The notes: generated by a model not told the origin, from the sequence alone. Counted from the stretch's first letter, positions 1 through 64,000 are shown. The stretch is DNA of 64,000 nt from an uncultured virus (IMG/VR IMGVR_UViG_3300029951_000024) (IMGVR_UViG_3300029951_000024); one strand, 5' to 3'. A program made the numbers and translations.

Positions 1-286
1 GGGCGGGTTTTAAATACCTGCAACATGATGACTTGCTTTTGAGAAGCGAGCGCATGCCTTTACGGCACTTATAAAAGGTTCATACGTCTTTGCCCGCGCA
101 GCCGTCCGCCGTCATGAACGAGCGGCCGCACTGACGGGCTGGGCATCCCGTTCCTGGCTCGCGCGCGATTGAGCTGACACGTCGTTGATGGTCGGCCACG
201 CGGCGAGCTGGGGGCGCCGATCTATCGGGAGCGTCCAAACCCGTGAGCACACGGCGGGCGAAAGCCTGGGCGCCACCCGACCCATT

Positions 287-362
287 TGGCCTGTAGCTCA
301 GTCGGTAGAGCACACGGCTGTTAACCGTGCGGTCCTTGGTTCGACTCCAAGCGGGCCAGCCA
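287..362 (+). tRNA. tRNA-Asn(GTT)
   Basis: Cloverleaf: acceptor TGGCCTG/CGGGCCA, D arm GCTC..GAGC, anticodon stem CACGG/CCGTG with loop CT-GTT-AA, T arm CTTGG-TTCGACT-CCAAG, encoded CCA. Confidence 0.95.
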
Positions 363-370
363 ATTTCTCA

Positions 371-435
371 CGCGCGCGCAGACGCCTCTGGGCCAGCGGC
401 CCGGTTGCGTGGTTCGACTCCACGGTGCGCGACCT
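371..435 (+). pseudogene. D-armless tRNA-like element
   Basis: Acceptor CGCGCGC/GTGCGCG, perfect T arm CGTGG-TTCGACT-CCACG, stem CTGGG/CCCGG around CCAGCGG; only about 10 nt where the D arm should be; ends ACCT, not CCA. Confidence 0.6.
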
Positions 436-442
436 CTTTGAC

Positions 443-526
443 GGAGTGCTAGACCGCTATGGAGACGGGGCGGGTTGTAACCCCGTCGCCTCGGCCCGCA
501 AGGTTCGATTCCTTGGCGCTCCACCA
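443..526 (+). tRNA. tRNA-Tyr(GTA)
   Basis: Acceptor GGAGTGC/GCGCTCC, anticodon stem GCGGG/CCCGT with loop TT-GTA-AC, long variable arm, T arm CAAGG-TTCGATT-CCTTG, ACCA end. Confidence 0.9.
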
Positions 527-603
527 GCCCAGCTGACGGAATTGGCATACGTACCGCGCTCAGAACGCGGGTTCTCTGGGTTCGAGTCCCAGGTTGGGCA
601 CCA
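527..603 (+). tRNA. tRNA-Leu(CAG) with short variable loop
   Basis: Acceptor GCCCAGC/GTTGGGC, anticodon stem CCGCG/CGCGG with loop CT-CAG-AA, 5-nt variable loop, T arm CTGGG-TTCGAGT-CCCAG, ACCA end; directly abuts tRNA-Tyr. Confidence 0.88.
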
Positions 604-612
604 ATTCAAAAA

Positions 613-626
613 GCGCAAATTTGCGC
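613..626. repeat. dispersed palindrome copy 1 (GCGCAAATTTGCGC)
   Basis: Perfect 14-bp palindrome, intergenic in the tRNA cluster. Confidence 0.9.
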
Positions 627-667
627 CTCGGTTATTCGCCGGATCGAACTGTACGGCGGGTAAGGTC

Positions 668-736
668 CCGGGTGTAGCTCAGCCAGGTAGAGCAGCCGGA
701 TACGGCAGGTCGTCGGTTCAAATCCCTCTGCCCGGG
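668..736 (+). pseudogene. tRNA-like element lacking an anticodon loop
   Basis: Acceptor CCGGGTG/TGCCCGG, canonical D arm TAGCTCAGCCAGGTAGAGCA, anticodon arm reduced to GCCG-GATA-CGGC, GGTTCAAATCC T loop with mismatched stem, no CCA. Confidence 0.65.
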
Positions 737-744
737 ATCGTCTT

Positions 745-891
745 ATGCTGGACATCAAATTCAAAGAGCCGCGACAAGCGCGCGGCTTTCGCACCGTTGA
801 GCACGCCCGGTCGGAAAGCGCGATCCGCGAGGACCTGCGACGGCAGCTGGCAGAAATGCTCAAGCGCGCCGCTGATCGGCGCCGCGAGTAA
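745..891 (+). CDS. small hypothetical protein (48 aa, MLDIKFKEPRQ...)
   Basis: ORF read manually between the tRNA cluster and the next gene; weak RBS. Confidence 0.35.
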   Translation: MLDIKFKEPRQARGFRTVEHARSESAIREDLRRQLAEMLKRAADRRRE

Positions 892-972
892 CTGACGCCC
901 CGTCAGAACGCGATGATTCCCGGCATCTGCTGATGCCCACCTGTAAAATCGGGTGAGGTCACAGGAGGTGCT

Positions 973-1701
973 ATGAGTAATGTAATGGATCCGGACCGCA
1001 TCTATCTTGACAGCGAAGAGTGCTGCAAGGCGGTTCGGCGCGAGACTGGCCATGTCGCGATGCTGGCCTTCAGCCGCGGCAAGGATGCAATCGCCACGTG
1101 GCTTCAGCTGCGGCGATTCTTCGATGAGGTCCGGCCCATCTGGTTCTATCTGGTGCCGGGCCTGGAGTTTGAGGAAGAGTCGGTCGATTATTTCGAACGG
1201 GTCTTTCAAACAAAGATCCGCAAGCTGCCGCACCCCAGCGTCAACCGGCTGCTGAATTCCCTGGTATTCCAGCCGCCGGGCAACTGCGCGGTGATTGAAG
1301 CGGCACAGCTGCCGGAATTCACGTACGCGGAGGCCTTCGCCGAGTACGCCGAGGATCTGGGGCTGCCCGAGGATCTGCCCTACGCCACTGGCGTTAGGGC
1401 GACTGACTCGCCCATGCGGCGCATCAGCTACATGAAGCACGGGCTGTGGAGACGCGGCAAGCACATGTGGCTGCCGATCGGCGATTGGAACAAAGCCCGC
1501 ACGCTCCAAGCGATCAAGGATGCGGGCATCGAGCTGCCGGTCGACTATCAGTGGTTCAAGCGATCCTTCGATGGCATCGACTACCGCTTCATAGCGCCGC
1601 TGCGTCAGCACGCACCGCGAGACTTTCAGCGGGTGCTTGAGTTCTTCCCGTTGATCGAGGCGGATCTATTCCGCTACGAGAAGATGGGGTTCAAGCCATG
1701 A
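973..1701 (+). CDS. PP-loop (adenine nucleotide alpha-hydrolase / PAPS-reductase-like) protein
   Basis: LAFSRGKDA PP-loop, GVRATDSPMRR and PIGDW motifs typical of the PAPS-reductase-like family; AGGAGG RBS. Confidence 0.8.
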   Translation: MSNVMDPDRIYLDSEECCKAVRRETGHVAMLAFSRGKDAIATWLQLRRFFDEVRPIWFYLVPGLEFEEESVDYFERVFQTKIRKLPHPSVNRLLNSLVFQPPGNCAVIEAAQLPEFTYAEAFAEYAEDLGLPEDLPYATGVRATDSPMRRISYMKHGLWRRGKHMWLPIGDWNKARTLQAIKDAGIELPVDYQWFKRSFDGIDYRFIAPLRQHAPRDFQRVLEFFPLIEADLFRYEKMGFKP

Positions 1702-2069
1702 GCAGCATGAAGATTGGCGGCGGGATGCGCCTGGGCAGCATCGGTGGTATCGGCGGCATCAGCATGAAGCTGGCCAAGCCGCCTGAGAAGGTGAAAGACC
1801 CCCTGGCCGATGTGCCAGTCACCGGCGATGACGAGACAGACGCCCGCGCCGAGCTGGATGCGACAGCGATCGCATTCCGCGAGCGACGGGCTCGAGAAGA
1901 GAAACGATTCGATCGCGCGACAGACACTGAGTTCTGGTTCGCCGCGGTATTTCACACGCGCGAGCAGAAGGAAGCATTCCTAACCGCGCTGGCGCTGCTG
2001 GCAGATGGCGACAAGTATGTCGATGGTCTCAAGCTGGCAGCGAAACTAGGCATCACACTACCGGAGTAA
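1698..2069 (+). CDS. hypothetical protein, Gly-rich N-terminus and acidic core
   Basis: ATGA overlap with upstream gene; DTEFWFAAVFHTREQKEAFL...DKYVDG. Confidence 0.75.
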   Translation: MSSMKIGGGMRLGSIGGIGGISMKLAKPPEKVKDPLADVPVTGDDETDARAELDATAIAFRERRAREEKRFDRATDTEFWFAAVFHTREQKEAFLTALALLADGDKYVDGLKLAAKLGITLPE

Positions 2070-2075
2070 GTGCAC

Positions 2076-2198
2076 ATGGCGAGCAGGGCAAAGGCCAAGG
2101 CGAAGGGCCGCGGCGGCGTACGAAAGGCGGCCAAGAAGGCCATCAGCGGCCGCAAGGCTGCCAGCAAGGGACGCGGCCGGGGATCGGGTTCGCCGTAA
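2076..2198 (+). CDS. 40-aa Lys/Arg/Gly/Ala-rich basic peptide
   Basis: MASRAKAKAKGRGGVRKAAKKAISGRKAASKGRGRGSGSP; GGAG RBS at 2063; below the ORF-track cutoff. Confidence 0.7.
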   Translation: MASRAKAKAKGRGGVRKAAKKAISGRKAASKGRGRGSGSP

Positions 2199-2225
2199 CT
2201 CGACGCTGACATCGCAGGTGCACGC

Positions 2226-2245
2226 CCTGCGCCAATTGGCGCAGG
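2226..2245. repeat. dispersed palindrome copy 2 (CCTGCGCCAATTGGCGCAGG)
   Basis: Perfect 20-bp palindrome upstream of terS. Confidence 0.9.
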
Positions 2246-2255
2246 TGCTCATGAG

Positions 2256-2279
2256 AGCCGCCGTTTTGGCGGCTTTTTT
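2256..2279 (+). terminator. Rho-independent terminator
   Basis: AGCCGCC-GTTTT-GGCGGCT followed by a T run. Confidence 0.7.
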
Positions 2280-2299
2280 GTGCCTGCTGGTTTTTATCC

Positions 2300-2767
2300 A
2301 TGGACGAGAACAACGAAAATCCGCCGGCTCCAAAGCCGAAGCGGACACGGCCCCCGAAGTTTGAGCCGACTACCGAGCAACGCGAGCAGGTGCAGATGAT
2401 GGCCGCTTGCGGCATCAAGCACGAGAACGTTGCGAAGATCATCGGCTGTTCCTACTCGACGCTGCGCAAGCACTTCAAGTCGGAGCTGGCCCTGGGCCTG
2501 GACACGGCCAACGCGAGCATCGGTTCGGTGCTCTACCAGAACGCGGCCAACGGCCAGCCCTGGGCCGTGTGCTTCTGGTTGAAGACGCGCGGCGGCTGGC
2601 GCGAGACCAATCGCACCGAGCTGACGGGTGCCGACGGCCAGGCGCTGCCGGCAGCCACGCCGGTGTTTGCCGTGACATTCGCCGAAGAGACCGACACGGG
2701 CGGCCACGATGTCGGCGATGTAGAGACCTCGCCGCGGGTCACGAAGGCTGACGGCGATGGCGGCTGA
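2300..2767 (+). CDS. terS: terminase small subunit
   Basis: HTH-like IAKIIGCSYSTLRKHF, FWLKTRGGWRE and ELTGADG motifs; immediately upstream of terL. Confidence 0.85.
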   Translation: MDENNENPPAPKPKRTRPPKFEPTTEQREQVQMMAACGIKHENVAKIIGCSYSTLRKHFKSELALGLDTANASIGSVLYQNAANGQPWAVCFWLKTRGGWRETNRTELTGADGQALPAATPVFAVTFAEETDTGGHDVGDVETSPRVTKADGDGG

Positions 2768-4067
2768 GGTACGACCGGAGCTGCTACCCCCGAAGCTGCG
2801 GTCACTGTTCTTTCGGCGCGACTCGAAGGGTCGCACGGTCTACGCACGCAGCCGCTACAAGATCGCCCACGGCGGTCGATCGAGCGGCAAGTCAACGGGC
2901 TATGCCCGCATGGCGATAACGCTGGCGGACCAGATGCCGCTGCGCTTCATGTGTTTGCGTGAGGTGCAGAAGTCAATCAGCGCGTCGGTTCACCGGCTGC
3001 TGGGTGACACGATCGATCAGATGGGACTGCGGCACCGCTTCGAGGTGCACAACGAATCCATCCGCAGCGCCGCCGGCGCCGAGTTCATGTTCCACGGCAT
3101 CAAGACGGATCCTGACAAGATCAAGTCGGCCGAGGGCATCGACATATGCTTCATTGAAGAAGCGCACAAGATCACCGAGCAGAGCTGGAGGACGCTGCTG
3201 CCCACGATCCGCGGCAAGGAGGGGCGACCCTTCGGCACGCGGCCCGAGATCTGGATGTGCTTCAACCCCGGCCTGCAGGATGACGAGACCTACAAGCGAT
3301 TCGTCATCAAGATGCCGCCGGATGCACGCCGGGTGCAGATGAATTGGGACTCGAACCCCTGGTTCCCCGAGTCCGCGGAGCTGGAGCGCCGCTACGCGCT
3401 CGAGCTGATCGCCAACGCCAAGGACGATGACGAGCGGCTGCAGTACCAGGCCGACTATGACCACGTGTGGTCAGGCTGCACGCTCAACCGCACCGACGCT
3501 GCGATCTTCCGCCGGCGCGTGGTGGTCGAAGAGTTTGACGATCCGCCGGCCGACCGGCGCATCTTCCTGGGCGGCGACTGGGGCTTCGCTAACGACCCCA
3601 CGGCGCTCATCAAGTTCTGGATGAACGAGGCCGAGGACGAGCTGTTCATCGGCTACGAATTGTTCTCGTATCGCACGGAACTGGACCTGTTGCCCGAGCA
3701 GTGGGACCGCCACATCCCGGACGCGCGCAAGTGGCCCATCAAGGGCGACTGTTCGCAGCCGATGATTATCAGCTACCTGGCCCGGCAGGGATTCAACATC
3801 ACGGCGGCCGAGAAATGGGCCGGCTCCGTCGAGGACGGCATTGAGCACCTGAAGGCGTTCAAGAAGATCCACATTCACGAACGTTGCACGAAGATGCAAG
3901 AGGAAGCGCGGTTGTACCAGTACAAGATTGACCGCATGACCTCGCAGGTTCTGCCGATCGTTCTCGACGCCTACAACCACGGATGGGACGCAATCCGTTA
4001 TGGCCTGGATGGCTACATCCAGCACCGCGACGGTAGCTCGATCTGGACAAAGCTGGCGGGGCACTGA
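2757..4067 (+). CDS. terL: terminase large subunit, PBSX family
   Basis: Walker A GGRSSGKS, CLREVQKSI, Walker B CFIEEA, FNP, nuclease GGDWGFANDP and NHGWDAIRY. Confidence 0.95.
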   Translation: MAAEVRPELLPPKLRSLFFRRDSKGRTVYARSRYKIAHGGRSSGKSTGYARMAITLADQMPLRFMCLREVQKSISASVHRLLGDTIDQMGLRHRFEVHNESIRSAAGAEFMFHGIKTDPDKIKSAEGIDICFIEEAHKITEQSWRTLLPTIRGKEGRPFGTRPEIWMCFNPGLQDDETYKRFVIKMPPDARRVQMNWDSNPWFPESAELERRYALELIANAKDDDERLQYQADYDHVWSGCTLNRTDAAIFRRRVVVEEFDDPPADRRIFLGGDWGFANDPTALIKFWMNEAEDELFIGYELFSYRTELDLLPEQWDRHIPDARKWPIKGDCSQPMIISYLARQGFNITAAEKWAGSVEDGIEHLKAFKKIHIHERCTKMQEEARLYQYKIDRMTSQVLPIVLDAYNHGWDAIRYGLDGYIQHRDGSSIWTKLAGH

Positions 4068-4068
4068 A

Positions 4069-5574
4069 ATGGATTGGAGACGCCCCCACCTCACGCCGAA
4101 GGTAGCCGACTTTCGCACTCTGGACACGTTCCAGAATTTCCTCACGGGCATCGGGCTCGGCGCCGGCAACGCCTCAACCGGCGGCCGCTACGGCTACAAC
4201 CCCATCAGCAGCATCCCGCTGCAGCTGGAGTGGGCGTACCGCGGATCCTGGGTCATCGGCAAGGTGGTCGACTGCCACGCCGAGGACATGACGCGCGAAG
4301 GCGTGACCATCCAGACGGACGATCCGCCTGAGATGATTACGGAGCTTGAGACCTACATCGACCAGATGCAGATTTGGCCGACGATGTGCTTCGGCGAGAT
4401 CCTGGGCCGGCTGTACGGTGGCGCGATCGGCTACCTCATGATCGACGGCCAGGATCCGGAGACCCCGCTCAACGTCGACACGGTCCGCAAGGATCAGTTC
4501 AAGGGCATCTTCACGATGGACCGCTGGCAGGTCCAGCCGTCCATGGACGATCTGGTCGGCGACAAGGGCGCACGCGAGTGGGGCCCGAAGGTCGGCCTGC
4601 CGCGCTGGTATGACTACATGGCCACCTACGGGTCCGGCATGGGGTCGATGCGGATGCACCACAGCCGGGTCATCCGGTTCATGGGCATCAAGCTCCCGTG
4701 GCGTCAGGCGATTAGCCAGATGTACTGGGGCCAGTCGGTTGTCGAACGCATGTGGGATCGCCTGCTGGCATTCGACTCGGCCACGCTCGGTGCTGCGCAG
4801 ATGGCATACAAGTGCTACCTGCGCACGCTGAAGGTCGACAACCTGCGCTCGATGATCGCCAACAATCAGGTGGCGCTCAAAGGCGTGACGGGTCAGGTCG
4901 AGTTCATGCGGCAGATGCAGTCCAACGAAGGCATCACGCTGCTGGACAAGACCGACGAGTTCGACGTTCAGACGTACAACTTCGCCGGCCTCGACTCAAT
5001 CCTTGAGTCGCTGGCCGACCAGGTCGCCGGCGCCGCTGACACGCCGATGGAGCGCATGTTCGGTCGCTCCCCTGGCGGGCTCAACGCCTCGGGCGACTCG
5101 GGTTTTCGTAACTACTACGACAACCTCAAGGGCAAGCAGAAGACGAAGTTCTCCCCGGCGGTCGGCGTCATCTATCCGCTGGCCTACGCCTCGAAGTTCG
5201 GTAAGGCGCCCCCCAAATTCTTCCAGACTCCGTTCAAGCCGCTGTGGCAGATGAGCAAGGTGGAAGAGGCCGACGTGACGGACAAGACCGTCGGCTCGGT
5301 GCTTGAGGCCTACGAGGGCGGCCTGATCTCACGCTCGGGCGCCATGAAGGAACTGCGGCAGCTGGCCACGATCACGGGTGCCTTCAGCAACATCACGGAC
5401 GAAGACATCGACCACGCTGAAGAGCAGGACAAGGACGCGCGTGAGAACCCACCCAACCCAGCAGACCTCGGCATCGGCCCAGACGGTCGCCCGCTCGCCC
5501 CGAAGCCGGGAGCGCCGGCAGCTGGCGGACCTGCAGCACAGGCTCGTAGCGGCGGAGCACGCGCGGGACAGTAA
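4069..5574 (+). CDS. portal protein (DUF1073 family)
   Basis: Follows terL; VDCHAEDMTREG, RLYGG, HHSRVIRF, WGQSV, FGRSPGGLNASGDS..NYYD, FKPLWQMS motifs. Confidence 0.9.
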   Translation: MDWRRPHLTPKVADFRTLDTFQNFLTGIGLGAGNASTGGRYGYNPISSIPLQLEWAYRGSWVIGKVVDCHAEDMTREGVTIQTDDPPEMITELETYIDQMQIWPTMCFGEILGRLYGGAIGYLMIDGQDPETPLNVDTVRKDQFKGIFTMDRWQVQPSMDDLVGDKGAREWGPKVGLPRWYDYMATYGSGMGSMRMHHSRVIRFMGIKLPWRQAISQMYWGQSVVERMWDRLLAFDSATLGAAQMAYKCYLRTLKVDNLRSMIANNQVALKGVTGQVEFMRQMQSNEGITLLDKTDEFDVQTYNFAGLDSILESLADQVAGAADTPMERMFGRSPGGLNASGDSGFRNYYDNLKGKQKTKFSPAVGVIYPLAYASKFGKAPPKFFQTPFKPLWQMSKVEEADVTDKTVGSVLEAYEGGLISRSGAMKELRQLATITGAFSNITDEDIDHAEEQDKDARENPPNPADLGIGPDGRPLAPKPGAPAAGGPAAQARSGGARAGQ

Positions 5575-6388
5575 CGCCCGGCAGCTGCGCTTCGAGCGCG
5601 CCGCCCACGTCATCAACGCGGGCCAGCTGGCCACGCAGGACGATGACAAGCGGGGTCGGTACCGCAGGGGCCGGGTCCGAACGGGCCGCGCTGAGCGCGA
5701 CTACGAGACGGCGCTGCGCAAGATCGGGCAGCACGTCGGCGACCTGATAGGAGGCTTCGGCCTTCCGGATCCGGCGACGCTGCCCACGCTCCAGGAGCTG
5801 CTGCGGGCCTACGCGATATCGCTCACGCCCTGGGCTGAACGGATCGCCGGCCGAATGCTCGGCGAGGTTCGCGATCGCAGCCTGGAGTCGCTACGGGCTC
5901 ACAGCCGTGAGATTGGTCTCGGCGTCCGGGACCTGATCGCATCGCCCATCGGCGACGTGATGCGCGAACGCCTGGCCGACCAGGTGGAACTGATCCGTTC
6001 CCTTCCCATCGAGGCAGGCGAGCGGGTCCAGGCGCTCACGCTCGAAGGCTTGGCGAGCTCCACCAGGGCACGGGCGATCGCGCAGGAAATCGCCCGCTCC
6101 GGTGAGGTCACCGAGAACCGGGCCACGCTGATCGCGCGCACTGAGGTGTCGCGCACGGCAACGCTGTTCGTGCAGGCCCGCGCTCAGTTCGCGGGCAGCA
6201 CGCACTACATCTGGCACTGCGTGCATGACCACGATGTGCGATCCGGACACAAGGCCATGGATGGCGCGGTCTGCGAATGGGCCGTTCCGCCGGCAGTGAT
6301 GGAGAACGGCCGGACCATGTACTTCCACGCCGGCTGCATCTGGAATTGCCGGTGCTGGTGTGAACCTATTTTTTCAAAGCGACGTTGA
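5441..6388 (+). CDS. minor head / head morphogenesis protein (Mu gpF, SPP1 gp7 family)
   Basis: RATLIARTEVSR, YIW..VR..H..MDG and HAGCIWNCRC motifs; start uncertain (GTG 5441 with AAGGA RBS, overlapping the portal end). Confidence 0.85.
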   Translation: MRTHPTQQTSASAQTVARSPRSRERRQLADLQHRLVAAEHARDSNARQLRFERAAHVINAGQLATQDDDKRGRYRRGRVRTGRAERDYETALRKIGQHVGDLIGGFGLPDPATLPTLQELLRAYAISLTPWAERIAGRMLGEVRDRSLESLRAHSREIGLGVRDLIASPIGDVMRERLADQVELIRSLPIEAGERVQALTLEGLASSTRARAIAQEIARSGEVTENRATLIARTEVSRTATLFVQARAQFAGSTHYIWHCVHDHDVRSGHKAMDGAVCEWAVPPAVMENGRTMYFHAGCIWNCRCWCEPIFSKRR

Positions 6389-6389
6389 T

Positions 6390-6578
6390 ATGACCACTGA
6401 AGCTGCGAGTTCTCCCCCGACGGGGGACGTTCCCGCGCTCATGGCATCCCTCGCTTTGAGCGTGGCCAACCGTAGGTGGAAAGTCGCCTACCGTTGCGCA
6501 GACAAACTTTTTCAGTTGCTCGACGTTGAGGCGCGATACGAAAAGATCGTCGCCCTACGTCGCACGCAAGCCACCTGA
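6390..6578 (+). CDS. hypothetical protein
   Basis: Short ORF filling the gap after the gpF-like gene. Confidence 0.4.
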   Translation: MTTEAASSPPTGDVPALMASLALSVANRRWKVAYRCADKLFQLLDVEARYEKIVALRRTQAT

Positions 6579-6605
6579 CACTTCGTTAATTGATGACCTT
6601 CCCAC

Positions 6606-6627
6606 GGCCGCCTCGAGCGGCTTTTTT
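6606..6627 (+). terminator. Rho-independent terminator
   Basis: GGCCGC-CTCGA-GCGGCT plus T run. Confidence 0.6.
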
Positions 6628-6646
6628 CATTCTAGGAGATCGAAAA

Positions 6647-7243
6647 ATGCGCTCGCTGCGTTCCACCCTGTCCCGTCTTCTGTTCGCTGCCGTCCTGGCA
6701 GTGACGCTGTCCGTCGTGCTCGTGCCCCAGAAGGCCGAGGCCGGCGCCATGAGCAACTACCTGCAGAACAAGTTCGTTGATGCGCTGCTGCGCGGTCAGT
6801 CCTACACCTTCCCGACCACGGTGTATGTGGGCCTGGCTACCGGCACCAGCACGGCTGCGAGCTGCGGCTCGGAAGTCTCGGGCGGTTCCTACGCTCGCGT
6901 CTCCATTCCTTCGTCCCTGGCCAACTGGGCCGGCACGCAGGGCGCGGGTACGACCGTCGTGTCTTCGGGCACCAGCGGCCAGACCAGCAATAACGCCATC
7001 ATCACTTTCCCGGCGCCGACCGCGTCCTGGGGCGTGGTCACCGGCTTCTGCATCTTCGATGCATCCAGTGGCGGCAACCTGCTGATCTACGCGGCCCTCA
7101 CGACCAACAAGACCGTGAACGGTGGCGACTCGGCTCCCTCGTTCGGTATCGCTGCGCTGACCTACACCATCAGCCAGCTGTACGACCTCCCGGGCTTCGA
7201 CGCGCTCGCCGCGAACGAAGACAAGTTCCGCCGCGCCGCCTAA
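6647..7243 (+). CDS. virion fibre subunit ('bead') with predicted Sec signal peptide and ssrA-like C-terminus
   Basis: AGGAG RBS; 32-aa n/h/c leader ending PQKAEA; mature part MSNYLQNK..EVSGGSYARV..ITFPAPTASWG..DASSGGNLL is a familiar phage fibre/decoration domain; ends AANEDKFRRAA. Confidence 0.8.
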   Translation: MRSLRSTLSRLLFAAVLAVTLSVVLVPQKAEAGAMSNYLQNKFVDALLRGQSYTFPTTVYVGLATGTSTAASCGSEVSGGSYARVSIPSSLANWAGTQGAGTTVVSSGTSGQTSNNAIITFPAPTASWGVVTGFCIFDASSGGNLLIYAALTTNKTVNGGDSAPSFGIAALTYTISQLYDLPGFDALAANEDKFRRAA

Positions 7244-7253
7244 GCGACGAAAC

Positions 7254-9269
7254 ATGGGCCTCCTGGAAGTCTCCGTCCCGCTCGCCAGCTCGGATGGGCT
7301 GTACCACGGGCGTTACCCGCAAGGGAACGCTCTGGGTGCGCAGCTCACGGGCGGAGCTTCCAGCGTGGCTGCTGCTGTCGCAGCGCTCACCACGGGTATC
7401 CGTCTCAACGGCGGCCCGGTCTCTCTGTCGGCCGCCAGCGCGACGCTGGGCAGTGCCGGCGCCGGCTTCATCGCCGCGAACAATCAAGGCTATGACGGCC
7501 TTGTAACCGTCAGCCCCGCGGGTGTGCTGGTCAACGGACACGGCAACCCTTTCCAGATCCGCGGTGTCAACGAAGGCGCCTTCGCATCTGCGATCTATTC
7601 CAATCAGCCCATCACGGGCCAGCGCTTCGGCAACACTGGCCCTGGCGGCATCCCGTTCCCGACCCTGGCTGCCTGGGGCGCCAACGGCGTCCGCATCAGC
7701 ATGAACGCCTCGGCGTTCCTGAACGTCATCATCGGCGCGCTCACGGGCTCGCCGACCTCTCCGTCGTGGGGCACCACGATGCAGGCGGACCCGAACGGCA
7801 TCTACAAGAACGCCGTCATCCTCATCGAGCGATGGGCCCGCAAATACAACATGCACACGCTTTGGGACTGCCATTTCTCGGCACCCAAATTCACCTTCGG
7901 CGGTGTGACCCATTACCTCGGCGCCTACGGGCAGCCGCTGTTCATGGACTACGACTGCACGCTGCCGTATTGGACGGCGGCCTACGGCGCAGGTCCTGGC
8001 GTCACCGACGCTGCGGGCTACCCCTCGAGCGGCTTACCTGCCTTCATGGCGCGATGGTTCGGCTCGGCCGCATTGAACACGATGAACAGCGCTCCGGGCG
8101 CGGGCGGCGTCATCGGCGCGGCTGGGGACTATTGGGACCCGAACATCGGCGGCTGGTCTGGTGTCGGGAACCAGATTTACGAGCTGTTCAACGAGCCACA
8201 AGTTGAGCAGCAGACGCTGAACATGAATTCGGCCGCCAACTTCAGTGGCACCGTGCTCACCTCGACGCAGCTGATGGGCCAGGGCGGCTACATCTCCGGC
8301 TTCAGCAATTCGTACGTCGGCACGGGGTCCATCAATGGAGTCCAGGTCGGCCTGCCGCAAGGCATGTGCGGCAACAGCGGCCAGCCCAACACGAACGGCA
8401 ACGCCTACTGCTTCAACTACCCGGTCCGCATGGTCGGCTACGGGACCGTGGTTTCCGGCATTCGAGGGTTGAACTTCCCCAACGTTATCTCTCTGTCAGG
8501 CCCCTCGTATGCAGCGGGCTTCTCGGACATGACGACGTACTGGCCCGTCGGGGACAGGCAGCTTACGGCGACGTGGCACCCGTACGGCAACGGCAGCTTC
8601 CCATCCAGCAGCGACCCCCATGGAGGCTATGCCTTCAACGGCACGAAGTACGGCCTTCAGGTTGTCGCCGCGGTCATCGCCGGCAGTGCGAGCTACACGG
8701 TCAACGGCACCACCATGACGGGGCTCGGCTACCCGGTCCCAGTGCTCGCCACTGAGTACGGCACGTACCAGAGCAGCAGCACGCCAGATCAGTACTGCCA
8801 GTCTATTCACCAGTGGCAGGACAACCAGACCGACACGCACACCGGCACCGCATCCCCTGGGCTGTTCCACAGCTTCATCTGGGCATGGCCAGATCCGGGT
8901 GGCGTTACGGGCTACGGCGGCAACCCCGCTTCGTCCAGCTGGCAGAGCTGCATACTCGCTGCGCCGCAAAATATCGTCGGCTCGGTCAGCAATGTCGTGC
9001 AGACCGGATATGACCAGTATTCCGGGTTGCTCACGGTCAGCAACGCCGAAGGCAATACGATCACCATCGGTGACTACATCACCAATGGCCTGAGCATCAA
9101 CGGCGCCTGGATTGGCCCGCAGCTCTCCGGCACCACCGGGGGAGCCGGGACCTACGTCATCAGTATCGGCCAGAACGTCGGGGCGACCACGCTCACCAAG
9201 CAGGCATGGCTGCCCGCCGCTGGCGAAGGGCAGACGACTTACAACTGGATGCAGCCCCATGCTCCGTAA
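7254..9269 (+). CDS. GH5-like (clan GH-A) glycoside hydrolase, probably virion-associated
   Basis: IRGVN, WGANGVRI, YELFNEP (acid/base Glu), WHPY, PVLATEYG (nucleophile Glu), WAW; N-terminus carries two 20-aa repeats like those of the next gene. Confidence 0.75.
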   Translation: MGLLEVSVPLASSDGLYHGRYPQGNALGAQLTGGASSVAAAVAALTTGIRLNGGPVSLSAASATLGSAGAGFIAANNQGYDGLVTVSPAGVLVNGHGNPFQIRGVNEGAFASAIYSNQPITGQRFGNTGPGGIPFPTLAAWGANGVRISMNASAFLNVIIGALTGSPTSPSWGTTMQADPNGIYKNAVILIERWARKYNMHTLWDCHFSAPKFTFGGVTHYLGAYGQPLFMDYDCTLPYWTAAYGAGPGVTDAAGYPSSGLPAFMARWFGSAALNTMNSAPGAGGVIGAAGDYWDPNIGGWSGVGNQIYELFNEPQVEQQTLNMNSAANFSGTVLTSTQLMGQGGYISGFSNSYVGTGSINGVQVGLPQGMCGNSGQPNTNGNAYCFNYPVRMVGYGTVVSGIRGLNFPNVISLSGPSYAAGFSDMTTYWPVGDRQLTATWHPYGNGSFPSSSDPHGGYAFNGTKYGLQVVAAVIAGSASYTVNGTTMTGLGYPVPVLATEYGTYQSSSTPDQYCQSIHQWQDNQTDTHTGTASPGLFHSFIWAWPDPGGVTGYGGNPASSSWQSCILAAPQNIVGSVSNVVQTGYDQYSGLLTVSNAEGNTITIGDYITNGLSINGAWIGPQLSGTTGGAGTYVISIGQNVGATTLTKQAWLPAAGEGQTTYNWMQPHAP

Positions 9270-9281
9270 CGGCGTCCAGTC

Positions 9282-11480
9282 ATGACCGCATCTGTCGTTC
9301 AAGAAAATTCGACCGCGGTTGCGTCGCCGGAGCTAAACACTCAGTCCCTGGCGTTTGCCTCGGCCTGCGCGATCGGCAACGCGATCGAAGTGCATGTCCA
9401 TCACGGCAGCACCTCGGCCACGTACAACCTGCCGCAGTCGATCACCGATGACCAGGGCCAGACCTACTCGTTTGGCTCTTCGTACCTGAGCACTGGGTCC
9501 GGCGCACAGATCTCGGTTTACTACCTGAACGACAATCTGCACGCCACCGCGCTGGATATCACGGCCTCTTGGGTGGGTGGCCCGAATGGCGGGCTGTCCG
9601 GGTCCTACCCGGCAATGTGGATCAAGGAAATCGGCGGCGTTACCGCGACGGCCTATCAGACCTCCGGCGGCCAGACGCAGAACAGTCCCGGCACGGGCGC
9701 CAACGCGATCACCACGGGCAATGTGACCCCGACCTCGCAGCCTGCGCTGCTGTCGGCGCTGTGCATCAACGACACCGGCACCACGCCTCCAGCCTCGGCC
9801 GGCACCGGATTTACCAGTGGCACGACCGGCATGAGCAGCAGCGCGGTCAGCGAGTCCATGCGGCTGACATCGACTTCCGCCGTGGCCGCGACATTCACCG
9901 ACGCCACCAACGGTGGCGGCTCTATTTTCGACACAATGGCCGTCGTGTGGAACGAAGCGGGCGCGGCGGGCGCCGCCCTGGCTGGCGCGCCGATCTCCGC
10001 GAGCACCGCCACTGGTGCGCTCTCCACGGCGATCAAGATGGGCGGGGCGGGCAGCTCGGTCAGCGCGGCCGCGGCGGCGCTACTGAACTACGCGAGTGTG
10101 GTGCTGGGCCCCACCGTGTACGCAGGCATCGGCAGCATCCTGGATCCGAACGCGCAGTGGACGGCGGGCGCTCCCTATGTCGGGAACACCGTCTACTACG
10201 ACGCCACCCACATATCCATCCTCTCGGATGGCGAGGTAGTGTCGAACTCAAACAACACTGTGGCCCTGGCGCAGTGGTACAACGGCACGACCTGGAGTCA
10301 GCTCTTCATCGTGCTGACGCCGAACATGGTGTCGTATGCGAACGCGGTCTCCGTGGCGCTTGCGACCATGTCCACGGCGATCCAGCTCAGTGCTGCGGCG
10401 ACCTCACTGTCGAGCGCTGCTGCGGGACTGACGACGCACGTTCCGCTGGCCGGCGCGGCCGCGGACCTGTCGGCTGCGACCTCGACGCTCAACACGGCCA
10501 TTCGGTTGGTGGCAGCTGCCGTCGATACCAGCACCGCCAGTGGCACGCTCTTCGCGCTGGACAGCATTGCCGGCAACGCGGTCTCCACAGACACCGCGAC
10601 GGGCAACCTCCTGGCTCAGATCGTGCTGATTGCCCAGGCTGCCGTGACGGTATCCACGGCGGCCGCGGCGATCACCACGCACATCATGGCGGCCGCGAAT
10701 GCGGCGAGCGCCAGCGCGGCGAGCGGCAACATGACCAGCGGCGCGCTGCTGTTCGGCAACGCTCAGGCCGTCTCCCTGGCCAGCGCGGCGCTGATAAACC
10801 AGATCAAACTGGCTGCGCCGGCGCTGGCTGCCAGCTACGCGAGCGCGCAGCTGTCCACACAGATCTCTCTGGCGGCCAACGCGGCGACCGACAGCTCGAG
10901 CGGATTCGGAACGCTGACCACGTTCAACGCGCTCAACAGCAACGCTCAGTCGCTGTCGAGCGCCGGCGCGCAGATCTCCACCGTCATCAGCATGTCGGGC
11001 ATCGCGTTCTCCTACCTGAACGCCAACGCCGATATGAACACGGCCGTCGACCTGGGCGGCGACGCGGTATCGGGCAGCACCGTGGTGGCGACATTCACGG
11101 CCACCGGATCGCCGGTGGGCCTGTACACCGAAGACCCGCTCTTCGTGGTCACGAGCCAGCGTAACGGCTACACGCAGCGCTTCCCGATGGTCGGTCCCGG
11201 AGAGGTGCACGTGCTCTCGTTCGACTACGCAAGCTCGCTGCTGACCGGCGAGGTGATGCAGGGCCGCATCAATGTCTACGTAGTGAACAGCGCCGGTGAG
11301 GACCAGAACCCCGGCTTGATCCTCACCGCGGTTGCCGGCTACGACCCGACGCTCACGCTGGTGGAACAGCCAGTGCAGCCCGTCCTGACGGACAACGACT
11401 ACTACTTCACGGTAGTGGCGCCGACCACGACCCCGAACAAGACCCTGGCCGCCTTTGGCCTTCTGTCAGTACGAGGCTGA
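9282..11480 (+). CDS. fibre 'string' protein 1: N-terminal beta-rich domain, about 15 x 20-aa Ala/Ser/Thr repeats, C-terminal adaptor-like domain
   Basis: Repeats such as LAGAAADLSAATSTLNTAIR; C-terminal PGEVHVLSFDYASSL motif; N-terminus paralogous to 17131..19728. Confidence 0.75.
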   Translation: MTASVVQENSTAVASPELNTQSLAFASACAIGNAIEVHVHHGSTSATYNLPQSITDDQGQTYSFGSSYLSTGSGAQISVYYLNDNLHATALDITASWVGGPNGGLSGSYPAMWIKEIGGVTATAYQTSGGQTQNSPGTGANAITTGNVTPTSQPALLSALCINDTGTTPPASAGTGFTSGTTGMSSSAVSESMRLTSTSAVAATFTDATNGGGSIFDTMAVVWNEAGAAGAALAGAPISASTATGALSTAIKMGGAGSSVSAAAAALLNYASVVLGPTVYAGIGSILDPNAQWTAGAPYVGNTVYYDATHISILSDGEVVSNSNNTVALAQWYNGTTWSQLFIVLTPNMVSYANAVSVALATMSTAIQLSAAATSLSSAAAGLTTHVPLAGAAADLSAATSTLNTAIRLVAAAVDTSTASGTLFALDSIAGNAVSTDTATGNLLAQIVLIAQAAVTVSTAAAAITTHIMAAANAASASAASGNMTSGALLFGNAQAVSLASAALINQIKLAAPALAASYASAQLSTQISLAANAATDSSSGFGTLTTFNALNSNAQSLSSAGAQISTVISMSGIAFSYLNANADMNTAVDLGGDAVSGSTVVATFTATGSPVGLYTEDPLFVVTSQRNGYTQRFPMVGPGEVHVLSFDYASSLLTGEVMQGRINVYVVNSAGEDQNPGLILTAVAGYDPTLTLVEQPVQPVLTDNDYYFTVVAPTTTPNKTLAAFGLLSVRG

Positions 11481-11486
11481 AGCACG

Positions 11487-12890
11487 ATGAGCGATCGCGA
11501 GCACCGGATGCAGGTTGTCGATAAGGGCGCCTTCTACACCACCGAGCAGCTGGGCAAGACCCGCTTCTTCACGCCGGAAGGCTACCTGGTGTGCGTGGGC
11601 GTCCCGATCGCCCGCACCGGCACGCAGCTGTACCAAGAGAAGGAGCTGAACCCTCCCGGTGAGACGATCCTCAAGGGCGACGCCAACGGCATCGTGCGGG
11701 TCAAGCGTGAAGAGTCCGAGGTGTTCAACCCCGAGACGATGGCGAGCGCTGAAGGCAAGTCCATCACGATCGAGCATCCCCCGGAGTTTGTGACCCCTGA
11801 GAATCACAAGCTCTACGAAGTCGGGCACATGCAGCACGTGCGCCGCGGCGAGGGCGAGCAGTCTGATTTGCTGGTCGCCGATTGGATCATCAAGGATCCC
11901 ATCGCGATCAAGTATGCGAACGAAGAGTTTCCGGAAGTCAGCTCTGGCTACGACGCGGGCTACCGGCAGGAAAAGGACGGTGAGGCCTCACAGCACACCA
12001 TCCTCATCAACCACGGCGCGATGGTACGGCGCGGACGCGCTGGCCCGCGAGTAGCTATTCAAGATCACAATTCAACTGAGGTAATAGAGATGGCTGGAAA
12101 GAATAAGGGCGTCCTGGCGGCCGTCTTGGCAGCGCTCGGTCACAAGACCGAAGACGCAGCGAAGATCGTTAACGCTGTCGAGTCCCTGGAGACTGGCGAC
12201 GCGGCGGTGCATACCGAGGACTCCGAGACCCTGAAGCTCCTGAAGAGCATGGACAGTCGGCTCAAGGGCCTGGAAGACAAGAACGCGACCCGCGACGCTG
12301 CGGAGGCGGAAGCCAAGGCGAAGGACGAAGCCGAGGCCGAAGAGAAGCGCAAGGCCGAAGACGCCGCGCGCGCTGCTGCTGCCGTCAAGGATGACTCCGA
12401 GACCATGGAAGAGACCGGCGACACGGTCATCGAGGCGGAAAGCGCCGGCATGGTCATCAACCTGGGTACGGTCTACACCGGCGACAACGGCGAGAAGATC
12501 GACGCGCACCGTGAAGTCGCTTCCCGCGTTGAGATCATCGCCCCGGGCACTAAGGTCCCGACGGCTGATGCGCTCAAGGGCAACAAGGGCAAGGCCCTGG
12601 CCGGCGTGCTGCGTCAGGCTCTGACGGCGCACTCGACCAAGGATGCTGCTGGCGCTGCGAACGTGAAAGCGTTCCTGATCGGCCGTACGGTCGACAGCCT
12701 CTCCGGCTCTCATCTGCTGGGTGCCTTCAACGGCGTTGCCGCACTGGCCGCTGCGCAGAACAACGCGCGTCAGCGCGAAGTGGCTGCGCCGACCACGGAC
12801 GCGATCGGCCTCGGCAAGATGCCGAGCATCGCGGACATGAACGCTGGCGCGAAGAAGTTCTGGCCCGCCGCCGGCGGCGAGACGCTGTAA
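11487..12890 (+). CDS. prohead protease/scaffold (DUF2213)
   Basis: TPEGYLVC..PIARTGTQLY, ITIEHP, EVSSGYDA, INHGAMVRRGRAG motifs and charged scaffold tail. Confidence 0.9.
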   Translation: MSDREHRMQVVDKGAFYTTEQLGKTRFFTPEGYLVCVGVPIARTGTQLYQEKELNPPGETILKGDANGIVRVKREESEVFNPETMASAEGKSITIEHPPEFVTPENHKLYEVGHMQHVRRGEGEQSDLLVADWIIKDPIAIKYANEEFPEVSSGYDAGYRQEKDGEASQHTILINHGAMVRRGRAGPRVAIQDHNSTEVIEMAGKNKGVLAAVLAALGHKTEDAAKIVNAVESLETGDAAVHTEDSETLKLLKSMDSRLKGLEDKNATRDAAEAEAKAKDEAEAEEKRKAEDAARAAAAVKDDSETMEETGDTVIEAESAGMVINLGTVYTGDNGEKIDAHREVASRVEIIAPGTKVPTADALKGNKGKALAGVLRQALTAHSTKDAAGAANVKAFLIGRTVDSLSGSHLLGAFNGVAALAAAQNNARQREVAAPTTDAIGLGKMPSIADMNAGAKKFWPAAGGETL

Positions 12891-12918
12891 CCCGAAACTC
12901 CCAAGTCCTTCCCCTCTG

Positions 12919-12949
12919 ACGGCTGCCTTCGGGTGGCCGTTTTCATTTC
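12919..12949 (+). terminator. UUCG hairpin / terminator
   Basis: ACGGCTGCC-TTCG-GGTGGCCGT followed by TTTCATTT. Confidence 0.6.
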
Positions 12950-12964
12950 TGGAGAAACTTTCAA

Positions 12965-13459
12965 ATGACTTCGTACATGTTCCGTATGCCGGCCGGCGTG
13001 GCGGGCGCCATCAGCCGCCCTGGCTCGCCGACCGACGTTGAGCCCAACGTCCTCAATTCTGGCTCGGTATTCCCGGGCTATGGCCTGCCCGGCAAGATCG
13101 TCTCCGGCCTGTTCGTGCCGCTCGCGACCTCCGCCGACGTGGCCTACGGCTTCCTCGAGCGTCCGTACCCCATCACCGGCGGTGTCAGCGACGGTCTGGG
13201 CGTGTCCACGCCTCCGACCTCCGGCCTCGTGGGCGTCATGCGCAAGGGCTACATGATGGTCAAGTGCAACGCCGGCAGCCCGACTCGCGGTGGCCTCGTG
13301 TACTTCCGCTACGCCAACGGCGTGACTGCAACTCCGGTCGGTGGCATCGAAGCCGCTGCGGTTGCGAGCACCACGGCTGTCCTGACGGGCGCGCAGTTCA
13401 TGGGCCCGGCGGATGCCAATGGCAACGTCGAAATCTCCTTCGGCGGCACGAACCAGTAA
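12965..13459 (+). CDS. capsid decoration/cement protein
   Basis: RMPAGVAGAISR..RPYP..MRKGYM..GPADANGNVEI; sits between scaffold and major capsid genes. Confidence 0.8.
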   Translation: MTSYMFRMPAGVAGAISRPGSPTDVEPNVLNSGSVFPGYGLPGKIVSGLFVPLATSADVAYGFLERPYPITGGVSDGLGVSTPPTSGLVGVMRKGYMMVKCNAGSPTRGGLVYFRYANGVTATPVGGIEAAAVASTTAVLTGAQFMGPADANGNVEISFGGTNQ

Positions 13460-13513
13460 GCGGCATCCCGCCGCGGCTGCAATCACCTTCTACTCTTTTC
13501 GAGGATCAATCAA

Positions 13514-14641
13514 ATGTACGCAGTGAATCATCTGCCGGCCGGTGTGCGCACGCGGCGGTCTGTCATGCACGTGGTCAAGGATCTGACCACGCCGCTGAAT
13601 CGCCGGCGCCCCATGGAGCGCGCCGACGTGGTCCGCATGATCGACAACATGCCGACCTTCGACAACTCCATGCAGACCTACGATCGCGCCACGATTGACG
13701 CCGCGGGCGTGTTCCTGATCGGTGAGCTGGAAAAGCTCGACCCGACGCTGCACCAGCCCCTGCTGGCCTACACCTGGCGCCGGGACATCGACCTGCGCGA
13801 AGACGTGACGGTGGCGGACGAAGAGTCCAGCTGGACCAACAGCAACATCGCCTCGCAGAACAGCGTCAACAGCTCGAACAAGGCGTGGGTCACCAAGACC
13901 TCGAACGCAATCCCGACCGTGATGCTGGATATCGGCAAGACGGCGCAGCCCCTGAGCCCCTGGGGCATCGAGCTGAAGTGGTCGATTTTCGAGCTGGAGT
14001 CGGCGAAGCGCATCGGTCGCGACATCGTCTCGGCCAAGATCGAAGGCGTGCAGCGCAAGTGGAACATGGACGCCGACGAACAGGTGTACATGGGTGACAC
14101 CACGCTGGGCCTGGGCGGCATGTTCAACCATCCGCTCATCACCAACGTCGGCAACGCTTCCAACGGCAGCTGGTCCAGCGCCACCGCTGCGGCCATCCTG
14201 GCTGACTTCAACGCCGCGTTGCTGTCTGCCTGGGGCAGCACCGGCACGGCCCTGCCGCCCAACAAGGTGCTGATCGACCCCGCGTCGTTCAACATCTTGG
14301 CGACCACCATCGTCAGCAACGCCGGCAACCTGTCGCTCCTGGGCTTCCTCATCAAGAACAACATCGTGGCGCTGCAGCGCCAGCCGCTCGACATTCAGCC
14401 TGTGAAGTGGCTGACGGGCACCGGCAACACGTTCGGCGGGTTCACCGGCATGGGCCCTGCGGCGACCAACAGCCTGTTCGTGTACCGCCAGGAGAAGACG
14501 ATGATCCGAATCCCCGTCATCCCCCTGCTGCGCACGCCCCCGGACTACCGCGGGATCTTCCAGCACGTGACCTACTACAGCCGCATCGGCGTGGTCGAGC
14601 CCGTGTACCCGGAAACCTGCGTCCTGCGCTCGGGCCTGTAA
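13514..14641 (+). CDS. major capsid protein (DUF2184, HK97 fold)
   Basis: FLIGELEKLDPTLHQPL..TWRRDIDLREDV, DEQVYMGD, GVVEPVYPET motifs; position. Confidence 0.9.
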   Translation: MYAVNHLPAGVRTRRSVMHVVKDLTTPLNRRRPMERADVVRMIDNMPTFDNSMQTYDRATIDAAGVFLIGELEKLDPTLHQPLLAYTWRRDIDLREDVTVADEESSWTNSNIASQNSVNSSNKAWVTKTSNAIPTVMLDIGKTAQPLSPWGIELKWSIFELESAKRIGRDIVSAKIEGVQRKWNMDADEQVYMGDTTLGLGGMFNHPLITNVGNASNGSWSSATAAAILADFNAALLSAWGSTGTALPPNKVLIDPASFNILATTIVSNAGNLSLLGFLIKNNIVALQRQPLDIQPVKWLTGTGNTFGGFTGMGPAATNSLFVYRQEKTMIRIPVIPLLRTPPDYRGIFQHVTYYSRIGVVEPVYPETCVLRSGL

Positions 14642-14653
14642 GGCCGCAGCGCG

Positions 14654-14686
14654 TCCCCCGGCTGCGCCAATTGGCGCACCGGGGGA
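14654..14686. repeat. dispersed palindrome copy 3 (TGCGCCAATTGGCGCA at 14663-14678) within a longer hairpin
   Basis: Flanked by TCCCCCGG/CCGGGGGA just after the capsid stop codon. Confidence 0.9.
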
Positions 14687-14716
14687 TTCCTCCTATTCCA
14701 AAAAAGAGAGAAGCCC

Positions 14717-15100
14717 ATGTCACGCATCGTAGTGCTTCGGCCGTTCGTGCTGAATTACCCCACGACGATCCAGAACGCGCAGGGCGATGAAGTCGCCACT
14801 GTGAAAGAGGTGAAGTTCGCAAAGGGCGAGCACGAAGTGCCCGACGAGATTGCGAATCACTGGTACATCAAGTCCCTCGCTGACGGACGCATCGAATCCC
14901 CCGAGGCCGTTGCTGCCCGCCTGACGCTGAGTGCTGAAGAGGCCGAGCGCCAGCTGGCTTTGAACAAGCAGCTCCTGGAAGACGCACAGCGCACGCTCGC
15001 GCGTGTCCAGGGCCAGGCCACCCCGCAGGACGTGGGCGGCGTACAGCTCGACGGCGCCAAGGTCGACCCCAAGGCCGACGGCAAAAAGGCCGCGAAGTAA
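14717..15100 (+). CDS. phage structural/packaging accessory protein
   Basis: FAKGEHEVPDEIANHWYIK motif plus coiled coil; position after major capsid. Confidence 0.7.
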   Translation: MSRIVVLRPFVLNYPTTIQNAQGDEVATVKEVKFAKGEHEVPDEIANHWYIKSLADGRIESPEAVAARLTLSAEEAERQLALNKQLLEDAQRTLARVQGQATPQDVGGVQLDGAKVDPKADGKKAAK

Positions 15101-15103
15101 GTC

Positions 15104-15568
15104 ATGTTCGTTTTCTCGCCCAGCACGTTCAGAGAGGACTACCCGGAGTTTTCGGACCCCTTAGTCTTTTCTGACGGCGTCCTCACGCGCTGGGCGCTCG
15201 TTGCCAGCAAGCTACTCAATGCCGACCGATGGTGTGAACTCATCGGCTTCGGCACGGGGTTGTGGATCGCACACCAGCTGGCAATGGCCAAGCAGAACCA
15301 GAAGGCCGCCGCCACCGGCGGCACTCCTGGGCAAATCAATGGACCCATCACCTCCAAGACGGTGTCCAAGGTTTCGGTCAGCTATGACCCCAGCGCCGTG
15401 ACCATCGAAGGTGGCGGCAACTACAACGCGACGAGCTACGGCCGCGACTTCCTGTATCACGGCCAGCTGCTCGGCGCCGGCCCGATACAGCTGAGCGGCC
15501 ATGGCGAGCCGCATCCGGCTTACCCGGGCACCGACATCTTCTTTGGTGAGTACATCGGCTATGGCTAA
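15104..15568 (+). CDS. head-tail connector (DUF4054)
   Basis: FREDYPEFSD, SKTVSKVSVSYD, YNATSYGRDF motifs. Confidence 0.85.
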   Translation: MFVFSPSTFREDYPEFSDPLVFSDGVLTRWALVASKLLNADRWCELIGFGTGLWIAHQLAMAKQNQKAAATGGTPGQINGPITSKTVSKVSVSYDPSAVTIEGGGNYNATSYGRDFLYHGQLLGAGPIQLSGHGEPHPAYPGTDIFFGEYIGYG

Positions 15569-16136
15569 CGATCGCGTCCGCGTGACCCGCGATCGCGTGA
15601 GTGAAGTCCTGTCCGCAGTCACCAAGCTGGTCGGCCGTGAGGTCCTGGTCGGCATCCCTGAAGACAATACCGAGCGCGTCAACGGCGATGAAGCCACCAA
15701 CGCGCAGCTCGGCTACGTGCATGAATTCGGCAGCCCCGCCAAGAACATCCCGGCGCGGCCGTTCCTGATCCCCGGGACAGAGAAGGTACTCGATCGTGCG
15801 ACAGAAGAACTCAGCTTGGCGGCCGACGCCACGATGGACGGGGACGCACGCAAGGCTACGCAGCACCTGGTGGCTGCTGGCCTTATTGCGGAAGACGGCG
15901 CGAAGAATGAAATCAGCACTGCTGACTACGTGCCGCTGAGCCCTCGAACGATTGCCGAGCGCTACAAGAGCCGCAACGCGATGAACCCCCGCTCCAGTGA
16001 GAGCAAGTATTTGCAGCTGGTCGCCGGCGGCATGGATCCGGAGGCCGCGCAGGCCGCCGTGGGAATCCGGCCGCTCATCAATACCGGCCAGCTGCGCGAC
16101 GCCATCACCTCGGTGGTGCGCAAGGTTGAAAGCTAA
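15561..16136 (+). CDS. neck / tail completion protein
   Basis: VLVGIPE, HEFGSPAKNIPARPFL, PLINTGQLRDAIT motifs. Confidence 0.8.
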   Translation: MANDRVRVTRDRVSEVLSAVTKLVGREVLVGIPEDNTERVNGDEATNAQLGYVHEFGSPAKNIPARPFLIPGTEKVLDRATEELSLAADATMDGDARKATQHLVAAGLIAEDGAKNEISTADYVPLSPRTIAERYKSRNAMNPRSSESKYLQLVAGGMDPEAAQAAVGIRPLINTGQLRDAITSVVRKVES

Positions 16137-16519
16137 TGGCCAGCCTCGACATGTCGGACGCATTCGATCCGGACACGATGGACGAGGCCGTATGCGTGCG
16201 CTCCGGGCCGCAGACCATCAACGAAAGCGGCATCGCCTCGCAGGCGACTTCAAACACTACGTTCTACGGCGCCTTCATCAGCGAGGGTCGCTGGATCCAG
16301 CGCGGCGCGGATTGGGAGCGCGTGTCGGGAAGCATGTTATGCGTCACCCCGTTCCTGCTGAACGACGGCTCGAAGGGCCAGACGGCCGATGTCGTTGTCT
16401 TCGCCGGCCGCAGCTACACCGTGTCCAACGTCAATGACTTCAGCAACTACGGGCCCGGCTTCGTAGACGCAACCCTTGATCTGCTGCCGCTGTCCGGCGG
16501 CCCGTCAACCAATTTGTAA
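16136..16519 (+). CDS. head closure / head-tail adaptor
   Basis: ADVVVFAGRSYTVSNVNDFSNYGPGF; position. Confidence 0.75.
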   Translation: MASLDMSDAFDPDTMDEAVCVRSGPQTINESGIASQATSNTTFYGAFISEGRWIQRGADWERVSGSMLCVTPFLLNDGSKGQTADVVVFAGRSYTVSNVNDFSNYGPGFVDATLDLLPLSGGPSTNL

Positions 16520-16541
16520 ACCGTTTGAAAGAGGACCCCAC

Positions 16542-17057
16542 ATGTTCATGAAGAAAATGCGTTCGGCGTTCGCTCTGGGTCTGCTGGCCCTGGGCAGCTT
16601 CGGCGCCGCACTGGCCCCGTCGATTGCGGAAGCAACCCCGCAGTACACCACGACCCATCGCACGAATTCGATGACGGACCTCATCACGGCGATCGGCTCG
16701 ACCGGCTACCTGATGATCCTCTCCGGTACGCAGCCGGCTTCGGTGGCCACGGTTGACTCCGGCACCGAACTGGTCGACATGCCGCTGTCCTCGACCGCGG
16801 GCACTGCCTCGGGTGGCGTGCTGACCTTCGGCAGCATCACGGCGACCGCCGCTGTTGCCACCGGCACCGCCGCGCACTGGCTGCTGTGCACGACCAGCTC
16901 GGTAGCGAACTGCGTTGCAGTCTCCAGCACCACGCGAATCGCGCAGGGCTCGGTGGGCACCTCGGGTGCGGACCTTAACTTCGCCGGCGGCGTGTCGTTC
17001 ACCTCCGGTGAAACCATCTCGGTGACCAGCTTCACGATCACGGCGAACGGCGCCTAA
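16542..17057 (+). CDS. second virion fibre subunit ('bead') with predicted Sec signal peptide
   Basis: GAGG RBS; 31-aa leader ending PSIAEA; mature part SGTQPA..GTELV..ATGTAAH..QGSVGTSGADLN..ISVTSFTITAN is a familiar phage structural family. Confidence 0.8.
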   Translation: MFMKKMRSAFALGLLALGSFGAALAPSIAEATPQYTTTHRTNSMTDLITAIGSTGYLMILSGTQPASVATVDSGTELVDMPLSSTAGTASGGVLTFGSITATAAVATGTAAHWLLCTTSSVANCVAVSSTTRIAQGSVGTSGADLNFAGGVSFTSGETISVTSFTITANGA

Positions 17058-17130
17058 GACGAAGCGCGCAAGACGATACGAGCCACCACAGGGAGGTGGT
17101 TGGCGAAATGTAGGGACGTAGGGCTGAACC

Positions 17131-19728
17131 ATGACCGCATCAGTCCTTCAGGGCACGACCCCGACCATTAACAATGGTGGGCTCGCGGCACAGCCTTCTA
17201 ATGCGTTCACCAGCAATTGCACGATCGGCAGCACCATCCTTGCGTGGATCGGCTGGGACGGCGCGGTTGTATCCGCAAACCCGACCACGGTTGAGGATTC
17301 TGCCAGCCAGGTCTATCAGATTGCCAAGGATCACCTGGGCAATCCGATATCGCTCTATGACCCGACGAACCAGCAGGCCTGGGCGCTCTACTATTTCCCG
17401 AACAATCAGAGCGCGACCAAGCTCGTAGTTACGGCGACTTGGGCCTCGAACCCCACCTACACGGTGGTGAAGACCGACGAAGTCGGCGGCGTGTCGTCGG
17501 CATCGTTTCAGGTCGCCGTCGGCAATGTCCAGCAGACGCCGGGCAGCGGCACTGACGCCATCACGACCGGAACGCTTACGCCGCTATCGCAGCCGTGCGT
17601 CCTGGTCGCTTGCGATCTGAACACGGCGTACTCGGACGCGGTCGGCAATGGGTCGGTGGCCGGTACTGGGTTCACTGCCGGCACGGTGGTCTTTGACGGC
17701 GACGGCGTAAGCAGCGAAGGCCTCACGGAGTACAAGCGCCTCACGTCGACATCGGCGGTCGCCGCTACTTGGACTGATGCCGGCTTCGGCGCGGCCGCGC
17801 CCTTCGTCAGCATCGCGGCGGTCTTCTCCGAGGCGACCAGCGGCGCGAGCGGCAGTGCCGCGATCACGGAGGGCCATGACACGGCCAGCGGCGCTGGTGT
17901 GGGGAAGGCCTCCGGTAGCGCCGCGGTCACCGAAGGACATGACGCCGCATCGGGAGTCGGGACCGCCTCGACCGGCGCTGCGGGGTCAGGGTCGCCAACT
18001 GAAGGGCATGACGCCGCATCCGGTTCCGGCTCTGCCAAAGCGCAGGGCACCGCGGCGACCACCGAGGGGCACGACGCAGTATCCGGATCCGGGGGTGCCG
18101 CCACCGCCGGATCTGCTGCGGTCACGGAAGCCTACGACACGGCTTCGGGTGCCGGCACTGCGGGAGCCGCAGGCGCTGGCGCGGTCATTGAGGGCGCTGA
18201 CACAGCGTCCGGCGCTGGCAATACGTCTACAGCTGGCAGCGCCGCTGTCACTGAGGGCACCGACGCCGTCTCCGGCTCAGGCACTGCGGCCGACATCGGC
18301 GCGGCCGCGATCGCCGAGAACGCTGACACCGCATCCGGCGCGGGCACCTCGAGCACGGCTGGCGCGGGCACAGCTGCTGACGGTACCGACACTGTCGCAG
18401 GCTCAGGTGCGACGAGCACCGCGGGCGCGGGCGCGATCGCCGATGGTGCGGACACTGCCGCGGGCGCGGGCAGCACCAGCACCTCGGGTGCGGCGGCCGC
18501 CAATGAATCACACGACGCCGTTGCCGGCGCCGGTTCGACATCAACGACCGGCGCTGGAGCCGCGGCGGACGCTGCGGACACTGCAGCGGCTGCCGGCGCG
18601 GCCTCCACGGCGGGCGCGGCATCGATCACGCAGCCTGCCGACGTGGCGGCGGGCTCTGGCTCTACGTCAACGGCCGGCGCGGCCGCAGCTGCTGATGGGA
18701 CTGACACCGTTGCGGCCACGGGCGCTGCGGGCTCAGGTGGCGTCGCCTCAATCAACGAAGGCGCCGATACCGCATCCGGTGCCGGCACTGGATCCACCGC
18801 GGGCGCCGCGGCGATCGCCCAGGCGGCGGACGCTGTGGCTGGCGCTGGCTCTACCAGCACGGCGGGGGCGGGCGCGGCCGCGGATGGCCATGACGCCGTC
18901 GCAGGATCCGGCGCAGCTGGTTCCGGCGGCGTTGCTGCAATCGCGGATGCGGGTGACACCGCATCCGGCAGCGGCAGCACCGCGACTGCTGGCAGCGCAT
19001 CCGCGGCGGAAGCCCATGACACCGCCTCCGGAGCTGGCGCGACCAGCACCGCGGGCACCGGGGCGGCCGCAGATGGCCATGACATCGCCAGCGGCGCCGG
19101 TGCAGCCGGTAGCGGCGGCGTTGCGGCGATCACTCAAGGCCCCGATGTCGCCAGCGGATCCGGCAGCACCGCTTCAGCGGGCTCCGGCGCGGCCTCAGAA
19201 GGCCCCGACCATGCAGCCGCAATTGGCACCACCTCAGCGGTCGGCACCGGCTCAGCTGCGGAGGGTATCGACACTGCGGCAGGCGTCGGCGCGGTAGCGA
19301 CTGCGGCTGCGGGCGCGGCTCAGGAATCGGCGGACATCGTCGCAGGTTCCGGGCAGTCCGCGAGCACCGGCGCTGCGGCGATCGCAGAAGGCAGCGACGC
19401 AGCAGCGGGCAGCGGATCGGGTGCCGACTTGGGAGCGGGCGCGGCCGCCGATGGCCCAGACGTTGTCGCCGCGGGTGGCACGCAGACCGGATCGCCGGTT
19501 GCACCGCCTGCGCCGAACGCCACCTCGGGTACCGCTGCGGTCGCTGAAGGTTCGGACGCCTCAACGGGTTCAGGGTCCGGCTCGATCCTGGTCACCGGCG
19601 GCTATCTGCTTCCGGAGTTTGAAGAGGTCCCCGCAGCTCCGGCTCGCACCGCATCGGGTTTCTACGTTCTGCCGGCGCCGTCTCGGGCGCCCCCGGCGGG
19701 TTCGTTTTCCTACGTCCTGCCGCTCTAA
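17131..19728 (+). CDS. fibre 'string' protein 2 with about 27 x 21-aa repeats
   Basis: Repeat consensus AGAAAIxEGxDTASGAGxTST; N-terminal domain paralogous to 9282..11480. Confidence 0.8.
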   Translation: MTASVLQGTTPTINNGGLAAQPSNAFTSNCTIGSTILAWIGWDGAVVSANPTTVEDSASQVYQIAKDHLGNPISLYDPTNQQAWALYYFPNNQSATKLVVTATWASNPTYTVVKTDEVGGVSSASFQVAVGNVQQTPGSGTDAITTGTLTPLSQPCVLVACDLNTAYSDAVGNGSVAGTGFTAGTVVFDGDGVSSEGLTEYKRLTSTSAVAATWTDAGFGAAAPFVSIAAVFSEATSGASGSAAITEGHDTASGAGVGKASGSAAVTEGHDAASGVGTASTGAAGSGSPTEGHDAASGSGSAKAQGTAATTEGHDAVSGSGGAATAGSAAVTEAYDTASGAGTAGAAGAGAVIEGADTASGAGNTSTAGSAAVTEGTDAVSGSGTAADIGAAAIAENADTASGAGTSSTAGAGTAADGTDTVAGSGATSTAGAGAIADGADTAAGAGSTSTSGAAAANESHDAVAGAGSTSTTGAGAAADAADTAAAAGAASTAGAASITQPADVAAGSGSTSTAGAAAAADGTDTVAATGAAGSGGVASINEGADTASGAGTGSTAGAAAIAQAADAVAGAGSTSTAGAGAAADGHDAVAGSGAAGSGGVAAIADAGDTASGSGSTATAGSASAAEAHDTASGAGATSTAGTGAAADGHDIASGAGAAGSGGVAAITQGPDVASGSGSTASAGSGAASEGPDHAAAIGTTSAVGTGSAAEGIDTAAGVGAVATAAAGAAQESADIVAGSGQSASTGAAAIAEGSDAAAGSGSGADLGAGAAADGPDVVAAGGTQTGSPVAPPAPNATSGTAAVAEGSDASTGSGSGSILVTGGYLLPEFEEVPAAPARTASGFYVLPAPSRAPPAGSFSYVLPL
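17848..19590 (+). repeat. coding tandem repeat, about 63-bp unit, about 27 copies
   Basis: Counted from the translation. Confidence 0.85.
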
Positions 19729-19742
19729 CCGGGGATCACTTG

Positions 19743-20306
19743 ATGGCCAATCCGCCCGCGTCCAGCGGCGATGACCTTGCGCTCGACGTTGTCTTTCAAG
19801 GCGTCGTCGCTGGCATCACGGGACTGCCGGGCAGCCTGGTTCGCCCCAGCTTCCAAGTCGTTCCTCCGGTGCAGCCCGGAGTCGAAGTGGACTGGTGCGC
19901 CGTGCACGCCGCGGTCTGTGCCCCCGATGACAACGTGTACGAACAAGAGAACGAGACCGGCGATGGGCTGATCCAGATCAGCCATGAACAGCTGGAGGTT
20001 CTGACCAGCTTCTACGGCCCTAACGCTCTGACGTATGCCCGGCGCCTGCGCCGCGGCCTCGCTGTTGCCCAGAACCGATTCGCGCTCACCGCCCTATGCA
20101 TCGCCTTCGTCGGAACGCACGCAATTCGCCGCGTCCCCGAACAGGTGAACAAGCAATGGATTGAGCGGCAGGACATGCCGATCACGTTTCGCCGAAAGGT
20201 CGTTGAGGTCTACGGCGTCATGAGTCTGCAGATCGCAGGCGTCCGCCTCTTCGATGACACCAAAGCAGTCGACAAAACATTTCCGGTGCCGCCCGAGAGC
20301 ACCTGA
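19743..20306 (+). CDS. tail terminator / neck protein
   Basis: GITGLPGSLVRP, SFYGPNA motifs; directly upstream of the sheath gene. Confidence 0.75.
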   Translation: MANPPASSGDDLALDVVFQGVVAGITGLPGSLVRPSFQVVPPVQPGVEVDWCAVHAAVCAPDDNVYEQENETGDGLIQISHEQLEVLTSFYGPNALTYARRLRRGLAVAQNRFALTALCIAFVGTHAIRRVPEQVNKQWIERQDMPITFRRKVVEVYGVMSLQIAGVRLFDDTKAVDKTFPVPPEST

Positions 20307-20317
20307 CAGGAGTTCCT

Positions 20318-21796
20318 ATGCCCGGTCTTTCAGTCAATGACGCAGTCACGGTAGAGATTTCACTCTCCCAGGCACTCGCTTCGGTTCGCAACTTCGGCGC
20401 GCTTCTGGTGCTCGGCGATGCCGATGTCATCACCGTGGGTCAGCGCATCCGTGAATACACGAGCGCGGACGCAGTGGAGCTGGACTTCCCGAGCCTGCCC
20501 GAGTTCGCCGCCGCAGATCTGTTCTTCAGCCAGAACCCGCAGCCCGAGCTGTGCTACGTCGGCCGCTGGGCATCCACTGCCACCCACGGCATCTTGCAGG
20601 GCGGCCCCCTGAATGTGGCCGCGCAGGCCATGGCCAACTTCACCGCGATCACCAATGGCGTGCTCGACGTTGTCGTTGACGGCACCGCGCACAACATCAA
20701 CGGCCTGAGCTTCGCTGCGCAGACGAACCTCAACGGCGTGGCAGCGCTGGTGCAGGGCGCGCTCGGTGGCGCGGCCACCTGCGTGTGGAACGCGAACAAC
20801 GGCTACTTCATCGTTGAGAGCGCGACCACGGGCGCCGCCTCTTCTGTGGCATTCGCCTCGGTCGGCAGCGGCGGTATCGACCTGTCGGTGCTGATGGGTC
20901 TCGGCGTCAACTCCGGTGGCATTGCTGCCGCGGGCGTTGCTGCGGAGTCCCTGGTCTCGGCTGTCGCGACGCTGGCCAACATGTCGACTGACTGGTATGG
21001 CCTGCAGATCGCCTCGACTGTCGCGCCGGCTCAGGCTGACATCCTCGCGGTTGCCGCGCTGATCCAGGGCCTCACGGTCACCCGCATCTTTGGTTACACG
21101 ACCTCGGATCCGAACAGCCTGAGTGCCACCAGCACTACCGACACGCTCTACCTGCTGCAGCAGGCCGGCTACAGCCGCACCTTCTGCCAGTACTCGAGCA
21201 CGACCAAGCACGCATCGGCCGCGACCTTCGGCATTGCGTTCACCGTCGACTTCACGGGCGTCGACACGACCCTGACTCTGAAGTTCAAGACCGCATTGGG
21301 CGTGACCGCGGAGACCCTGACCGAGACGCAGGCTGCTGCACTCACCGCGAAGAATGGCCTGGTCGCCGTCAACTACGACAACGGCTCGGCGATCTTGCAG
21401 CAAGGCTGCATGGTCAACGGCACGTTCTTCGATGTCATCCACGGTACCGACTGGCTGCAGAACGCCGTACAGACCGACATTTGGGACCTGTTCCTTTCAA
21501 AGAACAAAGTGCCCCAGACCGACCCGGGCGTGACCGCGCTCATGGGTTCAATGATTCCGACGTTCGAGGAATCGGTCGGCAACGGCCTCGTTGCTCCTGG
21601 CGTGTGGCAGGGCAACGCCTTCGGCGGTTTGAAGACCGGCGACACGCTCACCAAGGGTTACTACCTGTGGGCTCCCTCGGTCGCCTCCCAGTCCCAGCCT
21701 GATCGCGCCGCCCGTAAGGCGCCGCTCATTCAGGCGGCCGTCAAGCTCGCCGGCGCGTTCCACAGCGCCAGCGTGCTCGTCAACGTGAATTCATAA
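20318..21796 (+). CDS. contractile tail sheath (DUF3383)
   Basis: FFSQNPQP..GRW, TLKFK, HGTDWLQN, KVPQTDPG, RAARKAP..KLAGAFH motifs. Confidence 0.9.
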   Translation: MPGLSVNDAVTVEISLSQALASVRNFGALLVLGDADVITVGQRIREYTSADAVELDFPSLPEFAAADLFFSQNPQPELCYVGRWASTATHGILQGGPLNVAAQAMANFTAITNGVLDVVVDGTAHNINGLSFAAQTNLNGVAALVQGALGGAATCVWNANNGYFIVESATTGAASSVAFASVGSGGIDLSVLMGLGVNSGGIAAAGVAAESLVSAVATLANMSTDWYGLQIASTVAPAQADILAVAALIQGLTVTRIFGYTTSDPNSLSATSTTDTLYLLQQAGYSRTFCQYSSTTKHASAATFGIAFTVDFTGVDTTLTLKFKTALGVTAETLTETQAAALTAKNGLVAVNYDNGSAILQQGCMVNGTFFDVIHGTDWLQNAVQTDIWDLFLSKNKVPQTDPGVTALMGSMIPTFEESVGNGLVAPGVWQGNAFGGLKTGDTLTKGYYLWAPSVASQSQPDRAARKAPLIQAAVKLAGAFHSASVLVNVNS

Positions 21797-21811
21797 TTTC
21801 CGGAGAAGCAC

Positions 21812-22255
21812 ATGCCCGGTGCGTACAGCTTTCAAGACGTTTCCGCAACGCTCACCACCCCCTCGGCGTCAATCAATCTCGGCGCCGGCGCTGCGGTTGC
21901 CGACGAGGGCATCACCATCGAGCCGACTGAAGACAAGAACACGATGACCGTTGGCGCAGACGGCGCCGGTATGCACTCCCTGCACGCCGGCAACCCTGCC
22001 AACGTCAGCGTGCGATTGCTCCAGACCTCGCCCGTCAATGCGCTGCTGATGGCGGAGTACAACGCCCAGCGCATCAACAGCACGCTGTGGGGCCAGGGCG
22101 TGATTCTGGTTCGCCAGACCGCGAGCGGCGATACCACCAGTGCCACGCAGGTTGCCTTCAAGCGCCGCCCGAATCTGACCTACCGCAAGGATGGTGCGTT
22201 TCTGGAATGGTCATTCGAGGCAGTCGCCCACGACACGGTGCTCGGCACCTACTAA
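21812..22255 (+). CDS. tail tube protein (DUF3277)
   Basis: YSFQDV, EGITI, MTVGADG, LLQTSPVN motifs; follows sheath. Confidence 0.88.
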   Translation: MPGAYSFQDVSATLTTPSASINLGAGAAVADEGITIEPTEDKNTMTVGADGAGMHSLHAGNPANVSVRLLQTSPVNALLMAEYNAQRINSTLWGQGVILVRQTASGDTTSATQVAFKRRPNLTYRKDGAFLEWSFEAVAHDTVLGTY

Positions 22256-22260
22256 GGGCA

Positions 22261-22280
22261 CAGGCGCAAATTTGCGCCTG
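22261..22280. repeat. dispersed palindrome copy 4 (CAGGCGCAAATTTGCGCCTG)
   Basis: Perfect 20-bp palindrome, intergenic after the tube gene. Confidence 0.9.
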
Positions 22281-22310
22281 CTCCCGACCGGACTAACACA
22301 GGAAAAAACA

Positions 22311-22763
22311 ATGATTTCGTTTGAAGTCAACGATCGCAAATATCAGTCAGAGAAACTGAACGCGATCGCGCAGTTCCACGTGATGCGGCGGATCTCCCCG
22401 CTGTTGCCGACCCTGGTTCCGATCTTTGTGGAAATGGCGGGGACCGACCCCGACAAGAAACTGACGGTCGCGGACTTCGCCAAGCTCGCCACGCTCGCCG
22501 GCCCCCTGGCCGACGGGCTGGCGGGCATGTCGGACAAGGATGCGGAGTTCGTGCTCACCGCGTGCCTGACCGGCGTGAAGGTGGAGAACGAGGGGAAGTT
22601 CGTTCCCTTCTGGAATGCCACCGCGCGCAAGTCGATGTTTGAAGACATGAACGACGTGGGCATCTTCCTGCCCGTGGCCGTGAAGGTGATCCAAGAGAAC
22701 CTGAGCGGTTTTTTTCAAGGACTGCTTATGAGCGAGCAGTCCGAAGCGACCCCGACGGCGTGA
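22311..22763 (+). CDS. tail assembly chaperone (G-like)
   Basis: KLNAIAQFHVMRRISPLL; lies between tube and tape measure genes. Confidence 0.8.
   Translation: MISFEVNDRKYQSEKLNAIAQFHVMRRISPLLPTLVPIFVEMAGTDPDKKLTVADFAKLATLAGPLADGLAGMSDKDAEFVLTACLTGVKVENEGKFVPFWNATARKSMFEDMNDVGIFLPVAVKVIQENLSGFFQGLLMSEQSEATPTA
22709..22715 (+). other. -1 ribosomal frameshift slippery site T TTT TTT
   Basis: The -1 frame is open without stops from 22709 into the ORF at 22760..22960. Confidence 0.7.
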
Positions 22764-22960
22764 CCTTCCGGACGATGCCGGACCACTCCGACTATTTGAT
22801 GGAGCCGGTCCGGCGTCAGATGTGCCGTTACGAGTCTCTGAAGGACGGCACGCTCGACCTCGAAGACATCGCCCACATGAACGACTACATCGCCCTGTCA
22901 GCCGACAACGAGGCGATCGCACAAGACGAAGCGGAGCGTCGAAGACAGAACAATGGCTAA
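22760..22960 (+). CDS. tail assembly chaperone C-terminal part (T-like, DUF6889-like)
   Basis: PVRRQMCRYESLKDGTLDLEDIAHMND motif. Confidence 0.75.
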   Translation: MTFRTMPDHSDYLMEPVRRQMCRYESLKDGTLDLEDIAHMNDYIALSADNEAIAQDEAERRRQNNG

Positions 22961-24680
22961 GTCATCGACCATTCGCGAGTTCCTGGTAAAGCTCGGTTTC
23001 AAGACCGACGAGCCGGCACTCAAGCGCTTCAAGGACGGCATCGGAGACGCCAGTACCGCAGTGATGCGGCTGGCGGTTGTCACCACGGCGGCCGCCACCG
23101 CCGTCACGGCCGCTGTGCAGCGCTGGTCATCCAACCTCGAACAGCTGTACTTCGCCTCACAGCGCACGAACAGCTCCGCGGCGAACCTGTCCGCATTCGA
23201 CCGGGCTGCGCAGAATTTCGGCACCTCGGCCGGTGAGGCTCAGGCGTCGATCGAAGGCCTGGCGCACGCACTGCGCGTGAACCCGGGCAACGAGAATTTC
23301 CTCGACTCCATGCTAGTCAAGGTCGGCGCCCGCGCGCGCGACTCCAAGGGTCACCTGCGTGACCTGGCGGACGTGGCCGTCGACCTCGGCAAAGTGTTTG
23401 CCCATGAGCCCACGTGGCTTGCGGAACAGCAGTCGTCCATGCTCGGGATCTCCGAGAAGACGATGCTGGCCATGCGCGACGGCAGCTTCGGTCCGGAATA
23501 TGCGCGACAGCAGAAGGAGGCCGCGGGCCTCAACGCGGCGGCCGAGAAGTCGCACGCATTCGAGAAGTCATGGCGCGACATGAGCTACAGCATCCAATCG
23601 GCGCTGCTGCCGGTGCTGATTCAGCTGCAATCGATCTTCGGCCCCCTGATGGTCCGATTCTCAGCGTGGCTGGATAAGAACCACGACGCGGCGATCAATA
23701 GCATCAACAGCGCCATCACGACGATGAAGCCCGCCGTGGAGTGGGTCATCGGTGCATTCAAGGATGCCGACAAGGCGACCGGCGGCTGGAGTACGCGGCT
23801 CCTAATCATCCTGGGCGTGCTCAAGGCCTTCGGTGCGACCGGCCTCATTACTGGCGTGCTGGGCGTCACCAGCGCGGTGCTGAAGCTCGGTGGCGCCCTG
23901 GTGGGCCTGGCCACGGGTGGCAGTGCTGCAGCTGGCGGCGCGGCCGCGGCGACGGCAGGCGGCGCAGCAGCTGGCGCTGGCGGCCTGGGGATGGGTGCGA
24001 TCCTGGCGCGCCTGGGCCTCGCGGGATTCGCGGCCGCGACCGTCGGCACTGCTGGTTACGCTGCCTACAAGGCAGCCAAGGGCGAAGACGCGAGCAACTG
24101 GATCAGCACCCTGGGCGGAACTTACGACATCGCCGACAAGCTCAGCGGCGCGATGATCGATCAAGAAGACCGGCCCGGGCAGGCCATGCGTTTCTTCATG
24201 GGCCGCGGCTGGACGAAGTCACAGGCCGCCGGGCTCGTCGCCAACATCCAAGCCGAGAGCAATTTCAGCAAGAAGGCCAACGGCGACAACGGTGCGGCCT
24301 ACGGCATCGCGCAGTGGCACCCGGACCGGCAGGCAGACTTCCGCAAGCTGTTTGGGATTTCCATGATGCAGAGCTCCTATGAGCAGCAGCTTGAGTTCAT
24401 GGACTACGAGCTGCGGCACGGCAAGGAACAGAAGGCCGGCGCGATGCTCCGCGCGGCTACCAATGCCGCACAAGCCGGAGCGGCTGTATCCCGTTATGAC
24501 ATTCGGCCTCGTGACGCTGACGCTCAGGCCGCTGCGCGGGGCAGCATTGCCATGCACTACGACACGACGGTGAATGTCCACGGCGTAGACGATCCGACCA
24601 AGGCGGCTGCCCTGGTGGCGAACGCGCAGCGCGGCGTGGCGGCCGACTCCACCCGCAACCTTGCCGGGACGATGCAGTAG
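22953..24680 (+). CDS. tape measure protein with phage tail lysozyme domain
   Basis: IREFLVKLGF start; QAAGLVANIQAESNF..AYGIAQW..QQLEFMDYEL lysozyme motif. Confidence 0.88.
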   Translation: MAKSSTIREFLVKLGFKTDEPALKRFKDGIGDASTAVMRLAVVTTAAATAVTAAVQRWSSNLEQLYFASQRTNSSAANLSAFDRAAQNFGTSAGEAQASIEGLAHALRVNPGNENFLDSMLVKVGARARDSKGHLRDLADVAVDLGKVFAHEPTWLAEQQSSMLGISEKTMLAMRDGSFGPEYARQQKEAAGLNAAAEKSHAFEKSWRDMSYSIQSALLPVLIQLQSIFGPLMVRFSAWLDKNHDAAINSINSAITTMKPAVEWVIGAFKDADKATGGWSTRLLIILGVLKAFGATGLITGVLGVTSAVLKLGGALVGLATGGSAAAGGAAAATAGGAAAGAGGLGMGAILARLGLAGFAAATVGTAGYAAYKAAKGEDASNWISTLGGTYDIADKLSGAMIDQEDRPGQAMRFFMGRGWTKSQAAGLVANIQAESNFSKKANGDNGAAYGIAQWHPDRQADFRKLFGISMMQSSYEQQLEFMDYELRHGKEQKAGAMLRAATNAAQAGAAVSRYDIRPRDADAQAAARGSIAMHYDTTVNVHGVDDPTKAAALVANAQRGVAADSTRNLAGTMQ

Positions 24681-25309
24681 TGGCCGGGACACTCGAACAA
24701 GTCATCATCGGCGCAGCCTCTGCGGGTCAAGCGCTCGCGGACATCGTGATGCCGGTGAAGTCGAGCATCGGCGACGGCATCACGATTCAGGTCCTGATCG
24801 ATGAGGAAATCACCAACACGCTCGAGGTGACTGAGCACCCCGTTGAGGAAGGCCCGGAAATCTCGGACCACAGCTACCTGAAGCCCGTGGGGCTGACTCT
24901 GCGGTGCGGCTGGAGCAATTCGTCAGCCACAGCGTTGCTGGGTGCGGCCGCGGCTCTCTTCGGCGGCGGCAATGCCCTAGCCTCGAACTACGTGGAAGGC
25001 GTGTACGGGCAGCTGAAGGCGCTTCAGGAAACCCGGCAGCCGTTTACCGTCACGACGCAGTCGGGTCAGTTCGAGAACATGCTGATGACCTCGCTGGCCC
25101 GCACGCGGGAAGCGCATACCTCGTTCACGCTCAACGTCACCGCGACGTTCCGCGAAATCATCCTGGTGAGCACCCAGAGCACCACGCTGCCGGCGCAGAG
25201 TGACCAAGCGGACCCGGCCTCAACTTCTGAACAGCAAAGCGTCGGCGTCCTGGCGCCCACGGCCGCGCAGCCTGCCCCCGGTGGCTCATTCGACTTTTCC
25301 GGCCAGTAA
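24680..25309 (+). CDS. baseplate / tail tube initiator (Dit-like)
   Basis: VTEHPVEEG..ISDHSY..FENML motifs. Confidence 0.8.
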   Translation: MAGTLEQVIIGAASAGQALADIVMPVKSSIGDGITIQVLIDEEITNTLEVTEHPVEEGPEISDHSYLKPVGLTLRCGWSNSSATALLGAAAALFGGGNALASNYVEGVYGQLKALQETRQPFTVTTQSGQFENMLMTSLARTREAHTSFTLNVTATFREIILVSTQSTTLPAQSDQADPASTSEQQSVGVLAPTAAQPAPGGSFDFSGQ

Positions 25310-25318
25310 GGGGCGCGC

Positions 25319-25636
25319 GTGTCATCGATCTATTCCATCCCGGTACAGGTCGGGACGCCTCAGACGTTCGCGATCACCTTGGGCGGCGTCAGCTATCAGA
25401 TGTCGCTCAAGTATCGAAACACCGACCAAGGCGGCTGGACACTCGATATCGCCGACCAGAACGGCAACCCAATTTTGAACGGCCTGCCGCTAGTCACCGG
25501 CGCCGATTTGCTCGCGCAGTACGCCTACCTCGGCTTCGGCGGACAGCTCGCGGTGCAGACCAACAGCGACCCCGATGCAGCGCCCACGTTCTCGAACCTG
25601 GGCGATGACGCCCAGATCTATTGGATCTCCCCGTGA
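25319..25636 (+). CDS. baseplate plug-like protein
   Basis: WTLDIAD..GLPLVTGADLLAQYAYLG motif. Confidence 0.8.
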   Translation: MSSIYSIPVQVGTPQTFAITLGGVSYQMSLKYRNTDQGGWTLDIADQNGNPILNGLPLVTGADLLAQYAYLGFGGQLAVQTNSDPDAAPTFSNLGDDAQIYWISP

Positions 25637-26691
25637 GCGACACCAGCACTGCCGACCTAGACGATGCCGGCGACGGCTCCGACGATATCCAGAATGTGGA
25701 TGTCGTGGCCACCCGGCCGCCGGCGCTGCAATATCTGCGGCAGATTTCATGTGTCATCGGGACTCAGGGCGGCGCCGCGAAGGAATTCAAAGATTTTCGC
25801 GTGGTCTTCACCGTCAAGCGCGGCGACCTGCAGACCCCGAACACGTGCGACGTGCGCATCTATAACCTGAGCGATAACACCGCCAATCTGGTTCAGAAAG
25901 AATTCACGTACCTCGCGCTGCAGGCGGGGTACGAGAGCAATTTTGGGCTGATCTTTCAGGGCACCGTCAAGCAGTACCGCAAAGGACGGTCTGACCAGAA
26001 GGACAGCTACCTCGATATCACCGCGGCGGATGGCGACGAGGGGTACAACTTCTCCACGGCGATCGGCTCCCTCGCCGCTGGCGCCTCTCCGCAAGATCGA
26101 TGGGCCTTCTTGAATAAGGCCATGAGCGGCAACGGCGTGACTGCCGGATCGGCGCCGTTCCTCAGCAGCAATGGCAGCGTGCGCGGCCGCGTCTTCTGCG
26201 GCATGGCCAAAGACGAGCTGCGCACCTTCGCGAACGATCAAGGCTGCACCTGGAGCATCCAGGATGGCCAGCTGACGCTGATTCAGAAGACCGGCTTCGT
26301 CGGCGGCCGCGTGCCGGTGATATCGCCACAGACCGGCCTCATTGGAGTGCCTGAGCAGACGCAGAACGGCATCGCAATTAAGACGCTGCTGAACCCGCGG
26401 CTGAAGATCGGCCAGCTGATCCAGCTGCAGAGCACAGTGAACCAGCAGCGGCTGGACACCAACTATCTGTCGGCAGTCTCCAGCAATTTCAACCTCCAGA
26501 ACGGGGCGAAGGTCGCAGGCGACGGCGTCTACTACGTGATGGTCGCCGAGCACACCGGGGATACCCGCGGCAATCCCTGGTACACGGACCTCATCTGCAT
26601 CGCGGCGGATGCCTCTCAGATCCCCAGCGGCTTGCTCCAGCAAACCACAGTTCAGCCGGCCGCCTCGATCCAGCCCGTAAAGCAGAACTGA
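25633..26691 (+). CDS. baseplate hub protein
   Basis: IYNLS, LQAGY, WSIQDG, TGLIGVP, LLNP, GDTRGNPWY motifs. Confidence 0.85.
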   Translation: MSDTSTADLDDAGDGSDDIQNVDVVATRPPALQYLRQISCVIGTQGGAAKEFKDFRVVFTVKRGDLQTPNTCDVRIYNLSDNTANLVQKEFTYLALQAGYESNFGLIFQGTVKQYRKGRSDQKDSYLDITAADGDEGYNFSTAIGSLAAGASPQDRWAFLNKAMSGNGVTAGSAPFLSSNGSVRGRVFCGMAKDELRTFANDQGCTWSIQDGQLTLIQKTGFVGGRVPVISPQTGLIGVPEQTQNGIAIKTLLNPRLKIGQLIQLQSTVNQQRLDTNYLSAVSSNFNLQNGAKVAGDGVYYVMVAEHTGDTRGNPWYTDLICIAADASQIPSGLLQQTTVQPAASIQPVKQN

Positions 26692-26692
26692 C

Positions 26693-27367
26693 ATGGACAG
26701 ACGAGAGCGGGCCCCAAACGACGAAGAGCTTTTTCGCATGGCCCTGGACTCGCTCCAGGCGCGCCTGTGGACTGCGCTTCCTGGAATCATCGACTCGGTC
26801 GCCGAGAACGGCCAGTCGTGCAACGTGCAGCCGGCGCTGACCTTGAAGCTCACGCAGAAGGATGGCACGACGGCGAACGTGGCCATGCCGCTGTTGCTCG
26901 ACTGCCCGATTCAGTGGCTCGGCGGCGGCGGCGTGACTTTCACGGTGCCGGTGAAGAAGGGCACCGAGTGTCTGGTCATTCTCGCATCGCGCTGTATCGA
27001 CGGCTGGTGGGGCCAGGGCGGCGTGCAGACGCCCCCTGAGCTGCGGATGCACAACCTGTCGGATGGCTTCTGCCTCCCCGGTGTGCGCTCGAAGGCTACC
27101 GCGTTCACGGTCGATCTGACGCAAGCGCAGGTTCGCAGCGATGACGGCTCGACGGTGTGGTCGCTCAATCCGACCGCGCAGACCATTACCGCGGTGGCGC
27201 CAGGGGGCATGACCTTGAACGGCGTGACCATCGACTCCAGCGGCAACGTGCATTCGCCGGCGACGATCACAGGGGCAACTGACGTGACGACCGGCGCCGG
27301 CATCAGCCTGAACAACCACACGCACACGGATCCGCAGGGCGGAACCGTGGGTCCGCCACAAGGTTAG
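26693..27367 (+). CDS. baseplate central spike (Gp138/gpV-like)
   Basis: TALPGII, GGGGVTFTVPVKKG.ECL, RMHNLSDG; C-terminal HxH metal-binding tip. Confidence 0.88.
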   Translation: MDRRERAPNDEELFRMALDSLQARLWTALPGIIDSVAENGQSCNVQPALTLKLTQKDGTTANVAMPLLLDCPIQWLGGGGVTFTVPVKKGTECLVILASRCIDGWWGQGGVQTPPELRMHNLSDGFCLPGVRSKATAFTVDLTQAQVRSDDGSTVWSLNPTAQTITAVAPGGMTLNGVTIDSSGNVHSPATITGATDVTTGAGISLNNHTHTDPQGGTVGPPQG

Positions 27368-27370
27368 TTG

Positions 27371-27736
27371 ATGCGCTACCGACCTCTCTCTCCGACTGGC
27401 GACTACACGATCGGCCAGCCCTGGTATGTGAACAACACCAATGCGGTCGCCCAGGCGATCAAGACGCGGCTGAATCTGTGGCTCGCCGAGTGGTTCATCG
27501 ACACGTCCGACGGCACGCCCTGGCTCACCCAGGTCTTCGGTCCCCGCGCTTCGCGCAACCCGGATGCGGCGATTCGCCAGCGCATTTTGCAAACCCCCGG
27601 CGTGACGGGATTGGTCTCTTACCAGAGCACCTATTTCGGCGCCACCCGACAAATTCAGGTGCAAGCACAAGTGCAGACGCAATACAGCACGACGCCCGTA
27701 CCCATCGACCTGATGCTCACGAGCCCGACGGTTTAA
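27371..27736 (+). CDS. baseplate wedge subunit (gp25/W-like)
   Basis: VAQAIKTRL.LW..EWFIDT..GTPW, RILQTPGV. Confidence 0.82.
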   Translation: MRYRPLSPTGDYTIGQPWYVNNTNAVAQAIKTRLNLWLAEWFIDTSDGTPWLTQVFGPRASRNPDAAIRQRILQTPGVTGLVSYQSTYFGATRQIQVQAQVQTQYSTTPVPIDLMLTSPTV

Positions 27737-27739
27737 GCG

Positions 27740-28909
27740 ATGCCAAACAATTACGCGCCCGTCATCGACGCGAACGGCATCTCCGCGGACGATTTCCCGA
27801 CCACCCTCGCCAAGCTCACCCAGGACTATCAGGCCATTTACGGCGCTGACGCCTACCTCGGCAACGACTCGCAGGACGGCCAGTTCGTCGGTGTCATCGC
27901 CAAGGCGATCAACGACCAGAGCAATTCTTGCGTCGCGACCTATAACGGCTTCAGCCCGGCCACGGCTCAGGGCGCGGGCCTGTCTTCTAATGTGAAGATC
28001 AACGGCCTGCAGCGCGAGATACCGTCCTTCTCGACGGTGCCCGCGGCCGTCGTGGGGCAGGCCGATATCACGATCACGAATGGCCAGATCAAGGATGCGG
28101 CCGGGAACCTGTGGGCGCTGCCCACGTCGGTCGCCGTTCCCTCGAGCGGCACGATCGGCGTCACGCTGACCTGCCTCACTGCCGGCGCGATCGCCCTGGG
28201 CAGCGGCGTTGCCCTGCAGATCGCGACCCCGGTGGCCGGCTGGCAGACGGTCACGACCACGGCCGCCGCATCGCCCGGCGCCCCGGTGGAGACCGACGCG
28301 GCCCTGCGCGTGCGTCAGTCGCAGTCCACCGATGCACCGGCGATCACAATTTTCGATTCGATCCTGAGCGACATCCTGAATTTGCCCGGCGTCACCCGCG
28401 CGATGGGGTACGAGAACAATACGACCACGACCAATGGCGACGGCATCCCTGCCGGTCAGTGCGCGTTCGTGGTTGAGGGCGGCAGTCCTTCCGCGATCTT
28501 CGCGGCGATCGCGCTCAAGTATCCCCCTGGCAGCGGATGCTACGGAACCAGCTCGACCACGGTGGTCAGCGCCGGAGGCATCAGCAAGCTGGTCGCCTAC
28601 TCGGTGGCCACCTCGGACACGTTCGCAGTCGCATTGACCCTCTCGCACAAGGCCGGATGGTCCACCGCTGCGGAGCCGTACATTCAGGCGGCTGTCGCGG
28701 CATTCCTCAATGCCGTGCCGATCGGCACCACTGTGAGCTTCTTCGACGTGGCCGACGCGGCCAAGAACGTGCCGGCTCAGTATGTCGGCACCTTCAGCGT
28801 CACCGCCATGACGCTGACCAAGAATAGCGGCTCGGCTGTCAGCGCCGACGTGACGATCGCCTGGAACGAGGCGGCGGTGTGCAACCCCACTGCCGTCACG
28901 TTCAGCTAA
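27740..28909 (+). CDS. baseplate J/gp47 family protein
   Basis: DSQDGQ, ETDAALRVRQ, YENNT, VVEGG motifs. Confidence 0.9.
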   Translation: MPNNYAPVIDANGISADDFPTTLAKLTQDYQAIYGADAYLGNDSQDGQFVGVIAKAINDQSNSCVATYNGFSPATAQGAGLSSNVKINGLQREIPSFSTVPAAVVGQADITITNGQIKDAAGNLWALPTSVAVPSSGTIGVTLTCLTAGAIALGSGVALQIATPVAGWQTVTTTAAASPGAPVETDAALRVRQSQSTDAPAITIFDSILSDILNLPGVTRAMGYENNTTTTNGDGIPAGQCAFVVEGGSPSAIFAAIALKYPPGSGCYGTSSTTVVSAGGISKLVAYSVATSDTFAVALTLSHKAGWSTAAEPYIQAAVAAFLNAVPIGTTVSFFDVADAAKNVPAQYVGTFSVTAMTLTKNSGSAVSADVTIAWNEAAVCNPTAVTFS

Positions 28910-28913
28910 CGCC

Positions 28914-29951
28914 ATGATCGACTACACCCCGCTCATCACTGCGGAGCACAACCAGCAGCCGCAGTACATGGCCATGGTCGCCCTGGTGACGGGCGCGATC
29001 GCATCGATCACTGCGGTGACGCAATCGATCCCCGGGCAGTTCGATCTTGACTACGCGATCGGCGCGCAGCTAGACATCGTCGGCAAGTGGATCGGCCAGT
29101 CCCGCGTCGTGACTGGCGTGCTCGAGGTCGGCTACTTCGGCTTCTCTGACGATAGCTCGGCGCTGGGCTTCGGCGAGCTTGGCAACCCGGCGATCGGCGG
29201 CCAGTTCTTCGACCTGAACACCGGCAGCGCCACGGCGAGTACGGTCCTGGCGGATCCGGAATACCGGATCGTGCTGCGCGCGAAGATCATCAAGAATCAG
29301 TACGACGGCTCCATGGACCAGCTGGCCGCGGCCGCTGCGGTGCTGCTGGGCGTGCCGTGCCTGTTCCTGGATCCGGGCACCCGGATCGTAACCATCGTGG
29401 TTACCCAGGCGATCGACGCGACGCTGCAGGCGTTGCTGACTGGCTATGATCTGCTGCCGCGGCCTGCCGGCAAGACCTATTCGATCGTGCTGGTGGAGAC
29501 GGACGCCACGTGGTCTACGGCCGGAACGGCGACCTACTCGGGCACCACCGCAGCGAAGCCGACCGGCTCGGCCGGATGGGATAGCTCCGCGTATGTGAAC
29601 TCGCCGGCCGAAGAGATCTATCTCAGCTGGACGGTGCCCGACACCGTCAACGATCTGATGGGCGGCCTCGCGGCAAGCCCCGCGACCTCTCCCAACGAGA
29701 CAAACCTGAGCTACGGGATCCGCACGGAAGCGGGCTCGATCTATTCCTATCAGAGCGGGACGCAAAGCTCACTCATCGGGACCTACGTGGCTGGCGACAA
29801 CTTCGCGGCCGGGTATGACGGGTCAAACGTGACCCTCTGGCACAACGGCGTGCTGCTGCTCACCACGGCCGCGACCGGCCTCCTGGCGCCGATGTTTTGC
29901 CTCAACAGTGTCGGCGCTCAAGCACAGAACATCCTCTTGGCGGAAGTTTAA
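28914..29951 (+). CDS. baseplate protein DUF2612 with C-terminal beta-sandwich extension
   Basis: FDLDYAIGAQLDIVGKWIG, YRIVLRAKI, LPRPAG followed by about 150 extra aa. Confidence 0.8.
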   Translation: MIDYTPLITAEHNQQPQYMAMVALVTGAIASITAVTQSIPGQFDLDYAIGAQLDIVGKWIGQSRVVTGVLEVGYFGFSDDSSALGFGELGNPAIGGQFFDLNTGSATASTVLADPEYRIVLRAKIIKNQYDGSMDQLAAAAAVLLGVPCLFLDPGTRIVTIVVTQAIDATLQALLTGYDLLPRPAGKTYSIVLVETDATWSTAGTATYSGTTAAKPTGSAGWDSSAYVNSPAEEIYLSWTVPDTVNDLMGGLAASPATSPNETNLSYGIRTEAGSIYSYQSGTQSSLIGTYVAGDNFAAGYDGSNVTLWHNGVLLLTTAATGLLAPMFCLNSVGAQAQNILLAEV

Positions 29952-30788
29952 ATGACCATATTTAGCAAGCCTTCAGTTCGCGACGCATGGGCAGACACGG
30001 CCGACACCAACGACATCTCCGACCCTGGCAACACCTACGCGGCTGGCGGCTTTGTGCCCGTTGGCATGAAGCCCCCGCGCCAGTACATGAACTGGATCCT
30101 AAATTGGCTGTCGGCCGCGATCCGGTATTTCATGCAAAGCGGCATCCCTGCCTTTGACGCAGCGGAGTCGTACCCGATCAACGCGATCGTGATGCAGGAG
30201 TCGAACGGCCTGATTTATAACGGCCGTGTGGAGGGACAGACCGGAGTCGCGCCACCGACGGACGGCTCTGTCAATTCGGAGTGGGATAGCCCGTGGGTCC
30301 CGACGCCCCCGGTTGATGACGCCACGGTGCGCGTGCCGAATACCGCATGGGTTGTTTCCTACGCGGTCAAGATCGGCACTCCACTTTCCTCACAGGCCGG
30401 CTCTGTGTCATCGGGACAGGTTCCGCTCGCGGCCGTCCAGCAGTACCAGTCCTTTCTGGAGATCGCCTGGGGCCAGATCACGGGCTACAAGAACGCGGAT
30501 CTGCTTGAGGGATACGGCGGCAGCGTTTCTGTTGCCGGGTCCACCTACGTGCTGCGTGATGGGAGCGGCTACAGCTACCACAGCTACATCAACGCCAGCT
30601 GCGGCAACAACGAGAACTCCGCCGTCTCTCAGATCATGGTGACCAATGGCGCCGACAACTTCTTGCGCAAGGCCGGTGCCGACTGGGTGCTCGCGCAGAT
30701 GATGATGACTGACGCCGTGACGCTCCAGGCGGATCCGGGTGGCACGCCTGCCAACGGCACTCCCGGCACGCTCGTCGCCTACTACTAG
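29952..30788 (+). CDS. tail fibre protein
   Basis: PPRQYMNWILN..QSGIP.FD...YP N-terminal fibre motif; position. Confidence 0.75.
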   Translation: MTIFSKPSVRDAWADTADTNDISDPGNTYAAGGFVPVGMKPPRQYMNWILNWLSAAIRYFMQSGIPAFDAAESYPINAIVMQESNGLIYNGRVEGQTGVAPPTDGSVNSEWDSPWVPTPPVDDATVRVPNTAWVVSYAVKIGTPLSSQAGSVSSGQVPLAAVQQYQSFLEIAWGQITGYKNADLLEGYGGSVSVAGSTYVLRDGSGYSYHSYINASCGNNENSAVSQIMVTNGADNFLRKAGADWVLAQMMMTDAVTLQADPGGTPANGTPGTLVAYY

Positions 30789-30790
30789 CC

Positions 30791-31588
30791 ATGGCTTCTC
30801 GTACCTTCCTCCGCGATGGTGGCGGAGTCGCGCGGCTGTGGCGTCGCATTGCGATCCGCGATTCTGGTGGCACGGCGCGGATGCTAAAGCGGCTGTTCCT
30901 GCGCGATTCCGCCGGCGTTGCGCGATTGATCTACGTGTCCTTCCTGGGCTCAAGCAGCCAGTACGTCGGCGGCGTGACTGGATCGAGCCCCGTCTCGCAC
31001 ACTGAAACGGTGCCTGTGGGCGCCTCTCATGTTGTCATCGAGGCGTGGGGCGGCGGCGGCGGTGGCGGCGTAAACGTCTCATCGCGCGGCGGCGGCGGCG
31101 CTGCGGGCAACTATTGCCGCAGCGTCTATGCAGTGGCCGGCGGCGAGACATTCACGGTCACGATCGGTCCTGGCGGCACTGGCTACATCACCACCGGATC
31201 CGCGCCCGCCGCTACCGGCACGTCTGGTAACGCCGCGACGGTAGCATCGGGATCCGTCGCGAGCTTCACGACGATGATCGCTGGTGGCGGCATCGGCGGC
31301 GGCACCACGGCGGGCGGCGTTAACTTCGGTTCGCCAATTCCCCAGAGCGGTAACTACATCGGCGGCGCATCGGGCGGCAACCAGGTCAACACGACTGGTG
31401 CATCCGGCTTGGTGCCCACGGGCGCCGCTGCGGTCGCGGGCATTCACGGCCCCGTCGAGTCGCAGACCCTCGATTTCTTCAACGACACCCTCCCGACTGG
31501 TACGGGCGGCGAAGGCGGTACGGGCGGCGGTGATGCCAACGGCTCGCACTCAGGCCTGCCGGGTCTCGTTGTATTCACCTACACCTAA
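30791..31588 (+). CDS. glycine-rich tail fibre-associated protein
   Basis: VIEAWGGGGGGG..GGGGAAG..TVTIGPGG glycine-rich domain. Confidence 0.7.
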   Translation: MASRTFLRDGGGVARLWRRIAIRDSGGTARMLKRLFLRDSAGVARLIYVSFLGSSSQYVGGVTGSSPVSHTETVPVGASHVVIEAWGGGGGGGVNVSSRGGGGAAGNYCRSVYAVAGGETFTVTIGPGGTGYITTGSAPAATGTSGNAATVASGSVASFTTMIAGGGIGGGTTAGGVNFGSPIPQSGNYIGGASGGNQVNTTGASGLVPTGAAAVAGIHGPVESQTLDFFNDTLPTGTGGEGGTGGGDANGSHSGLPGLVVFTYT

Positions 31589-31603
31589 CCAAAGGCATCT
31601 CGC

Positions 31604-31801
31604 GTGAAAGATGTAATTCAAGAAAAGCTGGCTCATTTGGCAGTGGCGACGGCTTCAGGGGGCGCTGTGATTGTTTGGCTTGATGTGATCGACAGAATGG
31701 TGCGGATCGGCGCCGGGTGTGCATCGATCGCAGCGGCGCTTTATGCCGTGAAGTATTACCGCGCGAAAATCAAAGCGCGCAAATCCGACGAAGACGAGTA
31801 A
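31604..31801 (+). CDS. putative holin
   Basis: Small, two hydrophobic segments, basic/acidic tail, upstream of the endolysin. Confidence 0.55.
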   Translation: MKDVIQEKLAHLAVATASGGAVIVWLDVIDRMVRIGAGCASIAAALYAVKYYRAKIKARKSDEDE

Positions 31802-31806
31802 CCGCC

Positions 31807-32268
31807 GTGAAGCTGCTTCTGGTCCGCGACTACCACGGCACGGACTGCACTCTGGGCGTGCTCACCGCCGGCGCGGTCATCCTGCAGACGATGGAATGCC
31901 CGTGGATCCTGGATCCGGACGGCGGCCTGTGCGGGATGCCGTTCAAGTCCTGCGTGCCCGCGGGCGACTACGCGCTGGTGCCGCATAACTCGCCGGACCA
32001 TCCGAAGACCTTCGCGCTCTTCGCGCCGTCGCTGGACATCTTCGATGTGCCGCAGCACGTGCCCCCGGGAGTCATGGCTCGCTCTGAGTGCCTGATTCAC
32101 CAGGGCAACTATGCGAGCAACGTGGAGGGCTGCATTGCCGTAGGCCTGCACCGCGCCCGCTACGCCAGCGGCTCGATGGTTACCAATTCAATTGATGCGC
32201 TGGAAATGCTTCTGGCCGCAGTGCCGTGGATGCCCGGTCACACGCTGACCATCAGCAACGCTCCGTAG
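31807..32268 (+). CDS. putative endolysin (DUF5675 family)
   Basis: TLGVL..TMECPW..SCVPAGDY..RSECLIHQGN..VEGCIAVG motifs. Confidence 0.75.
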   Translation: MKLLLVRDYHGTDCTLGVLTAGAVILQTMECPWILDPDGGLCGMPFKSCVPAGDYALVPHNSPDHPKTFALFAPSLDIFDVPQHVPPGVMARSECLIHQGNYASNVEGCIAVGLHRARYASGSMVTNSIDALEMLLAAVPWMPGHTLTISNAP

Positions 32269-32278
32269 GAGTTCCCCC

Positions 32279-32533
32279 GTGTCCAATCCGAATCCCATGG
32301 CGAATCGGGAGCGGATGCTGTTGACCTCTGTCATCAGCATTCTCATCGCCCCGAAGCTCGCGGCCTTCGGGCTGCCCAAAGACCAGCAGGACGAAGCGAT
32401 CGCATTCGCCGCCGGCACGTTGCCGCTGGTCTACCACTACTTCGCCGAATACCTCACGGCCTGGCTCGCCTCGCGCCACCTGCGGCTCCAGGACCTTCAA
32501 AACCCTACGTCGCCGCCACTGGCGGCGAAGTAA
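32279..32533 (+). CDS. small membrane protein (holin-like)
   Basis: Two hydrophobic stretches; AGGAG RBS. Confidence 0.55.
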   Translation: MSNPNPMANRERMLLTSVISILIAPKLAAFGLPKDQQDEAIAFAAGTLPLVYHYFAEYLTAWLASRHLRLQDLQNPTSPPLAAK

Positions 32534-32568
32534 CTCACGCGCTCGAAAACTCTCATCAGGAGATAACC

Positions 32569-33042
32569 ATGTCCGATCCCACTGTTAGCCCGATTCAGCA
32601 GGCCGAAGCATCCTTCGCCGTCGCCCTCGTCATTGACGTTGCCTCCAAGGGCGTCGCTGCGAAGAAGGTGGCCCTGGCCACCGCACTGCTGGTGTACGTC
32701 AACGCGCTCAAGAATATTGCCGAGGGCGATATCGCCGACGGTGCTGCTGCGCTGCTGGTGGCCACGCAGTCCCCGAACCTGGACCCCGGCATTGCGCTGG
32801 GCCTCAAGTCTCTCTTGCAGGTCAGCAACGTCGAGCTGACCGCGCTGGCGACGATCGAGGATGGCAACCTCGCCGGTCAGGCTGAGCTGGCGATCGCCGC
32901 GAGCTTGCTGACGGCCGCGGGCATTGCCCTGCAGGCCTACATCCCGGTTGCTCCGGTCTCGGCCGAAGCCCCGGCAGGTCTGCGCTCGGCCGCCGTGCAG
33001 CCGCAAGGAGCCTTACACCCCGGCCCGCATCAGGTCGCGTAA
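32569..33042 (+). CDS. hydrophobic Ala/Leu-rich hypothetical protein
   Basis: AGGAG RBS; in the lysis region. Confidence 0.7.
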   Translation: MSDPTVSPIQQAEASFAVALVIDVASKGVAAKKVALATALLVYVNALKNIAEGDIADGAAALLVATQSPNLDPGIALGLKSLLQVSNVELTALATIEDGNLAGQAELAIAASLLTAAGIALQAYIPVAPVSAEAPAGLRSAAVQPQGALHPGPHQVA

Positions 33043-33063
33043 CGCAACAGCGTTAGTCCGTTT

Positions 33064-33102
33064 CGCGGCGTCTTGGGCACCCCCCCTGGCGCCGCGTTTT
33101 TT
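33064..33102 (+). terminator. Rho-independent terminator
   Basis: CGCGGCGTC...GGCGCCGCG followed by T6. Confidence 0.55.
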
Positions 33103-33128
33103 CTTCCCGAACCTCTGAGATTCAATCG

Positions 33129-33932
33129 ATGCTGTACAAACTCGGCAGGCGCCCACGTGCGCGCAATCATTGGTTCCCTCACTACTCTGCGATTCTCGCC
33201 GGCGCGGTGCGTCCCTTCGTACCGCCGAGCGTGGATTACACCGCGGACCTACCTGCGGACCTGGGGATGATGCTCAACGACCGCTACGGCGACTGCGCCG
33301 AGGCCGGCTGGTATCACGCCGAACAGGTCTTCACTGCCAATGCACAGGGCGCGATCGTCACCGCTCCGGATCCGATCGTGCAGCAGTTTTATTCCGAGGT
33401 GACGGGCTTCAACCCGAACGCACCTCTCGTGGACGGTGAGAACCCCACCGACCAGGGCACCGCCCTTCAGGATCTGCTGGCCTATCTGGTTAAGACCGGC
33501 GCCCCGATGGCCGATGGCACGCGGCGCAAGATCCTGGGTGCGTATGAGGTCGACCCGCGCAACACGGCCGACCTCAACCAAGCCACCTACGAGGGCGGCG
33601 TCCTCTATCTCGGATTCAACGTCCCTCAGTACCTGATGGACGGCCTGACCGCTCCCGGATCCGTGTGGGACATGAACCCGGCGGGCAACTCGGCGATCGT
33701 CGGCGGCCACTGCGTGACCTCTGCCAAGTTCGATGCGAAGGGCAACCGCGGGATCATCACCTGGGGCTCGGACGACTACACGGCCACGCCCGCCTTCTTC
33801 GCCCAGTACTTCGATGAAGCCTACGTGGTTGTCACGCAGGACTGGGTCGAGAAGACCGGCAAGACCCCGGGCGGCCTGTCGCTGGACGAAATGCAGTCGC
33901 AGATGGCGGCTGCATTCAAGGCGGCCGCGTGA
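33129..33932 (+). CDS. papain-like (C1-type) cysteine peptidase
   Basis: NDRYGDCAEA (Cys), GGHCV (His), ITWG. Confidence 0.75.
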   Translation: MLYKLGRRPRARNHWFPHYSAILAGAVRPFVPPSVDYTADLPADLGMMLNDRYGDCAEAGWYHAEQVFTANAQGAIVTAPDPIVQQFYSEVTGFNPNAPLVDGENPTDQGTALQDLLAYLVKTGAPMADGTRRKILGAYEVDPRNTADLNQATYEGGVLYLGFNVPQYLMDGLTAPGSVWDMNPAGNSAIVGGHCVTSAKFDAKGNRGIITWGSDDYTATPAFFAQYFDEAYVVVTQDWVEKTGKTPGGLSLDEMQSQMAAAFKAAA

Positions 33933-34774
33933 CTCCCGTGCAGGAGGACGCGCAGCTGGGGCTGCTCGCCGCCTACGCATTCGACATGTTTCCCGGCTCG
34001 CAGCTGCAGCTGCTGGAGCCGCCCGCGGATCCACGGCTGTCACCGCTGTGGGCTATCCGCGGGTACCTCACCGCTTGCGACGCGCTGTTCCTGAAGGCTC
34101 AGGCGCTGGGCCTTGGAACGCGGGTCTTCTACGGCTTCCTGGCCGAGTCGACCACGTCCCCCGGGACCTTCGTCGCCGTCGTGCGCGGCACCGCCGACAT
34201 CATCGAGTGGGCGATCGACGCTAAGTTCGCTCAGGTCCAGTGCCCGCTCGGCGGCCACGCTGAGGCGGGCTTCTACGGGCTCTTCGAGACCCTGAAGTTC
34301 CGCACCCCTGGCGGCGTGGACACGGACGTCGGCGCCGGCATCGCGGCGATCGTGGGCAAGGGATCTATCACGGTGATAGGTCACAGCCTGGGTGCGGCGC
34401 TTGCGACCTACCTCGCCCTTGAGCTCGCCGCGGTACGGCACCTGAACGTGCGCGGCCGCTTCTTCGCATCCCCGCGCCCGGGCGACCAGGACTTTGCGGA
34501 TGCCTTTGCGACGCATGTGAAGGACGCCGTCTCCTATGCCCGGGAGCGCGACGAGGTGCCCGAGGTGCCGTTCGGCTTCGGCTACCTGCCGCTGCACTGC
34601 CTTGTGCTCATCGGCCCCCAGACGGCTCAGGCGGTCGTTCGGGACAACCCCCTGTGCAATCACCATATCTTTTGTTACTGCGCGGACCTCTGGTACGGCC
34701 TCATGGCCTGGCCTGACGTTCCGCCGATCGATCAACCGCTCACGGCCTGCATCTGCGGGCCGGCAACTCACTGA
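33929..34774 (+). CDS. class 3 lipase
   Basis: VVRGT..EW..D, GF, GHSLGAALA, FASPRPGD, DEVPEVP, C-terminal His. Confidence 0.88.
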   Translation: MTPVQEDAQLGLLAAYAFDMFPGSQLQLLEPPADPRLSPLWAIRGYLTACDALFLKAQALGLGTRVFYGFLAESTTSPGTFVAVVRGTADIIEWAIDAKFAQVQCPLGGHAEAGFYGLFETLKFRTPGGVDTDVGAGIAAIVGKGSITVIGHSLGAALATYLALELAAVRHLNVRGRFFASPRPGDQDFADAFATHVKDAVSYARERDEVPEVPFGFGYLPLHCLVLIGPQTAQAVVRDNPLCNHHIFCYCADLWYGLMAWPDVPPIDQPLTACICGPATH

Positions 34775-34785
34775 AGGAAACCCCC

Positions 34786-35037
34786 ATGCGAAAACTATTC
34801 GTAGGCGCGCTCGCGTGCGTCGCTCTGTCCGGTTGCGCGGCCCTCGAGACGGCGGCCGACCACACGCGGGATTTTGTTGAAGAGCATCCGGTCGCCGTCT
34901 CCGTTGTCGCATCCGTCGCGGTCACGTCCCTCGTAACCACGATCGAGCTGCGCAAGGCGGATAAGCAGCTGGCCTCACAGCTGGGTGCTGCGCTGGGCGG
35001 AGCGCAGGCGCCCCCGACAACCGTACTGCTGCACTGA
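34786..35037 (+). CDS. lipoprotein
   Basis: Signal peptide with LSGC lipobox. Confidence 0.7.
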   Translation: MRKLFVGALACVALSGCAALETAADHTRDFVEEHPVAVSVVASVAVTSLVTTIELRKADKQLASQLGAALGGAQAPPTTVLLH

Positions 35038-35040
35038 CGG

Positions 35041-35334
35041 GTGGCCACGGTGGCCGTCCCCCGCAAGTTCAAATTGCTGGGTATTGAGTACACCGTCTCC
35101 GTAATCAGCTCGCGCGACTGGAAGCGGCCGCGCGTCGTTGGCTACTTGGACGCCGAGAAGTGCCATATCCAGATCAAGAAGGCGCGCGGCGACGTGACGG
35201 AACAGACGTTCTGGCACGAGGTGGCGCACGTGATGCTCACCACCATGGGGCGCGAAGACCTCTCCAGCAACGAGGAATTCGTTGACCTACTCGCCTCGAT
35301 GATCCACCAGGTCCTCGCAACATCGGAGCATTGA
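35041..35334 (+). CDS. small zincin-like (HExxH) protein
   Basis: TFWHEVAH...EEFVD. Confidence 0.7.
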   Translation: MATVAVPRKFKLLGIEYTVSVISSRDWKRPRVVGYLDAEKCHIQIKKARGDVTEQTFWHEVAHVMLTTMGREDLSSNEEFVDLLASMIHQVLATSEH

Positions 35335-35335
35335 A

Positions 35336-36097
35336 TTGCGGCACATGGTCATTCCGGACGCCCAGATCCGCCCGGGCGATGATCTCTCTCACATCGATCT
35401 CGCGGCTCAGGCCATAGTTGATTACAAGCCGGACAAGCTCATCGTCATCGGCGACTGGTGGGACTTTCCGAGTCTCAACCGTCACGCGATGGTCGGCTCA
35501 AAGGAACTGGAAAACAGCCGCTATCAGGATGATGTGGACATAGGCAATGAAGCCCTGCGCCGACTGGTGGCGCCGATGGAGAAGGAGCGCGTACGGCTGA
35601 AGCGCAACAAGGAAAAGCAGTGGAACCCCGACAAGGAATTGTTCCTGGGGAACCATGAGGCGCGCGCGGACAAGGTCGCCGAGAATGACCCGAAGTGGTC
35701 GGGCATCATCGGCAGCCATAACTGCCAGACGCTCGACTTCCGCGTGCACCCGTTCCTGAAGATCGCGGAGCTGGACGGGGTCAAGTACTGCCACTATTTC
35801 CCGAACCCGTTCAGCGGGCGCCCCATCGGCGGCACGATCCCGAATCGGTTGCAGCACATCGGCGGCTCATTCGTGCAGGGCCACCAGCAGGGGTTCATGT
35901 ACGGCAGCAAACAGTACCCCGACCATGTCGCGCACGGGATAGTCTGCGGCCGCTTCTACACGCACCTCGAGCGCTACCGGCCGATCGACGTGCAGGCAAC
36001 CGAGTGGAACGGGATTGTCGTGCTCAACCAGGTGCAGAACGGCGACTTCGACCTCATGCCGCTGCGCATGGAATATCTCGCGAGGAAATACGGATGA
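35336..36097 (+). CDS. calcineurin-like metallophosphoesterase
   Basis: IPD.Q, IGDWWD, LGNHE, YCHY, QGHQQ motifs. Confidence 0.85.
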   Translation: MRHMVIPDAQIRPGDDLSHIDLAAQAIVDYKPDKLIVIGDWWDFPSLNRHAMVGSKELENSRYQDDVDIGNEALRRLVAPMEKERVRLKRNKEKQWNPDKELFLGNHEARADKVAENDPKWSGIIGSHNCQTLDFRVHPFLKIAELDGVKYCHYFPNPFSGRPIGGTIPNRLQHIGGSFVQGHQQGFMYGSKQYPDHVAHGIVCGRFYTHLERYRPIDVQATEWNGIVVLNQVQNGDFDLMPLRMEYLARKYG

Positions 36098-36384
36098 CCG
36101 ACAAGAGCATTCTGCTGGAAGCCCAGGAGATCACCCACGGCGCGCGGGCCCAGGCCTACGGCCATGTCATCGATGACTTCTCGCGCACGGCCGCGATGGT
36201 CTCGGCGCTGCTGGCTCACAAGCTGAAAGCGCCGCTCACCCCGAATGACATCACCATGATGATGTGCTGCGTGAAGCTCTCACGGCAGGCGAACAAGCCG
36301 GGGCGCGACAACATGGTAGACCTCGCCGGCTACGCATGGTGCACGCAGGAAATTCTCGAAGAGATTGCCCGGCGCGCCGCTTAG
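36094..36384 (+). CDS. DUF6378-like protein
   Basis: ILLEA..I..GAR..AYG...F, KLSR, DNMVDLAGYA. Confidence 0.8.
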   Translation: MTDKSILLEAQEITHGARAQAYGHVIDDFSRTAAMVSALLAHKLKAPLTPNDITMMMCCVKLSRQANKPGRDNMVDLAGYAWCTQEILEEIARRAA

Positions 36385-36842
36385 GGAGTCTGCGGGTACC
36401 CCTGGCGCATCAGCCGGTCCATGACATCGCGCATGTAGGTCCGGCTGTCATAGGCGGGCTCTGTGATGGTGGCGCTGCCGTCGGGCATCAGCATCGCGTG
36501 CGGGTATGCCAGCGCGCTGAACCCCGGGGCAGGATGAAGTGCGCCTTCGCCGTCCACGAACGTGTAGCCAATTAGGGTGCCCGTTGGATACCAGCAGCCG
36601 ATCGGGGCGCGGTAGCCCGTGTTCCACGCACGCCGCATGTTCTCGGCGCCCTGGATCGGCAGGGTGCACGGTTCCTTGAGGAACAGAATCGTCATCATGT
36701 GTGGCGCCGAGACGCGATCGCCGGTGACATAGTGTCCTGGCTCTGGCGGGTTCGGCATGATGCGCACCAAACGCCCTGGCTGGTCAGCAGCGGCGATCGA
36801 AGTGCAGGCGAGTAGAAGGCAGGCGGCGAGTTTGGCGTTCAT
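36381..36842 (-). CDS. secreted hypothetical protein
   Basis: Signal peptide MNAKLAACLLLACTSIAAA; Cys pair. Confidence 0.65.
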   Translation of the reverse strand: MNAKLAACLLLACTSIAAADQPGRLVRIMPNPPEPGHYVTGDRVSAPHMMTILFLKEPCTLPIQGAENMRRAWNTGYRAPIGCWYPTGTLIGYTFVDGEGALHPAPGFSALAYPHAMLMPDGSATITEPAYDSRTYMRDVMDRLMRQGYPQTP

Positions 36843-36865
36843 GGGGTGCCATGGTCACACGGCGC

Positions 36866-37126
36866 CTATACAGCTGTCACGTCTCGCCCGTACTGTGTAA
36901 AGAATCCCGACACCCCGCCGGACCGCAGCACGTGGTAGAGCCACGATGCCGGGCGCCGTCCCGGGCCGCATGTCTTGGCGGCGTAGGGTAGACCGTCCGA
37001 CGGCATTTCCTTCGGGTAGACGATGCGCTGCACCTTGTGCCACAGCGACATGTCCACATCCGTTGCCCGCTCGGCCTGTTCCCAAGGTGCGCCAATTGGC
37101 GCAACCAGTTTTCTCGCTTTCATCAT
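36866..37126 (-). CDS. hypothetical protein
   Basis: MMKARKLVAPIGAPW...; ATGA coupling with upstream gene. Confidence 0.55.
   Translation of the reverse strand: MMKARKLVAPIGAPWEQAERATDVDMSLWHKVQRIVYPKEMPSDGLPYAAKTCGPGRRPASWLYHVLRSGGVSGFFTQYGRDVTAV
37088..37103. repeat. dispersed palindrome copy 5 (TGCGCCAATTGGCGCA)
   Basis: In the first codons of 36866..37126. Confidence 0.9.
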
Positions 37127-37335
37127 CCGCCCCTCATTAGTCGATCCATCGGCGATGGCTGGCGACCCGAGCCTTTGCACACGGCGCAGGTCTTGTGGCC
37201 GCTGCATCCGTCGCGATTCCACGCCACTACGCCACTGCCGCGGCACTCATCGCACTTCCTGGCCGCCTTGGCGGCATCCCGGGCAAACTTCACCACGTCC
37301 ATCGGCTCTCCCAAGGCGCAAATTTGCGCTTTCAT
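37123..37335 (-). CDS. small CxxCxGxG zinc-finger protein
   Basis: CDECRGSG...CAVCKGSG. Confidence 0.65.
   Translation of the reverse strand: MKAQICALGEPMDVVKFARDAAKAARKCDECRGSGVVAWNRDGCSGHKTCAVCKGSGRQPSPMDRLMRGG
37316..37329. repeat. dispersed palindrome copy 6 (GCGCAAATTTGCGC)
   Basis: Codons 3-7 (AQICA) of 37123..37335. Confidence 0.9.
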
Positions 37336-37733
37336 ACTCCCGCCATCCTGGCGATCGCGCGCGCCAATTCCTCGAACGCCTCCTGCCTCATAGTCACCGT
37401 CACCGGGTCGCCACTGGCGAGCCGCAGATGCAGTGATCCCTTCTCGAACGCCTTCGCCGGCGCCTCCCACCTCGAAACCTTGAATTGCCCCGTTCGCAGC
37501 TGGAATAGCTCGAACATCTGGGGCGGCAAGTCATACCTCCCTTGCTCCCATTGCTGCAGCGTCCCGATAGGCACGTCCAGAACATCTGCCGCGGTTTGCT
37601 GCGTCATGCCCACCAGGGCGCGCGACTCGGCCAATAGCTTCCCGCTCGGCGGGTCTCGGAGTTTTCGTTTGGCTGTTGGCATAGCCCACGATAGTACTCC
37701 GTGCTCCACGCATATGTCATCCACGGAGTTCAT
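37332..37733 (-). CDS. XRE-family HTH regulator
   Basis: RALVGMTQQTAADVLDVPIGTLQQWEQGR. Confidence 0.82.
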   Translation of the reverse strand: MNSVDDICVEHGVLSWAMPTAKRKLRDPPSGKLLAESRALVGMTQQTAADVLDVPIGTLQQWEQGRYDLPPQMFELFQLRTGQFKVSRWEAPAKAFEKGSLHLRLASGDPVTVTMRQEAFEELARAIARMAGV

Positions 37734-39484
37734 GCGTCCACCACCACCAGCACGGTCCGCACTCCGGTTCCGGCCTGTTTGAAGGTGTCATCCGGCAGCG
37801 GCTCGATCGTGCCGCCCATGGCCTCGATGCGCTCCCGGAAGGCCTTTGTGCGCTTGTCGCTGCGGAAGGTAACCCCCGCTGACATGACCGCCACCAGCCG
37901 GCCGTCGGGCTTCAGCATGTGCAGCGCGTGCTCCACGTGCGCAACGTCCTGGCCGTCCGCGAAAGGCGGATTCATCACGATGCGGTCGAAGGTTCCCAGG
38001 TCGCCATTGCAGCTCAGGAAGTCTGCCTGCCGTATGTCATCGAAGTTATGCCGCAGGCGCTGCACCAGATCGAAATTGATCTCCACGCCTGTTGTGACGG
38101 CGCCGGCGGCGCGCGCTGCCTCCAGTAAGCGGCCGGTGCCGGCGCTCGGCTCCAGCACCCTATGTCCGCGCTCGATGCGGGCCTCTTCAATCATCCGCGC
38201 GGCCAGCTCAGGGGGCGTCGGGAACAGCTGCGGGGCGGCGACCACAGTCACGCCAGCCTTGAGACTGTCGCGCATATCATCAAACTCGGTGCGCGCCGGT
38301 GCGGGCTTGTACTCGCGCGCCAGCTGCGGGGCGATCTCCCGCGGCTTCGGTTCGATCGCCGCCGGCCGCGCGTGCACCTTGGCATCGGTCAGGAATACAC
38401 ACACGAGGTTGCGTTTAACCAGGGCGGTCCGCACCCGGTGCGAGTTATCGATTATTCGCGTGCCTTTGTAGTCGCGATTGATCGAGGCATATTCGGCCTG
38501 CGTCATTTCGGCCTGCGCGTAGTGCTCCATTTCGCTACGGCGGTACATGTTCGGACAGTCGATGCCCTCCGGCGCCCGGTAGTTGCATAGCGGCAGTTGC
38601 GCCGGCCGCGGCTTTTTCGCCAGCAGCTCCGTGGCGCCTTGCTCTTCCAGCATTGCGCGCTCGTAGGCGAGGCGGTTCGCAAGGTGCGTGGTCCAGCGTT
38701 GCGCGGATGCGGCCGTCCTGGCGGCACTCGCCAGCGCCAGCCGCTGCGCCTCGGTGGCGTCGATCTTGCCGTCTGTCAGGTCGGAATAGATGCCATATGG
38801 CCCGACGCCTCTCCGCGCCAGCGCCACGGCGCGGTCATGGTCAGTCATCGGCTGGCCATCCTGGCGCGTGACCAGTGTGGGGTCGCTCATGCGGCCCCAT
38901 AGGCGGGCGATCAGCTCGGACCCCTTGAGGCTCTTCTCTACCTTGCGTTGCTCAGACTCAAGGCCTTTGATCCGGCGCGCGCGCACCTCGGGCTGTTCCT
39001 TGTACTTCGCATGGCGCAGCGCTCCGGCAGCGCGGGCCGTCCAGTAGTTAGAGGTCTCCCACATTTTGACAGCGCGCGTCATGCCGCTGCGGATCTTCTC
39101 CGCGTCCCGGCGCGCGTGTTTCTCGCTATGGTGTCCAACCATGATCGGCTGGCCCATGGGGATGCCGTCGGCGATCCGGCTCACGGCCTCTTTGGCGCGC
39201 TGCGCGTCGGCGGCGCGGTTGTCGCTGTACCCCTCGAAGCGCTCGGCGCGCTCTTCGGCGCGATCGCATAGGCTCTTGTCTTCGTCATCGATCTCCCCGG
39301 CCAGCTCGATGCAGATATCCTCACGCTCCGGTGTCCACATCGGAGCAACAAAGCAGTCTTGCTTGGGCGCCCAGATGAAACCAGCTCCGCGGACCCTGGC
39401 GTAAAGGTCCGCAGGTAGGCGCGTCGCGGCATACAGCCGTAGCTTGTTGTCATCGGGGGAATAGGTCGCGGTAAATTCACTCAT
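37730..39484 (-). CDS. DUF3560 domain fused to class I SAM-dependent (DNA amino-) methyltransferase
   Basis: ATYSPDDNKLRLY, IPMGQPIMVGHHSEKHARRD; LEPSAGTG (motif I), IVMNPPF (motif IV). Confidence 0.88.
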   Translation of the reverse strand: MSEFTATYSPDDNKLRLYAATRLPADLYARVRGAGFIWAPKQDCFVAPMWTPEREDICIELAGEIDDEDKSLCDRAEERAERFEGYSDNRAADAQRAKEAVSRIADGIPMGQPIMVGHHSEKHARRDAEKIRSGMTRAVKMWETSNYWTARAAGALRHAKYKEQPEVRARRIKGLESEQRKVEKSLKGSELIARLWGRMSDPTLVTRQDGQPMTDHDRAVALARRGVGPYGIYSDLTDGKIDATEAQRLALASAARTAASAQRWTTHLANRLAYERAMLEEQGATELLAKKPRPAQLPLCNYRAPEGIDCPNMYRRSEMEHYAQAEMTQAEYASINRDYKGTRIIDNSHRVRTALVKRNLVCVFLTDAKVHARPAAIEPKPREIAPQLAREYKPAPARTEFDDMRDSLKAGVTVVAAPQLFPTPPELAARMIEEARIERGHRVLEPSAGTGRLLEAARAAGAVTTGVEINFDLVQRLRHNFDDIRQADFLSCNGDLGTFDRIVMNPPFADGQDVAHVEHALHMLKPDGRLVAVMSAGVTFRSDKRTKAFRERIEAMGGTIEPLPDDTFKQAGTGVRTVLVVVDA

Positions 39485-39624
39485 GGTGTAGAGGCTCCAA
39501 AAATCGCGCCATAGGCGATCAGCGCAATGGCGATAAAGATAAGGGCGGCGAGCATCAGCGCGGCCAGCCCGAAGGTGAAGAGAAACGCGCGCTTATAGAG
39601 CGGCAGCTTTTTGTTTTCAGTCAT
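39481..39624 (-). CDS. small membrane protein (47 aa)
   Basis: MTENKKLPLYKRAFLFTFGLAALMLAALIFIAIALIAYGAIFGASTP; ATGA-coupled on both sides. Confidence 0.6.
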   Translation of the reverse strand: MTENKKLPLYKRAFLFTFGLAALMLAALIFIAIALIAYGAIFGASTP

Positions 39625-39902
39625 GGATGCACCTCAAAAAATTTGTTCATCTTTCCGGGATCCGATCGCACAAGATCGCCGGGCTTGCGGCAGGTTCCCC
39701 ACGCCATCCAGTGCGCCTTGGCGTCCAGGTCGATCGCCTTAAGCATGGTTTCCGTGACCGCTGCGAGCGCTTCGGCGTGCCGCTCGTATGGGCCGCGCAT
39801 CAGCCAATAGTGTTCACCGTTGGTCGCGCTCACGTAGTACGGGCCGGGCTTCGTGTCGGGCTGCTGGCCAGCGTTCCAGAATTCTGCCGCGAAGGTAGTC
39901 AC
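39621..39902 (-). CDS. hypothetical protein
   Basis: GTGA coupling; YYVSA..GPYERHAEAL..WMAWGT. Confidence 0.65.
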   Translation of the reverse strand: MTTFAAEFWNAGQQPDTKPGPYYVSATNGEHYWLMRGPYERHAEALAAVTETMLKAIDLDAKAHWMAWGTCRKPGDLVRSDPGKMNKFFEVHP

Positions 39903-40096
39903 TGCCGTGTCTCCTGGCGTGCGTGATAGCAGCCGTTTGTGTTGTGTACCTGCGCGAATTCCGCGGAAGCGCGCGAGCCGATCCGATGGGGAAAGCCCAG
40001 CCCATCGCACCAGCACGTCGCTTTGTGATTCCGCAGCTTGCGGGGGCTCATTCGCTGGACCCGCGCCATAGCGCGCGCAAAGTGCAGGTCGCTCAT
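39899..40096 (-). CDS. small Cys/His hypothetical protein
   Basis: TCWCDGLGFPHRIGS...GC. Confidence 0.55.
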   Translation of the reverse strand: MSDLHFARAMARVQRMSPRKLRNHKATCWCDGLGFPHRIGSRASAEFAQVHNTNGCYHARQETRQ

Positions 40097-40353
40097 GACT
40101 GCACCGCCTCGAAAATTTCGGTCAGCTCCCGAAGCACGGTGCGCAGATGGTCCATCCTGACGGTGTGCTGTTCGATAGCGCGACCGATCATTTGCGGACC
40201 CTGCGGGTAGTAGTCGCGCCCATTCGGGGCGGCGCGCCGGAGAGCGCCGATTGCCTCTTGCACCGCGGCGGCGGCCGCTTCCAGTTGCTCCGTTAGCTCT
40301 TCGCGGCTGGTGCCGTTCAAGTGGACAGAGGGAACAATCAGGGGGGCGCTCAT
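40093..40353 (-). CDS. hypothetical protein
   Basis: PSVHLNGTSREEL..APNGRDYYPQG. Confidence 0.7.
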   Translation of the reverse strand: MSAPLIVPSVHLNGTSREELTEQLEAAAAAVQEAIGALRRAAPNGRDYYPQGPQMIGRAIEQHTVRMDHLRTVLRELTEIFEAVQS

Positions 40354-40610
40354 GAGCGCACCGCCGTCGCGCGCTTCGCCTTGCGCTGCAAGGTCCGCTT
40401 GGAATCCCAAGGTTTCGGCGCGTCGCGTCCGGCCTCGTGCGCTGCGTCGCGCGTAGGGCAACAGGCGACCATCCGGCCGGCGACCATGACCCCATAGGCG
40501 CTAGGACCCATGTCTAGGACCGCGTACCCACTGGCCAGCGTGGCGGACCGAATGTCGCCAATTACCTTGGGGAACAGGTCGCGGGCTTGGGTGGCGTTGA
40601 TAACTTGCAT
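40350..40610 (-). CDS. hypothetical protein, first gene downstream of an early promoter
   Basis: GGAG RBS; MQVINATQARD... Confidence 0.6.
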   Translation of the reverse strand: MQVINATQARDLFPKVIGDIRSATLASGYAVLDMGPSAYGVMVAGRMVACCPTRDAAHEAGRDAPKPWDSKRTLQRKAKRATAVRS

Positions 40611-40645
40611 TTGGGTAACTCCGTGAATCAGTGGCCTATGTGTTA

Positions 40646-40674
40646 AGACTATGTGAATCACCGACCTAATGCAA
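40646..40674 (-). promoter_or_regulatory. sigma70-type promoter with GTGAWTCAC palindrome in the spacer
   Basis: TTGCAT-17 nt (TAGGTCGGTGATTCACA)-TAGTCT on the minus strand. Confidence 0.65.
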
Positions 40675-40752
40675 GGTATGTGGAGCACAGAGGCAAAATA
40701 TTGAATTACCGTGGAAAATAGGCCAAAAGGCACAAAGGACTTGACAAGGCGC

Positions 40753-40932
40753 CTAGCCTTTTGGCCGGTCCGGCGCCCCCTGGCGGGCGCTGGCCAGCGT
40801 GCGCGTGCGCATGATGTCCGCGTCCCGTTGGTCTCGGCGGACCATGAGGCGACCGGACAGCGGCATCCGGTCCCATATCTTGCGGTCCGCAGCCGTGAGG
40901 CGATCCGATACCCGGGCCGGGGCGCGGCTCAT
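40753..40932 (-). CDS. hypothetical protein
   Basis: ATGA-coupled short ORF. Confidence 0.45.
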   Translation of the reverse strand: MSRAPARVSDRLTAADRKIWDRMPLSGRLMVRRDQRDADIMRTRTLASARQGAPDRPKG

Positions 40933-41210
40933 GGCGCGGGCTCCTGGCCGTCTACCCTGGCTAGCAGCGCTTCCGCCGCGTCCGCCCATGGCTTGAATCC
41001 GCGGATCCCGCGCACCCCGTGCAGCGCGCTGCGTAGCAGCTCCAGCAGTTCCGGCGCGGCGGCGATCAAGGCGGCATTCGCCTTGCGCTGCGCCAGCGGC
41101 AGGGGCGATTTCACGTCCTCGCCAGCGATAGCTACCCGCGTATCGCCCCCTGCGTATATGCCAACCGTCTTGGGTTTGACGGCCCACGGTCCCGGTGTGT
41201 GGCCGCTCAT
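40929..41210 (-). CDS. phage protein of the HTPGPW...NAxLIAAAPELLE family
   Basis: Recognisable motif. Confidence 0.75.
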   Translation of the reverse strand: MSGHTPGPWAVKPKTVGIYAGGDTRVAIAGEDVKSPLPLAQRKANAALIAAAPELLELLRSALHGVRGIRGFKPWADAAEALLARVDGQEPAP

Positions 41211-41446
41211 GACCGACCCTCCGCCTTGGCGATGGCAGTGCGCGCGCTGGCAATTGCGGCCTTCTGCCGCAGGGTTAACTCAAACGGATCGCTGCCAATG
41301 GTTCGCACGCAAGTGCGCTGCGCCGCCAGCAGCGCATTGAGCCGATCTGCCGCCTCAGTCGGCAGCACCTCAACGCGCGCCGTCGCGGTCGCTACAAACA
41401 GCTTGCCGTTGACCACGCTGTACGGTCCGGGTGTGACCTTGCTCAT
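41207..41446 (-). CDS. hypothetical protein (TPGP..ARTAIAKAEG)
   Basis: Shares motifs with its neighbours. Confidence 0.6.
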   Translation of the reverse strand: MSKVTPGPYSVVNGKLFVATATARVEVLPTEAADRLNALLAAQRTCVRTIGSDPFELTLRQKAAIASARTAIAKAEGRS

Positions 41447-41793
41447 GACTGCGTGTCTCCGTTCTTTTCCAGCCAATGCAAAATTTCTAAATCGTCCTGG
41501 CCCTTGCGGGTGTCCCAGTAGAGGGAGCCGGGCAGGTATTCCAGGCCTGACGCCCGCGCGTAGTCGATCTCCGCGGGGGTATATGGGCAGGCGGGCGCCG
41601 CCTTAACCGGGAACTGTCCCGATATGAACAGCAGGTGATGCCGCTCGCGCCGTGCGCGCGCGCTGCCGTAATCGCGCCGCAGCGCGCGCAGCGCATCGGC
41701 GCACAGCTTGCGACCGCGCGTTGTGTCGCCACCGTGGCCGCCAAATGCGATGAGGTGCCTGCACGCTGCGTGATATGCGGCGGGGTATGTCAT
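41443..41793 (-). CDS. hypothetical protein
   Basis: ATGA-coupled ORF. Confidence 0.6.
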   Translation of the reverse strand: MTYPAAYHAACRHLIAFGGHGGDTTRGRKLCADALRALRRDYGSARARRERHHLLFISGQFPVKAAPACPYTPAEIDYARASGLEYLPGSLYWDTRKGQDDLEILHWLEKNGDTQS

Positions 41794-42152
41794 GACCGGC
41801 CCTCCGCCTTATCGACCGCAGCGCGCGCGCGTTTCTGGAGAACATCCGGCGCGATATCCATGCGGGCCGCGTGGCGCGCGATCGCCAGCAGCTCGCTGGC
41901 GGGGTCGGTGACTTCCGCACCGATGACCACACGGACCCCAATCATTCCGGCCGTGCTCGGAGGGTAGAAGGCATCCGCAAGCGCCTTGGCTGCGTCCGCA
42001 TCTTTCTGGCTTTGCACGGCGTTGTCTGCTGAACTCGACAAGTCGCTGCGGTTGTGAATCTCTACGTCTTCCTCGTGCACCTCGGCCAGCGAAAAGAGCC
42101 CGTCAGCGATCATGCGGCGCTCTTCGCGCGTCAACAGTCTGGGGGCGCTCAT
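41790..42152 (-). CDS. hypothetical protein
   Basis: ATGA-coupled ORF ending ARAAVDKAEGRS. Confidence 0.6.
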   Translation of the reverse strand: MSAPRLLTREERRMIADGLFSLAEVHEEDVEIHNRSDLSSSADNAVQSQKDADAAKALADAFYPPSTAGMIGVRVVIGAEVTDPASELLAIARHAARMDIAPDVLQKRARAAVDKAEGRS

Positions 42153-42571
42153 GACCGCACCCCCGACAGCTGGCGGACCTTGGCGGGCGAACCGGGGCGG
42201 GGCTTCGGCTTCGGATCCGCCGGAACCTTCTCGCCGCCCTTGGGGCCGCCCTTGCCCTCTGATCCCTCGGGCTCAATGGGCTCGCCCTTGGCCAGTCGCA
42301 CTGCCACGTAGCGAAGGCGCACGTCGTGCGGGCCTACGTACTGCGTCCCGACCATATGCAGCGCGGCCATGCTCCAGGCGGGGACCGCGCGGCGCGCGCC
42401 CTTGCAAAATGTGCGCTCGTAGGCCTGAGCCTCATACATTTCAACGTCCCGCGGGGAGTCGCGCGCGATCCGCAGGCCTTGTGCAAGCGATTCCGTTTGG
42501 TCGGCAGTCAGGATGTAAACGCGGGGCGGCAGCTCCGGGCCGTACACCAAAAATGTTCCGATGGGGGGCAT
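42149..42571 (-). CDS. hypothetical protein
   Basis: GGAG RBS; Pro/Lys/Gly-rich tail. Confidence 0.6.
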   Translation of the reverse strand: MPPIGTFLVYGPELPPRVYILTADQTESLAQGLRIARDSPRDVEMYEAQAYERTFCKGARRAVPAWSMAALHMVGTQYVGPHDVRLRYVAVRLAKGEPIEPEGSEGKGGPKGGEKVPADPKPKPRPGSPAKVRQLSGVRS

Positions 42572-42643
42572 GTCTATAACTCCGTTAGTGCCGTGTCTGT
42601 ATCCCCGCTGCGCTCTCAAGTGAGAGCGCAACAGGATCCAGAC

Positions 42644-43699
42644 TCAGGCGGCGAGCAATTCCTCGCATCCGGCCAGCTGCGCGCACAGGTACTGCGCGTC
42701 CTGTTTGGTCTCTTCACCGAGACCGAACCATGCCGAGGTCAGGCGGGCCGCAGATTCGCCGGCGCCGTACTTATCGACTGATGCGGCCTTGTGATCCGTC
42801 CAGTAGGTAACCGCCTGAAGCAAACCGAAAGCCGTACCCTTGGCAGACTTCAGGCCAGCGCCGGGGCCGTTCGCGTAAGCGGCCTCCAGTTCGGACAGCA
42901 TGTTGCGGGTGCGGGCAGGTATCGCCGGCTTGCCCTTGGCGTTGACCGCGTCCAGTTCGGCAACATCGCGGCGAAACAGATCGCAGAAAAACTTGCGGCG
43001 CTCGGCATCGGAAACCTTGCGGGCGCAAAGAGCGTTCCAGAACTGCGCGGTTACCTTGTGCTGCGCGCCCAAGAGTCCGAGTGCAGCCTTGAATGCTTTG
43101 GGGTCGAATTCCTGCGCGTGGGAAACCCGGTAGATGTTGTCCGCCTCGCGGGTATCGATCGCGCGCATGGTGTTGGCGCAAACCTGCCGGATGGTGGTGA
43201 ATACTCCGGAGGTGCCATTCTCGCCGTCGTTGCCGGTCTGGAATCGGTAGTAACCCGTGACCTTGTCGCGGCCGGGCATCAGGAAATCATAGTCGGAGCC
43301 CAGTTTGGCCAGTGCCCACACAATGCGGCCGCCCCGCAGCGACCCGGCCGTCTCAATGGCCATTCCATTGCTATGCAGGAGGTCGGCGTAAAATCCGAGA
43401 ATGTCGCGCGGCTGGCGGCCTTCCATGCTGTATTTGTTCGCGCTGACCACTCCCAAGGGCGCCTTGGTGTCGCTGCGGTAGTTAACTACCGTGTTGGGGA
43501 TGGAATGCTCGTGACCGCGGTCATCGACATAGGTGGCCGGGGCGGTCTTAACCTCCCAGTCCAGGCCTGCCTTGCGGGCGATGGTCTCCAGGGAATCCCC
43601 CTCCAGAATCTCCTGCCCTAAGCCGTGCCATGCGCTCTTGGCGCCGCCCCGCAGGGCGATTGCCGCCTTGCCCGTGCTCATATCCAGTTCGTGTGACAT
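42644..43699 (-). CDS. DUF932 family protein
   Basis: AWHGLG, AGLDWEV, RSDT..LGVVS, ETAGSLRGGR, TTIRQVCANT, GTAFGLLQAVT..DH, SAWFG. Confidence 0.9.
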   Translation of the reverse strand: MSHELDMSTGKAAIALRGGAKSAWHGLGQEILEGDSLETIARKAGLDWEVKTAPATYVDDRGHEHSIPNTVVNYRSDTKAPLGVVSANKYSMEGRQPRDILGFYADLLHSNGMAIETAGSLRGGRIVWALAKLGSDYDFLMPGRDKVTGYYRFQTGNDGENGTSGVFTTIRQVCANTMRAIDTREADNIYRVSHAQEFDPKAFKAALGLLGAQHKVTAQFWNALCARKVSDAERRKFFCDLFRRDVAELDAVNAKGKPAIPARTRNMLSELEAAYANGPGAGLKSAKGTAFGLLQAVTYWTDHKAASVDKYGAGESAARLTSAWFGLGEETKQDAQYLCAQLAGCEELLAA

Positions 43700-43748
43700 A
43701 TGCGTTGCTCCGTGTAGTCAGGTTCTAAATCAGCGGTCTATGGGGCTT

Positions 43749-43776
43749 ATTATCCGTGATTCACCGACTAAGTCAA
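43749..43776 (-). promoter_or_regulatory. sigma70-type promoter with GTGAWTCAC palindrome in the spacer
   Basis: TTGACT-16 nt (TAGTCGGTGAATCACG)-GATAAT on the minus strand. Confidence 0.65.
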
Positions 43777-43920
43777 GCACAGACTTCGGATGGGCTAAAT
43801 AACAGAAAAACTTGACATTTCTGGTGCGGCTGAGGCATTCGCGCGGTTCGTTTTATGGCGCCCGGGGCCGGGACCGGCCGGGGCAGGGCGCCGCCGCCTA
43901 TCCGGCAGCGCCGTGCTCGG

Positions 43921-44172
43921 TCACGCGAAGAGGTCGCCTTGAGGGGGCGGCGGCACGGGCTTGTAGTTCGCCAAGATCCAGGCCTCGACGCGGTATGCCG
44001 TCTCGATGTACGCGGCGCTCGGCGTCTTGGTGATCTCCTGGCCGGGCACGTATGCGTCCCATATCGCCTTGCGCAGATGCCACGGCAGCATCGCCCAGTG
44101 CGGCGCGCATCCCCAGAGGCGGGGAGGGACGTGGACCTTGCAGCCGGGCCAGTGGCAGGTGTGCGCAGTCAC
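43921..44172 (-). CDS. small Cys/His zinc-binding protein
   Basis: HTCHWPGC..C..HW..LP; ends QGDLFA. Confidence 0.7.
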   Translation of the reverse strand: MTAHTCHWPGCKVHVPPRLWGCAPHWAMLPWHLRKAIWDAYVPGQEITKTPSAAYIETAYRVEAWILANYKPVPPPPQGDLFA

Positions 44173-44513
44173 ACCGGTTGCTCCAGGGCCAGCACTGGGG
44201 CTAGCCCGGGCATGGCCGCCATCTCCGGGACTTCAGAGACCCACGCCTTAGAATCGTCATTGATCGACATGTAGTCATTGAACCCGGCGTGCGGGAACGC
44301 CCGGCGCAGCGCCGCGACGGCCGCGTCATTCAGCGCGTCCCCTCTGTCCCAGTCGGCTGAGCGGACTGAATCGACCAGGGTGAACAGGCGCCCCAGCTCG
44401 AGCACGGCGGACTGGGCCAGCTTTTCATCCCGCGTGATGAACAGCGCGTACTCGTTGCGGTCGCTGTAAATCCCGGTCGACATGAACACGACGTGCAGTT
44501 TGGCGAGGATCAT
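44169..44513 (-). CDS. hypothetical protein
   Basis: Coupled ORF. Confidence 0.6.
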   Translation of the reverse strand: MILAKLHVVFMSTGIYSDRNEYALFITRDEKLAQSAVLELGRLFTLVDSVRSADWDRGDALNDAAVAALRRAFPHAGFNDYMSINDDSKAWVSEVPEMAAMPGLAPVLALEQPV

Positions 44514-44740
44514 GCCTCGGCCTTGGCGGCGATCCGCGCCACGCGCATCCCACGGCCGAGGAACACGATGTGCACCTGCGTGTCGCGGCGAAGGTCCTCG
44601 ATGTATCCACGCAGGCGAGCCATCATGCCTGGCTGGCTCATGATGTCGTTATCGACCTCCATGAACACCACGTCGCCGGCGCGCGCGATCGCGAATTGAT
44701 CTTTGACCTTGGATTTGATTGCTGCTGCCTCATCCGGCAT
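44510..44740 (-). CDS. hypothetical protein
   Basis: GGAG RBS, coupled ORF. Confidence 0.6.
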   Translation of the reverse strand: MPDEAAAIKSKVKDQFAIARAGDVVFMEVDNDIMSQPGMMARLRGYIEDLRRDTQVHIVFLGRGMRVARIAAKAEA

Positions 44741-45056
44741 GGTGTTCTCCTGCGCTGGGAAATAACCTACCGGGCTGGTGGTGCAGGTACTCTTGCACAG
44801 CCTCTAACTTGTCATCTGCGTGGTGGTGAACGTCCTCTTTTTCCACATCGCCAGCCCGGCACATCAGGATCATGGCCGCGCGAAGATCGCCCATCTCTTT
44901 GGCTAGTTCCTCACGGTTAGTGACGCGGCTCTGTGGATGGCAAGACTCGTACCCATGCCGCAGCACCTTGCAGGCGATGTGCACGACCTCGCCGCATTCC
45001 TCGATCAGCAGCGCAAGGCGCTCTGCTTGCGCGGGGCTCAGCTTGTTAAACGCCAT
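44730..45056 (-). CDS. MazG-like nucleotide pyrophosphohydrolase
   Basis: LIEECGEVV..CKVLRHG..ELAKEMGDL acidic motifs. Confidence 0.8.
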   Translation of the reverse strand: MAFNKLSPAQAERLALLIEECGEVVHIACKVLRHGYESCHPQSRVTNREELAKEMGDLRAAMILMCRAGDVEKEDVHHHADDKLEAVQEYLHHQPGRLFPSAGEHHAG

Positions 45057-45227
45057 TGTCTTGTCCTTGATTGTCGCCGGATGCGCTGGCACATAATAGT
45101 TGCCATCCATCGAGCCGGGCACTTCGTCGTGACGGCCTAATCCGCGCACCGCTGCACACTCGGCCATTCGCGCCGATAATCACGAACCGATAGCCACCCA
45201 ATACGGGCATGATCGCAATGTAGCCGT

Positions 45228-45617
45228 TCACGGCTGTTCTCCTTGATTGACTACAGATGGCCGATCCAATGGCAGCAGCAATCGGCGCAGTTCCGCCACC
45301 TCTTGTTCCAGCGACTCTACGCGCTGCTCTAGGCTATATCGCTGGTTCTGTTCCATCTGGTGTGTAATCGCGGCGTCGAAGTGTTCATCCCAATGAACGT
45401 CGGTATCCCATGTGTCGTACGCGTCCGCGACCACCTGCGCGCAGCGATCAGCGTCCTCGTTCAGCCAGAGGTATCTGGCTGCATCAATGCGCAACCGCTC
45501 AATCTCCTTGGCCGCACTGCGCATCACCGAGTCCGTATACCCCCGGTCCCGCTGCTGCATGCCTGTAAGCATCAGCAGTTCTTCGGGAAGCGTCATTGTT
45601 GGAGCGGTTTCGGTCAT
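45228..45617 (-). CDS. hypothetical protein
   Basis: EIERLRIDAARYLWL motif common in phage early genes. Confidence 0.65.
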   Translation of the reverse strand: MTETAPTMTLPEELLMLTGMQQRDRGYTDSVMRSAAKEIERLRIDAARYLWLNEDADRCAQVVADAYDTWDTDVHWDEHFDAAITHQMEQNQRYSLEQRVESLEQEVAELRRLLLPLDRPSVVNQGEQP

Positions 45618-46018
45618 GGCTTCTCTCCTGTACTAGAACTTTGATTGACTACCGATCCTGCGGCGCAAATTTGCGCTCGCATCCTGGCGACCTCTTCGGG
45701 GTTCTCATCACGCCAGCGCTGCCAGCTCTCATGCGTCAGCTTCCATTCGACCCACTCCGGTATGTCCGGCGTCGGCTCGAACGGGTTGTACGGATCCTGG
45801 CCGGCAGCGCAGCGCTCGCACTGGTGACGGCCGTTCGCGTGCTTGCCGCAGAAGAAGAGTCCGCAGCCATGCTCCCCGCCGTATGGCGTCTGGTGCGCGC
45901 ACACGTACCCCAGGCCGCGGTCGATCGACTCGCCGCAGCCAGGGTGATCGCACGTCGCCGGCACGCCGTAGCCGATGTCGCGTCGCCATGTGCTGTCGTA
46001 TCCGATTGACCAGCCCAT
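45614..46018 (-). CDS. Cys-rich zinc-binding phage protein
   Basis: RDIGYGVPATCDHPGC..IDRGLGYVC..GCGLFFC. Confidence 0.75.
   Translation of the reverse strand: MGWSIGYDSTWRRDIGYGVPATCDHPGCGESIDRGLGYVCAHQTPYGGEHGCGLFFCGKHANGRHQCERCAAGQDPYNPFEPTPDIPEWVEWKLTHESWQRWRDENPEEVARMRAQICAAGSVVNQSSSTGEKP
45663..45676. repeat. dispersed palindrome copy 7 (GCGCAAATTTGCGC)
   Basis: In the 3' end of 45614..46018, 46 nt upstream of the next start codon. Confidence 0.9.
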
Positions 46019-46284
46019 CAGGATGCCTCCGCCCCGGCTACGACATCACGGCAGCGCGCGACCTCTTGCTCGGCTCGCTTGATCGCCTCGGCGCGGAACA
46101 CGGCTATGCCTTCGGCGACGATGCTCGATATGCCAGCGGCCATTTCCTTATAGCCGGGGCAGGAGGATGCCGAGTGCCAAGTCACGCGCACCTCGTTCTC
46201 TGGAATCTCGTAAAGGAACCCCTTCAGCAGCTCCAGCTCATCGATCGCGTTGGCCAGCTGCCGCAGCTTTGATGATTCGCTCAT
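46018..46284 (-). CDS. hypothetical protein
   Basis: MSESSKLRQ..., coupled ORF. Confidence 0.55.
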   Translation of the reverse strand: MSESSKLRQLANAIDELELLKGFLYEIPENEVRVTWHSASSCPGYKEMAAGISSIVAEGIAVFRAEAIKRAEQEVARCRDVVAGAEAS

Positions 46285-46925
46285 GACTCTTTCCTCCAGA
46301 ACCAGAAGTGCGCACGCCACAAGATCCATTGCAGATGCACGCCGGCGCCGTACTCGCGGTGCCAGTGGATCCACACATAGGGCAGCACCTCGATTAGACG
46401 GCCGTGACTCTTGGTCGGCCTGTTCTGGCCCCACAGCCACACGTGCAGCCAGGCCGTGAGCCATGAGAAGCCCAGCCCGACGGCGCTTCCGGTCGCCAGC
46501 CGAATCCTCGGCAGCAGAACCAGCGACCGAATACCGCCGCGCGGGACTTCCCACAGGAAGCCGTAGAAGTGACTGAGTTTCTTGCGTGGGTGCCGAGACT
46601 CGATGTCCGGCAAATCGCGCAATGCGGACGCCTTGTTGATCCAGAAGTTTCCGCCGGAGTCGAAGTCGCTATATTCCTCCAGCAGCACCGCCAGATCATC
46701 GGCGTCGACTTGGTACAGATCCACCTCGCAGCATTCGGAGAACCAATCGCCGACCTGCGGCTCGCGGCCCAGGTGGTCAATGATGCGCTGTGGCCATGCG
46801 AGCTTGACCATCACGGGTTCGTTGAACCGCTCCATGTACAACTGTCCCTCTGGCGACAGCAGGTATTTGAATTGCGCGGCGGCCAAGGCTCGGAAGGCGG
46901 CCGCGGTATCGTCATTGACGCTCAT
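46281..46925 (-). CDS. hypothetical protein with Trp-rich C-terminus
   Basis: Coupled ORF. Confidence 0.55.
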   Translation of the reverse strand: MSVNDDTAAAFRALAAAQFKYLLSPEGQLYMERFNEPVMVKLAWPQRIIDHLGREPQVGDWFSECCEVDLYQVDADDLAVLLEEYSDFDSGGNFWINKASALRDLPDIESRHPRKKLSHFYGFLWEVPRGGIRSLVLLPRIRLATGSAVGLGFSWLTAWLHVWLWGQNRPTKSHGRLIEVLPYVWIHWHREYGAGVHLQWILWRAHFWFWRKES

Positions 46926-47581
46926 TGCCGCATGTCCTCTTCAAACAGCGCGGCCACGGCGGGATGGTACGGCCCGGGTCTGGGGAGAATACTTTCGGCC
47001 CACTGGCGCGCGTTGCTGATAATGCGGCGCAGGCGGTCCACCTCCGGCAGCGGATTCTTTCCGAGAGGCGGTTTCCAGTACTCGCCCCCGCAGTCGGTGT
47101 ACCCGGCTGCCATAAGTGTCTGCACGGCCTTGTCGCGCTCTTTGGCCAGCGATGCGGCCTGCGTCTTCTGTCGCGCCGCTTCCCACCAGCGCTCACGAAT
47201 GATCTTCGGAACCAGCACGAAGCCGGCGTCCTGAATCTGCTGGTACGCCGGTCCCAGCTCGGCGGCCAGCTCATCGTGCGTCATGCTCATGCCGCTGGCG
47301 CCGAGGAAACTCTCCTTGCCGCCCTGATTCCACGGGATGCTGCGGTCTACCTCGGGCAGCGCCTTCGACGGCCCAAGCGGCGGCTCCATGGCCACGGCCT
47401 CATGAATCAGGCGCATGATGAAGTCTCGGTAGTGGCCCTCGCCGTAGAAGTCGGCAATCAGGTCACGGCCGCCGCTGGCATCCTCGAAGTACAGGCGGCC
47501 CCCGCCGTGCTCGTACTCGTTCAGCTTCGCCGCCTTCAGACGCTCGATCGTCTGCGTGATGGGCAGTCTCTCTTCAGACAT
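46922..47581 (-). CDS. hypothetical protein
   Basis: Coupled ORF; GYTDCGGEYWKPPLG motif. Confidence 0.6.
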   Translation of the reverse strand: MSEERLPITQTIERLKAAKLNEYEHGGGRLYFEDASGGRDLIADFYGEGHYRDFIMRLIHEAVAMEPPLGPSKALPEVDRSIPWNQGGKESFLGASGMSMTHDELAAELGPAYQQIQDAGFVLVPKIIRERWWEAARQKTQAASLAKERDKAVQTLMAAGYTDCGGEYWKPPLGKNPLPEVDRLRRIISNARQWAESILPRPGPYHPAVAALFEEDMRQ

Positions 47582-47978
47582 GGTGTGTGCCCTCGACGCC
47601 GCGGGCCATGCGCTTCAGCGTGCGACGCTGTAGGGCGTGCAGCGCCGCGCGCATGGAGTACAGCGCCTCTTTGTTGTCGGGCGACGCATACGGCCCGCGC
47701 TGGAATGACTCCAGCCGATCTATCAGGATCGCCAGCAGCGCCTCATGGGTCACGCCATTGACGCCGACCTCGGCGATGGGGCCATTCTGGAATATCACCG
47801 TGGAATGGTCGGCAGACTTGCCGTAGCGACCAAAGAACGGGTCGCTCGCATTGGATCCGGTGTCATACCCGCGGATCTCGTACAGATGGTTTGCGCCTCC
47901 CGATCCTGGCTGGTCCAGCGCGTGCACGGTCAGCACGTCATTTGCGGGGTTGATTTTGTGGGCTGTCAGTTCTCTCAT
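47574..47978 (-). CDS. tad1: Tad1-like anti-Thoeris signalling-molecule sponge
   Basis: GGANHLYEI..IFQNGP..GVTHEALLAILIDRLESFQRGPYAS..N..AL..RRT..R..RGVEGT matches the Tad1 family pattern as recalled. Confidence 0.8.
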   Translation of the reverse strand: MRELTAHKINPANDVLTVHALDQPGSGGANHLYEIRGYDTGSNASDPFFGRYGKSADHSTVIFQNGPIAEVGVNGVTHEALLAILIDRLESFQRGPYASPDNKEALYSMRAALHALQRRTLKRMARGVEGTHHV

Positions 47979-47989
47979 TGCGCTTCCCC

Positions 47990-48235
47990 TCAATTGCGGA
48001 TCACGCAGGCGCCGGACACACGGACAAAATGGTGGTCGGCCGCGTCCTCGAACTCCCACCCGTCAGACTGACTAACGGTCTGAATCTTCCCGGTGCTGGT
48101 CCCATCGTAGATTTGCAATGTGCCGCTGTAGCACGTGATGTGGCCTGGCCTTCCGAGAGCGCCAAAGGACGCCATGTCGGTGTCCGTGCAACCGACCAGG
48201 GCGACCAGGGCCGCCAGTGCAATGATCTTCTTCAT
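47990..48235 (-). CDS. lipoprotein
   Basis: MKKIIALAALVALVGC lipobox. Confidence 0.75.
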   Translation of the reverse strand: MKKIIALAALVALVGCTDTDMASFGALGRPGHITCYSGTLQIYDGTSTGKIQTVSQSDGWEFEDAADHHFVRVSGACVIRN

Positions 48236-48241
48236 GTCTCT

Positions 48242-48940
48242 TTATCCTTGTGAAATGCGCTTGAACTCGATTACCCAGACCCACGGGTTGCGCGCCCATG
48301 AGCCCGGACCATTGATTGATTCCCACAGCGCGCGGTAGCTGATGCGCGGATCAGCGCTCCAGCTCTCCGCCATGCCGGGGATGCCGTAAGGCGTGCCGCC
48401 GTCGCCGACCCATGAGAGGCCTTCGGCCTTGGCGTCTTCGCAGCTGATGTCATTCAGCCGCTCGAGATGCAGGCCGGTGATCTCCAGCGTGATGCGGGAT
48501 GCCTCACGCGGCATGAAGATCGAGGGGCGCCATTTGTTGTGTGTGGCCCGGTCATCCCTCGGTGGTAATCCATCGCCGTCCGCGCGATAGAAGTACACCG
48601 GCGAATAGCCGGTCAGGGCGATATTGGCCCACGTCTCCCTCACCCACAGCTGGTCACCGACGGCACCGTACAACTGGCCCAGGGGAATGCAGCCCTCTTC
48701 GGGGTATTCGGCCGAGTAAAGGCGCCACTGCTGGCCGGTGTCCTTGCCGTTGTCATCCACGGTGTCGCCGTAGGTCAGCCACACGCCGTCGCGCTCTGCC
48801 TGCTCTTCGTCCGGGCCGCCGCCGCACCATTGGATGTGCATGTCCTGCGCCTCGGTCACGAGCCGACGGGTTTGGGTTTTACGATTTTCGAGGATCGCGC
48901 GCACCATCGGCGCGCTCATGAGGATGGGGCGCGACTTCAT
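48242..48940 (-). CDS. ASCH/PUA-like phage protein
   Basis: MVRAILENRKTQTRR, GDQLWVRETW, WRPSIFMPREASRITLEIT, NPWVWVIEF. Confidence 0.8.
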   Translation of the reverse strand: MKSRPILMSAPMVRAILENRKTQTRRLVTEAQDMHIQWCGGGPDEEQAERDGVWLTYGDTVDDNGKDTGQQWRLYSAEYPEEGCIPLGQLYGAVGDQLWVRETWANIALTGYSPVYFYRADGDGLPPRDDRATHNKWRPSIFMPREASRITLEITGLHLERLNDISCEDAKAEGLSWVGDGGTPYGIPGMAESWSADPRISYRALWESINGPGSWARNPWVWVIEFKRISQG

Positions 48941-49176
48941 GCCGCCACCGATGGCGCCGATCGCTCCGCCCTGGCTTCGATCTTGGCCGCGCAGATCGTG
49001 CACAGCAGTTTGCCGTCGACAACCACGAGCGCGCTGTTGAACTGCGCCTTCTGGCTGAACGCCTTGCTGCGGCTGCATCGGCCGACGCGGTGACGCTCGC
49101 CACAGGCACCGCCCTTGCACTCGCAGCGGTTGGATGCCCTGGCGCGGATCGCGCCTTCAGATAGTGGCGCGGTCAT
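48937..49176 (-). CDS. small Cys-rich protein
   Basis: RCECKGGACGERH..RC..CTIC. Confidence 0.55.
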   Translation of the reverse strand: MTAPLSEGAIRARASNRCECKGGACGERHRVGRCSRSKAFSQKAQFNSALVVVDGKLLCTICAAKIEARAERSAPSVAA

Positions 49177-49322
49177 GGCTTCAGACTCGTGAACCACGTC
49201 TTGTACAGCTCGAAGCCCAGGTTCCACCCGTGACCTATGAGGCAGCACACGAAGCCGATCGCGACGAACGGCGACCACAGCAGGCACATGAGGCAAAGGA
49301 CGATGATGCGTAGAAAGGTCAT
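49173..49322 (-). CDS. small membrane protein (49 aa)
   Basis: MTFLRIIVLCLMCLLWSPFVAIGFVCCLIGHGW...; ATGA-coupled. Confidence 0.55.
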   Translation of the reverse strand: MTFLRIIVLCLMCLLWSPFVAIGFVCCLIGHGWNLGFELYKTWFTSLKP

Positions 49323-49936
49323 GTCCGCGCCTCCAGCCCATCGGCACGGGCTTGATTGAGCCGGGCCATGTCCACGTCATCGCCGCCGCGGTCCGGGTGG
49401 CTCTCCATTGCCTTGCGGCGGAATGCGGTGTCGATTTCCTCGCGGCTCGCGTTGGCACCTACGCCGAGCACCTGGAACCATTGCTCAGGCGCCGGCAGGG
49501 CAATGAAGCCGGTGAAGGCACGGTCCAGGATCTCGGCCCCGCCATGGCGTTCAATGGCCCGCATGGCGTCCAGGGTCGCGGCGATCGCGGCCATGTTGTC
49601 CGCCAGCCGGGAGTAACGATCGACCGCAATGCAACGCTGACGCTTGCCGTCCGTCCAGTAGACGGCCACGCCCGGGTCAAGGTTCGCGGTGGCCTGGGTG
49701 GCGTAGGGCAGGCCATCGGTACGCAGCCGCAGGTGGCTGGAGATAACGACGGTGTCCTGGCTGACGCCAAAGGCCCGCAGCTCACGCAGGATCCGATTGG
49801 TGCCCTGGCCGACATGGATGCGCCCCGCGGATGCGCCGTTGCCGTCGCGGAACAGGGCATTCGTCCGGCGCCACGATTCAGTGCGACGCCAGCCGGCGGG
49901 CCAGTTGAGCGGGTAGGCTTCCTTGGGGGCGCTCAT
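49319..49936 (-). CDS. phage J-domain (DnaJ-like) protein
   Basis: AYPLNWPAGWRRT N-terminal domain; C-terminal VLGV..SREEI..FRRKA...HPDRGG. Confidence 0.85.
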   Translation of the reverse strand: MSAPKEAYPLNWPAGWRRTESWRRTNALFRDGNGASAGRIHVGQGTNRILRELRAFGVSQDTVVISSHLRLRTDGLPYATQATANLDPGVAVYWTDGKRQRCIAVDRYSRLADNMAAIAATLDAMRAIERHGGAEILDRAFTGFIALPAPEQWFQVLGVGANASREEIDTAFRRKAMESHPDRGGDDVDMARLNQARADGLEART

Positions 49937-49949
49937 ACGGCACCGCCGG

Positions 49950-50170
49950 GGCAAAAGCTGTCTAATACTCGAAACCCGCATGTTGATTTTTCTAGTGAAA
50001 AATCACCGTAACCGGATCGATTGAATTGGACACGGATTGCCGAATTTCCGTGACGTGATAAGGTCTTAGTCTCGGTTCTGGAGACTAATGGCCTATTATT
50101 CGACACGGCCCTAAGTAGCTGATTCATCAGGTCCCCTGTAACTGCGTCTATTGGACTGTCTAAGGATTTC
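49950..50170. mobile_element. probable attP region
   Basis: AT-rich, largely non-coding, downstream of int; repeated TATTRGACA-like words at 49959-49967 (inverted), 50024-50032, 50097-50105 and 50149-50157; core not identified. Confidence 0.5.
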
Positions 50171-50602
50171 AAGATTCTTTACCGTGGCGATGGCCAGTTT
50201 TTTGGAGCATCGGAACCACTCGCCGCGCACTCGATAGGCCGCCAAGGCGGTGTGCGCTTGAAGCTCGACGCTCCTGGCGTCGAGCAGTGGCGCCGACATG
50301 TAGGCTGGCCGCCCGACGACATCAGGGTTTCCGGTACCCAGCTGGCTCACACGCCCCTTCGGGTCGGCGGCAATGCCAATCTTGACCATCGAACGGGCGG
50401 AAATTACGTAGACACGCTGCGCCACCTTGGCGGCAGTCGCCCCCGGATCCGCCTTGCAGATGCGCGCGTATTCCAGCAGCGCAGCCTCAATGTCATCGCC
50501 CAGCGGGAGCCACTTGCCACCGCGAACCAAGTAATAGGCGCCGTGCTTGTGATATACGCACCGCGGCAAATGCAGGTCGCTAAGCCTCGGTCGCGCCATC
50601 AC
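50111..50602 (-). CDS. integrase N-terminal-like domain fused to GIY-YIG/T5orf172 nuclease domain
   Basis: N-terminus HLPRCVYHKHGAYYLVRGGKW mirrors the integrase; VYVI..VKIGIA.DP..R...L.TGNP..E...H..L...RVRGEWF. Confidence 0.8.
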   Translation of the reverse strand: MMARPRLSDLHLPRCVYHKHGAYYLVRGGKWLPLGDDIEAALLEYARICKADPGATAAKVAQRVYVISARSMVKIGIAADPKGRVSQLGTGNPDVVGRPAYMSAPLLDARSVELQAHTALAAYRVRGEWFRCSKKLAIATVKNLEILRQSNRRSYRGPDESAT

Positions 50603-51582
50603 CCCGACCCCTTGTCCATCAGGTGATCGAAACTTGGCCCCTGCGCCGTCGGCTCTTCCTTGTCACGTAGGTAGCGATCCGTCTGGCTGTCGCTGGCGTG
50701 CATCATGAGAGCCCGGGCGTTCAGGCCCTGCTTCTTCGCCCAGGTCGCCGCAAACGCTCTCAGATCGTGCAGGCGGGCGTTTTGGACACCCGCGGCCCTC
50801 ACGGCGGCCTGCCACTGCCGGCGCACCGTGGCGTAGCGTGGCGGCTTTCCACGGTAGTGCAGCAGCGTCATCGAGCTGACGTTGCCGTTGAGCGTCTTGG
50901 CCCGGGCCACGATCGCCTCAAGCTCTGGCGTCCAAGGCACGATGCCCTTCGCCTTCGTCTTCTGCTGCTTGAACCGGATGCCCTCGGGCAGTAGGTCCGC
51001 CCGGCGGATGCCCAGCACGTCCGTGATGCGCTGGCCGGTCCGCATACACAGGTCGATGATGACCTGCATCAACGGCGCCGACTTTCCCCGGATGGCCCAG
51101 ACCTCATCCAAGGATAGGAGCCGGTCCCGCTTGCGCCCCGGGTACGGCTTGATGCCCACGGCCGGGTTGGAGTCGACAAGCTGATTCTCGACGGCGAACG
51201 TGAAGACCAACCGCAGAACGGTCACGCACAGGTTCGCGATGGTCGGCGTCTTGGCCAGCTGTAGCTTGAGCCCAGCAATATGCTTCGGCCGGATCTGGTC
51301 CGGGCTGAACTCCACCAGTGCCTTTTTCAGACGGCGGACCGCTTGCTTGTAGGCGGCGATTGTGTTCTTCGACGCATTGCGGGTGATGACGGGGAAGGCC
51401 TGGTCGATCAAGTCGGACATGCCGCCGCCCGGCTCTTCCATGTTCGCGGCATAGCGCGCCAGCGCAGTGCGCAGGTCGGTGCCGATGTGTTCCCACTTGC
51501 CGCGGCGCACATGGTAGTAGGCGCCATGTTTCAAATAGACGCCGCTCGGCAAATGACGGTCCCTCGTCCGTGGTCTGTTCAT
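50599..51582 (-). CDS. int: tyrosine integrase
   Basis: Catalytic R (TGQRITD), K (QQKT), HDLR, H (HAS), Y (DRYLR). Confidence 0.92.
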   Translation of the reverse strand: MNRPRTRDRHLPSGVYLKHGAYYHVRRGKWEHIGTDLRTALARYAANMEEPGGGMSDLIDQAFPVITRNASKNTIAAYKQAVRRLKKALVEFSPDQIRPKHIAGLKLQLAKTPTIANLCVTVLRLVFTFAVENQLVDSNPAVGIKPYPGRKRDRLLSLDEVWAIRGKSAPLMQVIIDLCMRTGQRITDVLGIRRADLLPEGIRFKQQKTKAKGIVPWTPELEAIVARAKTLNGNVSSMTLLHYRGKPPRYATVRRQWQAAVRAAGVQNARLHDLRAFAATWAKKQGLNARALMMHASDSQTDRYLRDKEEPTAQGPSFDHLMDKGSG

Positions 51583-51773
51583 GCCAACCTCAACTGCGGC
51601 TCGCGCTTCGTGACGGGCTTGTCGAACGTCATGCGTACATCTTCCCGCAGCACGATCAGTGTGCCGTCCGTGCGGCGGCGGAAGGGGATGTTCAGATGCT
51701 CCAGCTGCCGCGCCTGCCATGCCGGCCGGTCGCGATCAGTCAGCATCTTCACCTCTTCAGCTGTCAGGTTCAT
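51579..51773 (-). CDS. xis: excisionase-like protein (DUF4224)
   Basis: LTAEEVKMLT..QARQL..NIPFRRRTDG; coupled upstream of int. Confidence 0.8.
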   Translation of the reverse strand: MNLTAEEVKMLTDRDRPAWQARQLEHLNIPFRRRTDGTLIVLREDVRMTFDKPVTKREPQLRLA

Positions 51774-51816
51774 TATGCTGATTTCCTCTCGAGACGGCTC
51801 ATTGGGCCCGGCGCGC

Positions 51817-51999
51817 TCATGCGAATAGATCCTGCTGTGATTCCGGCTCAATGACCGGCTGCGGCACAGCGGCCGCTGCCGGCACCGCCAGGGCTCGACG
51901 GAATGGGAATAGCTCGCGCCTGCCGCACGCCACGCAAGTAACGACGCGGCCGGTATGCACCTCGTGCTCGCGCGTCTGGCCCCCGCATGGGCAAATCAT
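51817..51999 (-). CDS. small zinc-ribbon protein
   Basis: CPCGG..CVACG; ends QQDLFA. Confidence 0.55.
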   Translation of the reverse strand: MICPCGGQTREHEVHTGRVVTCVACGRRELFPFRRALAVPAAAAVPQPVIEPESQQDLFA

Positions 52000-52358
52000 G
52001 CTCCCACCGCCTCGATCGCTTCCTCGCGCATCTGCTGATAGGAGCGGATCCAGTCGCAAGCGCCGCAGGACACGGCCTCATGCGAATTCAGCGACGCGCT
52101 GTGCAGCTCCTGGCTCCCGCAGTCGGGACACCGGCCCTCGACCAGCTCCAGCAGTCGCTCCACGATGATCTTTAGGCCGCCCGCGGCTTCCGCCGGCGCC
52201 ACGATTGGCATGAAGCTCTTGGCGGTATCGCATGGCCACGGCACGCCGCAGACCACGCAGTGTCCATGCAGCTTGCCGTTAGGAGGGTCGTGCTCCGTAC
52301 CGCAGCACCCGCGATGCGCAAGGCAGGCAGCCGTCAGGCGTTGCACTTCGCTGTTCAT
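51996..52358 (-). CDS. Cys-rich zinc-binding protein
   Basis: [34 protein letters not shown]. Confidence 0.65.
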
Positions 52359-52570
52359 GCTTCCACCGCGGCGCCGTCGCCATTGACCGGCCACTGGTTC
52401 GGGTTGCCGTCGGCCAGCCGGCGCTCCCGAATTTCCTCACGGTCCACGATCATCGATCGGGGCGCCTCGATGCCCAGGCGGACCTGATGGCCGCGCACGC
52501 CGAGCACGGTGACCTTCACGTCATCGCCGATGCACACCAGCTCGCCAATGTTCCGGGTAAGGATCAACAT
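52355..52570 (-). CDS. csrA: carbon storage regulator CsrA/RsmA homologue
   Basis: [10 protein letters not shown]...[24 protein letters not shown]...VDREEI. Confidence 0.92.
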
Positions 52571-53073
52571 CACGCACCTCTGCGGGCCTTGGCCCACGCT
52601 CGAATAGTTTTGGGAGTCGGCGCCAGCGTGCGAATCAGATCGACCGCGCGGGTGCAGGTCGTTACATCAAACATTCCCACATGGCATTCATCCCGGGCGA
52701 TGCCCAGGTGGGCAGCGAGCCATGCGTAGGCGCGATGGCGCGCGATTCGGTAGACACGGTCCGAGACAGCGCCCTCGTAGGCGTCATGAGCGGCCTGCCA
52801 CAGCGGATCGAATGCGGAGTGCACGCTCTGCTTTGCCTGGCGCAGCGCGGAGTCGGCGAGCCTGCCCAGCGGCTTCGCGGTGCCCTCATGGCATCCGACC
52901 CATGCGCGGTCCGCAATGCACATGTAGAACGGCTTCTCCCACAGGTCCGGCCAGCGCGGATAGATTAGCTTGCCGCGCACCAGCGGCGCCGGGCATTCGC
53001 AGTAGGGACAGACGACTGACGGCCTCGCCACGATCGCCGGCGAGACCATTGAGACTTGGTGTTCCGTTACCAT
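52570..53073 (-). CDS. DUF3268 zinc-finger protein
   Basis: CPYC, IYP, AWVGCH..PLGRLAD, H.AFDPLW, AYAWLA, CHVGMFD. Confidence 0.85.
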
Positions 53074-53348
53074 TTGATAATCCTTTCCTTGCATAGCTCA
53101 ACTATTTGCCGGTACATCGCGCGCAGCGTCTCCAGCTCCACAAATTCCTTTTCCAGAATCTGCGTGCGCCGGTCGATCTCGTCGTGACAGGCCGAGCAAG
53201 CATCGACGCCGAGAATGTCCGGCGGCTTGATCGACATGCCGAACCATCCGGCCTTCACGTGGGCGAGCACAACGGTTTCCCGGTTGTGATTGCACACTGG
53301 CAGCTGCACCCGGCATTCCCGGCCTTGCGCGCGCTTCCGCAGGTTCAC
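53067..53348 (-). CDS. DUF1364 (YbcO-like) putative nuclease
   Basis: LRKRAQGRECRVQLPVCNHNRETVVLAH..KPPD..ACSACHD. Confidence 0.85.
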   Translation of the reverse strand: MNLRKRAQGRECRVQLPVCNHNRETVVLAHVKAGWFGMSIKPPDILGVDACSACHDEIDRRTQILEKEFVELETLRAMYRQIVELCKERIIKW

Positions 53349-53746
53349 GCCACGTCCTTCAAATACTCTTCGCCAAAGTTTTCCCTGATGGCCAGCTCCA
53401 GGGATGGCCAAATCTCTTCCCATTCATCGGCGGTCAGCTCATCGAAGGCGATCCGCTTCGGGACCTTTTCCTGGCGCCCGGCGGCGATGACCGTCTCGTA
53501 GTGCCCGGCCATGATCCGCACGAAGTAGTCAATGCACGGCTGGGAGCGCTGCGGATCCTGATTCTTGCCAATGACCCGGCAGATGCCCATGTACATGCGA
53601 TGCCACTTCGGGCTACGCACGCGCTTGAGTTTGCACAGCGCGTACTCACCATCGCCCATGCGGCCAATGGTTTCCTCCGCGTCGCTGTCGGCCGGCATCA
53701 GCCCGACCTTCTCTCGCCCCGTGACCTTAACTACGCCAATGTCCAA
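53345..53746 (-). CDS. DUF1367-like protein
   Basis: TTG start after GGAGG; LMPAD, R.PKWHR, AGHY, PKRIAFDEL motifs. Confidence 0.65.
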   Translation of the reverse strand: MDIGVVKVTGREKVGLMPADSDAEETIGRMGDGEYALCKLKRVRSPKWHRMYMGICRVIGKNQDPQRSQPCIDYFVRIMAGHYETVIAAGRQEKVPKRIAFDELTADEWEEIWPSLELAIRENFGEEYLKDVA

Positions 53747-53761
53747 AACTACCTCCAGGCA

Positions 53762-53781
53762 GGTGCGCCAATTGGCGCACC
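53762..53781. repeat. dispersed palindrome copy 8 (GGTGCGCCAATTGGCGCACC)
   Basis: Perfect 20-bp palindrome just upstream of the RBS of 53345..53746. Confidence 0.9.
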
Positions 53782-53804
53782 CTTGCCCATAAGAATGACG
53801 CGAG

Positions 53805-54491
53805 CTACGGCCGCCACCTTCGTAATCGATGTGGTGCATCCGCAAACTCTCTAACCGATAGCGCGTGCTCCAGCGCGTCAAACCATTCAGACACTTCACA
53901 AACCATCGTATAGAGACGCTGGCACTCTCCATCGTCTAGCCCTTTGGCAATCTGTTTTGGATCTCGCTTCGCGATCGCCCGTGCCGTCTGGGCAAACATC
54001 GCTTCGCGTAACATGAATTCGTAGGCGTCGCTGTATTTTCCCTCCCGATGCTCTAAGCGTAAGTTTGTTGGCGATGGAGGAATCTCTCGCTTTACGGCAT
54101 CGATGAACTTTTTCTCGTGCAGCCGTCCGACGAAGACGGCATCGGTTGCCTGCGAAGCAGAAAGACCATTCTCGCGTAATAGCGAGGCCGGACCCGGGGA
54201 TGCCTTCGTTAGCGGCTTTTTGGACCCTGGGCGCAACTCCTGCGCCAGTTCGCCCATGCGGCGATATGCGTGCAGCTTCAGGCGTTTCGCCAGAATGTCG
54301 GCATCCTTCGAGCGATAAATCTTCGCCCACGCGGCAATGGCCTCGGCCTTGTCCGACCAGTACCGGCTTTCATCGATGCTGGTGCACGCACGCAGAGCGC
54401 AGATAGCCTGTTCATACTCGTGTGGCAGGATCGGGGGGCGGCCGCTGCCGCTGCCCCGTGTTGCCATTGCTTGTCCAGCCTCAAGAGACAT
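53805..54491 (-). CDS. hypothetical protein
   Basis: [35 protein letters not shown]; lower GC in the 3' half. Confidence 0.7.
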
Positions 54492-55008
54492 AGGTCACGC
54501 AGTGCGCAGCGGCCGCCAACAAGCCAAAGAGCGGCGCGATGATGAAGCCGAACGGGATGTCATCATCAAACTCGTCACGCACCGAGCCGGGGGCGTCCGT
54601 ATTGCCTGCGGCCGGTTGGCGGCCCTGCGCCTGAGAGCGCTGCTGTCGCTGCTCGCCGCCGCCTTCGTCGCCTTGCTTGCGGCTCAGCATTCGGAAGTTT
54701 TCGCAGACGATCTCCGTGGTGTAGCGGTCGGCGCCATTCTTGTCCTGCCACTTGCGAGTCTGTAGACGGCCCTGGATGTACACCAGCGAACCCTTTTCGG
54801 TGTACTGCTGCGCGACCTCAGCCGTGCGGCCGTAAATCGTGACGCTGTGCCACTCGGTTTTTTCCTTGCGGTCGCCGCTTTCCTTATCCTTCCAGGTCTC
54901 CGACGTGGCAATGCGCAGGTTGACCACGCTGTTGCCGCTAGGAAGATTCTTCAGCTCCGGATCCTGGCCGAGTCGGCCGATCAGCTGCACCATGTTCAAG
55001 TTACTCAA
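54481..55008 (-). CDS. ssb: single-stranded DNA-binding protein with C-terminal extension
   Basis: [41 protein letters not shown] followed by 22 extra aa. Confidence 0.93.
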
Positions 55009-56258
55009 GGGACCTCCTGCCAATTGATATTGCGAATCCATTCGAGTGCCACGTGGGTCGGCACCAAATGCTCTGTTGCGACCAGCACCAGAATGTCGTG
55101 TGCGGTCGGTGGGTTTCCGCGCGCCAGCTCGATGCGCTCCGCCTCGGCCTGCTTGCGGGCGGCCTCCGCATCGGCCCGTCGCTGTGCCTCGGCCTGTCGA
55201 TCGCGCTCAGCCTGCTCACGGCGCGCCAGTTCGTCGGCGTCGCGCTGCTGCTTCGCCAGCCGCTCACGCTCCTGCGCTTGGCGCGTCCGCTCTGCCGCCT
55301 CGCGCTGTTCGTCTTCGATGCGGCGGTCATGGGTGACCAGCGCTCCCTCGATGGCCGTGATAGACGCCGCTTTGGCAGCCTGAGCCACGGCGACCAGGGC
55401 GCCGAAGATCGCGGCATTGACCGGCCACAGCTTCGCGTTTTCGAGCGCTTGCAGGATCTGCGCACGGCTGGCACCGCGTAGCTTCTGCGGCTGCTCGGCG
55501 ATCGCGGTGATATCCCGCAACAGTTTGTCCGTGTGGGCGCGCTCTTCCGCGGCCTTGCGATCCCGCTCGGCATCCTCAGCGCGCCGGCGGTTCAGCTCGA
55601 CGCGCTCGGCGGCAATACGGACCTGCTCGGCTTCGTGCGCCACGGCCGCCGCGTGTATCTCGCGCAGGCGGGCGATCGATGCCAACCGGGCGTCTTCGGC
55701 TTCTACCTGATACTCGCCGAAAGATTCATCGATGACCTCGCGCTCGATTTCACCGATGCGGTCAAGGATCGCTTCGGCGCTGCGCCCAATCGACGCGGGC
55801 ACGGCCTCGCGCATTTCGGTGATGCGCTCGCGAATCAGCCGCGTGCGCTCCAGTTCCCTTTCGATCAGCGCCTGTTTCAATGCCTCGGCACGCTGGTCGT
55901 ATTCGTCCTGTAGCTTCTGGAGTCGTTCCTCTTCGGGCTCGATGATGGCGACCAGACCGTTTTCCAAAGCGATGACGGCCTTGGACAACGCCGTCGCATC
56001 CTCGCGCGCCGTCTTGCCTGCGGCCTTGATGGCGACGCGCTCATTCTTGAGTGTGATGCGCGCCCGGTAGACCTGCTCACGGCCGTCGGCGTTGGTGATG
56101 GCGACAATGTCCTTTGTCGACTGCGCCAGCGTCTTGAGCGCGGTTTCCTTTTCTGCCGGGATGGCCAGGGCAATTACGGCACGCTCTTTGACGGTCAGCG
56201 CTACCGCGGTCCCCGGGGAGGCGATCAGCGCCTCTACTGCTTTCGTTGCTGCGTTCAT
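55005..56258 (-). CDS. long coiled-coil protein
   Basis: E/R/A-rich heptads; common in phage recombination modules. Confidence 0.75.
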
Positions 56259-56902
56259 GCCGCTTCCTCTCTATATGCGCGGATTTCTGCGACCCGGACC
56301 ATGACCTCGGCGAGTAGCCGGTGTACCTCGGCGCCGTAGGTCTCCATCAGCGCCTCGTCACGCAGCATCCGCTTGCGGAAAATCTGCATGTGCGCCGGAT
56401 AGTCCGGATGCCAGCTGATGAAGTCGCACCACTGCGCGCCGGTGACCCACAGGTTGTGGACGCACTGGTAGTAGTACTCGGCCGGGACTACCCTGCCTTG
56501 CAGGTAGTCGAAGTGCGTTGCCTGCTTCGGCGCCTTCAGCTCCTGGATGCCCTCGAAGTTATTGACGTGGCCGTCCAGCGAGCACCCGGCCATGATCGAC
56601 TCGCAGGCCAGGAACCCGGTCTTCTGCACGATCTCGCCGGTCAGCGCCTCATATGCGCAGATAATTTCGGGCTCCTTCTCTGAGCCGCGGCGCATGTCAT
56701 AGGTCTGCGGGCCTTGCTCTTCCGGCCTGCCGGTGACTTGCTCCAATGCCATTGCTTGTATGACATTGCGCCGCGCCGTGGAGTAGCCGCCGCTCTTGAC
56801 GCGGGCCATCATGTCTACGGCGCGGGAGCCGGTCAGGCGTCCCATGCGGGCAATGCGCCACTCGTCGCTGCGCTGCTCGCAATCAATGATTTTGAACTTC
56901 AT
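56255..56902 (-). CDS. YqaJ / lambda-exonuclease family protein
   Basis: QRSDEW..RMGRLTGS, GCSLDG, ELKAP, YYYQC..LWVTG..WCDFIS. Confidence 0.9.
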   Translation of the reverse strand: MKFKIIDCEQRSDEWRIARMGRLTGSRAVDMMARVKSGGYSTARRNVIQAMALEQVTGRPEEQGPQTYDMRRGSEKEPEIICAYEALTGEIVQKTGFLACESIMAGCSLDGHVNNFEGIQELKAPKQATHFDYLQGRVVPAEYYYQCVHNLWVTGAQWCDFISWHPDYPAHMQIFRKRMLRDEALMETYGAEVHRLLAEVMVRVAEIRAYREEAA

Positions 56903-57408
56903 GCGTATTCCCCAAAGTGTGTAACCCGGGCCGCCTGATATGCCGACGCGGCCGCGGCCGGTGTCGGGTAGGTGCCCAGGTAGATTTTCTTTTTGTTCAC
57001 GGCGATGCGCGCCTCGTACCGTCCGGCGGTGCGTGCAGGGTGAACTCCCATAGGCAGGTCAGCGCGCTTGCTGCGCTTTCGCGTCTTATGGTTCCAGGCG
57101 TTCTGCGTTGGCGTTGCATCGCGCAGGTTGAGCGGCGCATCGTTCTGCGAATTGCCGTCGCGGTGATCCACGTGGCCACGCGCCCAGCGGCGGCGGGTCA
57201 TGACATAGATCAACTGCGATCGCCGATACTTGCGGCCGGCAAACTGGATGATCCAGTAGACCTTGCCGCAATGGTTCGGGGTCGGCGTCCCGGCAATCTG
57301 CCCGCGAAGGTCCGGGTGCCCCTTCGGGGGCACCGTCCAGAACAGCACGCCGTCGACGCGCATTTCGAGCGCCGCCTTGAGACTCGCGATTGTTGGGCGG
57401 CGCTTCAT
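56899..57408 (-). CDS. HNH endonuclease with AP2 domain
   Basis: VDHRDGNSQND..NLR..T..QN; GV..YEARI..KKIYLG.Y....A..AY..A..HFGEYA. Confidence 0.88.
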   Translation of the reverse strand: MKRRPTIASLKAALEMRVDGVLFWTVPPKGHPDLRGQIAGTPTPNHCGKVYWIIQFAGRKYRRSQLIYVMTRRRWARGHVDHRDGNSQNDAPLNLRDATPTQNAWNHKTRKRSKRADLPMGVHPARTAGRYEARIAVNKKKIYLGTYPTPAAAASAYQAARVTHFGEYA

Positions 57409-58235
57409 TTCTGCGGCGTTCCCGTGGTGGCCGTAGCGGCGGCCGTAACCTTGTCGGCCTGCCGCTTGAGCGTGGCCCAGCGGGCGCCTTCGTGGTTGGC
57501 CATGAACGTGCGCTTCTCCATGGGAGATTCCTTCCACGCCTTGAGCAACGGCTCCTTGCCCTCTTCGGCCTTGACCTTCAGGGCCTCGGCCCACGGCTCG
57601 TATCCTTCCGGCGGCTGCGGGCCGCGGCGGACAGGGGTCGCAGTCCCGGCCGGCGCACCAGCAGCGCCGGTGGCAGTCGCGCGCCCTGCGCCGTTGGCGT
57701 CATCGTCCTGGCTATACTCGCGGGCCACGACGCCGGTGATGGCCTGGAAGGTCGCGCCCTCCAGATAAGTCAGCGTCGACTTAATCATCTGAAGGTCGTT
57801 TTTCTTGCCCGTGGTATCCGGCGGCCCGGCAATGGTGACCGACTCTTTATGTCCCTCGATGTGGGACAGGATGCATGTCATCTTGATCCACGAGGGGTCC
57901 GTCTGGTCCACGCTCCAACGAGCATTCAGCCCAAACTGGCCAAGCGCAGCATTGGTGGTGTTCACCAGATTGCCCAGCGATGCATAGTCGGATCCGAACT
58001 GGTCGTTATGCAGATCCTTGACCACGGCCGGCGCGTTCTTTTTGAACTCGGCGAATGCGGTGACATAGGCGCTCTCGGCCTGCATGGCCTTGAACTCGCG
58101 CCAGATCTCCATACGGGCCTTGAACAGCTCCGGGTTGGGCTCGCGCAGGATCTCCATTTGGATCTGTTGCAATGGAGTCAGCTGCGGCGGCTCCATGCGC
58201 GTGAGGGTTGCGACTTCGTGTGCTTGTGCGTTCAT
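57405..58235 (-). CDS. erf: ERF family single-strand annealing protein
   Basis: YASL, CILSHIEGH.E, Q.IKSTLTY, DDDAN motifs; next to the exonuclease. Confidence 0.85.
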   Translation of the reverse strand: MNAQAHEVATLTRMEPPQLTPLQQIQMEILREPNPELFKARMEIWREFKAMQAESAYVTAFAEFKKNAPAVVKDLHNDQFGSDYASLGNLVNTTNAALGQFGLNARWSVDQTDPSWIKMTCILSHIEGHKESVTIAGPPDTTGKKNDLQMIKSTLTYLEGATFQAITGVVAREYSQDDDANGAGRATATGAAGAPAGTATPVRRGPQPPEGYEPWAEALKVKAEEGKEPLLKAWKESPMEKRTFMANHEGARWATLKRQADKVTAAATATTGTPQK

Positions 58236-58265
58236 GGACTTCCCTTTCGATGATGTGAAAATTAG

Positions 58266-58544
58266 TTAGGCCTGGAGCCGCAGGCAGTCGGGCAACTTGA
58301 AGCGCTCGCGGTACTGGCGCAGCCGGTCGCGCCATGCTTCGGCGCGGACGGGTGCCAGACGTGCGCGCTCGATGTCGGAGCCCGTTACCTGAATCCGGGT
58401 GATCTCCAGCGGCGCCACTCGTGCGCGCTCCTTCGGATTGCGGCCAACGCGGACCGCGAAGCGCTTCTCTTCAAGGTTGTCATGCCGGCGCAGCTGCTCA
58501 GCGTTGCGCCGGTCATGGAATCGGCCGCTAAGAATGGCTGGCAT
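58266..58544 (-). CDS. hypothetical basic protein
   Basis: GGAG RBS; ORF in series. Confidence 0.5.
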   Translation of the reverse strand: MPAILSGRFHDRRNAEQLRRHDNLEEKRFAVRVGRNPKERARVAPLEITRIQVTGSDIERARLAPVRAEAWRDRLRQYRERFKLPDCLRLQA

Positions 58545-58545
58545 G

Positions 58546-58677
58546 TCAGAGCGCTCCTGTGTGGATGTGATGCCACAGCATCGGAGCGCCGACCCAGACG
58601 GCCCATCCCCATGCGGTCGCGACGGCGATAAAGATCGCTCCGAGTACGGCGACCTCAGTTTTTGTCCAAAGAAACAT
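58546..58677 (-). CDS. small membrane protein
   Basis: MFLWTKTEVAVLGAIFIAVATAWGWAVWVGAPMLW... Confidence 0.5.
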   Translation of the reverse strand: MFLWTKTEVAVLGAIFIAVATAWGWAVWVGAPMLWHHIHTGAL

Positions 58678-58679
58678 AG

Positions 58680-58814
58680 TTACCCCCTCGCCTTGGCGCG
58701 CCAGACATTGAAGGCATCGCAGCCGACTATCAGCGCGCACACCGCGCACCCGAACAAAAACACGTCACGCACGGCCGTAGTCCACGTGGCCGTATGGATG
58801 TAGTGAGCAATCAC
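58680..58814 (-). CDS. small membrane protein (44 aa)
   Basis: GTGA-coupled; VFLFGCAVCALIVGC. Confidence 0.45.
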   Translation of the reverse strand: MIAHYIHTATWTTAVRDVFLFGCAVCALIVGCDAFNVWRAKARG

Positions 58815-59107
58815 AGGTAGTCCCCCATGCGCTTAAACAAGATTGACTCCATGCCCATCTGCCGGCGCATCGTTTCGATGGCCGCGATCAGCTTCGGCAT
58901 TTCGGTTTGCTCAAGGCGCTTGAGCACGAGGGTCAGGAACGCGCGCTCGGTGGCCGCGTCCAGCTGGACAACCTGCACAGTCGGAGCGGTGGGCGCGCCG
59001 GACTTGATCTCTTCCTGAATCTCCGCGAACTCCTGCGCGAATTCATCGGTAGTCGGGACATCGCCGCGGCGCACGCGGTCGAGCATTTCTTTGATGGCTG
59101 GCGACAT
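58811..59107 (-). CDS. hypothetical protein
   Basis: GGAG RBS. Confidence 0.6.
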   Translation of the reverse strand: MSPAIKEMLDRVRRGDVPTTDEFAQEFAEIQEEIKSGAPTAPTVQVVQLDAATERAFLTLVLKRLEQTEMPKLIAAIETMRRQMGMESILFKRMGDYL

Positions 59108-59109
59108 GG

Positions 59110-59283
59110 CTACAGCTCCCCGAAGCGACTGACCCCGGCGTCATCGGCGGCGATGTCTTCGGGCTCCGGCTCGATAGGCTCGAAAGCGTGTTTGTCGGCC
59201 AGCTGGTCTAGACGCCAGCTGGGGAGCGATTCGGCAGCGGCGGGCGCCGTGCGTGTGGGTATCTGTGTCTGACTGCGTTGCAT
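59110..59283 (-). CDS. small acidic hypothetical protein, first gene of the PL-like operon
   Basis: AAGGAGG RBS. Confidence 0.55.
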   Translation of the reverse strand: MQRSQTQIPTRTAPAAAESLPSWRLDQLADKHAFEPIEPEPEDIAADDAGVSRFGEL

Positions 59284-59312
59284 GGTGGCCTCCTTGGCTA
59301 GCAAGGCGCCAT

Positions 59313-59352
59313 ATCAGCACACTCATTGAAGGGTGTCAATGAGTATGCTGAT
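59313..59352. promoter_or_regulatory. OL-like operator pair / leftward promoter
   Basis: ATCAGCACACTCATTGA-6 nt-TCAATGAGTATGCTGAT inverted repeat containing TTGACA on the minus strand. Confidence 0.75.
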
Positions 59353-59415
59353 TCAAGAAAACATATATTCCGTGTGGTCCGCTAGGAAGTCAGGGATTTA
59401 CTCAGGGGAAATAGC

Positions 59416-59452
59416 AAAAAGCCCCACGCTCCGTTAGGGGCGCAGGGCTTTT
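59416..59452 (-). terminator. terminator downstream of the repressor gene
   Basis: AAAAAGCCC...GGGCTTTT hairpin. Confidence 0.55.
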
Positions 59453-59477
59453 CGTCGGTCCGAGTCGGGCTGGTAGG

Positions 59478-59843
59478 TTACTTGTGCGTGCGCTGCTGCA
59501 GCTCGGCTAGCAGCTGGTCTAGGACTGAGCCGCCGGCGCGCACAGTGGTGGGCAGCCCGATGCCGTATTGCAGCCACACCGTGCGGATGCCCAGCGCGTC
59601 CGCGATTATCCCCGCATAGGAGCCTTTTTGCAGGTTATCCCTATCGTTGATGTAGTTGGTGATAGAGGTCTGCCCGGGAGCGACCCCTGGCACGCCTTGG
59701 GCGATCCGTCGGCACTCTTCTAGTAGTACCGCCTGAGTCCGGATTGTGGCATGTGAGGCGAGCACGTCCCGCAGCCGCTGATTGGCAGTCTTGCCATCAG
59801 GTCCGACAGGGAAGGGCTCCTTCTGTCGTTTCTCAGTCGCCAT
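59478..59843 (-). CDS. CI-like HTH repressor without a peptidase domain
   Basis: NQRLR..QTSITNY..IADALGIRTVWLQYGIG; divergent from the Cro-like gene and flanked by operators. Confidence 0.7.
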   Translation of the reverse strand: MATEKRQKEPFPVGPDGKTANQRLRDVLASHATIRTQAVLLEECRRIAQGVPGVAPGQTSITNYINDRDNLQKGSYAGIIADALGIRTVWLQYGIGLPTTVRAGGSVLDQLLAELQQRTHK

Positions 59844-59878
59844 CTCAATAACTGCCGGTAAACCCAAGCGGCTCACCG

Positions 59879-59958
59879 TATCAGTCGACTCATAGGCTGT
59901 CACGTTTGCGTTCACTTCAGCATACTCATTGCACTGCGCATGAGTATGCTGATAGTCT
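59879..59958. promoter_or_regulatory. OR-like operators and rightward promoter
   Basis: TCAGCATACTCAT (59917-59929) and ATGAGTATGCTGA (59940-59952), plus degenerate TCAGTCGACTCAT (59881-59893); TTGCAC-18-TAGTCT. Confidence 0.75.
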
Positions 59959-59966
59959 CGCAGCCT

Positions 59967-60275
59967 ATGAAGACTAAACTCAAGAACATCGCACCCACCC
60001 GGGAGCCGGACCACTCTGGTGAACCGGCCCACGTTCGCGCACTCCGGGACGCTGTCGAACACGGTGGCGGGAGCCAAGTCGCGCTGTCTGAAGGCATCGC
60101 GGCGTTCATGAAGCGCCCGGCGTTCGGGCAAAGCACTATCTCGTATTGGCTGTCCGCCCAGACACTTCTCGAAGCGAAGTGGTGGCCAGCGATCGAACAC
60201 TGCACTAAAGGCAGAGTTACCCGCGAACAGCTGCGTCCCGATGTTTTCGGCAAGCAGCGCCGGCGGGCGGCCTGA
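59967..60275 (+). CDS. Cro/YdaS-like regulator
   Basis: GGGSQVALS..QSTISYWL..IEHCTKGRVTREQLRPDVF. Confidence 0.82.
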   Translation: MKTKLKNIAPTREPDHSGEPAHVRALRDAVEHGGGSQVALSEGIAAFMKRPAFGQSTISYWLSAQTLLEAKWWPAIEHCTKGRVTREQLRPDVFGKQRRRAA

Positions 60276-60610
60276 ATCGTGGGGGCTGGCGTGAACGGGC
60301 AGGTCATCCCACCTGCGGCCGTAGGGGCTGAGTCTTCGCTCCTGCAATTTCTTATATCCATCCGTGGCGCAGTGAGTGCGGATGCTGCGCCACAGCAGAG
60401 CAGTGCGGACCGTGCGCACGTCACAAAAGTGACAACGATTGCCATTTCAGCTGAAACACAAAACCTGTCGCGCAGCTTTCCGGCGCTGAAAACAATTCGT
60501 AGCAAGGGGGATGCGAGGCTCATGGTTGAGGATTTGAACATTTCGCAACCATGTGTGCTTGCGAGAAAGTCGCATCTAGTCGCAGCACATATTGATATCC
60601 GGTGCGCGAC

Positions 60611-61012
60611 GTGACCGTCGCTCTGCGATCACTCAATGGCGCCACTCCCGAGAGCATCTTGGAAGTGCACACGGCCCTTATAGATCGGCTCGGCCGCAAG
60701 TTTGTCGCGAACAAACTCTGGCCGCACAAGGATATCGGCAGCGCCACACGCTACCTCTCCGATTGCCTCAATCCGAATCGCGAGCACTGCATCGGTGTTG
60801 AGCGCAGCCACCAGCTCAAGAAGCTCGCCGCAGAGCGCGGAATTCACAGCGCATTTGAATGGGAGGCCATCGACCTGGGCTATTCGGCTCCCGTCTATAT
60901 AGAGGTGGATCCCATCAAGGCGGAACTCCGCCGCAGGCTCGATGACGCAGAACGCACGGTGGCGGAACTGCGTAACCAACTCACAGAAACACTCTCGGTA
61001 CTAACGCGATGA
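60611..61012 (+). CDS. CII-like phage regulatory protein
   Basis: KFVANKLWP.K....A.RYLSDCLNPNR; position after the cro-like gene; start uncertain. Confidence 0.65.
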   Translation: MTVALRSLNGATPESILEVHTALIDRLGRKFVANKLWPHKDIGSATRYLSDCLNPNREHCIGVERSHQLKKLAAERGIHSAFEWEAIDLGYSAPVYIEVDPIKAELRRRLDDAERTVAELRNQLTETLSVLTR

Positions 61013-61197
61013 AAGACCGCGACCCATCAATCGAATTGCCGCCGCGCATCTCGCGTTGCCGCTGCATCGGTCCGCACTGCGCAGGGTGCGGCTCACATTT
61101 CAAACCGCACCCGACGCAGCCGCAGTACTGCGCCGAGTGCATTTCCTGGGGAAACAATCCTATGACCGCAGACACGCAGGGCGCCGGAGCGCCATGA
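61009..61197 (+). CDS. small zinc-finger protein
   Basis: CAGCG..F.P....YCAEC; ATGA-coupled on both sides. Confidence 0.55.
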   Translation: MKDRDPSIELPPRISRCRCIGPHCAGCGSHFKPHPTQPQYCAECISWGNNPMTADTQGAGAP

Positions 61198-62012
61198 AGT
61201 TTCATCGCTATTCGGAGATATTCCCGCTGATCGAAGGACAGGCCTTCGATGACTTGGTGCTCGACATCAAGATGAACGGGCAGAAGGAAAAAATCTGGCT
61301 GTATGAGGGGAAGATCCTCGACGGTCGCAACCGCTACCTCGCGTGCCAGCGCGCGAAGGTGAAGCCGCAGACGAAGACCTACCACGGCAAAGAGCCGCTG
61401 AAATTCGTGCTGTCGCTCAACATGCATCGTCGGCACTTGAATGAGAGCCAGCGCGCCATGGTGGCCGCTCGCCTCACGCAGATTGAGGCTGAAGACCGCA
61501 AGGCAGGTGCGCCAATTGGCGCAGGTGCTCTGTCTCAGTCCGATGCCGCCACCACCATGAATGTCGGCCGCCGCTCAGTGCAGCGGGCGGCGCAGGTGCA
61601 GGAAAAAGGCAGCAAGCAGCTTCAGGACGCCGTCGACGCCGGCGAGCTGTCGGTATCGAAAGCCGCCGCAGTACTCGACCGCCCCAAGGGTCAGCAGCTG
61701 GCGGCCGCGAAGGAGCCTACGCCAGCGCCGGAGGCTCCGAATCTCAACGAGGGATGGGTGCCTGAGCACGACGAGGATGCGTACCTCGCGGGACTGGAGA
61801 AGGAATACGCCGCATCGATCGATCGGATCATGGGCGCCGACGACAAGTTGAAGGCGGCCCACGAAGAGCTGAAGCGGCAAGCGGCTCAGATCGCGCAGCT
61901 GAAACTATCCCGCGATGGTTTCCAGAATGAACGTCTCGAGGCCATCCGGCTGGTCAAGCAGCTGCGCCGCGAGAACGACGGTCTCAAACGCAAACTCGAC
62001 AAGGCGGCTTAA
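61194..62012 (+). CDS. ParB-like protein (ParB N-terminal domain, HTH, coiled-coil C-terminus)
   Basis: ILDGRNRYLAC arginine patch, NMHRRHLNESQRAM, HTH SQSDAATTMNVGRRSVQRA, C-terminal heptads. Confidence 0.85.
   Translation: MKFHRYSEIFPLIEGQAFDDLVLDIKMNGQKEKIWLYEGKILDGRNRYLACQRAKVKPQTKTYHGKEPLKFVLSLNMHRRHLNESQRAMVAARLTQIEAEDRKAGAPIGAGALSQSDAATTMNVGRRSVQRAAQVQEKGSKQLQDAVDAGELSVSKAAAVLDRPKGQQLAAAKEPTPAPEAPNLNEGWVPEHDEDAYLAGLEKEYAASIDRIMGADDKLKAAHEELKRQAAQIAQLKLSRDGFQNERLEAIRLVKQLRRENDGLKRKLDKAA
61508..61523. repeat. dispersed palindrome copy 9 (TGCGCCAATTGGCGCA)
   Basis: Inside the ParB-like gene, encoding APIGA just before the HTH. Confidence 0.9.
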
Positions 62013-62015
62013 CCC

Positions 62016-63593
62016 ATGGAAAGCCAGCATCTGTTTCTGCCGGCCACCAGTGCCAACTACTCCAGCACCAGCTTCCCGTCGCCGCGTGACTTCCAGGTCA
62101 CCGCGCACGAGAAGCTGCGTGACGGCGTACGCAACAAGCACCGCAAGCAGCTGCTGGTGGCGCCCACGGGCTCAGGCAAGACATACCTGGGCCTGCGGGC
62201 GTCGCATGAGGCATTGATTAAGGGGCGCCGTGCGCTGTTCGTCTGTGACCGCACTGCGCTGATCGACCAAACTAGCAAGCGTGCCGATGAGTACGGGCTC
62301 ACGGCACACGGCATCGTCCAGGCGAATCACTGGCGGCGCGACAAGTCGCAGCCGTTCCAGATCGCCAGCATCCAGACCATCGGCGCCCGCGGCTTCTGGC
62401 CCGATGCCGATGTCATCATCATCGATGAGGCTCACACGCAGTACAGCACCTGGGTGGAGCATCTGAAGACCACCAAGGCGGCCGTCATCGGGCTGACCGC
62501 CACGCCGTGCTCGAAGGGCCTTGGGCATAGCTTCTCGAACATGGTCAATGCAGCGACCATGAATGAACTGACCCTGGCGGGCGTGCTGGTCCCAATGCGG
62601 ATCATGTCGTGCACGAAGCCCGACATGGCCGGCGCGCAGACCAATAGCGTCGGGGAGTGGACCGAGAAGGCCGCATCGCAGCGTGAGGCGATGATCCTCG
62701 GGGATGTGGTCTCCGAATGGAGCAACTACGCTGCCGACATCCGCAAGACGATCGCCTTCGGTCCGGACATCGCCTACTGCCACCAGCTCGCGCAGCGCTT
62801 CAATGAGGCGGGCATCCCGGCTGATGTGTTCACGTCAGAGACCAAGCCCGCCGAGCGGGAGTATCTGCTGGCGGAGTACAGCAAGCCGAATCCAAAGATG
62901 CGCGTGCTGGTCAGCGTGGAGGCCTTAGCGAAGGGCTTCGACGTGCCGGACATCGGGTGCGTCATTGATGCGCGGCCGCTGCGCAAGTCGCTGTCCACCG
63001 CGATCCAGATGTGGGGCCGTGGCCTGCGGTCATCGCCCGACACCGGCAAGACCGAGTGCCTGCTGCTAGACCACAGCGGCAACATCCAGCGGTTCTACAA
63101 AGACTTCATCGACGTGTACTTCAATGGCTTCCATAGCCTCGACATGGCTGAGCAGCTGGACGGCAAGGTCCGCAAGGATGATGAGGAATTCGAGCCGGCC
63201 GGGTGCCCGACGTGCGGCCACAAGCCGTTCCTGCGCCGCTGCATGGCCTGTGGCTATGAAAAGCCCACCATGGTCTTCGAGGACTCCAAGGCCGGCGAAA
63301 TGCGGGAAATACGCATCGGCAAGAACGTCATCGCATCCGACCAGGTCAATCTATGGCAGCAGCTGTGCGCATACGTGCGCGGCCACGGCAACCCGGACAA
63401 TCAGAGCAACCGAGCCCGGGCGATCTTCAAAGACATCACCGGGGACTGGCCGACTCGCGACTGGAGTTTCAGCGCAACCGAAAATGCGCCCATCAGTCAC
63501 GGGACGCTGAGCAAGATCAAGTCGCTCAACCTGCGGTTTCGCAAGGGGAATGAGAAGAAGGCGCGGCTCGCGGCGGAGGCTCGCGCTTCGTGA
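62016..63593 (+). CDS. SF2 DEAD/DEAH-box helicase with zinc finger
   Basis: APTGSGKT, IIDEAH, GLTATP, KGFDVPD, QMWGRGLR, CPTCG..CMACG. Confidence 0.92.
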   Translation: MESQHLFLPATSANYSSTSFPSPRDFQVTAHEKLRDGVRNKHRKQLLVAPTGSGKTYLGLRASHEALIKGRRALFVCDRTALIDQTSKRADEYGLTAHGIVQANHWRRDKSQPFQIASIQTIGARGFWPDADVIIIDEAHTQYSTWVEHLKTTKAAVIGLTATPCSKGLGHSFSNMVNAATMNELTLAGVLVPMRIMSCTKPDMAGAQTNSVGEWTEKAASQREAMILGDVVSEWSNYAADIRKTIAFGPDIAYCHQLAQRFNEAGIPADVFTSETKPAEREYLLAEYSKPNPKMRVLVSVEALAKGFDVPDIGCVIDARPLRKSLSTAIQMWGRGLRSSPDTGKTECLLLDHSGNIQRFYKDFIDVYFNGFHSLDMAEQLDGKVRKDDEEFEPAGCPTCGHKPFLRRCMACGYEKPTMVFEDSKAGEMREIRIGKNVIASDQVNLWQQLCAYVRGHGNPDNQSNRARAIFKDITGDWPTRDWSFSATENAPISHGTLSKIKSLNLRFRKGNEKKARLAAEARAS

Positions 63594-64000
63594 CACTGGC
63601 GGAGACTCTGGCCACGTTCGGCATGACGCCGCCGCGGCATTTCCCAATCGGGCGCTTCGTGCGATTCCCCGGCGCTGGCAAGGGCCAGGGGAACAAGGCC
63701 GGCTGGGCGAAGCTCTTCACGCCGGACGTTGCGGTGTGGGGGGACTTCTCCAGCGGCCAGGGCGAGGCAAACGTGTGGACCAGCGATCGGCACGTAGACC
63801 CTGCCGAGGCAGCTCGCGTCCTTCGCGAAGCGCGCGAGCAAATGCGTCGCGCTGCCCAAGCGACGCGACGGGATCAAGAGAAGGTTGCCCGCGCGGCCAG
63901 TCAGCTGATTGCCGGCTCGAAGCTCTCAAGTCATGCCTATCTGGTCAAGAAGGGGTTCCCGGACCTCAGAGCGCTGGTGAGCGGCACGAACCTGATCGTT
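63590..64000 (+). CDS. DNA primase-like protein (5' part, truncated by window end)
   Basis: GTGA-coupled after GGAGG; GRFVRFP...NKAGW..WGDF..HAYLVKKG. Confidence 0.7.
   Translation, partial: MTLAETLATFGMTPPRHFPIGRFVRFPGAGKGQGNKAGWAKLFTPDVAVWGDFSSGQGEANVWTSDRHVDPAEAARVLREAREQMRRAAQATRRDQEKVARAASQLIAGSKLSSHAYLVKKGFPDLRALVSGTNLIV

Follow-up and report, generated by a model that had tools for sequence, protein, structure and literature searches.

An orphan ParB-like protein of an uncultured virus and its putative docking palindrome, encoded in the protein's own linker codons

In this work, we analyse a stretch of 64,000 nucleotides from an uncultured virus (IMG/VR IMGVR_UViG_3300029951_000024), hereafter the window. 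It contains nine dispersed palindromes of 14 bp and a gene, here called the reader gene, whose 272-aa product (P0001) resembles ParB. The reader gene comes after a Cro/YdaS-like gene and is directly followed by genes for a helicase (62016-63593) and a primase (63590 onwards). The features are as follows, the palindromes being sorted into the two classes, C-type and A-type, that are justified below.

61194..62012, plus strand: ParB-like reader gene (P0001, 272 aa), based on AF2 model, Foldseek and PHROG
61508..61523, unstranded: C-type site, exact match to TGCGCCAATTGGCGCA, in frame in the reader gene's own linker codons (A-P-I-G-A)
61584..61586, plus strand: codon of R131, recognition-helix residue 6, co-varying with C:G at site positions 5/10
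2228..2243, unstranded: C-type site in a 20-bp palindrome (2226-2245), 58 nt upstream of terS
2260-2283: terminator-like hairpin, after the C-type site at 2228..2243
14663..14678, unstranded: C-type site separating the major head protein gene from the gene after it; an additional interrupted inverted repeat flanks the site; no intrinsic terminator scored
37088..37103, unstranded: C-type site occupying the initial codons of a small ORF on the minus strand (A-P-I-G-A)
53764..53779, unstranded: C-type site, 20-bp palindrome, between ORF 53805-54491 and a NinB-like gene
613..626, unstranded: A-type site GCGCAAATTTGCGC, 10 nt past tRNA-Leu
22264..22277, unstranded: A-type site in a 20-bp palindrome (22261-22280), between a tail tube-like gene and a tail assembly chaperone
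37316..37329, unstranded: A-type site in codons 3-7 of a 70-aa minus-strand ORF starting at 37335 (M-K-A-Q-I-C-A), which immediately follows an XRE-type HTH gene
45663..45676, unstranded: A-type site near the 3' end of minus-strand gene 45614-46018 (A-Q-I-C-A)

An exact-match search placed the A-type 14-mer, GCGCAAATTTGCGC, at 613, 22264, 37316 and 45663, and the C-type 14-mer, GCGCCAATTGGCGC, at 2229, 14664, 37089, 53765 and 61509, in full agreement with the positions and sequences given in a preliminary description of this DNA. Neither 14-mer occurred in 100 dinucleotide-preserving shuffles, against the nine real copies. The complete genome is a 70,516-bp circular assembly, of which the 6.5 kb beyond the window hold no further copy, and the nine palindromes are the only exact ones in it. 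When two mismatches were allowed, a single extra site was gained (25500) where 3.0 were expected, indicating that there is no halo of degenerate sites. The symmetry previously noted at positions 5 and 10 is perfect in 9/9 copies, with no mixed A..G or C..T form; the palindrome extends to 20 bp at 2229, 22264 and 53765, likewise as described, and to 16 bp at three copies.

The preliminary description took the nine sites as one class, a view that we had to abandon. All ten C-type half-sites have a T at position -1, which makes the C-type site the 16-mer TGCGCCAATTGGCGCA, and all eight A-type half-sites have a purine there. Because this flanking base also differs, A-type and C-type are better seen as two site classes, a division that recurs in the covariation with R131. 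The 23 nt reported to be common to the copies at 2229 and 61509 are real. Four gaps do measure 7.6-8.3 kb, although that interval was picked post hoc and the sites of this single genome are more evenly spaced than random only marginally (CV 0.55, P 0.065); pooled over seven genomes, evenness reached a Fisher P of 0.004.

The predicted structure places P0001 in the ParB superfamily, with an N-terminal ParB/Srx-type fold followed by a helix-turn-helix (HTH), although Pfam is silent. In the AF2 model (mean pLDDT 86.7, falling to 61 at residues 101-110), the N-terminal ParB-fold domain spans residues 1-100, a disordered linker 101-114, the HTH 115-138 and a coiled coil 194-271. The top Foldseek matches of this model were Spo0J (1vz0), ParB (7bm8/7bnr/6t1f), Noc (7nfu/7ol9) and KorB (8qa9), with probability 1.00 over 165-206 columns and E values of 8e-6 to 1e-3 over about 170 columns that cover the N-terminal domain and the HTH; KorB chains 8qa9, 8qa8 and 1r71 were all among the matches. 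PHROG 21315/4715 also match P0001. The Pfam search found no family at E up to 0.001, nor ParBc (PF02195) even at E 10, with two noise matches only (E 0.22), and phmmer against the PDB retrieved nothing relevant. The profile of the P0001 family matched Noc at no better than E 0.0075, aligning 'iLDGRnRflA' with 'LIAGERRWRA' and 'nvqRRhL' with 'ENLQREEL'. In Box II, Noc GERRWRA corresponds to G44-R45-N46-R47-Y48-L49-A50 of P0001, so that P0001 retains GxxR but not two of the three arginines; in Box III, ENLQREEL corresponds to LNMHRRHL, with N and R kept. Residues D43, G44, R45, N46, R47, N76, R79 and R80 are invariant in a 30-sequence alignment, which argues for a working nucleotide pocket. NTP binding and clamp behaviour are nevertheless uncertain, since Box II retains only G44..R47 of GERRxRA.

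P0001 is predicted to dimerise through its C-terminal coiled coil, which would be parallel. The homodimer prediction scored an ipSAE of 0.56 (best of 3 controls, 0.00), with a contact agreement between runs of at least 63%, a partner pLDDT of at least 73 and an in-register interface at residues 208-272; this mark is reached by 20/30 solved homodimers and 1/23 solved single chains. According to Pfam and the AF2 model, P0001 lacks a methylase domain and its chain ends in the coiled coil. As the preliminary description had it, an integrase is present (50602-51720) and ParA is not: no ParA-like PHROG family was found among the 92 ORFs of the window and the 10 ORFs of the remaining 6.5 kb of the genome.

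The site within the reader gene, which falls in the low-pLDDT linker of the AF2 model, is not peculiar to this virus. Nucleotides 231-480 of homologous genes were scanned, and a perfect palindrome of 12 bp or longer, the longest being 28 bp, was found in the linker codons at 103/160 loci, against 639/7900 control windows (8%), as anticipated for the linker preceding the HTH. The palindrome centre occupies all three reading frames (39, 60 and 4 loci) and the encoded peptides include ANLQ, AQICA/APIGA and GKFAG. Since the palindrome is read in all three frames, the conserved entity is the DNA. The central hexamers of the 103 loci include AAATTT (65), CAATTG (22) and CCCGGG (7), the centre being always self-complementary. 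An extra copy of a locus' own core within ±10 kb was seen at 5/103 loci, about 13 times the foreign-core rate, although the five include two near-identical records and a GC-rich palindrome possibly due to chance. Among 14 other whole or near-whole relatives, 12 hold the in-gene copy alone, and dispersal is therefore a special state among relatives, not the rule. We take the in-gene site to be the ancestral, family-wide state.

A single site within the gene recalls phage lambda, in which the codons for the linker of the O protein contain the replication origin. That origin lies beside replication genes and is the cis site of the protein that binds it. By analogy, P0001 could be an initiator that recruits the helicase and primase encoded downstream to an origin formed by the in-gene palindrome. 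The gene order from the Cro/YdaS-like gene to the primase, the inter-domain position of the site and its single copy in most relatives are in keeping with such a role. The fold of P0001, however, is ParB-like, and 61000-62100 contains one palindrome instead of iterons, its repeats being two-copy chance families only. No AT-rich stretch was found there either, as the GC content never falls below 0.50 in any 60-nt window and amounts to 0.58-0.67 where the site lies. Moreover, eight more copies lie elsewhere, among structural and early genes, and the relatives sharing the site encode methyltransferase fusions (see below). We regard an origin function as improbable.

The preliminary description also proposed that the palindrome co-varies with residues of the HTH, and we found such a residue at the column of R131. 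Arginine in this column accompanies a C three bases from the site centre at 34 loci, and another residue accompanies an A at 68, leaving 3 exceptions among 105 loci. In a tree from which the HTH and linker columns were left out, the residue trait and the site trait each change 18 times; supported branches provide eight independent pairs, of which about 6.4 are concordant and none opposite (median P 0.031). In a second locus set, arginine was present at 0/14 A-type in-gene loci and at 9/9 readable C-type loci. Across the family, readers with Q-R, the P0001 type, pair with C-type sites and readers with H, S or N pair with A-type sites. Docking of P0001 on all five C-type sites is very probable. 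The A-type copies match as exactly as the C-type copies, yet the covariation assigns them to an H/S/N reader, and P0001 (Q-R) is the only reader encoded in the complete genome. From the sequences, the A-type sites would fit a reader different from P0001.

Covariation with a protein residue also bears on the idea that the palindromes act in transcripts, as terminators, processing sites or stabilisers. The copies at 14664 and 22264 would suit RNA hairpins, since they come after the head and tube genes, both highly expressed, and have additional complementarity in their flanks. However, a hairpin loop needs neither the self-complementary centre nor its specific sequence, none of the three scanned sites (613, 2229 and 14664) scored as a terminator, and the site at 2229 is followed by a terminator-like hairpin of its own. 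Sites also lie within ORFs and in either orientation relative to transcription. Such a role is hardly credible for these sites.

The C-type 16-mer was found in 109 stretches on 77 viral contigs, in several copies on 17 of them. A homologue of P0001 is encoded on 13/17 of these multi-copy contigs, including 8/8 of those at least 90% complete; the four without a homologue are all less than 60% complete. Six multi-copy contigs fetched whole contain 3-7 copies each and show no nucleotide similarity to the window, and the in-gene copy is present in 5/6. One phage (G010) retains the gene and four sites but no longer has the in-gene copy. Pairwise comparisons of the five or six phages with dispersed C-type sites show 4-37% shared DNA, so that these phages are not fully independent. 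Of 23 sites within called genes, 20 read GCG-CCA-ATT-GGC-GC. The homologues of the site-sharing phages carry MT-A70 (PF05063) in 4/6 cases tested (G006, G008, G010 and G011), and the remaining two match PHROG 799, a family with the annotation DNA methyltransferase. The motif of the window is missing from 9/10 phages whose gene has another palindrome, and in the tenth the only match is its own in-gene A-type copy. Dispersed copies of the 16-mer accompany homologues in otherwise unrelated phages.

In neither of the two host genomes searched is the motif spread generally over the chromosome. Seven copies were counted in a 7.8-Mb genome: the contig of one in-gene copy has two, that of a second prophage of this kind has three, and two further contigs have one each. 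In a 5.6-Mb genome there are two, 13.7 kb apart, one of them in-gene. We also considered whether the palindrome is a site for a host factor or a selfish miniature element that spreads by itself and reached linkers by happenstance. Palindromic elements that insert into genes do exist, the in-frame occupancy of coding regions is reminiscent of them, and one MAG has 17 copies on 15 contigs. Nevertheless, in both host genomes the motif is confined to a few contigs, mostly those of ParB-like genes, the flanks of the copies share nothing outside the palindrome, no target duplication is visible, and the HTH covariation ties the site to a phage protein. This explanation is accordingly very improbable.

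Another explanation is that P0001 is an ordinary dimeric HTH regulator which, without NTP-gated spreading, represses or blocks transcription locally at a static network of operators, its own gene included, while the ParB-fold domain serves some other purpose or is without function. The reduction of Box II to GxxR in a domain that Pfam does not recognise would be understandable in this case, as would the location of several sites at gene starts or boundaries, and mutants in conserved NTP residues keep the ParB role in ParB-dependent phage thymine dioxygenases (PMC13229309). On the other hand, the eight pocket residues are invariant, many sites of relatives are deep within long genes, and spacing tends to evenness instead of being tied to promoters. 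No sigma-70-like promoter was detected in 400-2500 or 14400-14900, a scan covering 3/9 sites (613, 2229 and 14664), although phage promoters may differ. We consider a static operator network unlikely, though it deserves consideration.

Several known systems resemble the dimeric, spreading ParB-like protein that we favour. KorB, which has a ParA-type partner, shares with P0001 the ParB-fold N-terminal domain and the HTH, and its OB sites are likewise dispersed palindromes on a mobile element of about 60 kb (IncP plasmid RK2). The KorB-CTP clamp slides from distal OB sites and silences promoters at long range (PMC11790492). There are differences: KorB works with KorA; no counterpart of its ParA-type partner was found among the phage ORFs; an OB site is not known from the linker codons of korB; the C-terminal part of P0001 is a coiled coil; and scanning of three phage sites revealed no association with promoters. 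BisD of ICEclc (Pseudomonas) is also an orphan ParB-like protein of an integrating element, and it loads at long palindromes located within genes (bisS-1 lies in inrR and bisS-2 in ssb); it binds NTPs via GxxR, hydrolyses CTP in a bisS-dependent manner and spreads at least 50 kb (PMC12409273). It differs in having two sites, neither in bisD, an activator domain and a partner, BisC, for neither of which a phage equivalent was identified.

Noc/NBS and ParB/Spo0J/parS are the best structural and profile matches of P0001, and Noc reads a dispersed palindrome without ParA; both are PF02195 members with full GERRxRA boxes, unlike P0001. In B. subtilis, parS-359 lies within the parB gene (PMC4442127), as one of several sites; we found no report of a linker position or of three-frame conservation for it. 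Fusions of ParB-CTPase and DNA methylase are frequent in phages, enriched in prophages and of unknown role (PMC12704722; PMC4738411), with PF01555 and PF13489 as phage-enriched partners and MT-A70 as an archaeal one (PMC12704722). The homologues of the site-sharing phages are of this kind, unlike P0001. Docking palindromes are mentioned in neither of these two papers ('palindrom' occurs 0 times in PMC12704722).

As regards the preliminary description, its observations are confirmed and its interpretation is partly supported: the ParB fold, the lack of ParA, the linker palindrome, the covariation, the co-occurrence with homologues and the restriction of the motif in two host genomes stand, whereas a single site class does not. 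With the fold, the dimer prediction, the DNA-level in-gene conservation, the HTH-site covariation and the co-occurrence of gene and dispersed sites shown by computation, we give a probability of about 70% to P0001 being an orphan protein of the ParB/Noc/KorB class that docks as a dimer on TGCGCCAATTGGCGCA, in its own linker codons and at the other four C-type sites, and then likely spreads. R131 would read the G of the C:G pair at positions 5 and 10 of the two-fold symmetric 16-mer. The copy in the linker codons would cause gene and site to be inherited together. In this phage, multiplication of the site would have led to a total of five C-type copies around the 70.5-kb genome, each lying either in an intergenic position or, if the encoded protein tolerates it, in frame as Ala-Pro-Ile-Gly-Ala. 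These copies may act as docking or loading points, from which NTP-gated clamp spreading, as in ParB, KorB and BisD, would most likely follow. The A-type sites are probably read weakly by P0001, or by a reader from outside the phage genome.

As for the biological role, we infer that NTP-driven spreading would let P0001 distribute a payload along the phage chromosome. This payload would be the fused MT-A70 adenine methyltransferase in those relatives whose sites are dispersed and, in P0001, whatever the coiled coil holds. A putative docking palindrome in the protein's own linker codons, which we did not find described in print, appears to be an arrangement common to hundreds of relatives.

The nine palindromes listed in the preliminary description were all recovered by exact pattern search, five of the C-type (2229, 14664, 37089, 53765 and 61509) and four of the A-type (613, 22264, 37316 and 45663), and none appeared in 100 dinucleotide-preserving shuffles. 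Each copy is symmetric (9/9), three of the nine extend to 20 bp as had been claimed, and another three reach 16 bp. Allowing two mismatches in the window added one site where three were expected, so the copies are all-or-none. The base preceding the 14-mer is T in 10/10 C-type half-sites and a purine in 8/8 A-type half-sites. Because the two types differ at this second position, we consider that the C-type site is really TGCGCCAATTGGCGCA and that the variants are separate classes. We found a metagenome contig of 70,645 bp in which the ParB-like gene is split across both ends; placed on the window it yields a circular genome of 70,516 bp, in whose remaining 6.5 kb no further palindrome copy was found.

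Judged by its gene content, the window phage is a temperate tailed phage with a contractile tail. The integrase that had been described is present, and the absence of ParA extends to the remaining genome, with 0 ParA-like families among 102 ORFs. No close cultured relative was found in the phage collection, where the only nucleotide match is that of the tRNA-Asn gene to Pseudomonas phage D6 (56 nt at 94.6%). The features are as follows.

Features of the window phage (head, tail and main genes of both arms by PHROG match)
287-603, tRNA genes in a row: Asn-GTT, Tyr-GTA, Leu-CAG
2260-2283, terminator-like hairpin, 18 nt after the palindrome at 2229 and 17 nt before terS
2300, terS (PHROG)
2757, terL (PHROG)
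4000, portal (PHROG)
13514, major head protein (PHROG)
20318, sheath (PHROG)
22953, tape measure (PHROG)
36866-39484, minus strand, operon encoding a 584-aa DUF3560 + methyltransferase protein and a 133-aa XRE-type HTH protein, with two further small ORFs
37733-39484, minus strand, methyltransferase of the early arm
50114-50602, 53070-53423 and 56902-57594, three HNH/homing-endonuclease-like genes scattered in the early arm
50602-51720, minus-strand early arm, integrase
52358-52597, CsrA-like regulator
minus-strand early arm, SSB/exonuclease/Erf recombination module
rightward arm, Cro/YdaS-like gene, ParB-like gene (61194-62012, plus strand), helicase, primase

Immediately before terS, a PAPS-reductase-like gene (PHROG 2302/424) and a 123-aa ORF occupy positions 973-2069, neither of them with a Pfam match, in a layout that resembles the ParB/PAPS-reductase DNA-modification loci adjoining terminases. 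The hairpin at 2260-2283 (GCCG-TTTT-GGCGGC followed by the T-run TTTTTTG) is separate from the palindrome at 2229. Between the head-tail connector genes and the sheath gene lies an ORF of 865 aa (17131-19728) without any PHROG or Pfam family, and GC is raised only in the stretch that holds it (0.718 in 18001-20000). In the operon at 36866-39484, the two small ORFs have overlapping ATGA junctions and each starts with a palindrome, A-type at 37316 and C-type at 37089, just 227 bp apart.

The copy at 61509 lies in the linker codons of P0001, the 272-aa product of the ParB-like gene. P0001 has no Pfam match, even at E 10. Its AlphaFold2 model, built on 30 homologues, reached a pLDDT of 86.7 with residues 101-115 as the low-confidence part, and the structures it resembles most are Spo0J, ParB, Noc and KorB, over the N-terminal domain as well as the HTH. 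In the comparison of the family profile with Noc, 'LDGRNRYLA' falls on 'IAGERRWRA' and 'LNMHRRHL' on 'ENLQREEL'; the GxxR core is retained, as are Asn and Arg of Box III, all of them invariant in the family, but two of the arginines of Box II are missing. In the model, a long helix makes up the C-terminal 80 residues. Homodimer prediction gave an ipSAE of 0.56 against 0.00 in controls, with at least 63% of contacts common to runs and a partner pLDDT of at least 73, a mark reached by 20/30 solved homodimers and 1/23 solved single chains. The predicted interface (residues 208-272) is in register, which supports a parallel coiled-coil dimer.

The location of a palindrome within the reader's own gene turned out to be a family trait. 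Among at least 2,842 homologues of P0001 we examined the DNA of 160 loci; half of them (80) lie on viral contigs and the other 80 in genomes of bacteria (Alpha- and Gammaproteobacteria, Planctomycetota, Acidobacteriota and Myxococcota). In 103 of them the linker-coding stretch (nt 231-480) contains a perfect palindrome, 12 to 28 bp long, compared with 639 of the 7,900 control windows taken at these loci, and several of the 57 remaining loci hold the same element with one central mismatch. Depending on the homologue, each of the three frames is used to translate the palindrome, the linker peptides ANLQ, ANLP and ANLH, AQICA, APIGA and ASRDA, and GKFAG being its plain translations; it is therefore the DNA that is conserved, located where the protein is disordered. 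In the homologue of Methyloligella halotolerans (L411:10330-10395), two GGCAAATTTGCC-type palindromes 39 bp apart in the linker codons give rise to a doubled 'ANLP' peptide. No linker-codon palindrome was found in the 'RRQLTVAQRALIAAELSSLRG...GISPRSVSSACKV' clade of homologues from Pseudomonas and Stutzerimonas genomes (L347, L349-L351, L354, L355 and L357), where loss of the in-gene site, or a site at another place, may be the explanation.

The site also varies together with the recognition helix, a positive outcome of the test that the preliminary description had proposed. Of the 105 loci in which a palindrome is present and the helix could be aligned, 34 combine Arg in the R131 column with C as the third base from the centre (position 5 of the 14-mer), and 68 combine A at this base with a different residue (Ser, Thr, Ala, Asn, His or Asp); the palindromes of the three exceptions look like chance GC-rich ones. 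On a careful tree of 139 columns, from which helix and linker were left out, residue and base change 18 times each, and among the independent pairs on supported branches (8 in all) about 6.4 agree in direction and 0 run the opposite way (median sign-test P 0.031). An earlier quick-method tree of 98 columns provided just 5 supported pairs (P 0.06). A separately collected second set showed Arg in 0/14 ParB-like genes with the A-type 14-mer, mostly Q-H-A, and Q-R-A in 9/9 readable C-type loci; it includes L124 and L231, which are closely related yet have different residues and different site types. The simplest account would be that the arginine reads the guanine of the C:G pair. In the window, GGCGCAGGTGC, the right half-site plus flank at 61518-61528, is exactly repeated 71 nt downstream (61589-61599), within the recognition-helix codons just past R131, possibly by chance.

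This pairing bears on the proposal that the nine sites form one system, which stood only in part: the five C-type sites fit P0001, but by the covariation the four A-type sites would fit a different reader, given that readers of the Q-R type go with C-type sites elsewhere in 43/43 cases. These four copies are exact and far more numerous than chance would allow. The complete genome encodes a single reader, which belongs to the Q-R type, and no second reader for the A-type sites was found in the window or the remaining 6.5 kb. An XRE-type HTH gene adjoins the A-type site at 37316. The A-type sites may be a low-affinity tier, targets of another element's reader, or targets of this neighbouring XRE-type protein. 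In other phages the A-type 14-mer occurs in at least 121 stretches; among the 80 matches listed, two contigs have two copies, neither of which lies in a ParB-like gene, and dispersal like that of the C-type site was thus not seen in this set.

Dispersed C-type sites go with the gene. The C-type 16-mer was found in 109 stretches on 77 viral contigs, 17 of which carry two to seven copies. A homologue is encoded by 13 of these 17, including 8/8 of those at least 90% complete; the four without one are all less than 60% complete. Six multi-copy contigs fetched whole (G006-G011) hold 3-7 copies each, counting a 12-bp in-gene form in G008, and show no nucleotide similarity to the window; all six encode a homologue at 31-44% identity, five with the linker site. 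These homologues are longer proteins, with MT-A70 (PF05063) C-terminal to the HTH in G006, G008, G010 and G011; in G007 and G009 the part after the HTH matches a PHROG methyltransferase family instead. The protein of the G006 provirus (L197:16349-18238) has an insertion of about 120 residues, Cys- and His-rich (CECG...C..HWC), directly after the in-gene palindrome. In 12 of 14 other whole or near-whole relatives the own palindrome is in the gene only, and two have one extra copy. Within 10 kb on either side of the loci, extra copies of the own core are about 13 times commoner than the cores of other loci, yet there are five in total. The window's motif is absent from ten phages with another palindrome in the gene, apart from a single A-type copy that lies in-gene.

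In all of seven genomes the sites are spaced more evenly than at random, marginally so individually (P 0.04-0.32) and with a Fisher P of 0.004 when combined. By crude gene calls, 23 of the 37 sites in these genomes fall within genes, and 20 of these 23 read GCG-CCA-ATT-GGC-GC (Ala-Pro-Ile-Gly-Ala). Since the remaining two frames produce Trp- or Arg-containing peptides, we read this frame preference as tolerance.

If the motif were a host-factor site, it should be equally common in host chromosomes. Bradyrhizobium sp. YR681 (7.8 Mb) has just 7 matches: two on the contig of one in-gene copy, three on a contig whose sequence is that of a second viral record with an in-gene copy, and two single ones on two further contigs. 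In Rhodopseudomonas telluris (5.6 Mb) there are two, 13.7 kb apart, one of them in-gene. This near-confinement to contigs with the ParB-like gene in two relatives' host genomes led us to reject a host-chromosome motif. In a fragmented Pirellulales MAG (G018) with three ParB-like loci (L348, L352 and L405), 15 contigs together carry 17 copies of the GCGCCAATTGGCGC-type motif, a number far above that in the other host genomes examined. The host-genome counts also speak against a selfish element. A replication origin was rejected as well, since neither iterons nor an AT-rich stretch were found in and around the ParB-like gene (61000-62100). A terminator or RNA hairpin was rejected in view of the palindrome centres of the family (AAATTT in 65 of the 103 loci, CAATTG in 22 and CCCGGG in 7) and of the terminator scans, in which 0/3 scanned sites scored as a terminator; no sigma-70-like promoter was found beside the three scanned sites.

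Several independent comparative lines thus point to P0001 being a dimeric ParB-fold reader with the C-type palindromes as its docking sites, the in-gene copy keeping both together, a reading to which we assign a probability of about 0.8. The copy in the linker codons would hold reader and site together through the mosaic recombination of phages. What follows docking is inferred from the ParB-type fold and from the analogy with KorB and BisD, both of which, once loaded at a palindrome, slide over kilobases of DNA according to the relevant passages of PMC11790492 and PMC12409273. The even spacing and the methyltransferase fusions would fit a payload carried along phage DNA. Spreading of P0001 from its sites seems to us a slightly less than even prospect, and the main rival is a static operator network.

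A more specific proposal, which we regard as rather unlikely at present, is that the loading sites are self-marking. The clamp would load only on DNA with its own site, slide and deliver a payload in cis, a copy of that site being guaranteed by its encoding in the clamp's own gene. In relatives with 3-7 evenly spaced sites the payload would be the fused MT-A70 adenine methyltransferase, so that the phage genome, and not that of the host, would be modified; in the window phage it would be a partner held by the coiled coil of P0001. Recognition helix and linker site would co-evolve into a private address for each phage lineage, and the second site class would either serve a different reader that is not resident in this phage or form a tier of lower affinity.

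Parts of this picture are already in print. KorB-OB and Noc-NBS combine dispersed palindromes with a ParA-less ParB-family reader, and BisD-bisS has loading sites within genes. As indicated in parts of the respective papers, parS lies inside parB in B. subtilis (PMC4442127) and phage ParB-methylase fusions are published (PMC12704722, PMC4738411). A 2025 survey, in whose main text 'palindrom' is absent, leaves the roles of orphan phage ParB-fold proteins open (PMC12704722). Two apparent precedents were discarded: M.EcoGII as a ParB fusion, for which the passages of PMC5778455 concerned report no extra domains and lack the word 'ParB', and a Caulobacter preprint on parB mRNA structure, which in the corresponding part concerns the 5' end of parB and not a linker site (PMC13371061). 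A full-text literature search found neither a family-wide site in the reader's own linker codons, nor co-evolution of a site with a recognition-helix residue, nor genome-wide site sets accompanying MT-A70 fusions.

The window is an unusually site-rich example of this in-gene-site family. Phages and prophages commonly encode orphan ParB-fold proteins, and many of these are fused to DNA methylases. A concrete DNA target is now proposed for a protein family with at least 2,842 members, and it can be read from the linker codons of the gene itself. Moreover, the family offers a natural series of matched protein-site pairs, Arg with C:G versus His, Ser or Asn with A:T, which single substitutions can test. 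With the site spread over the genome in the window phage and about a dozen others, the role of an orphan phage ParB becomes directly testable.
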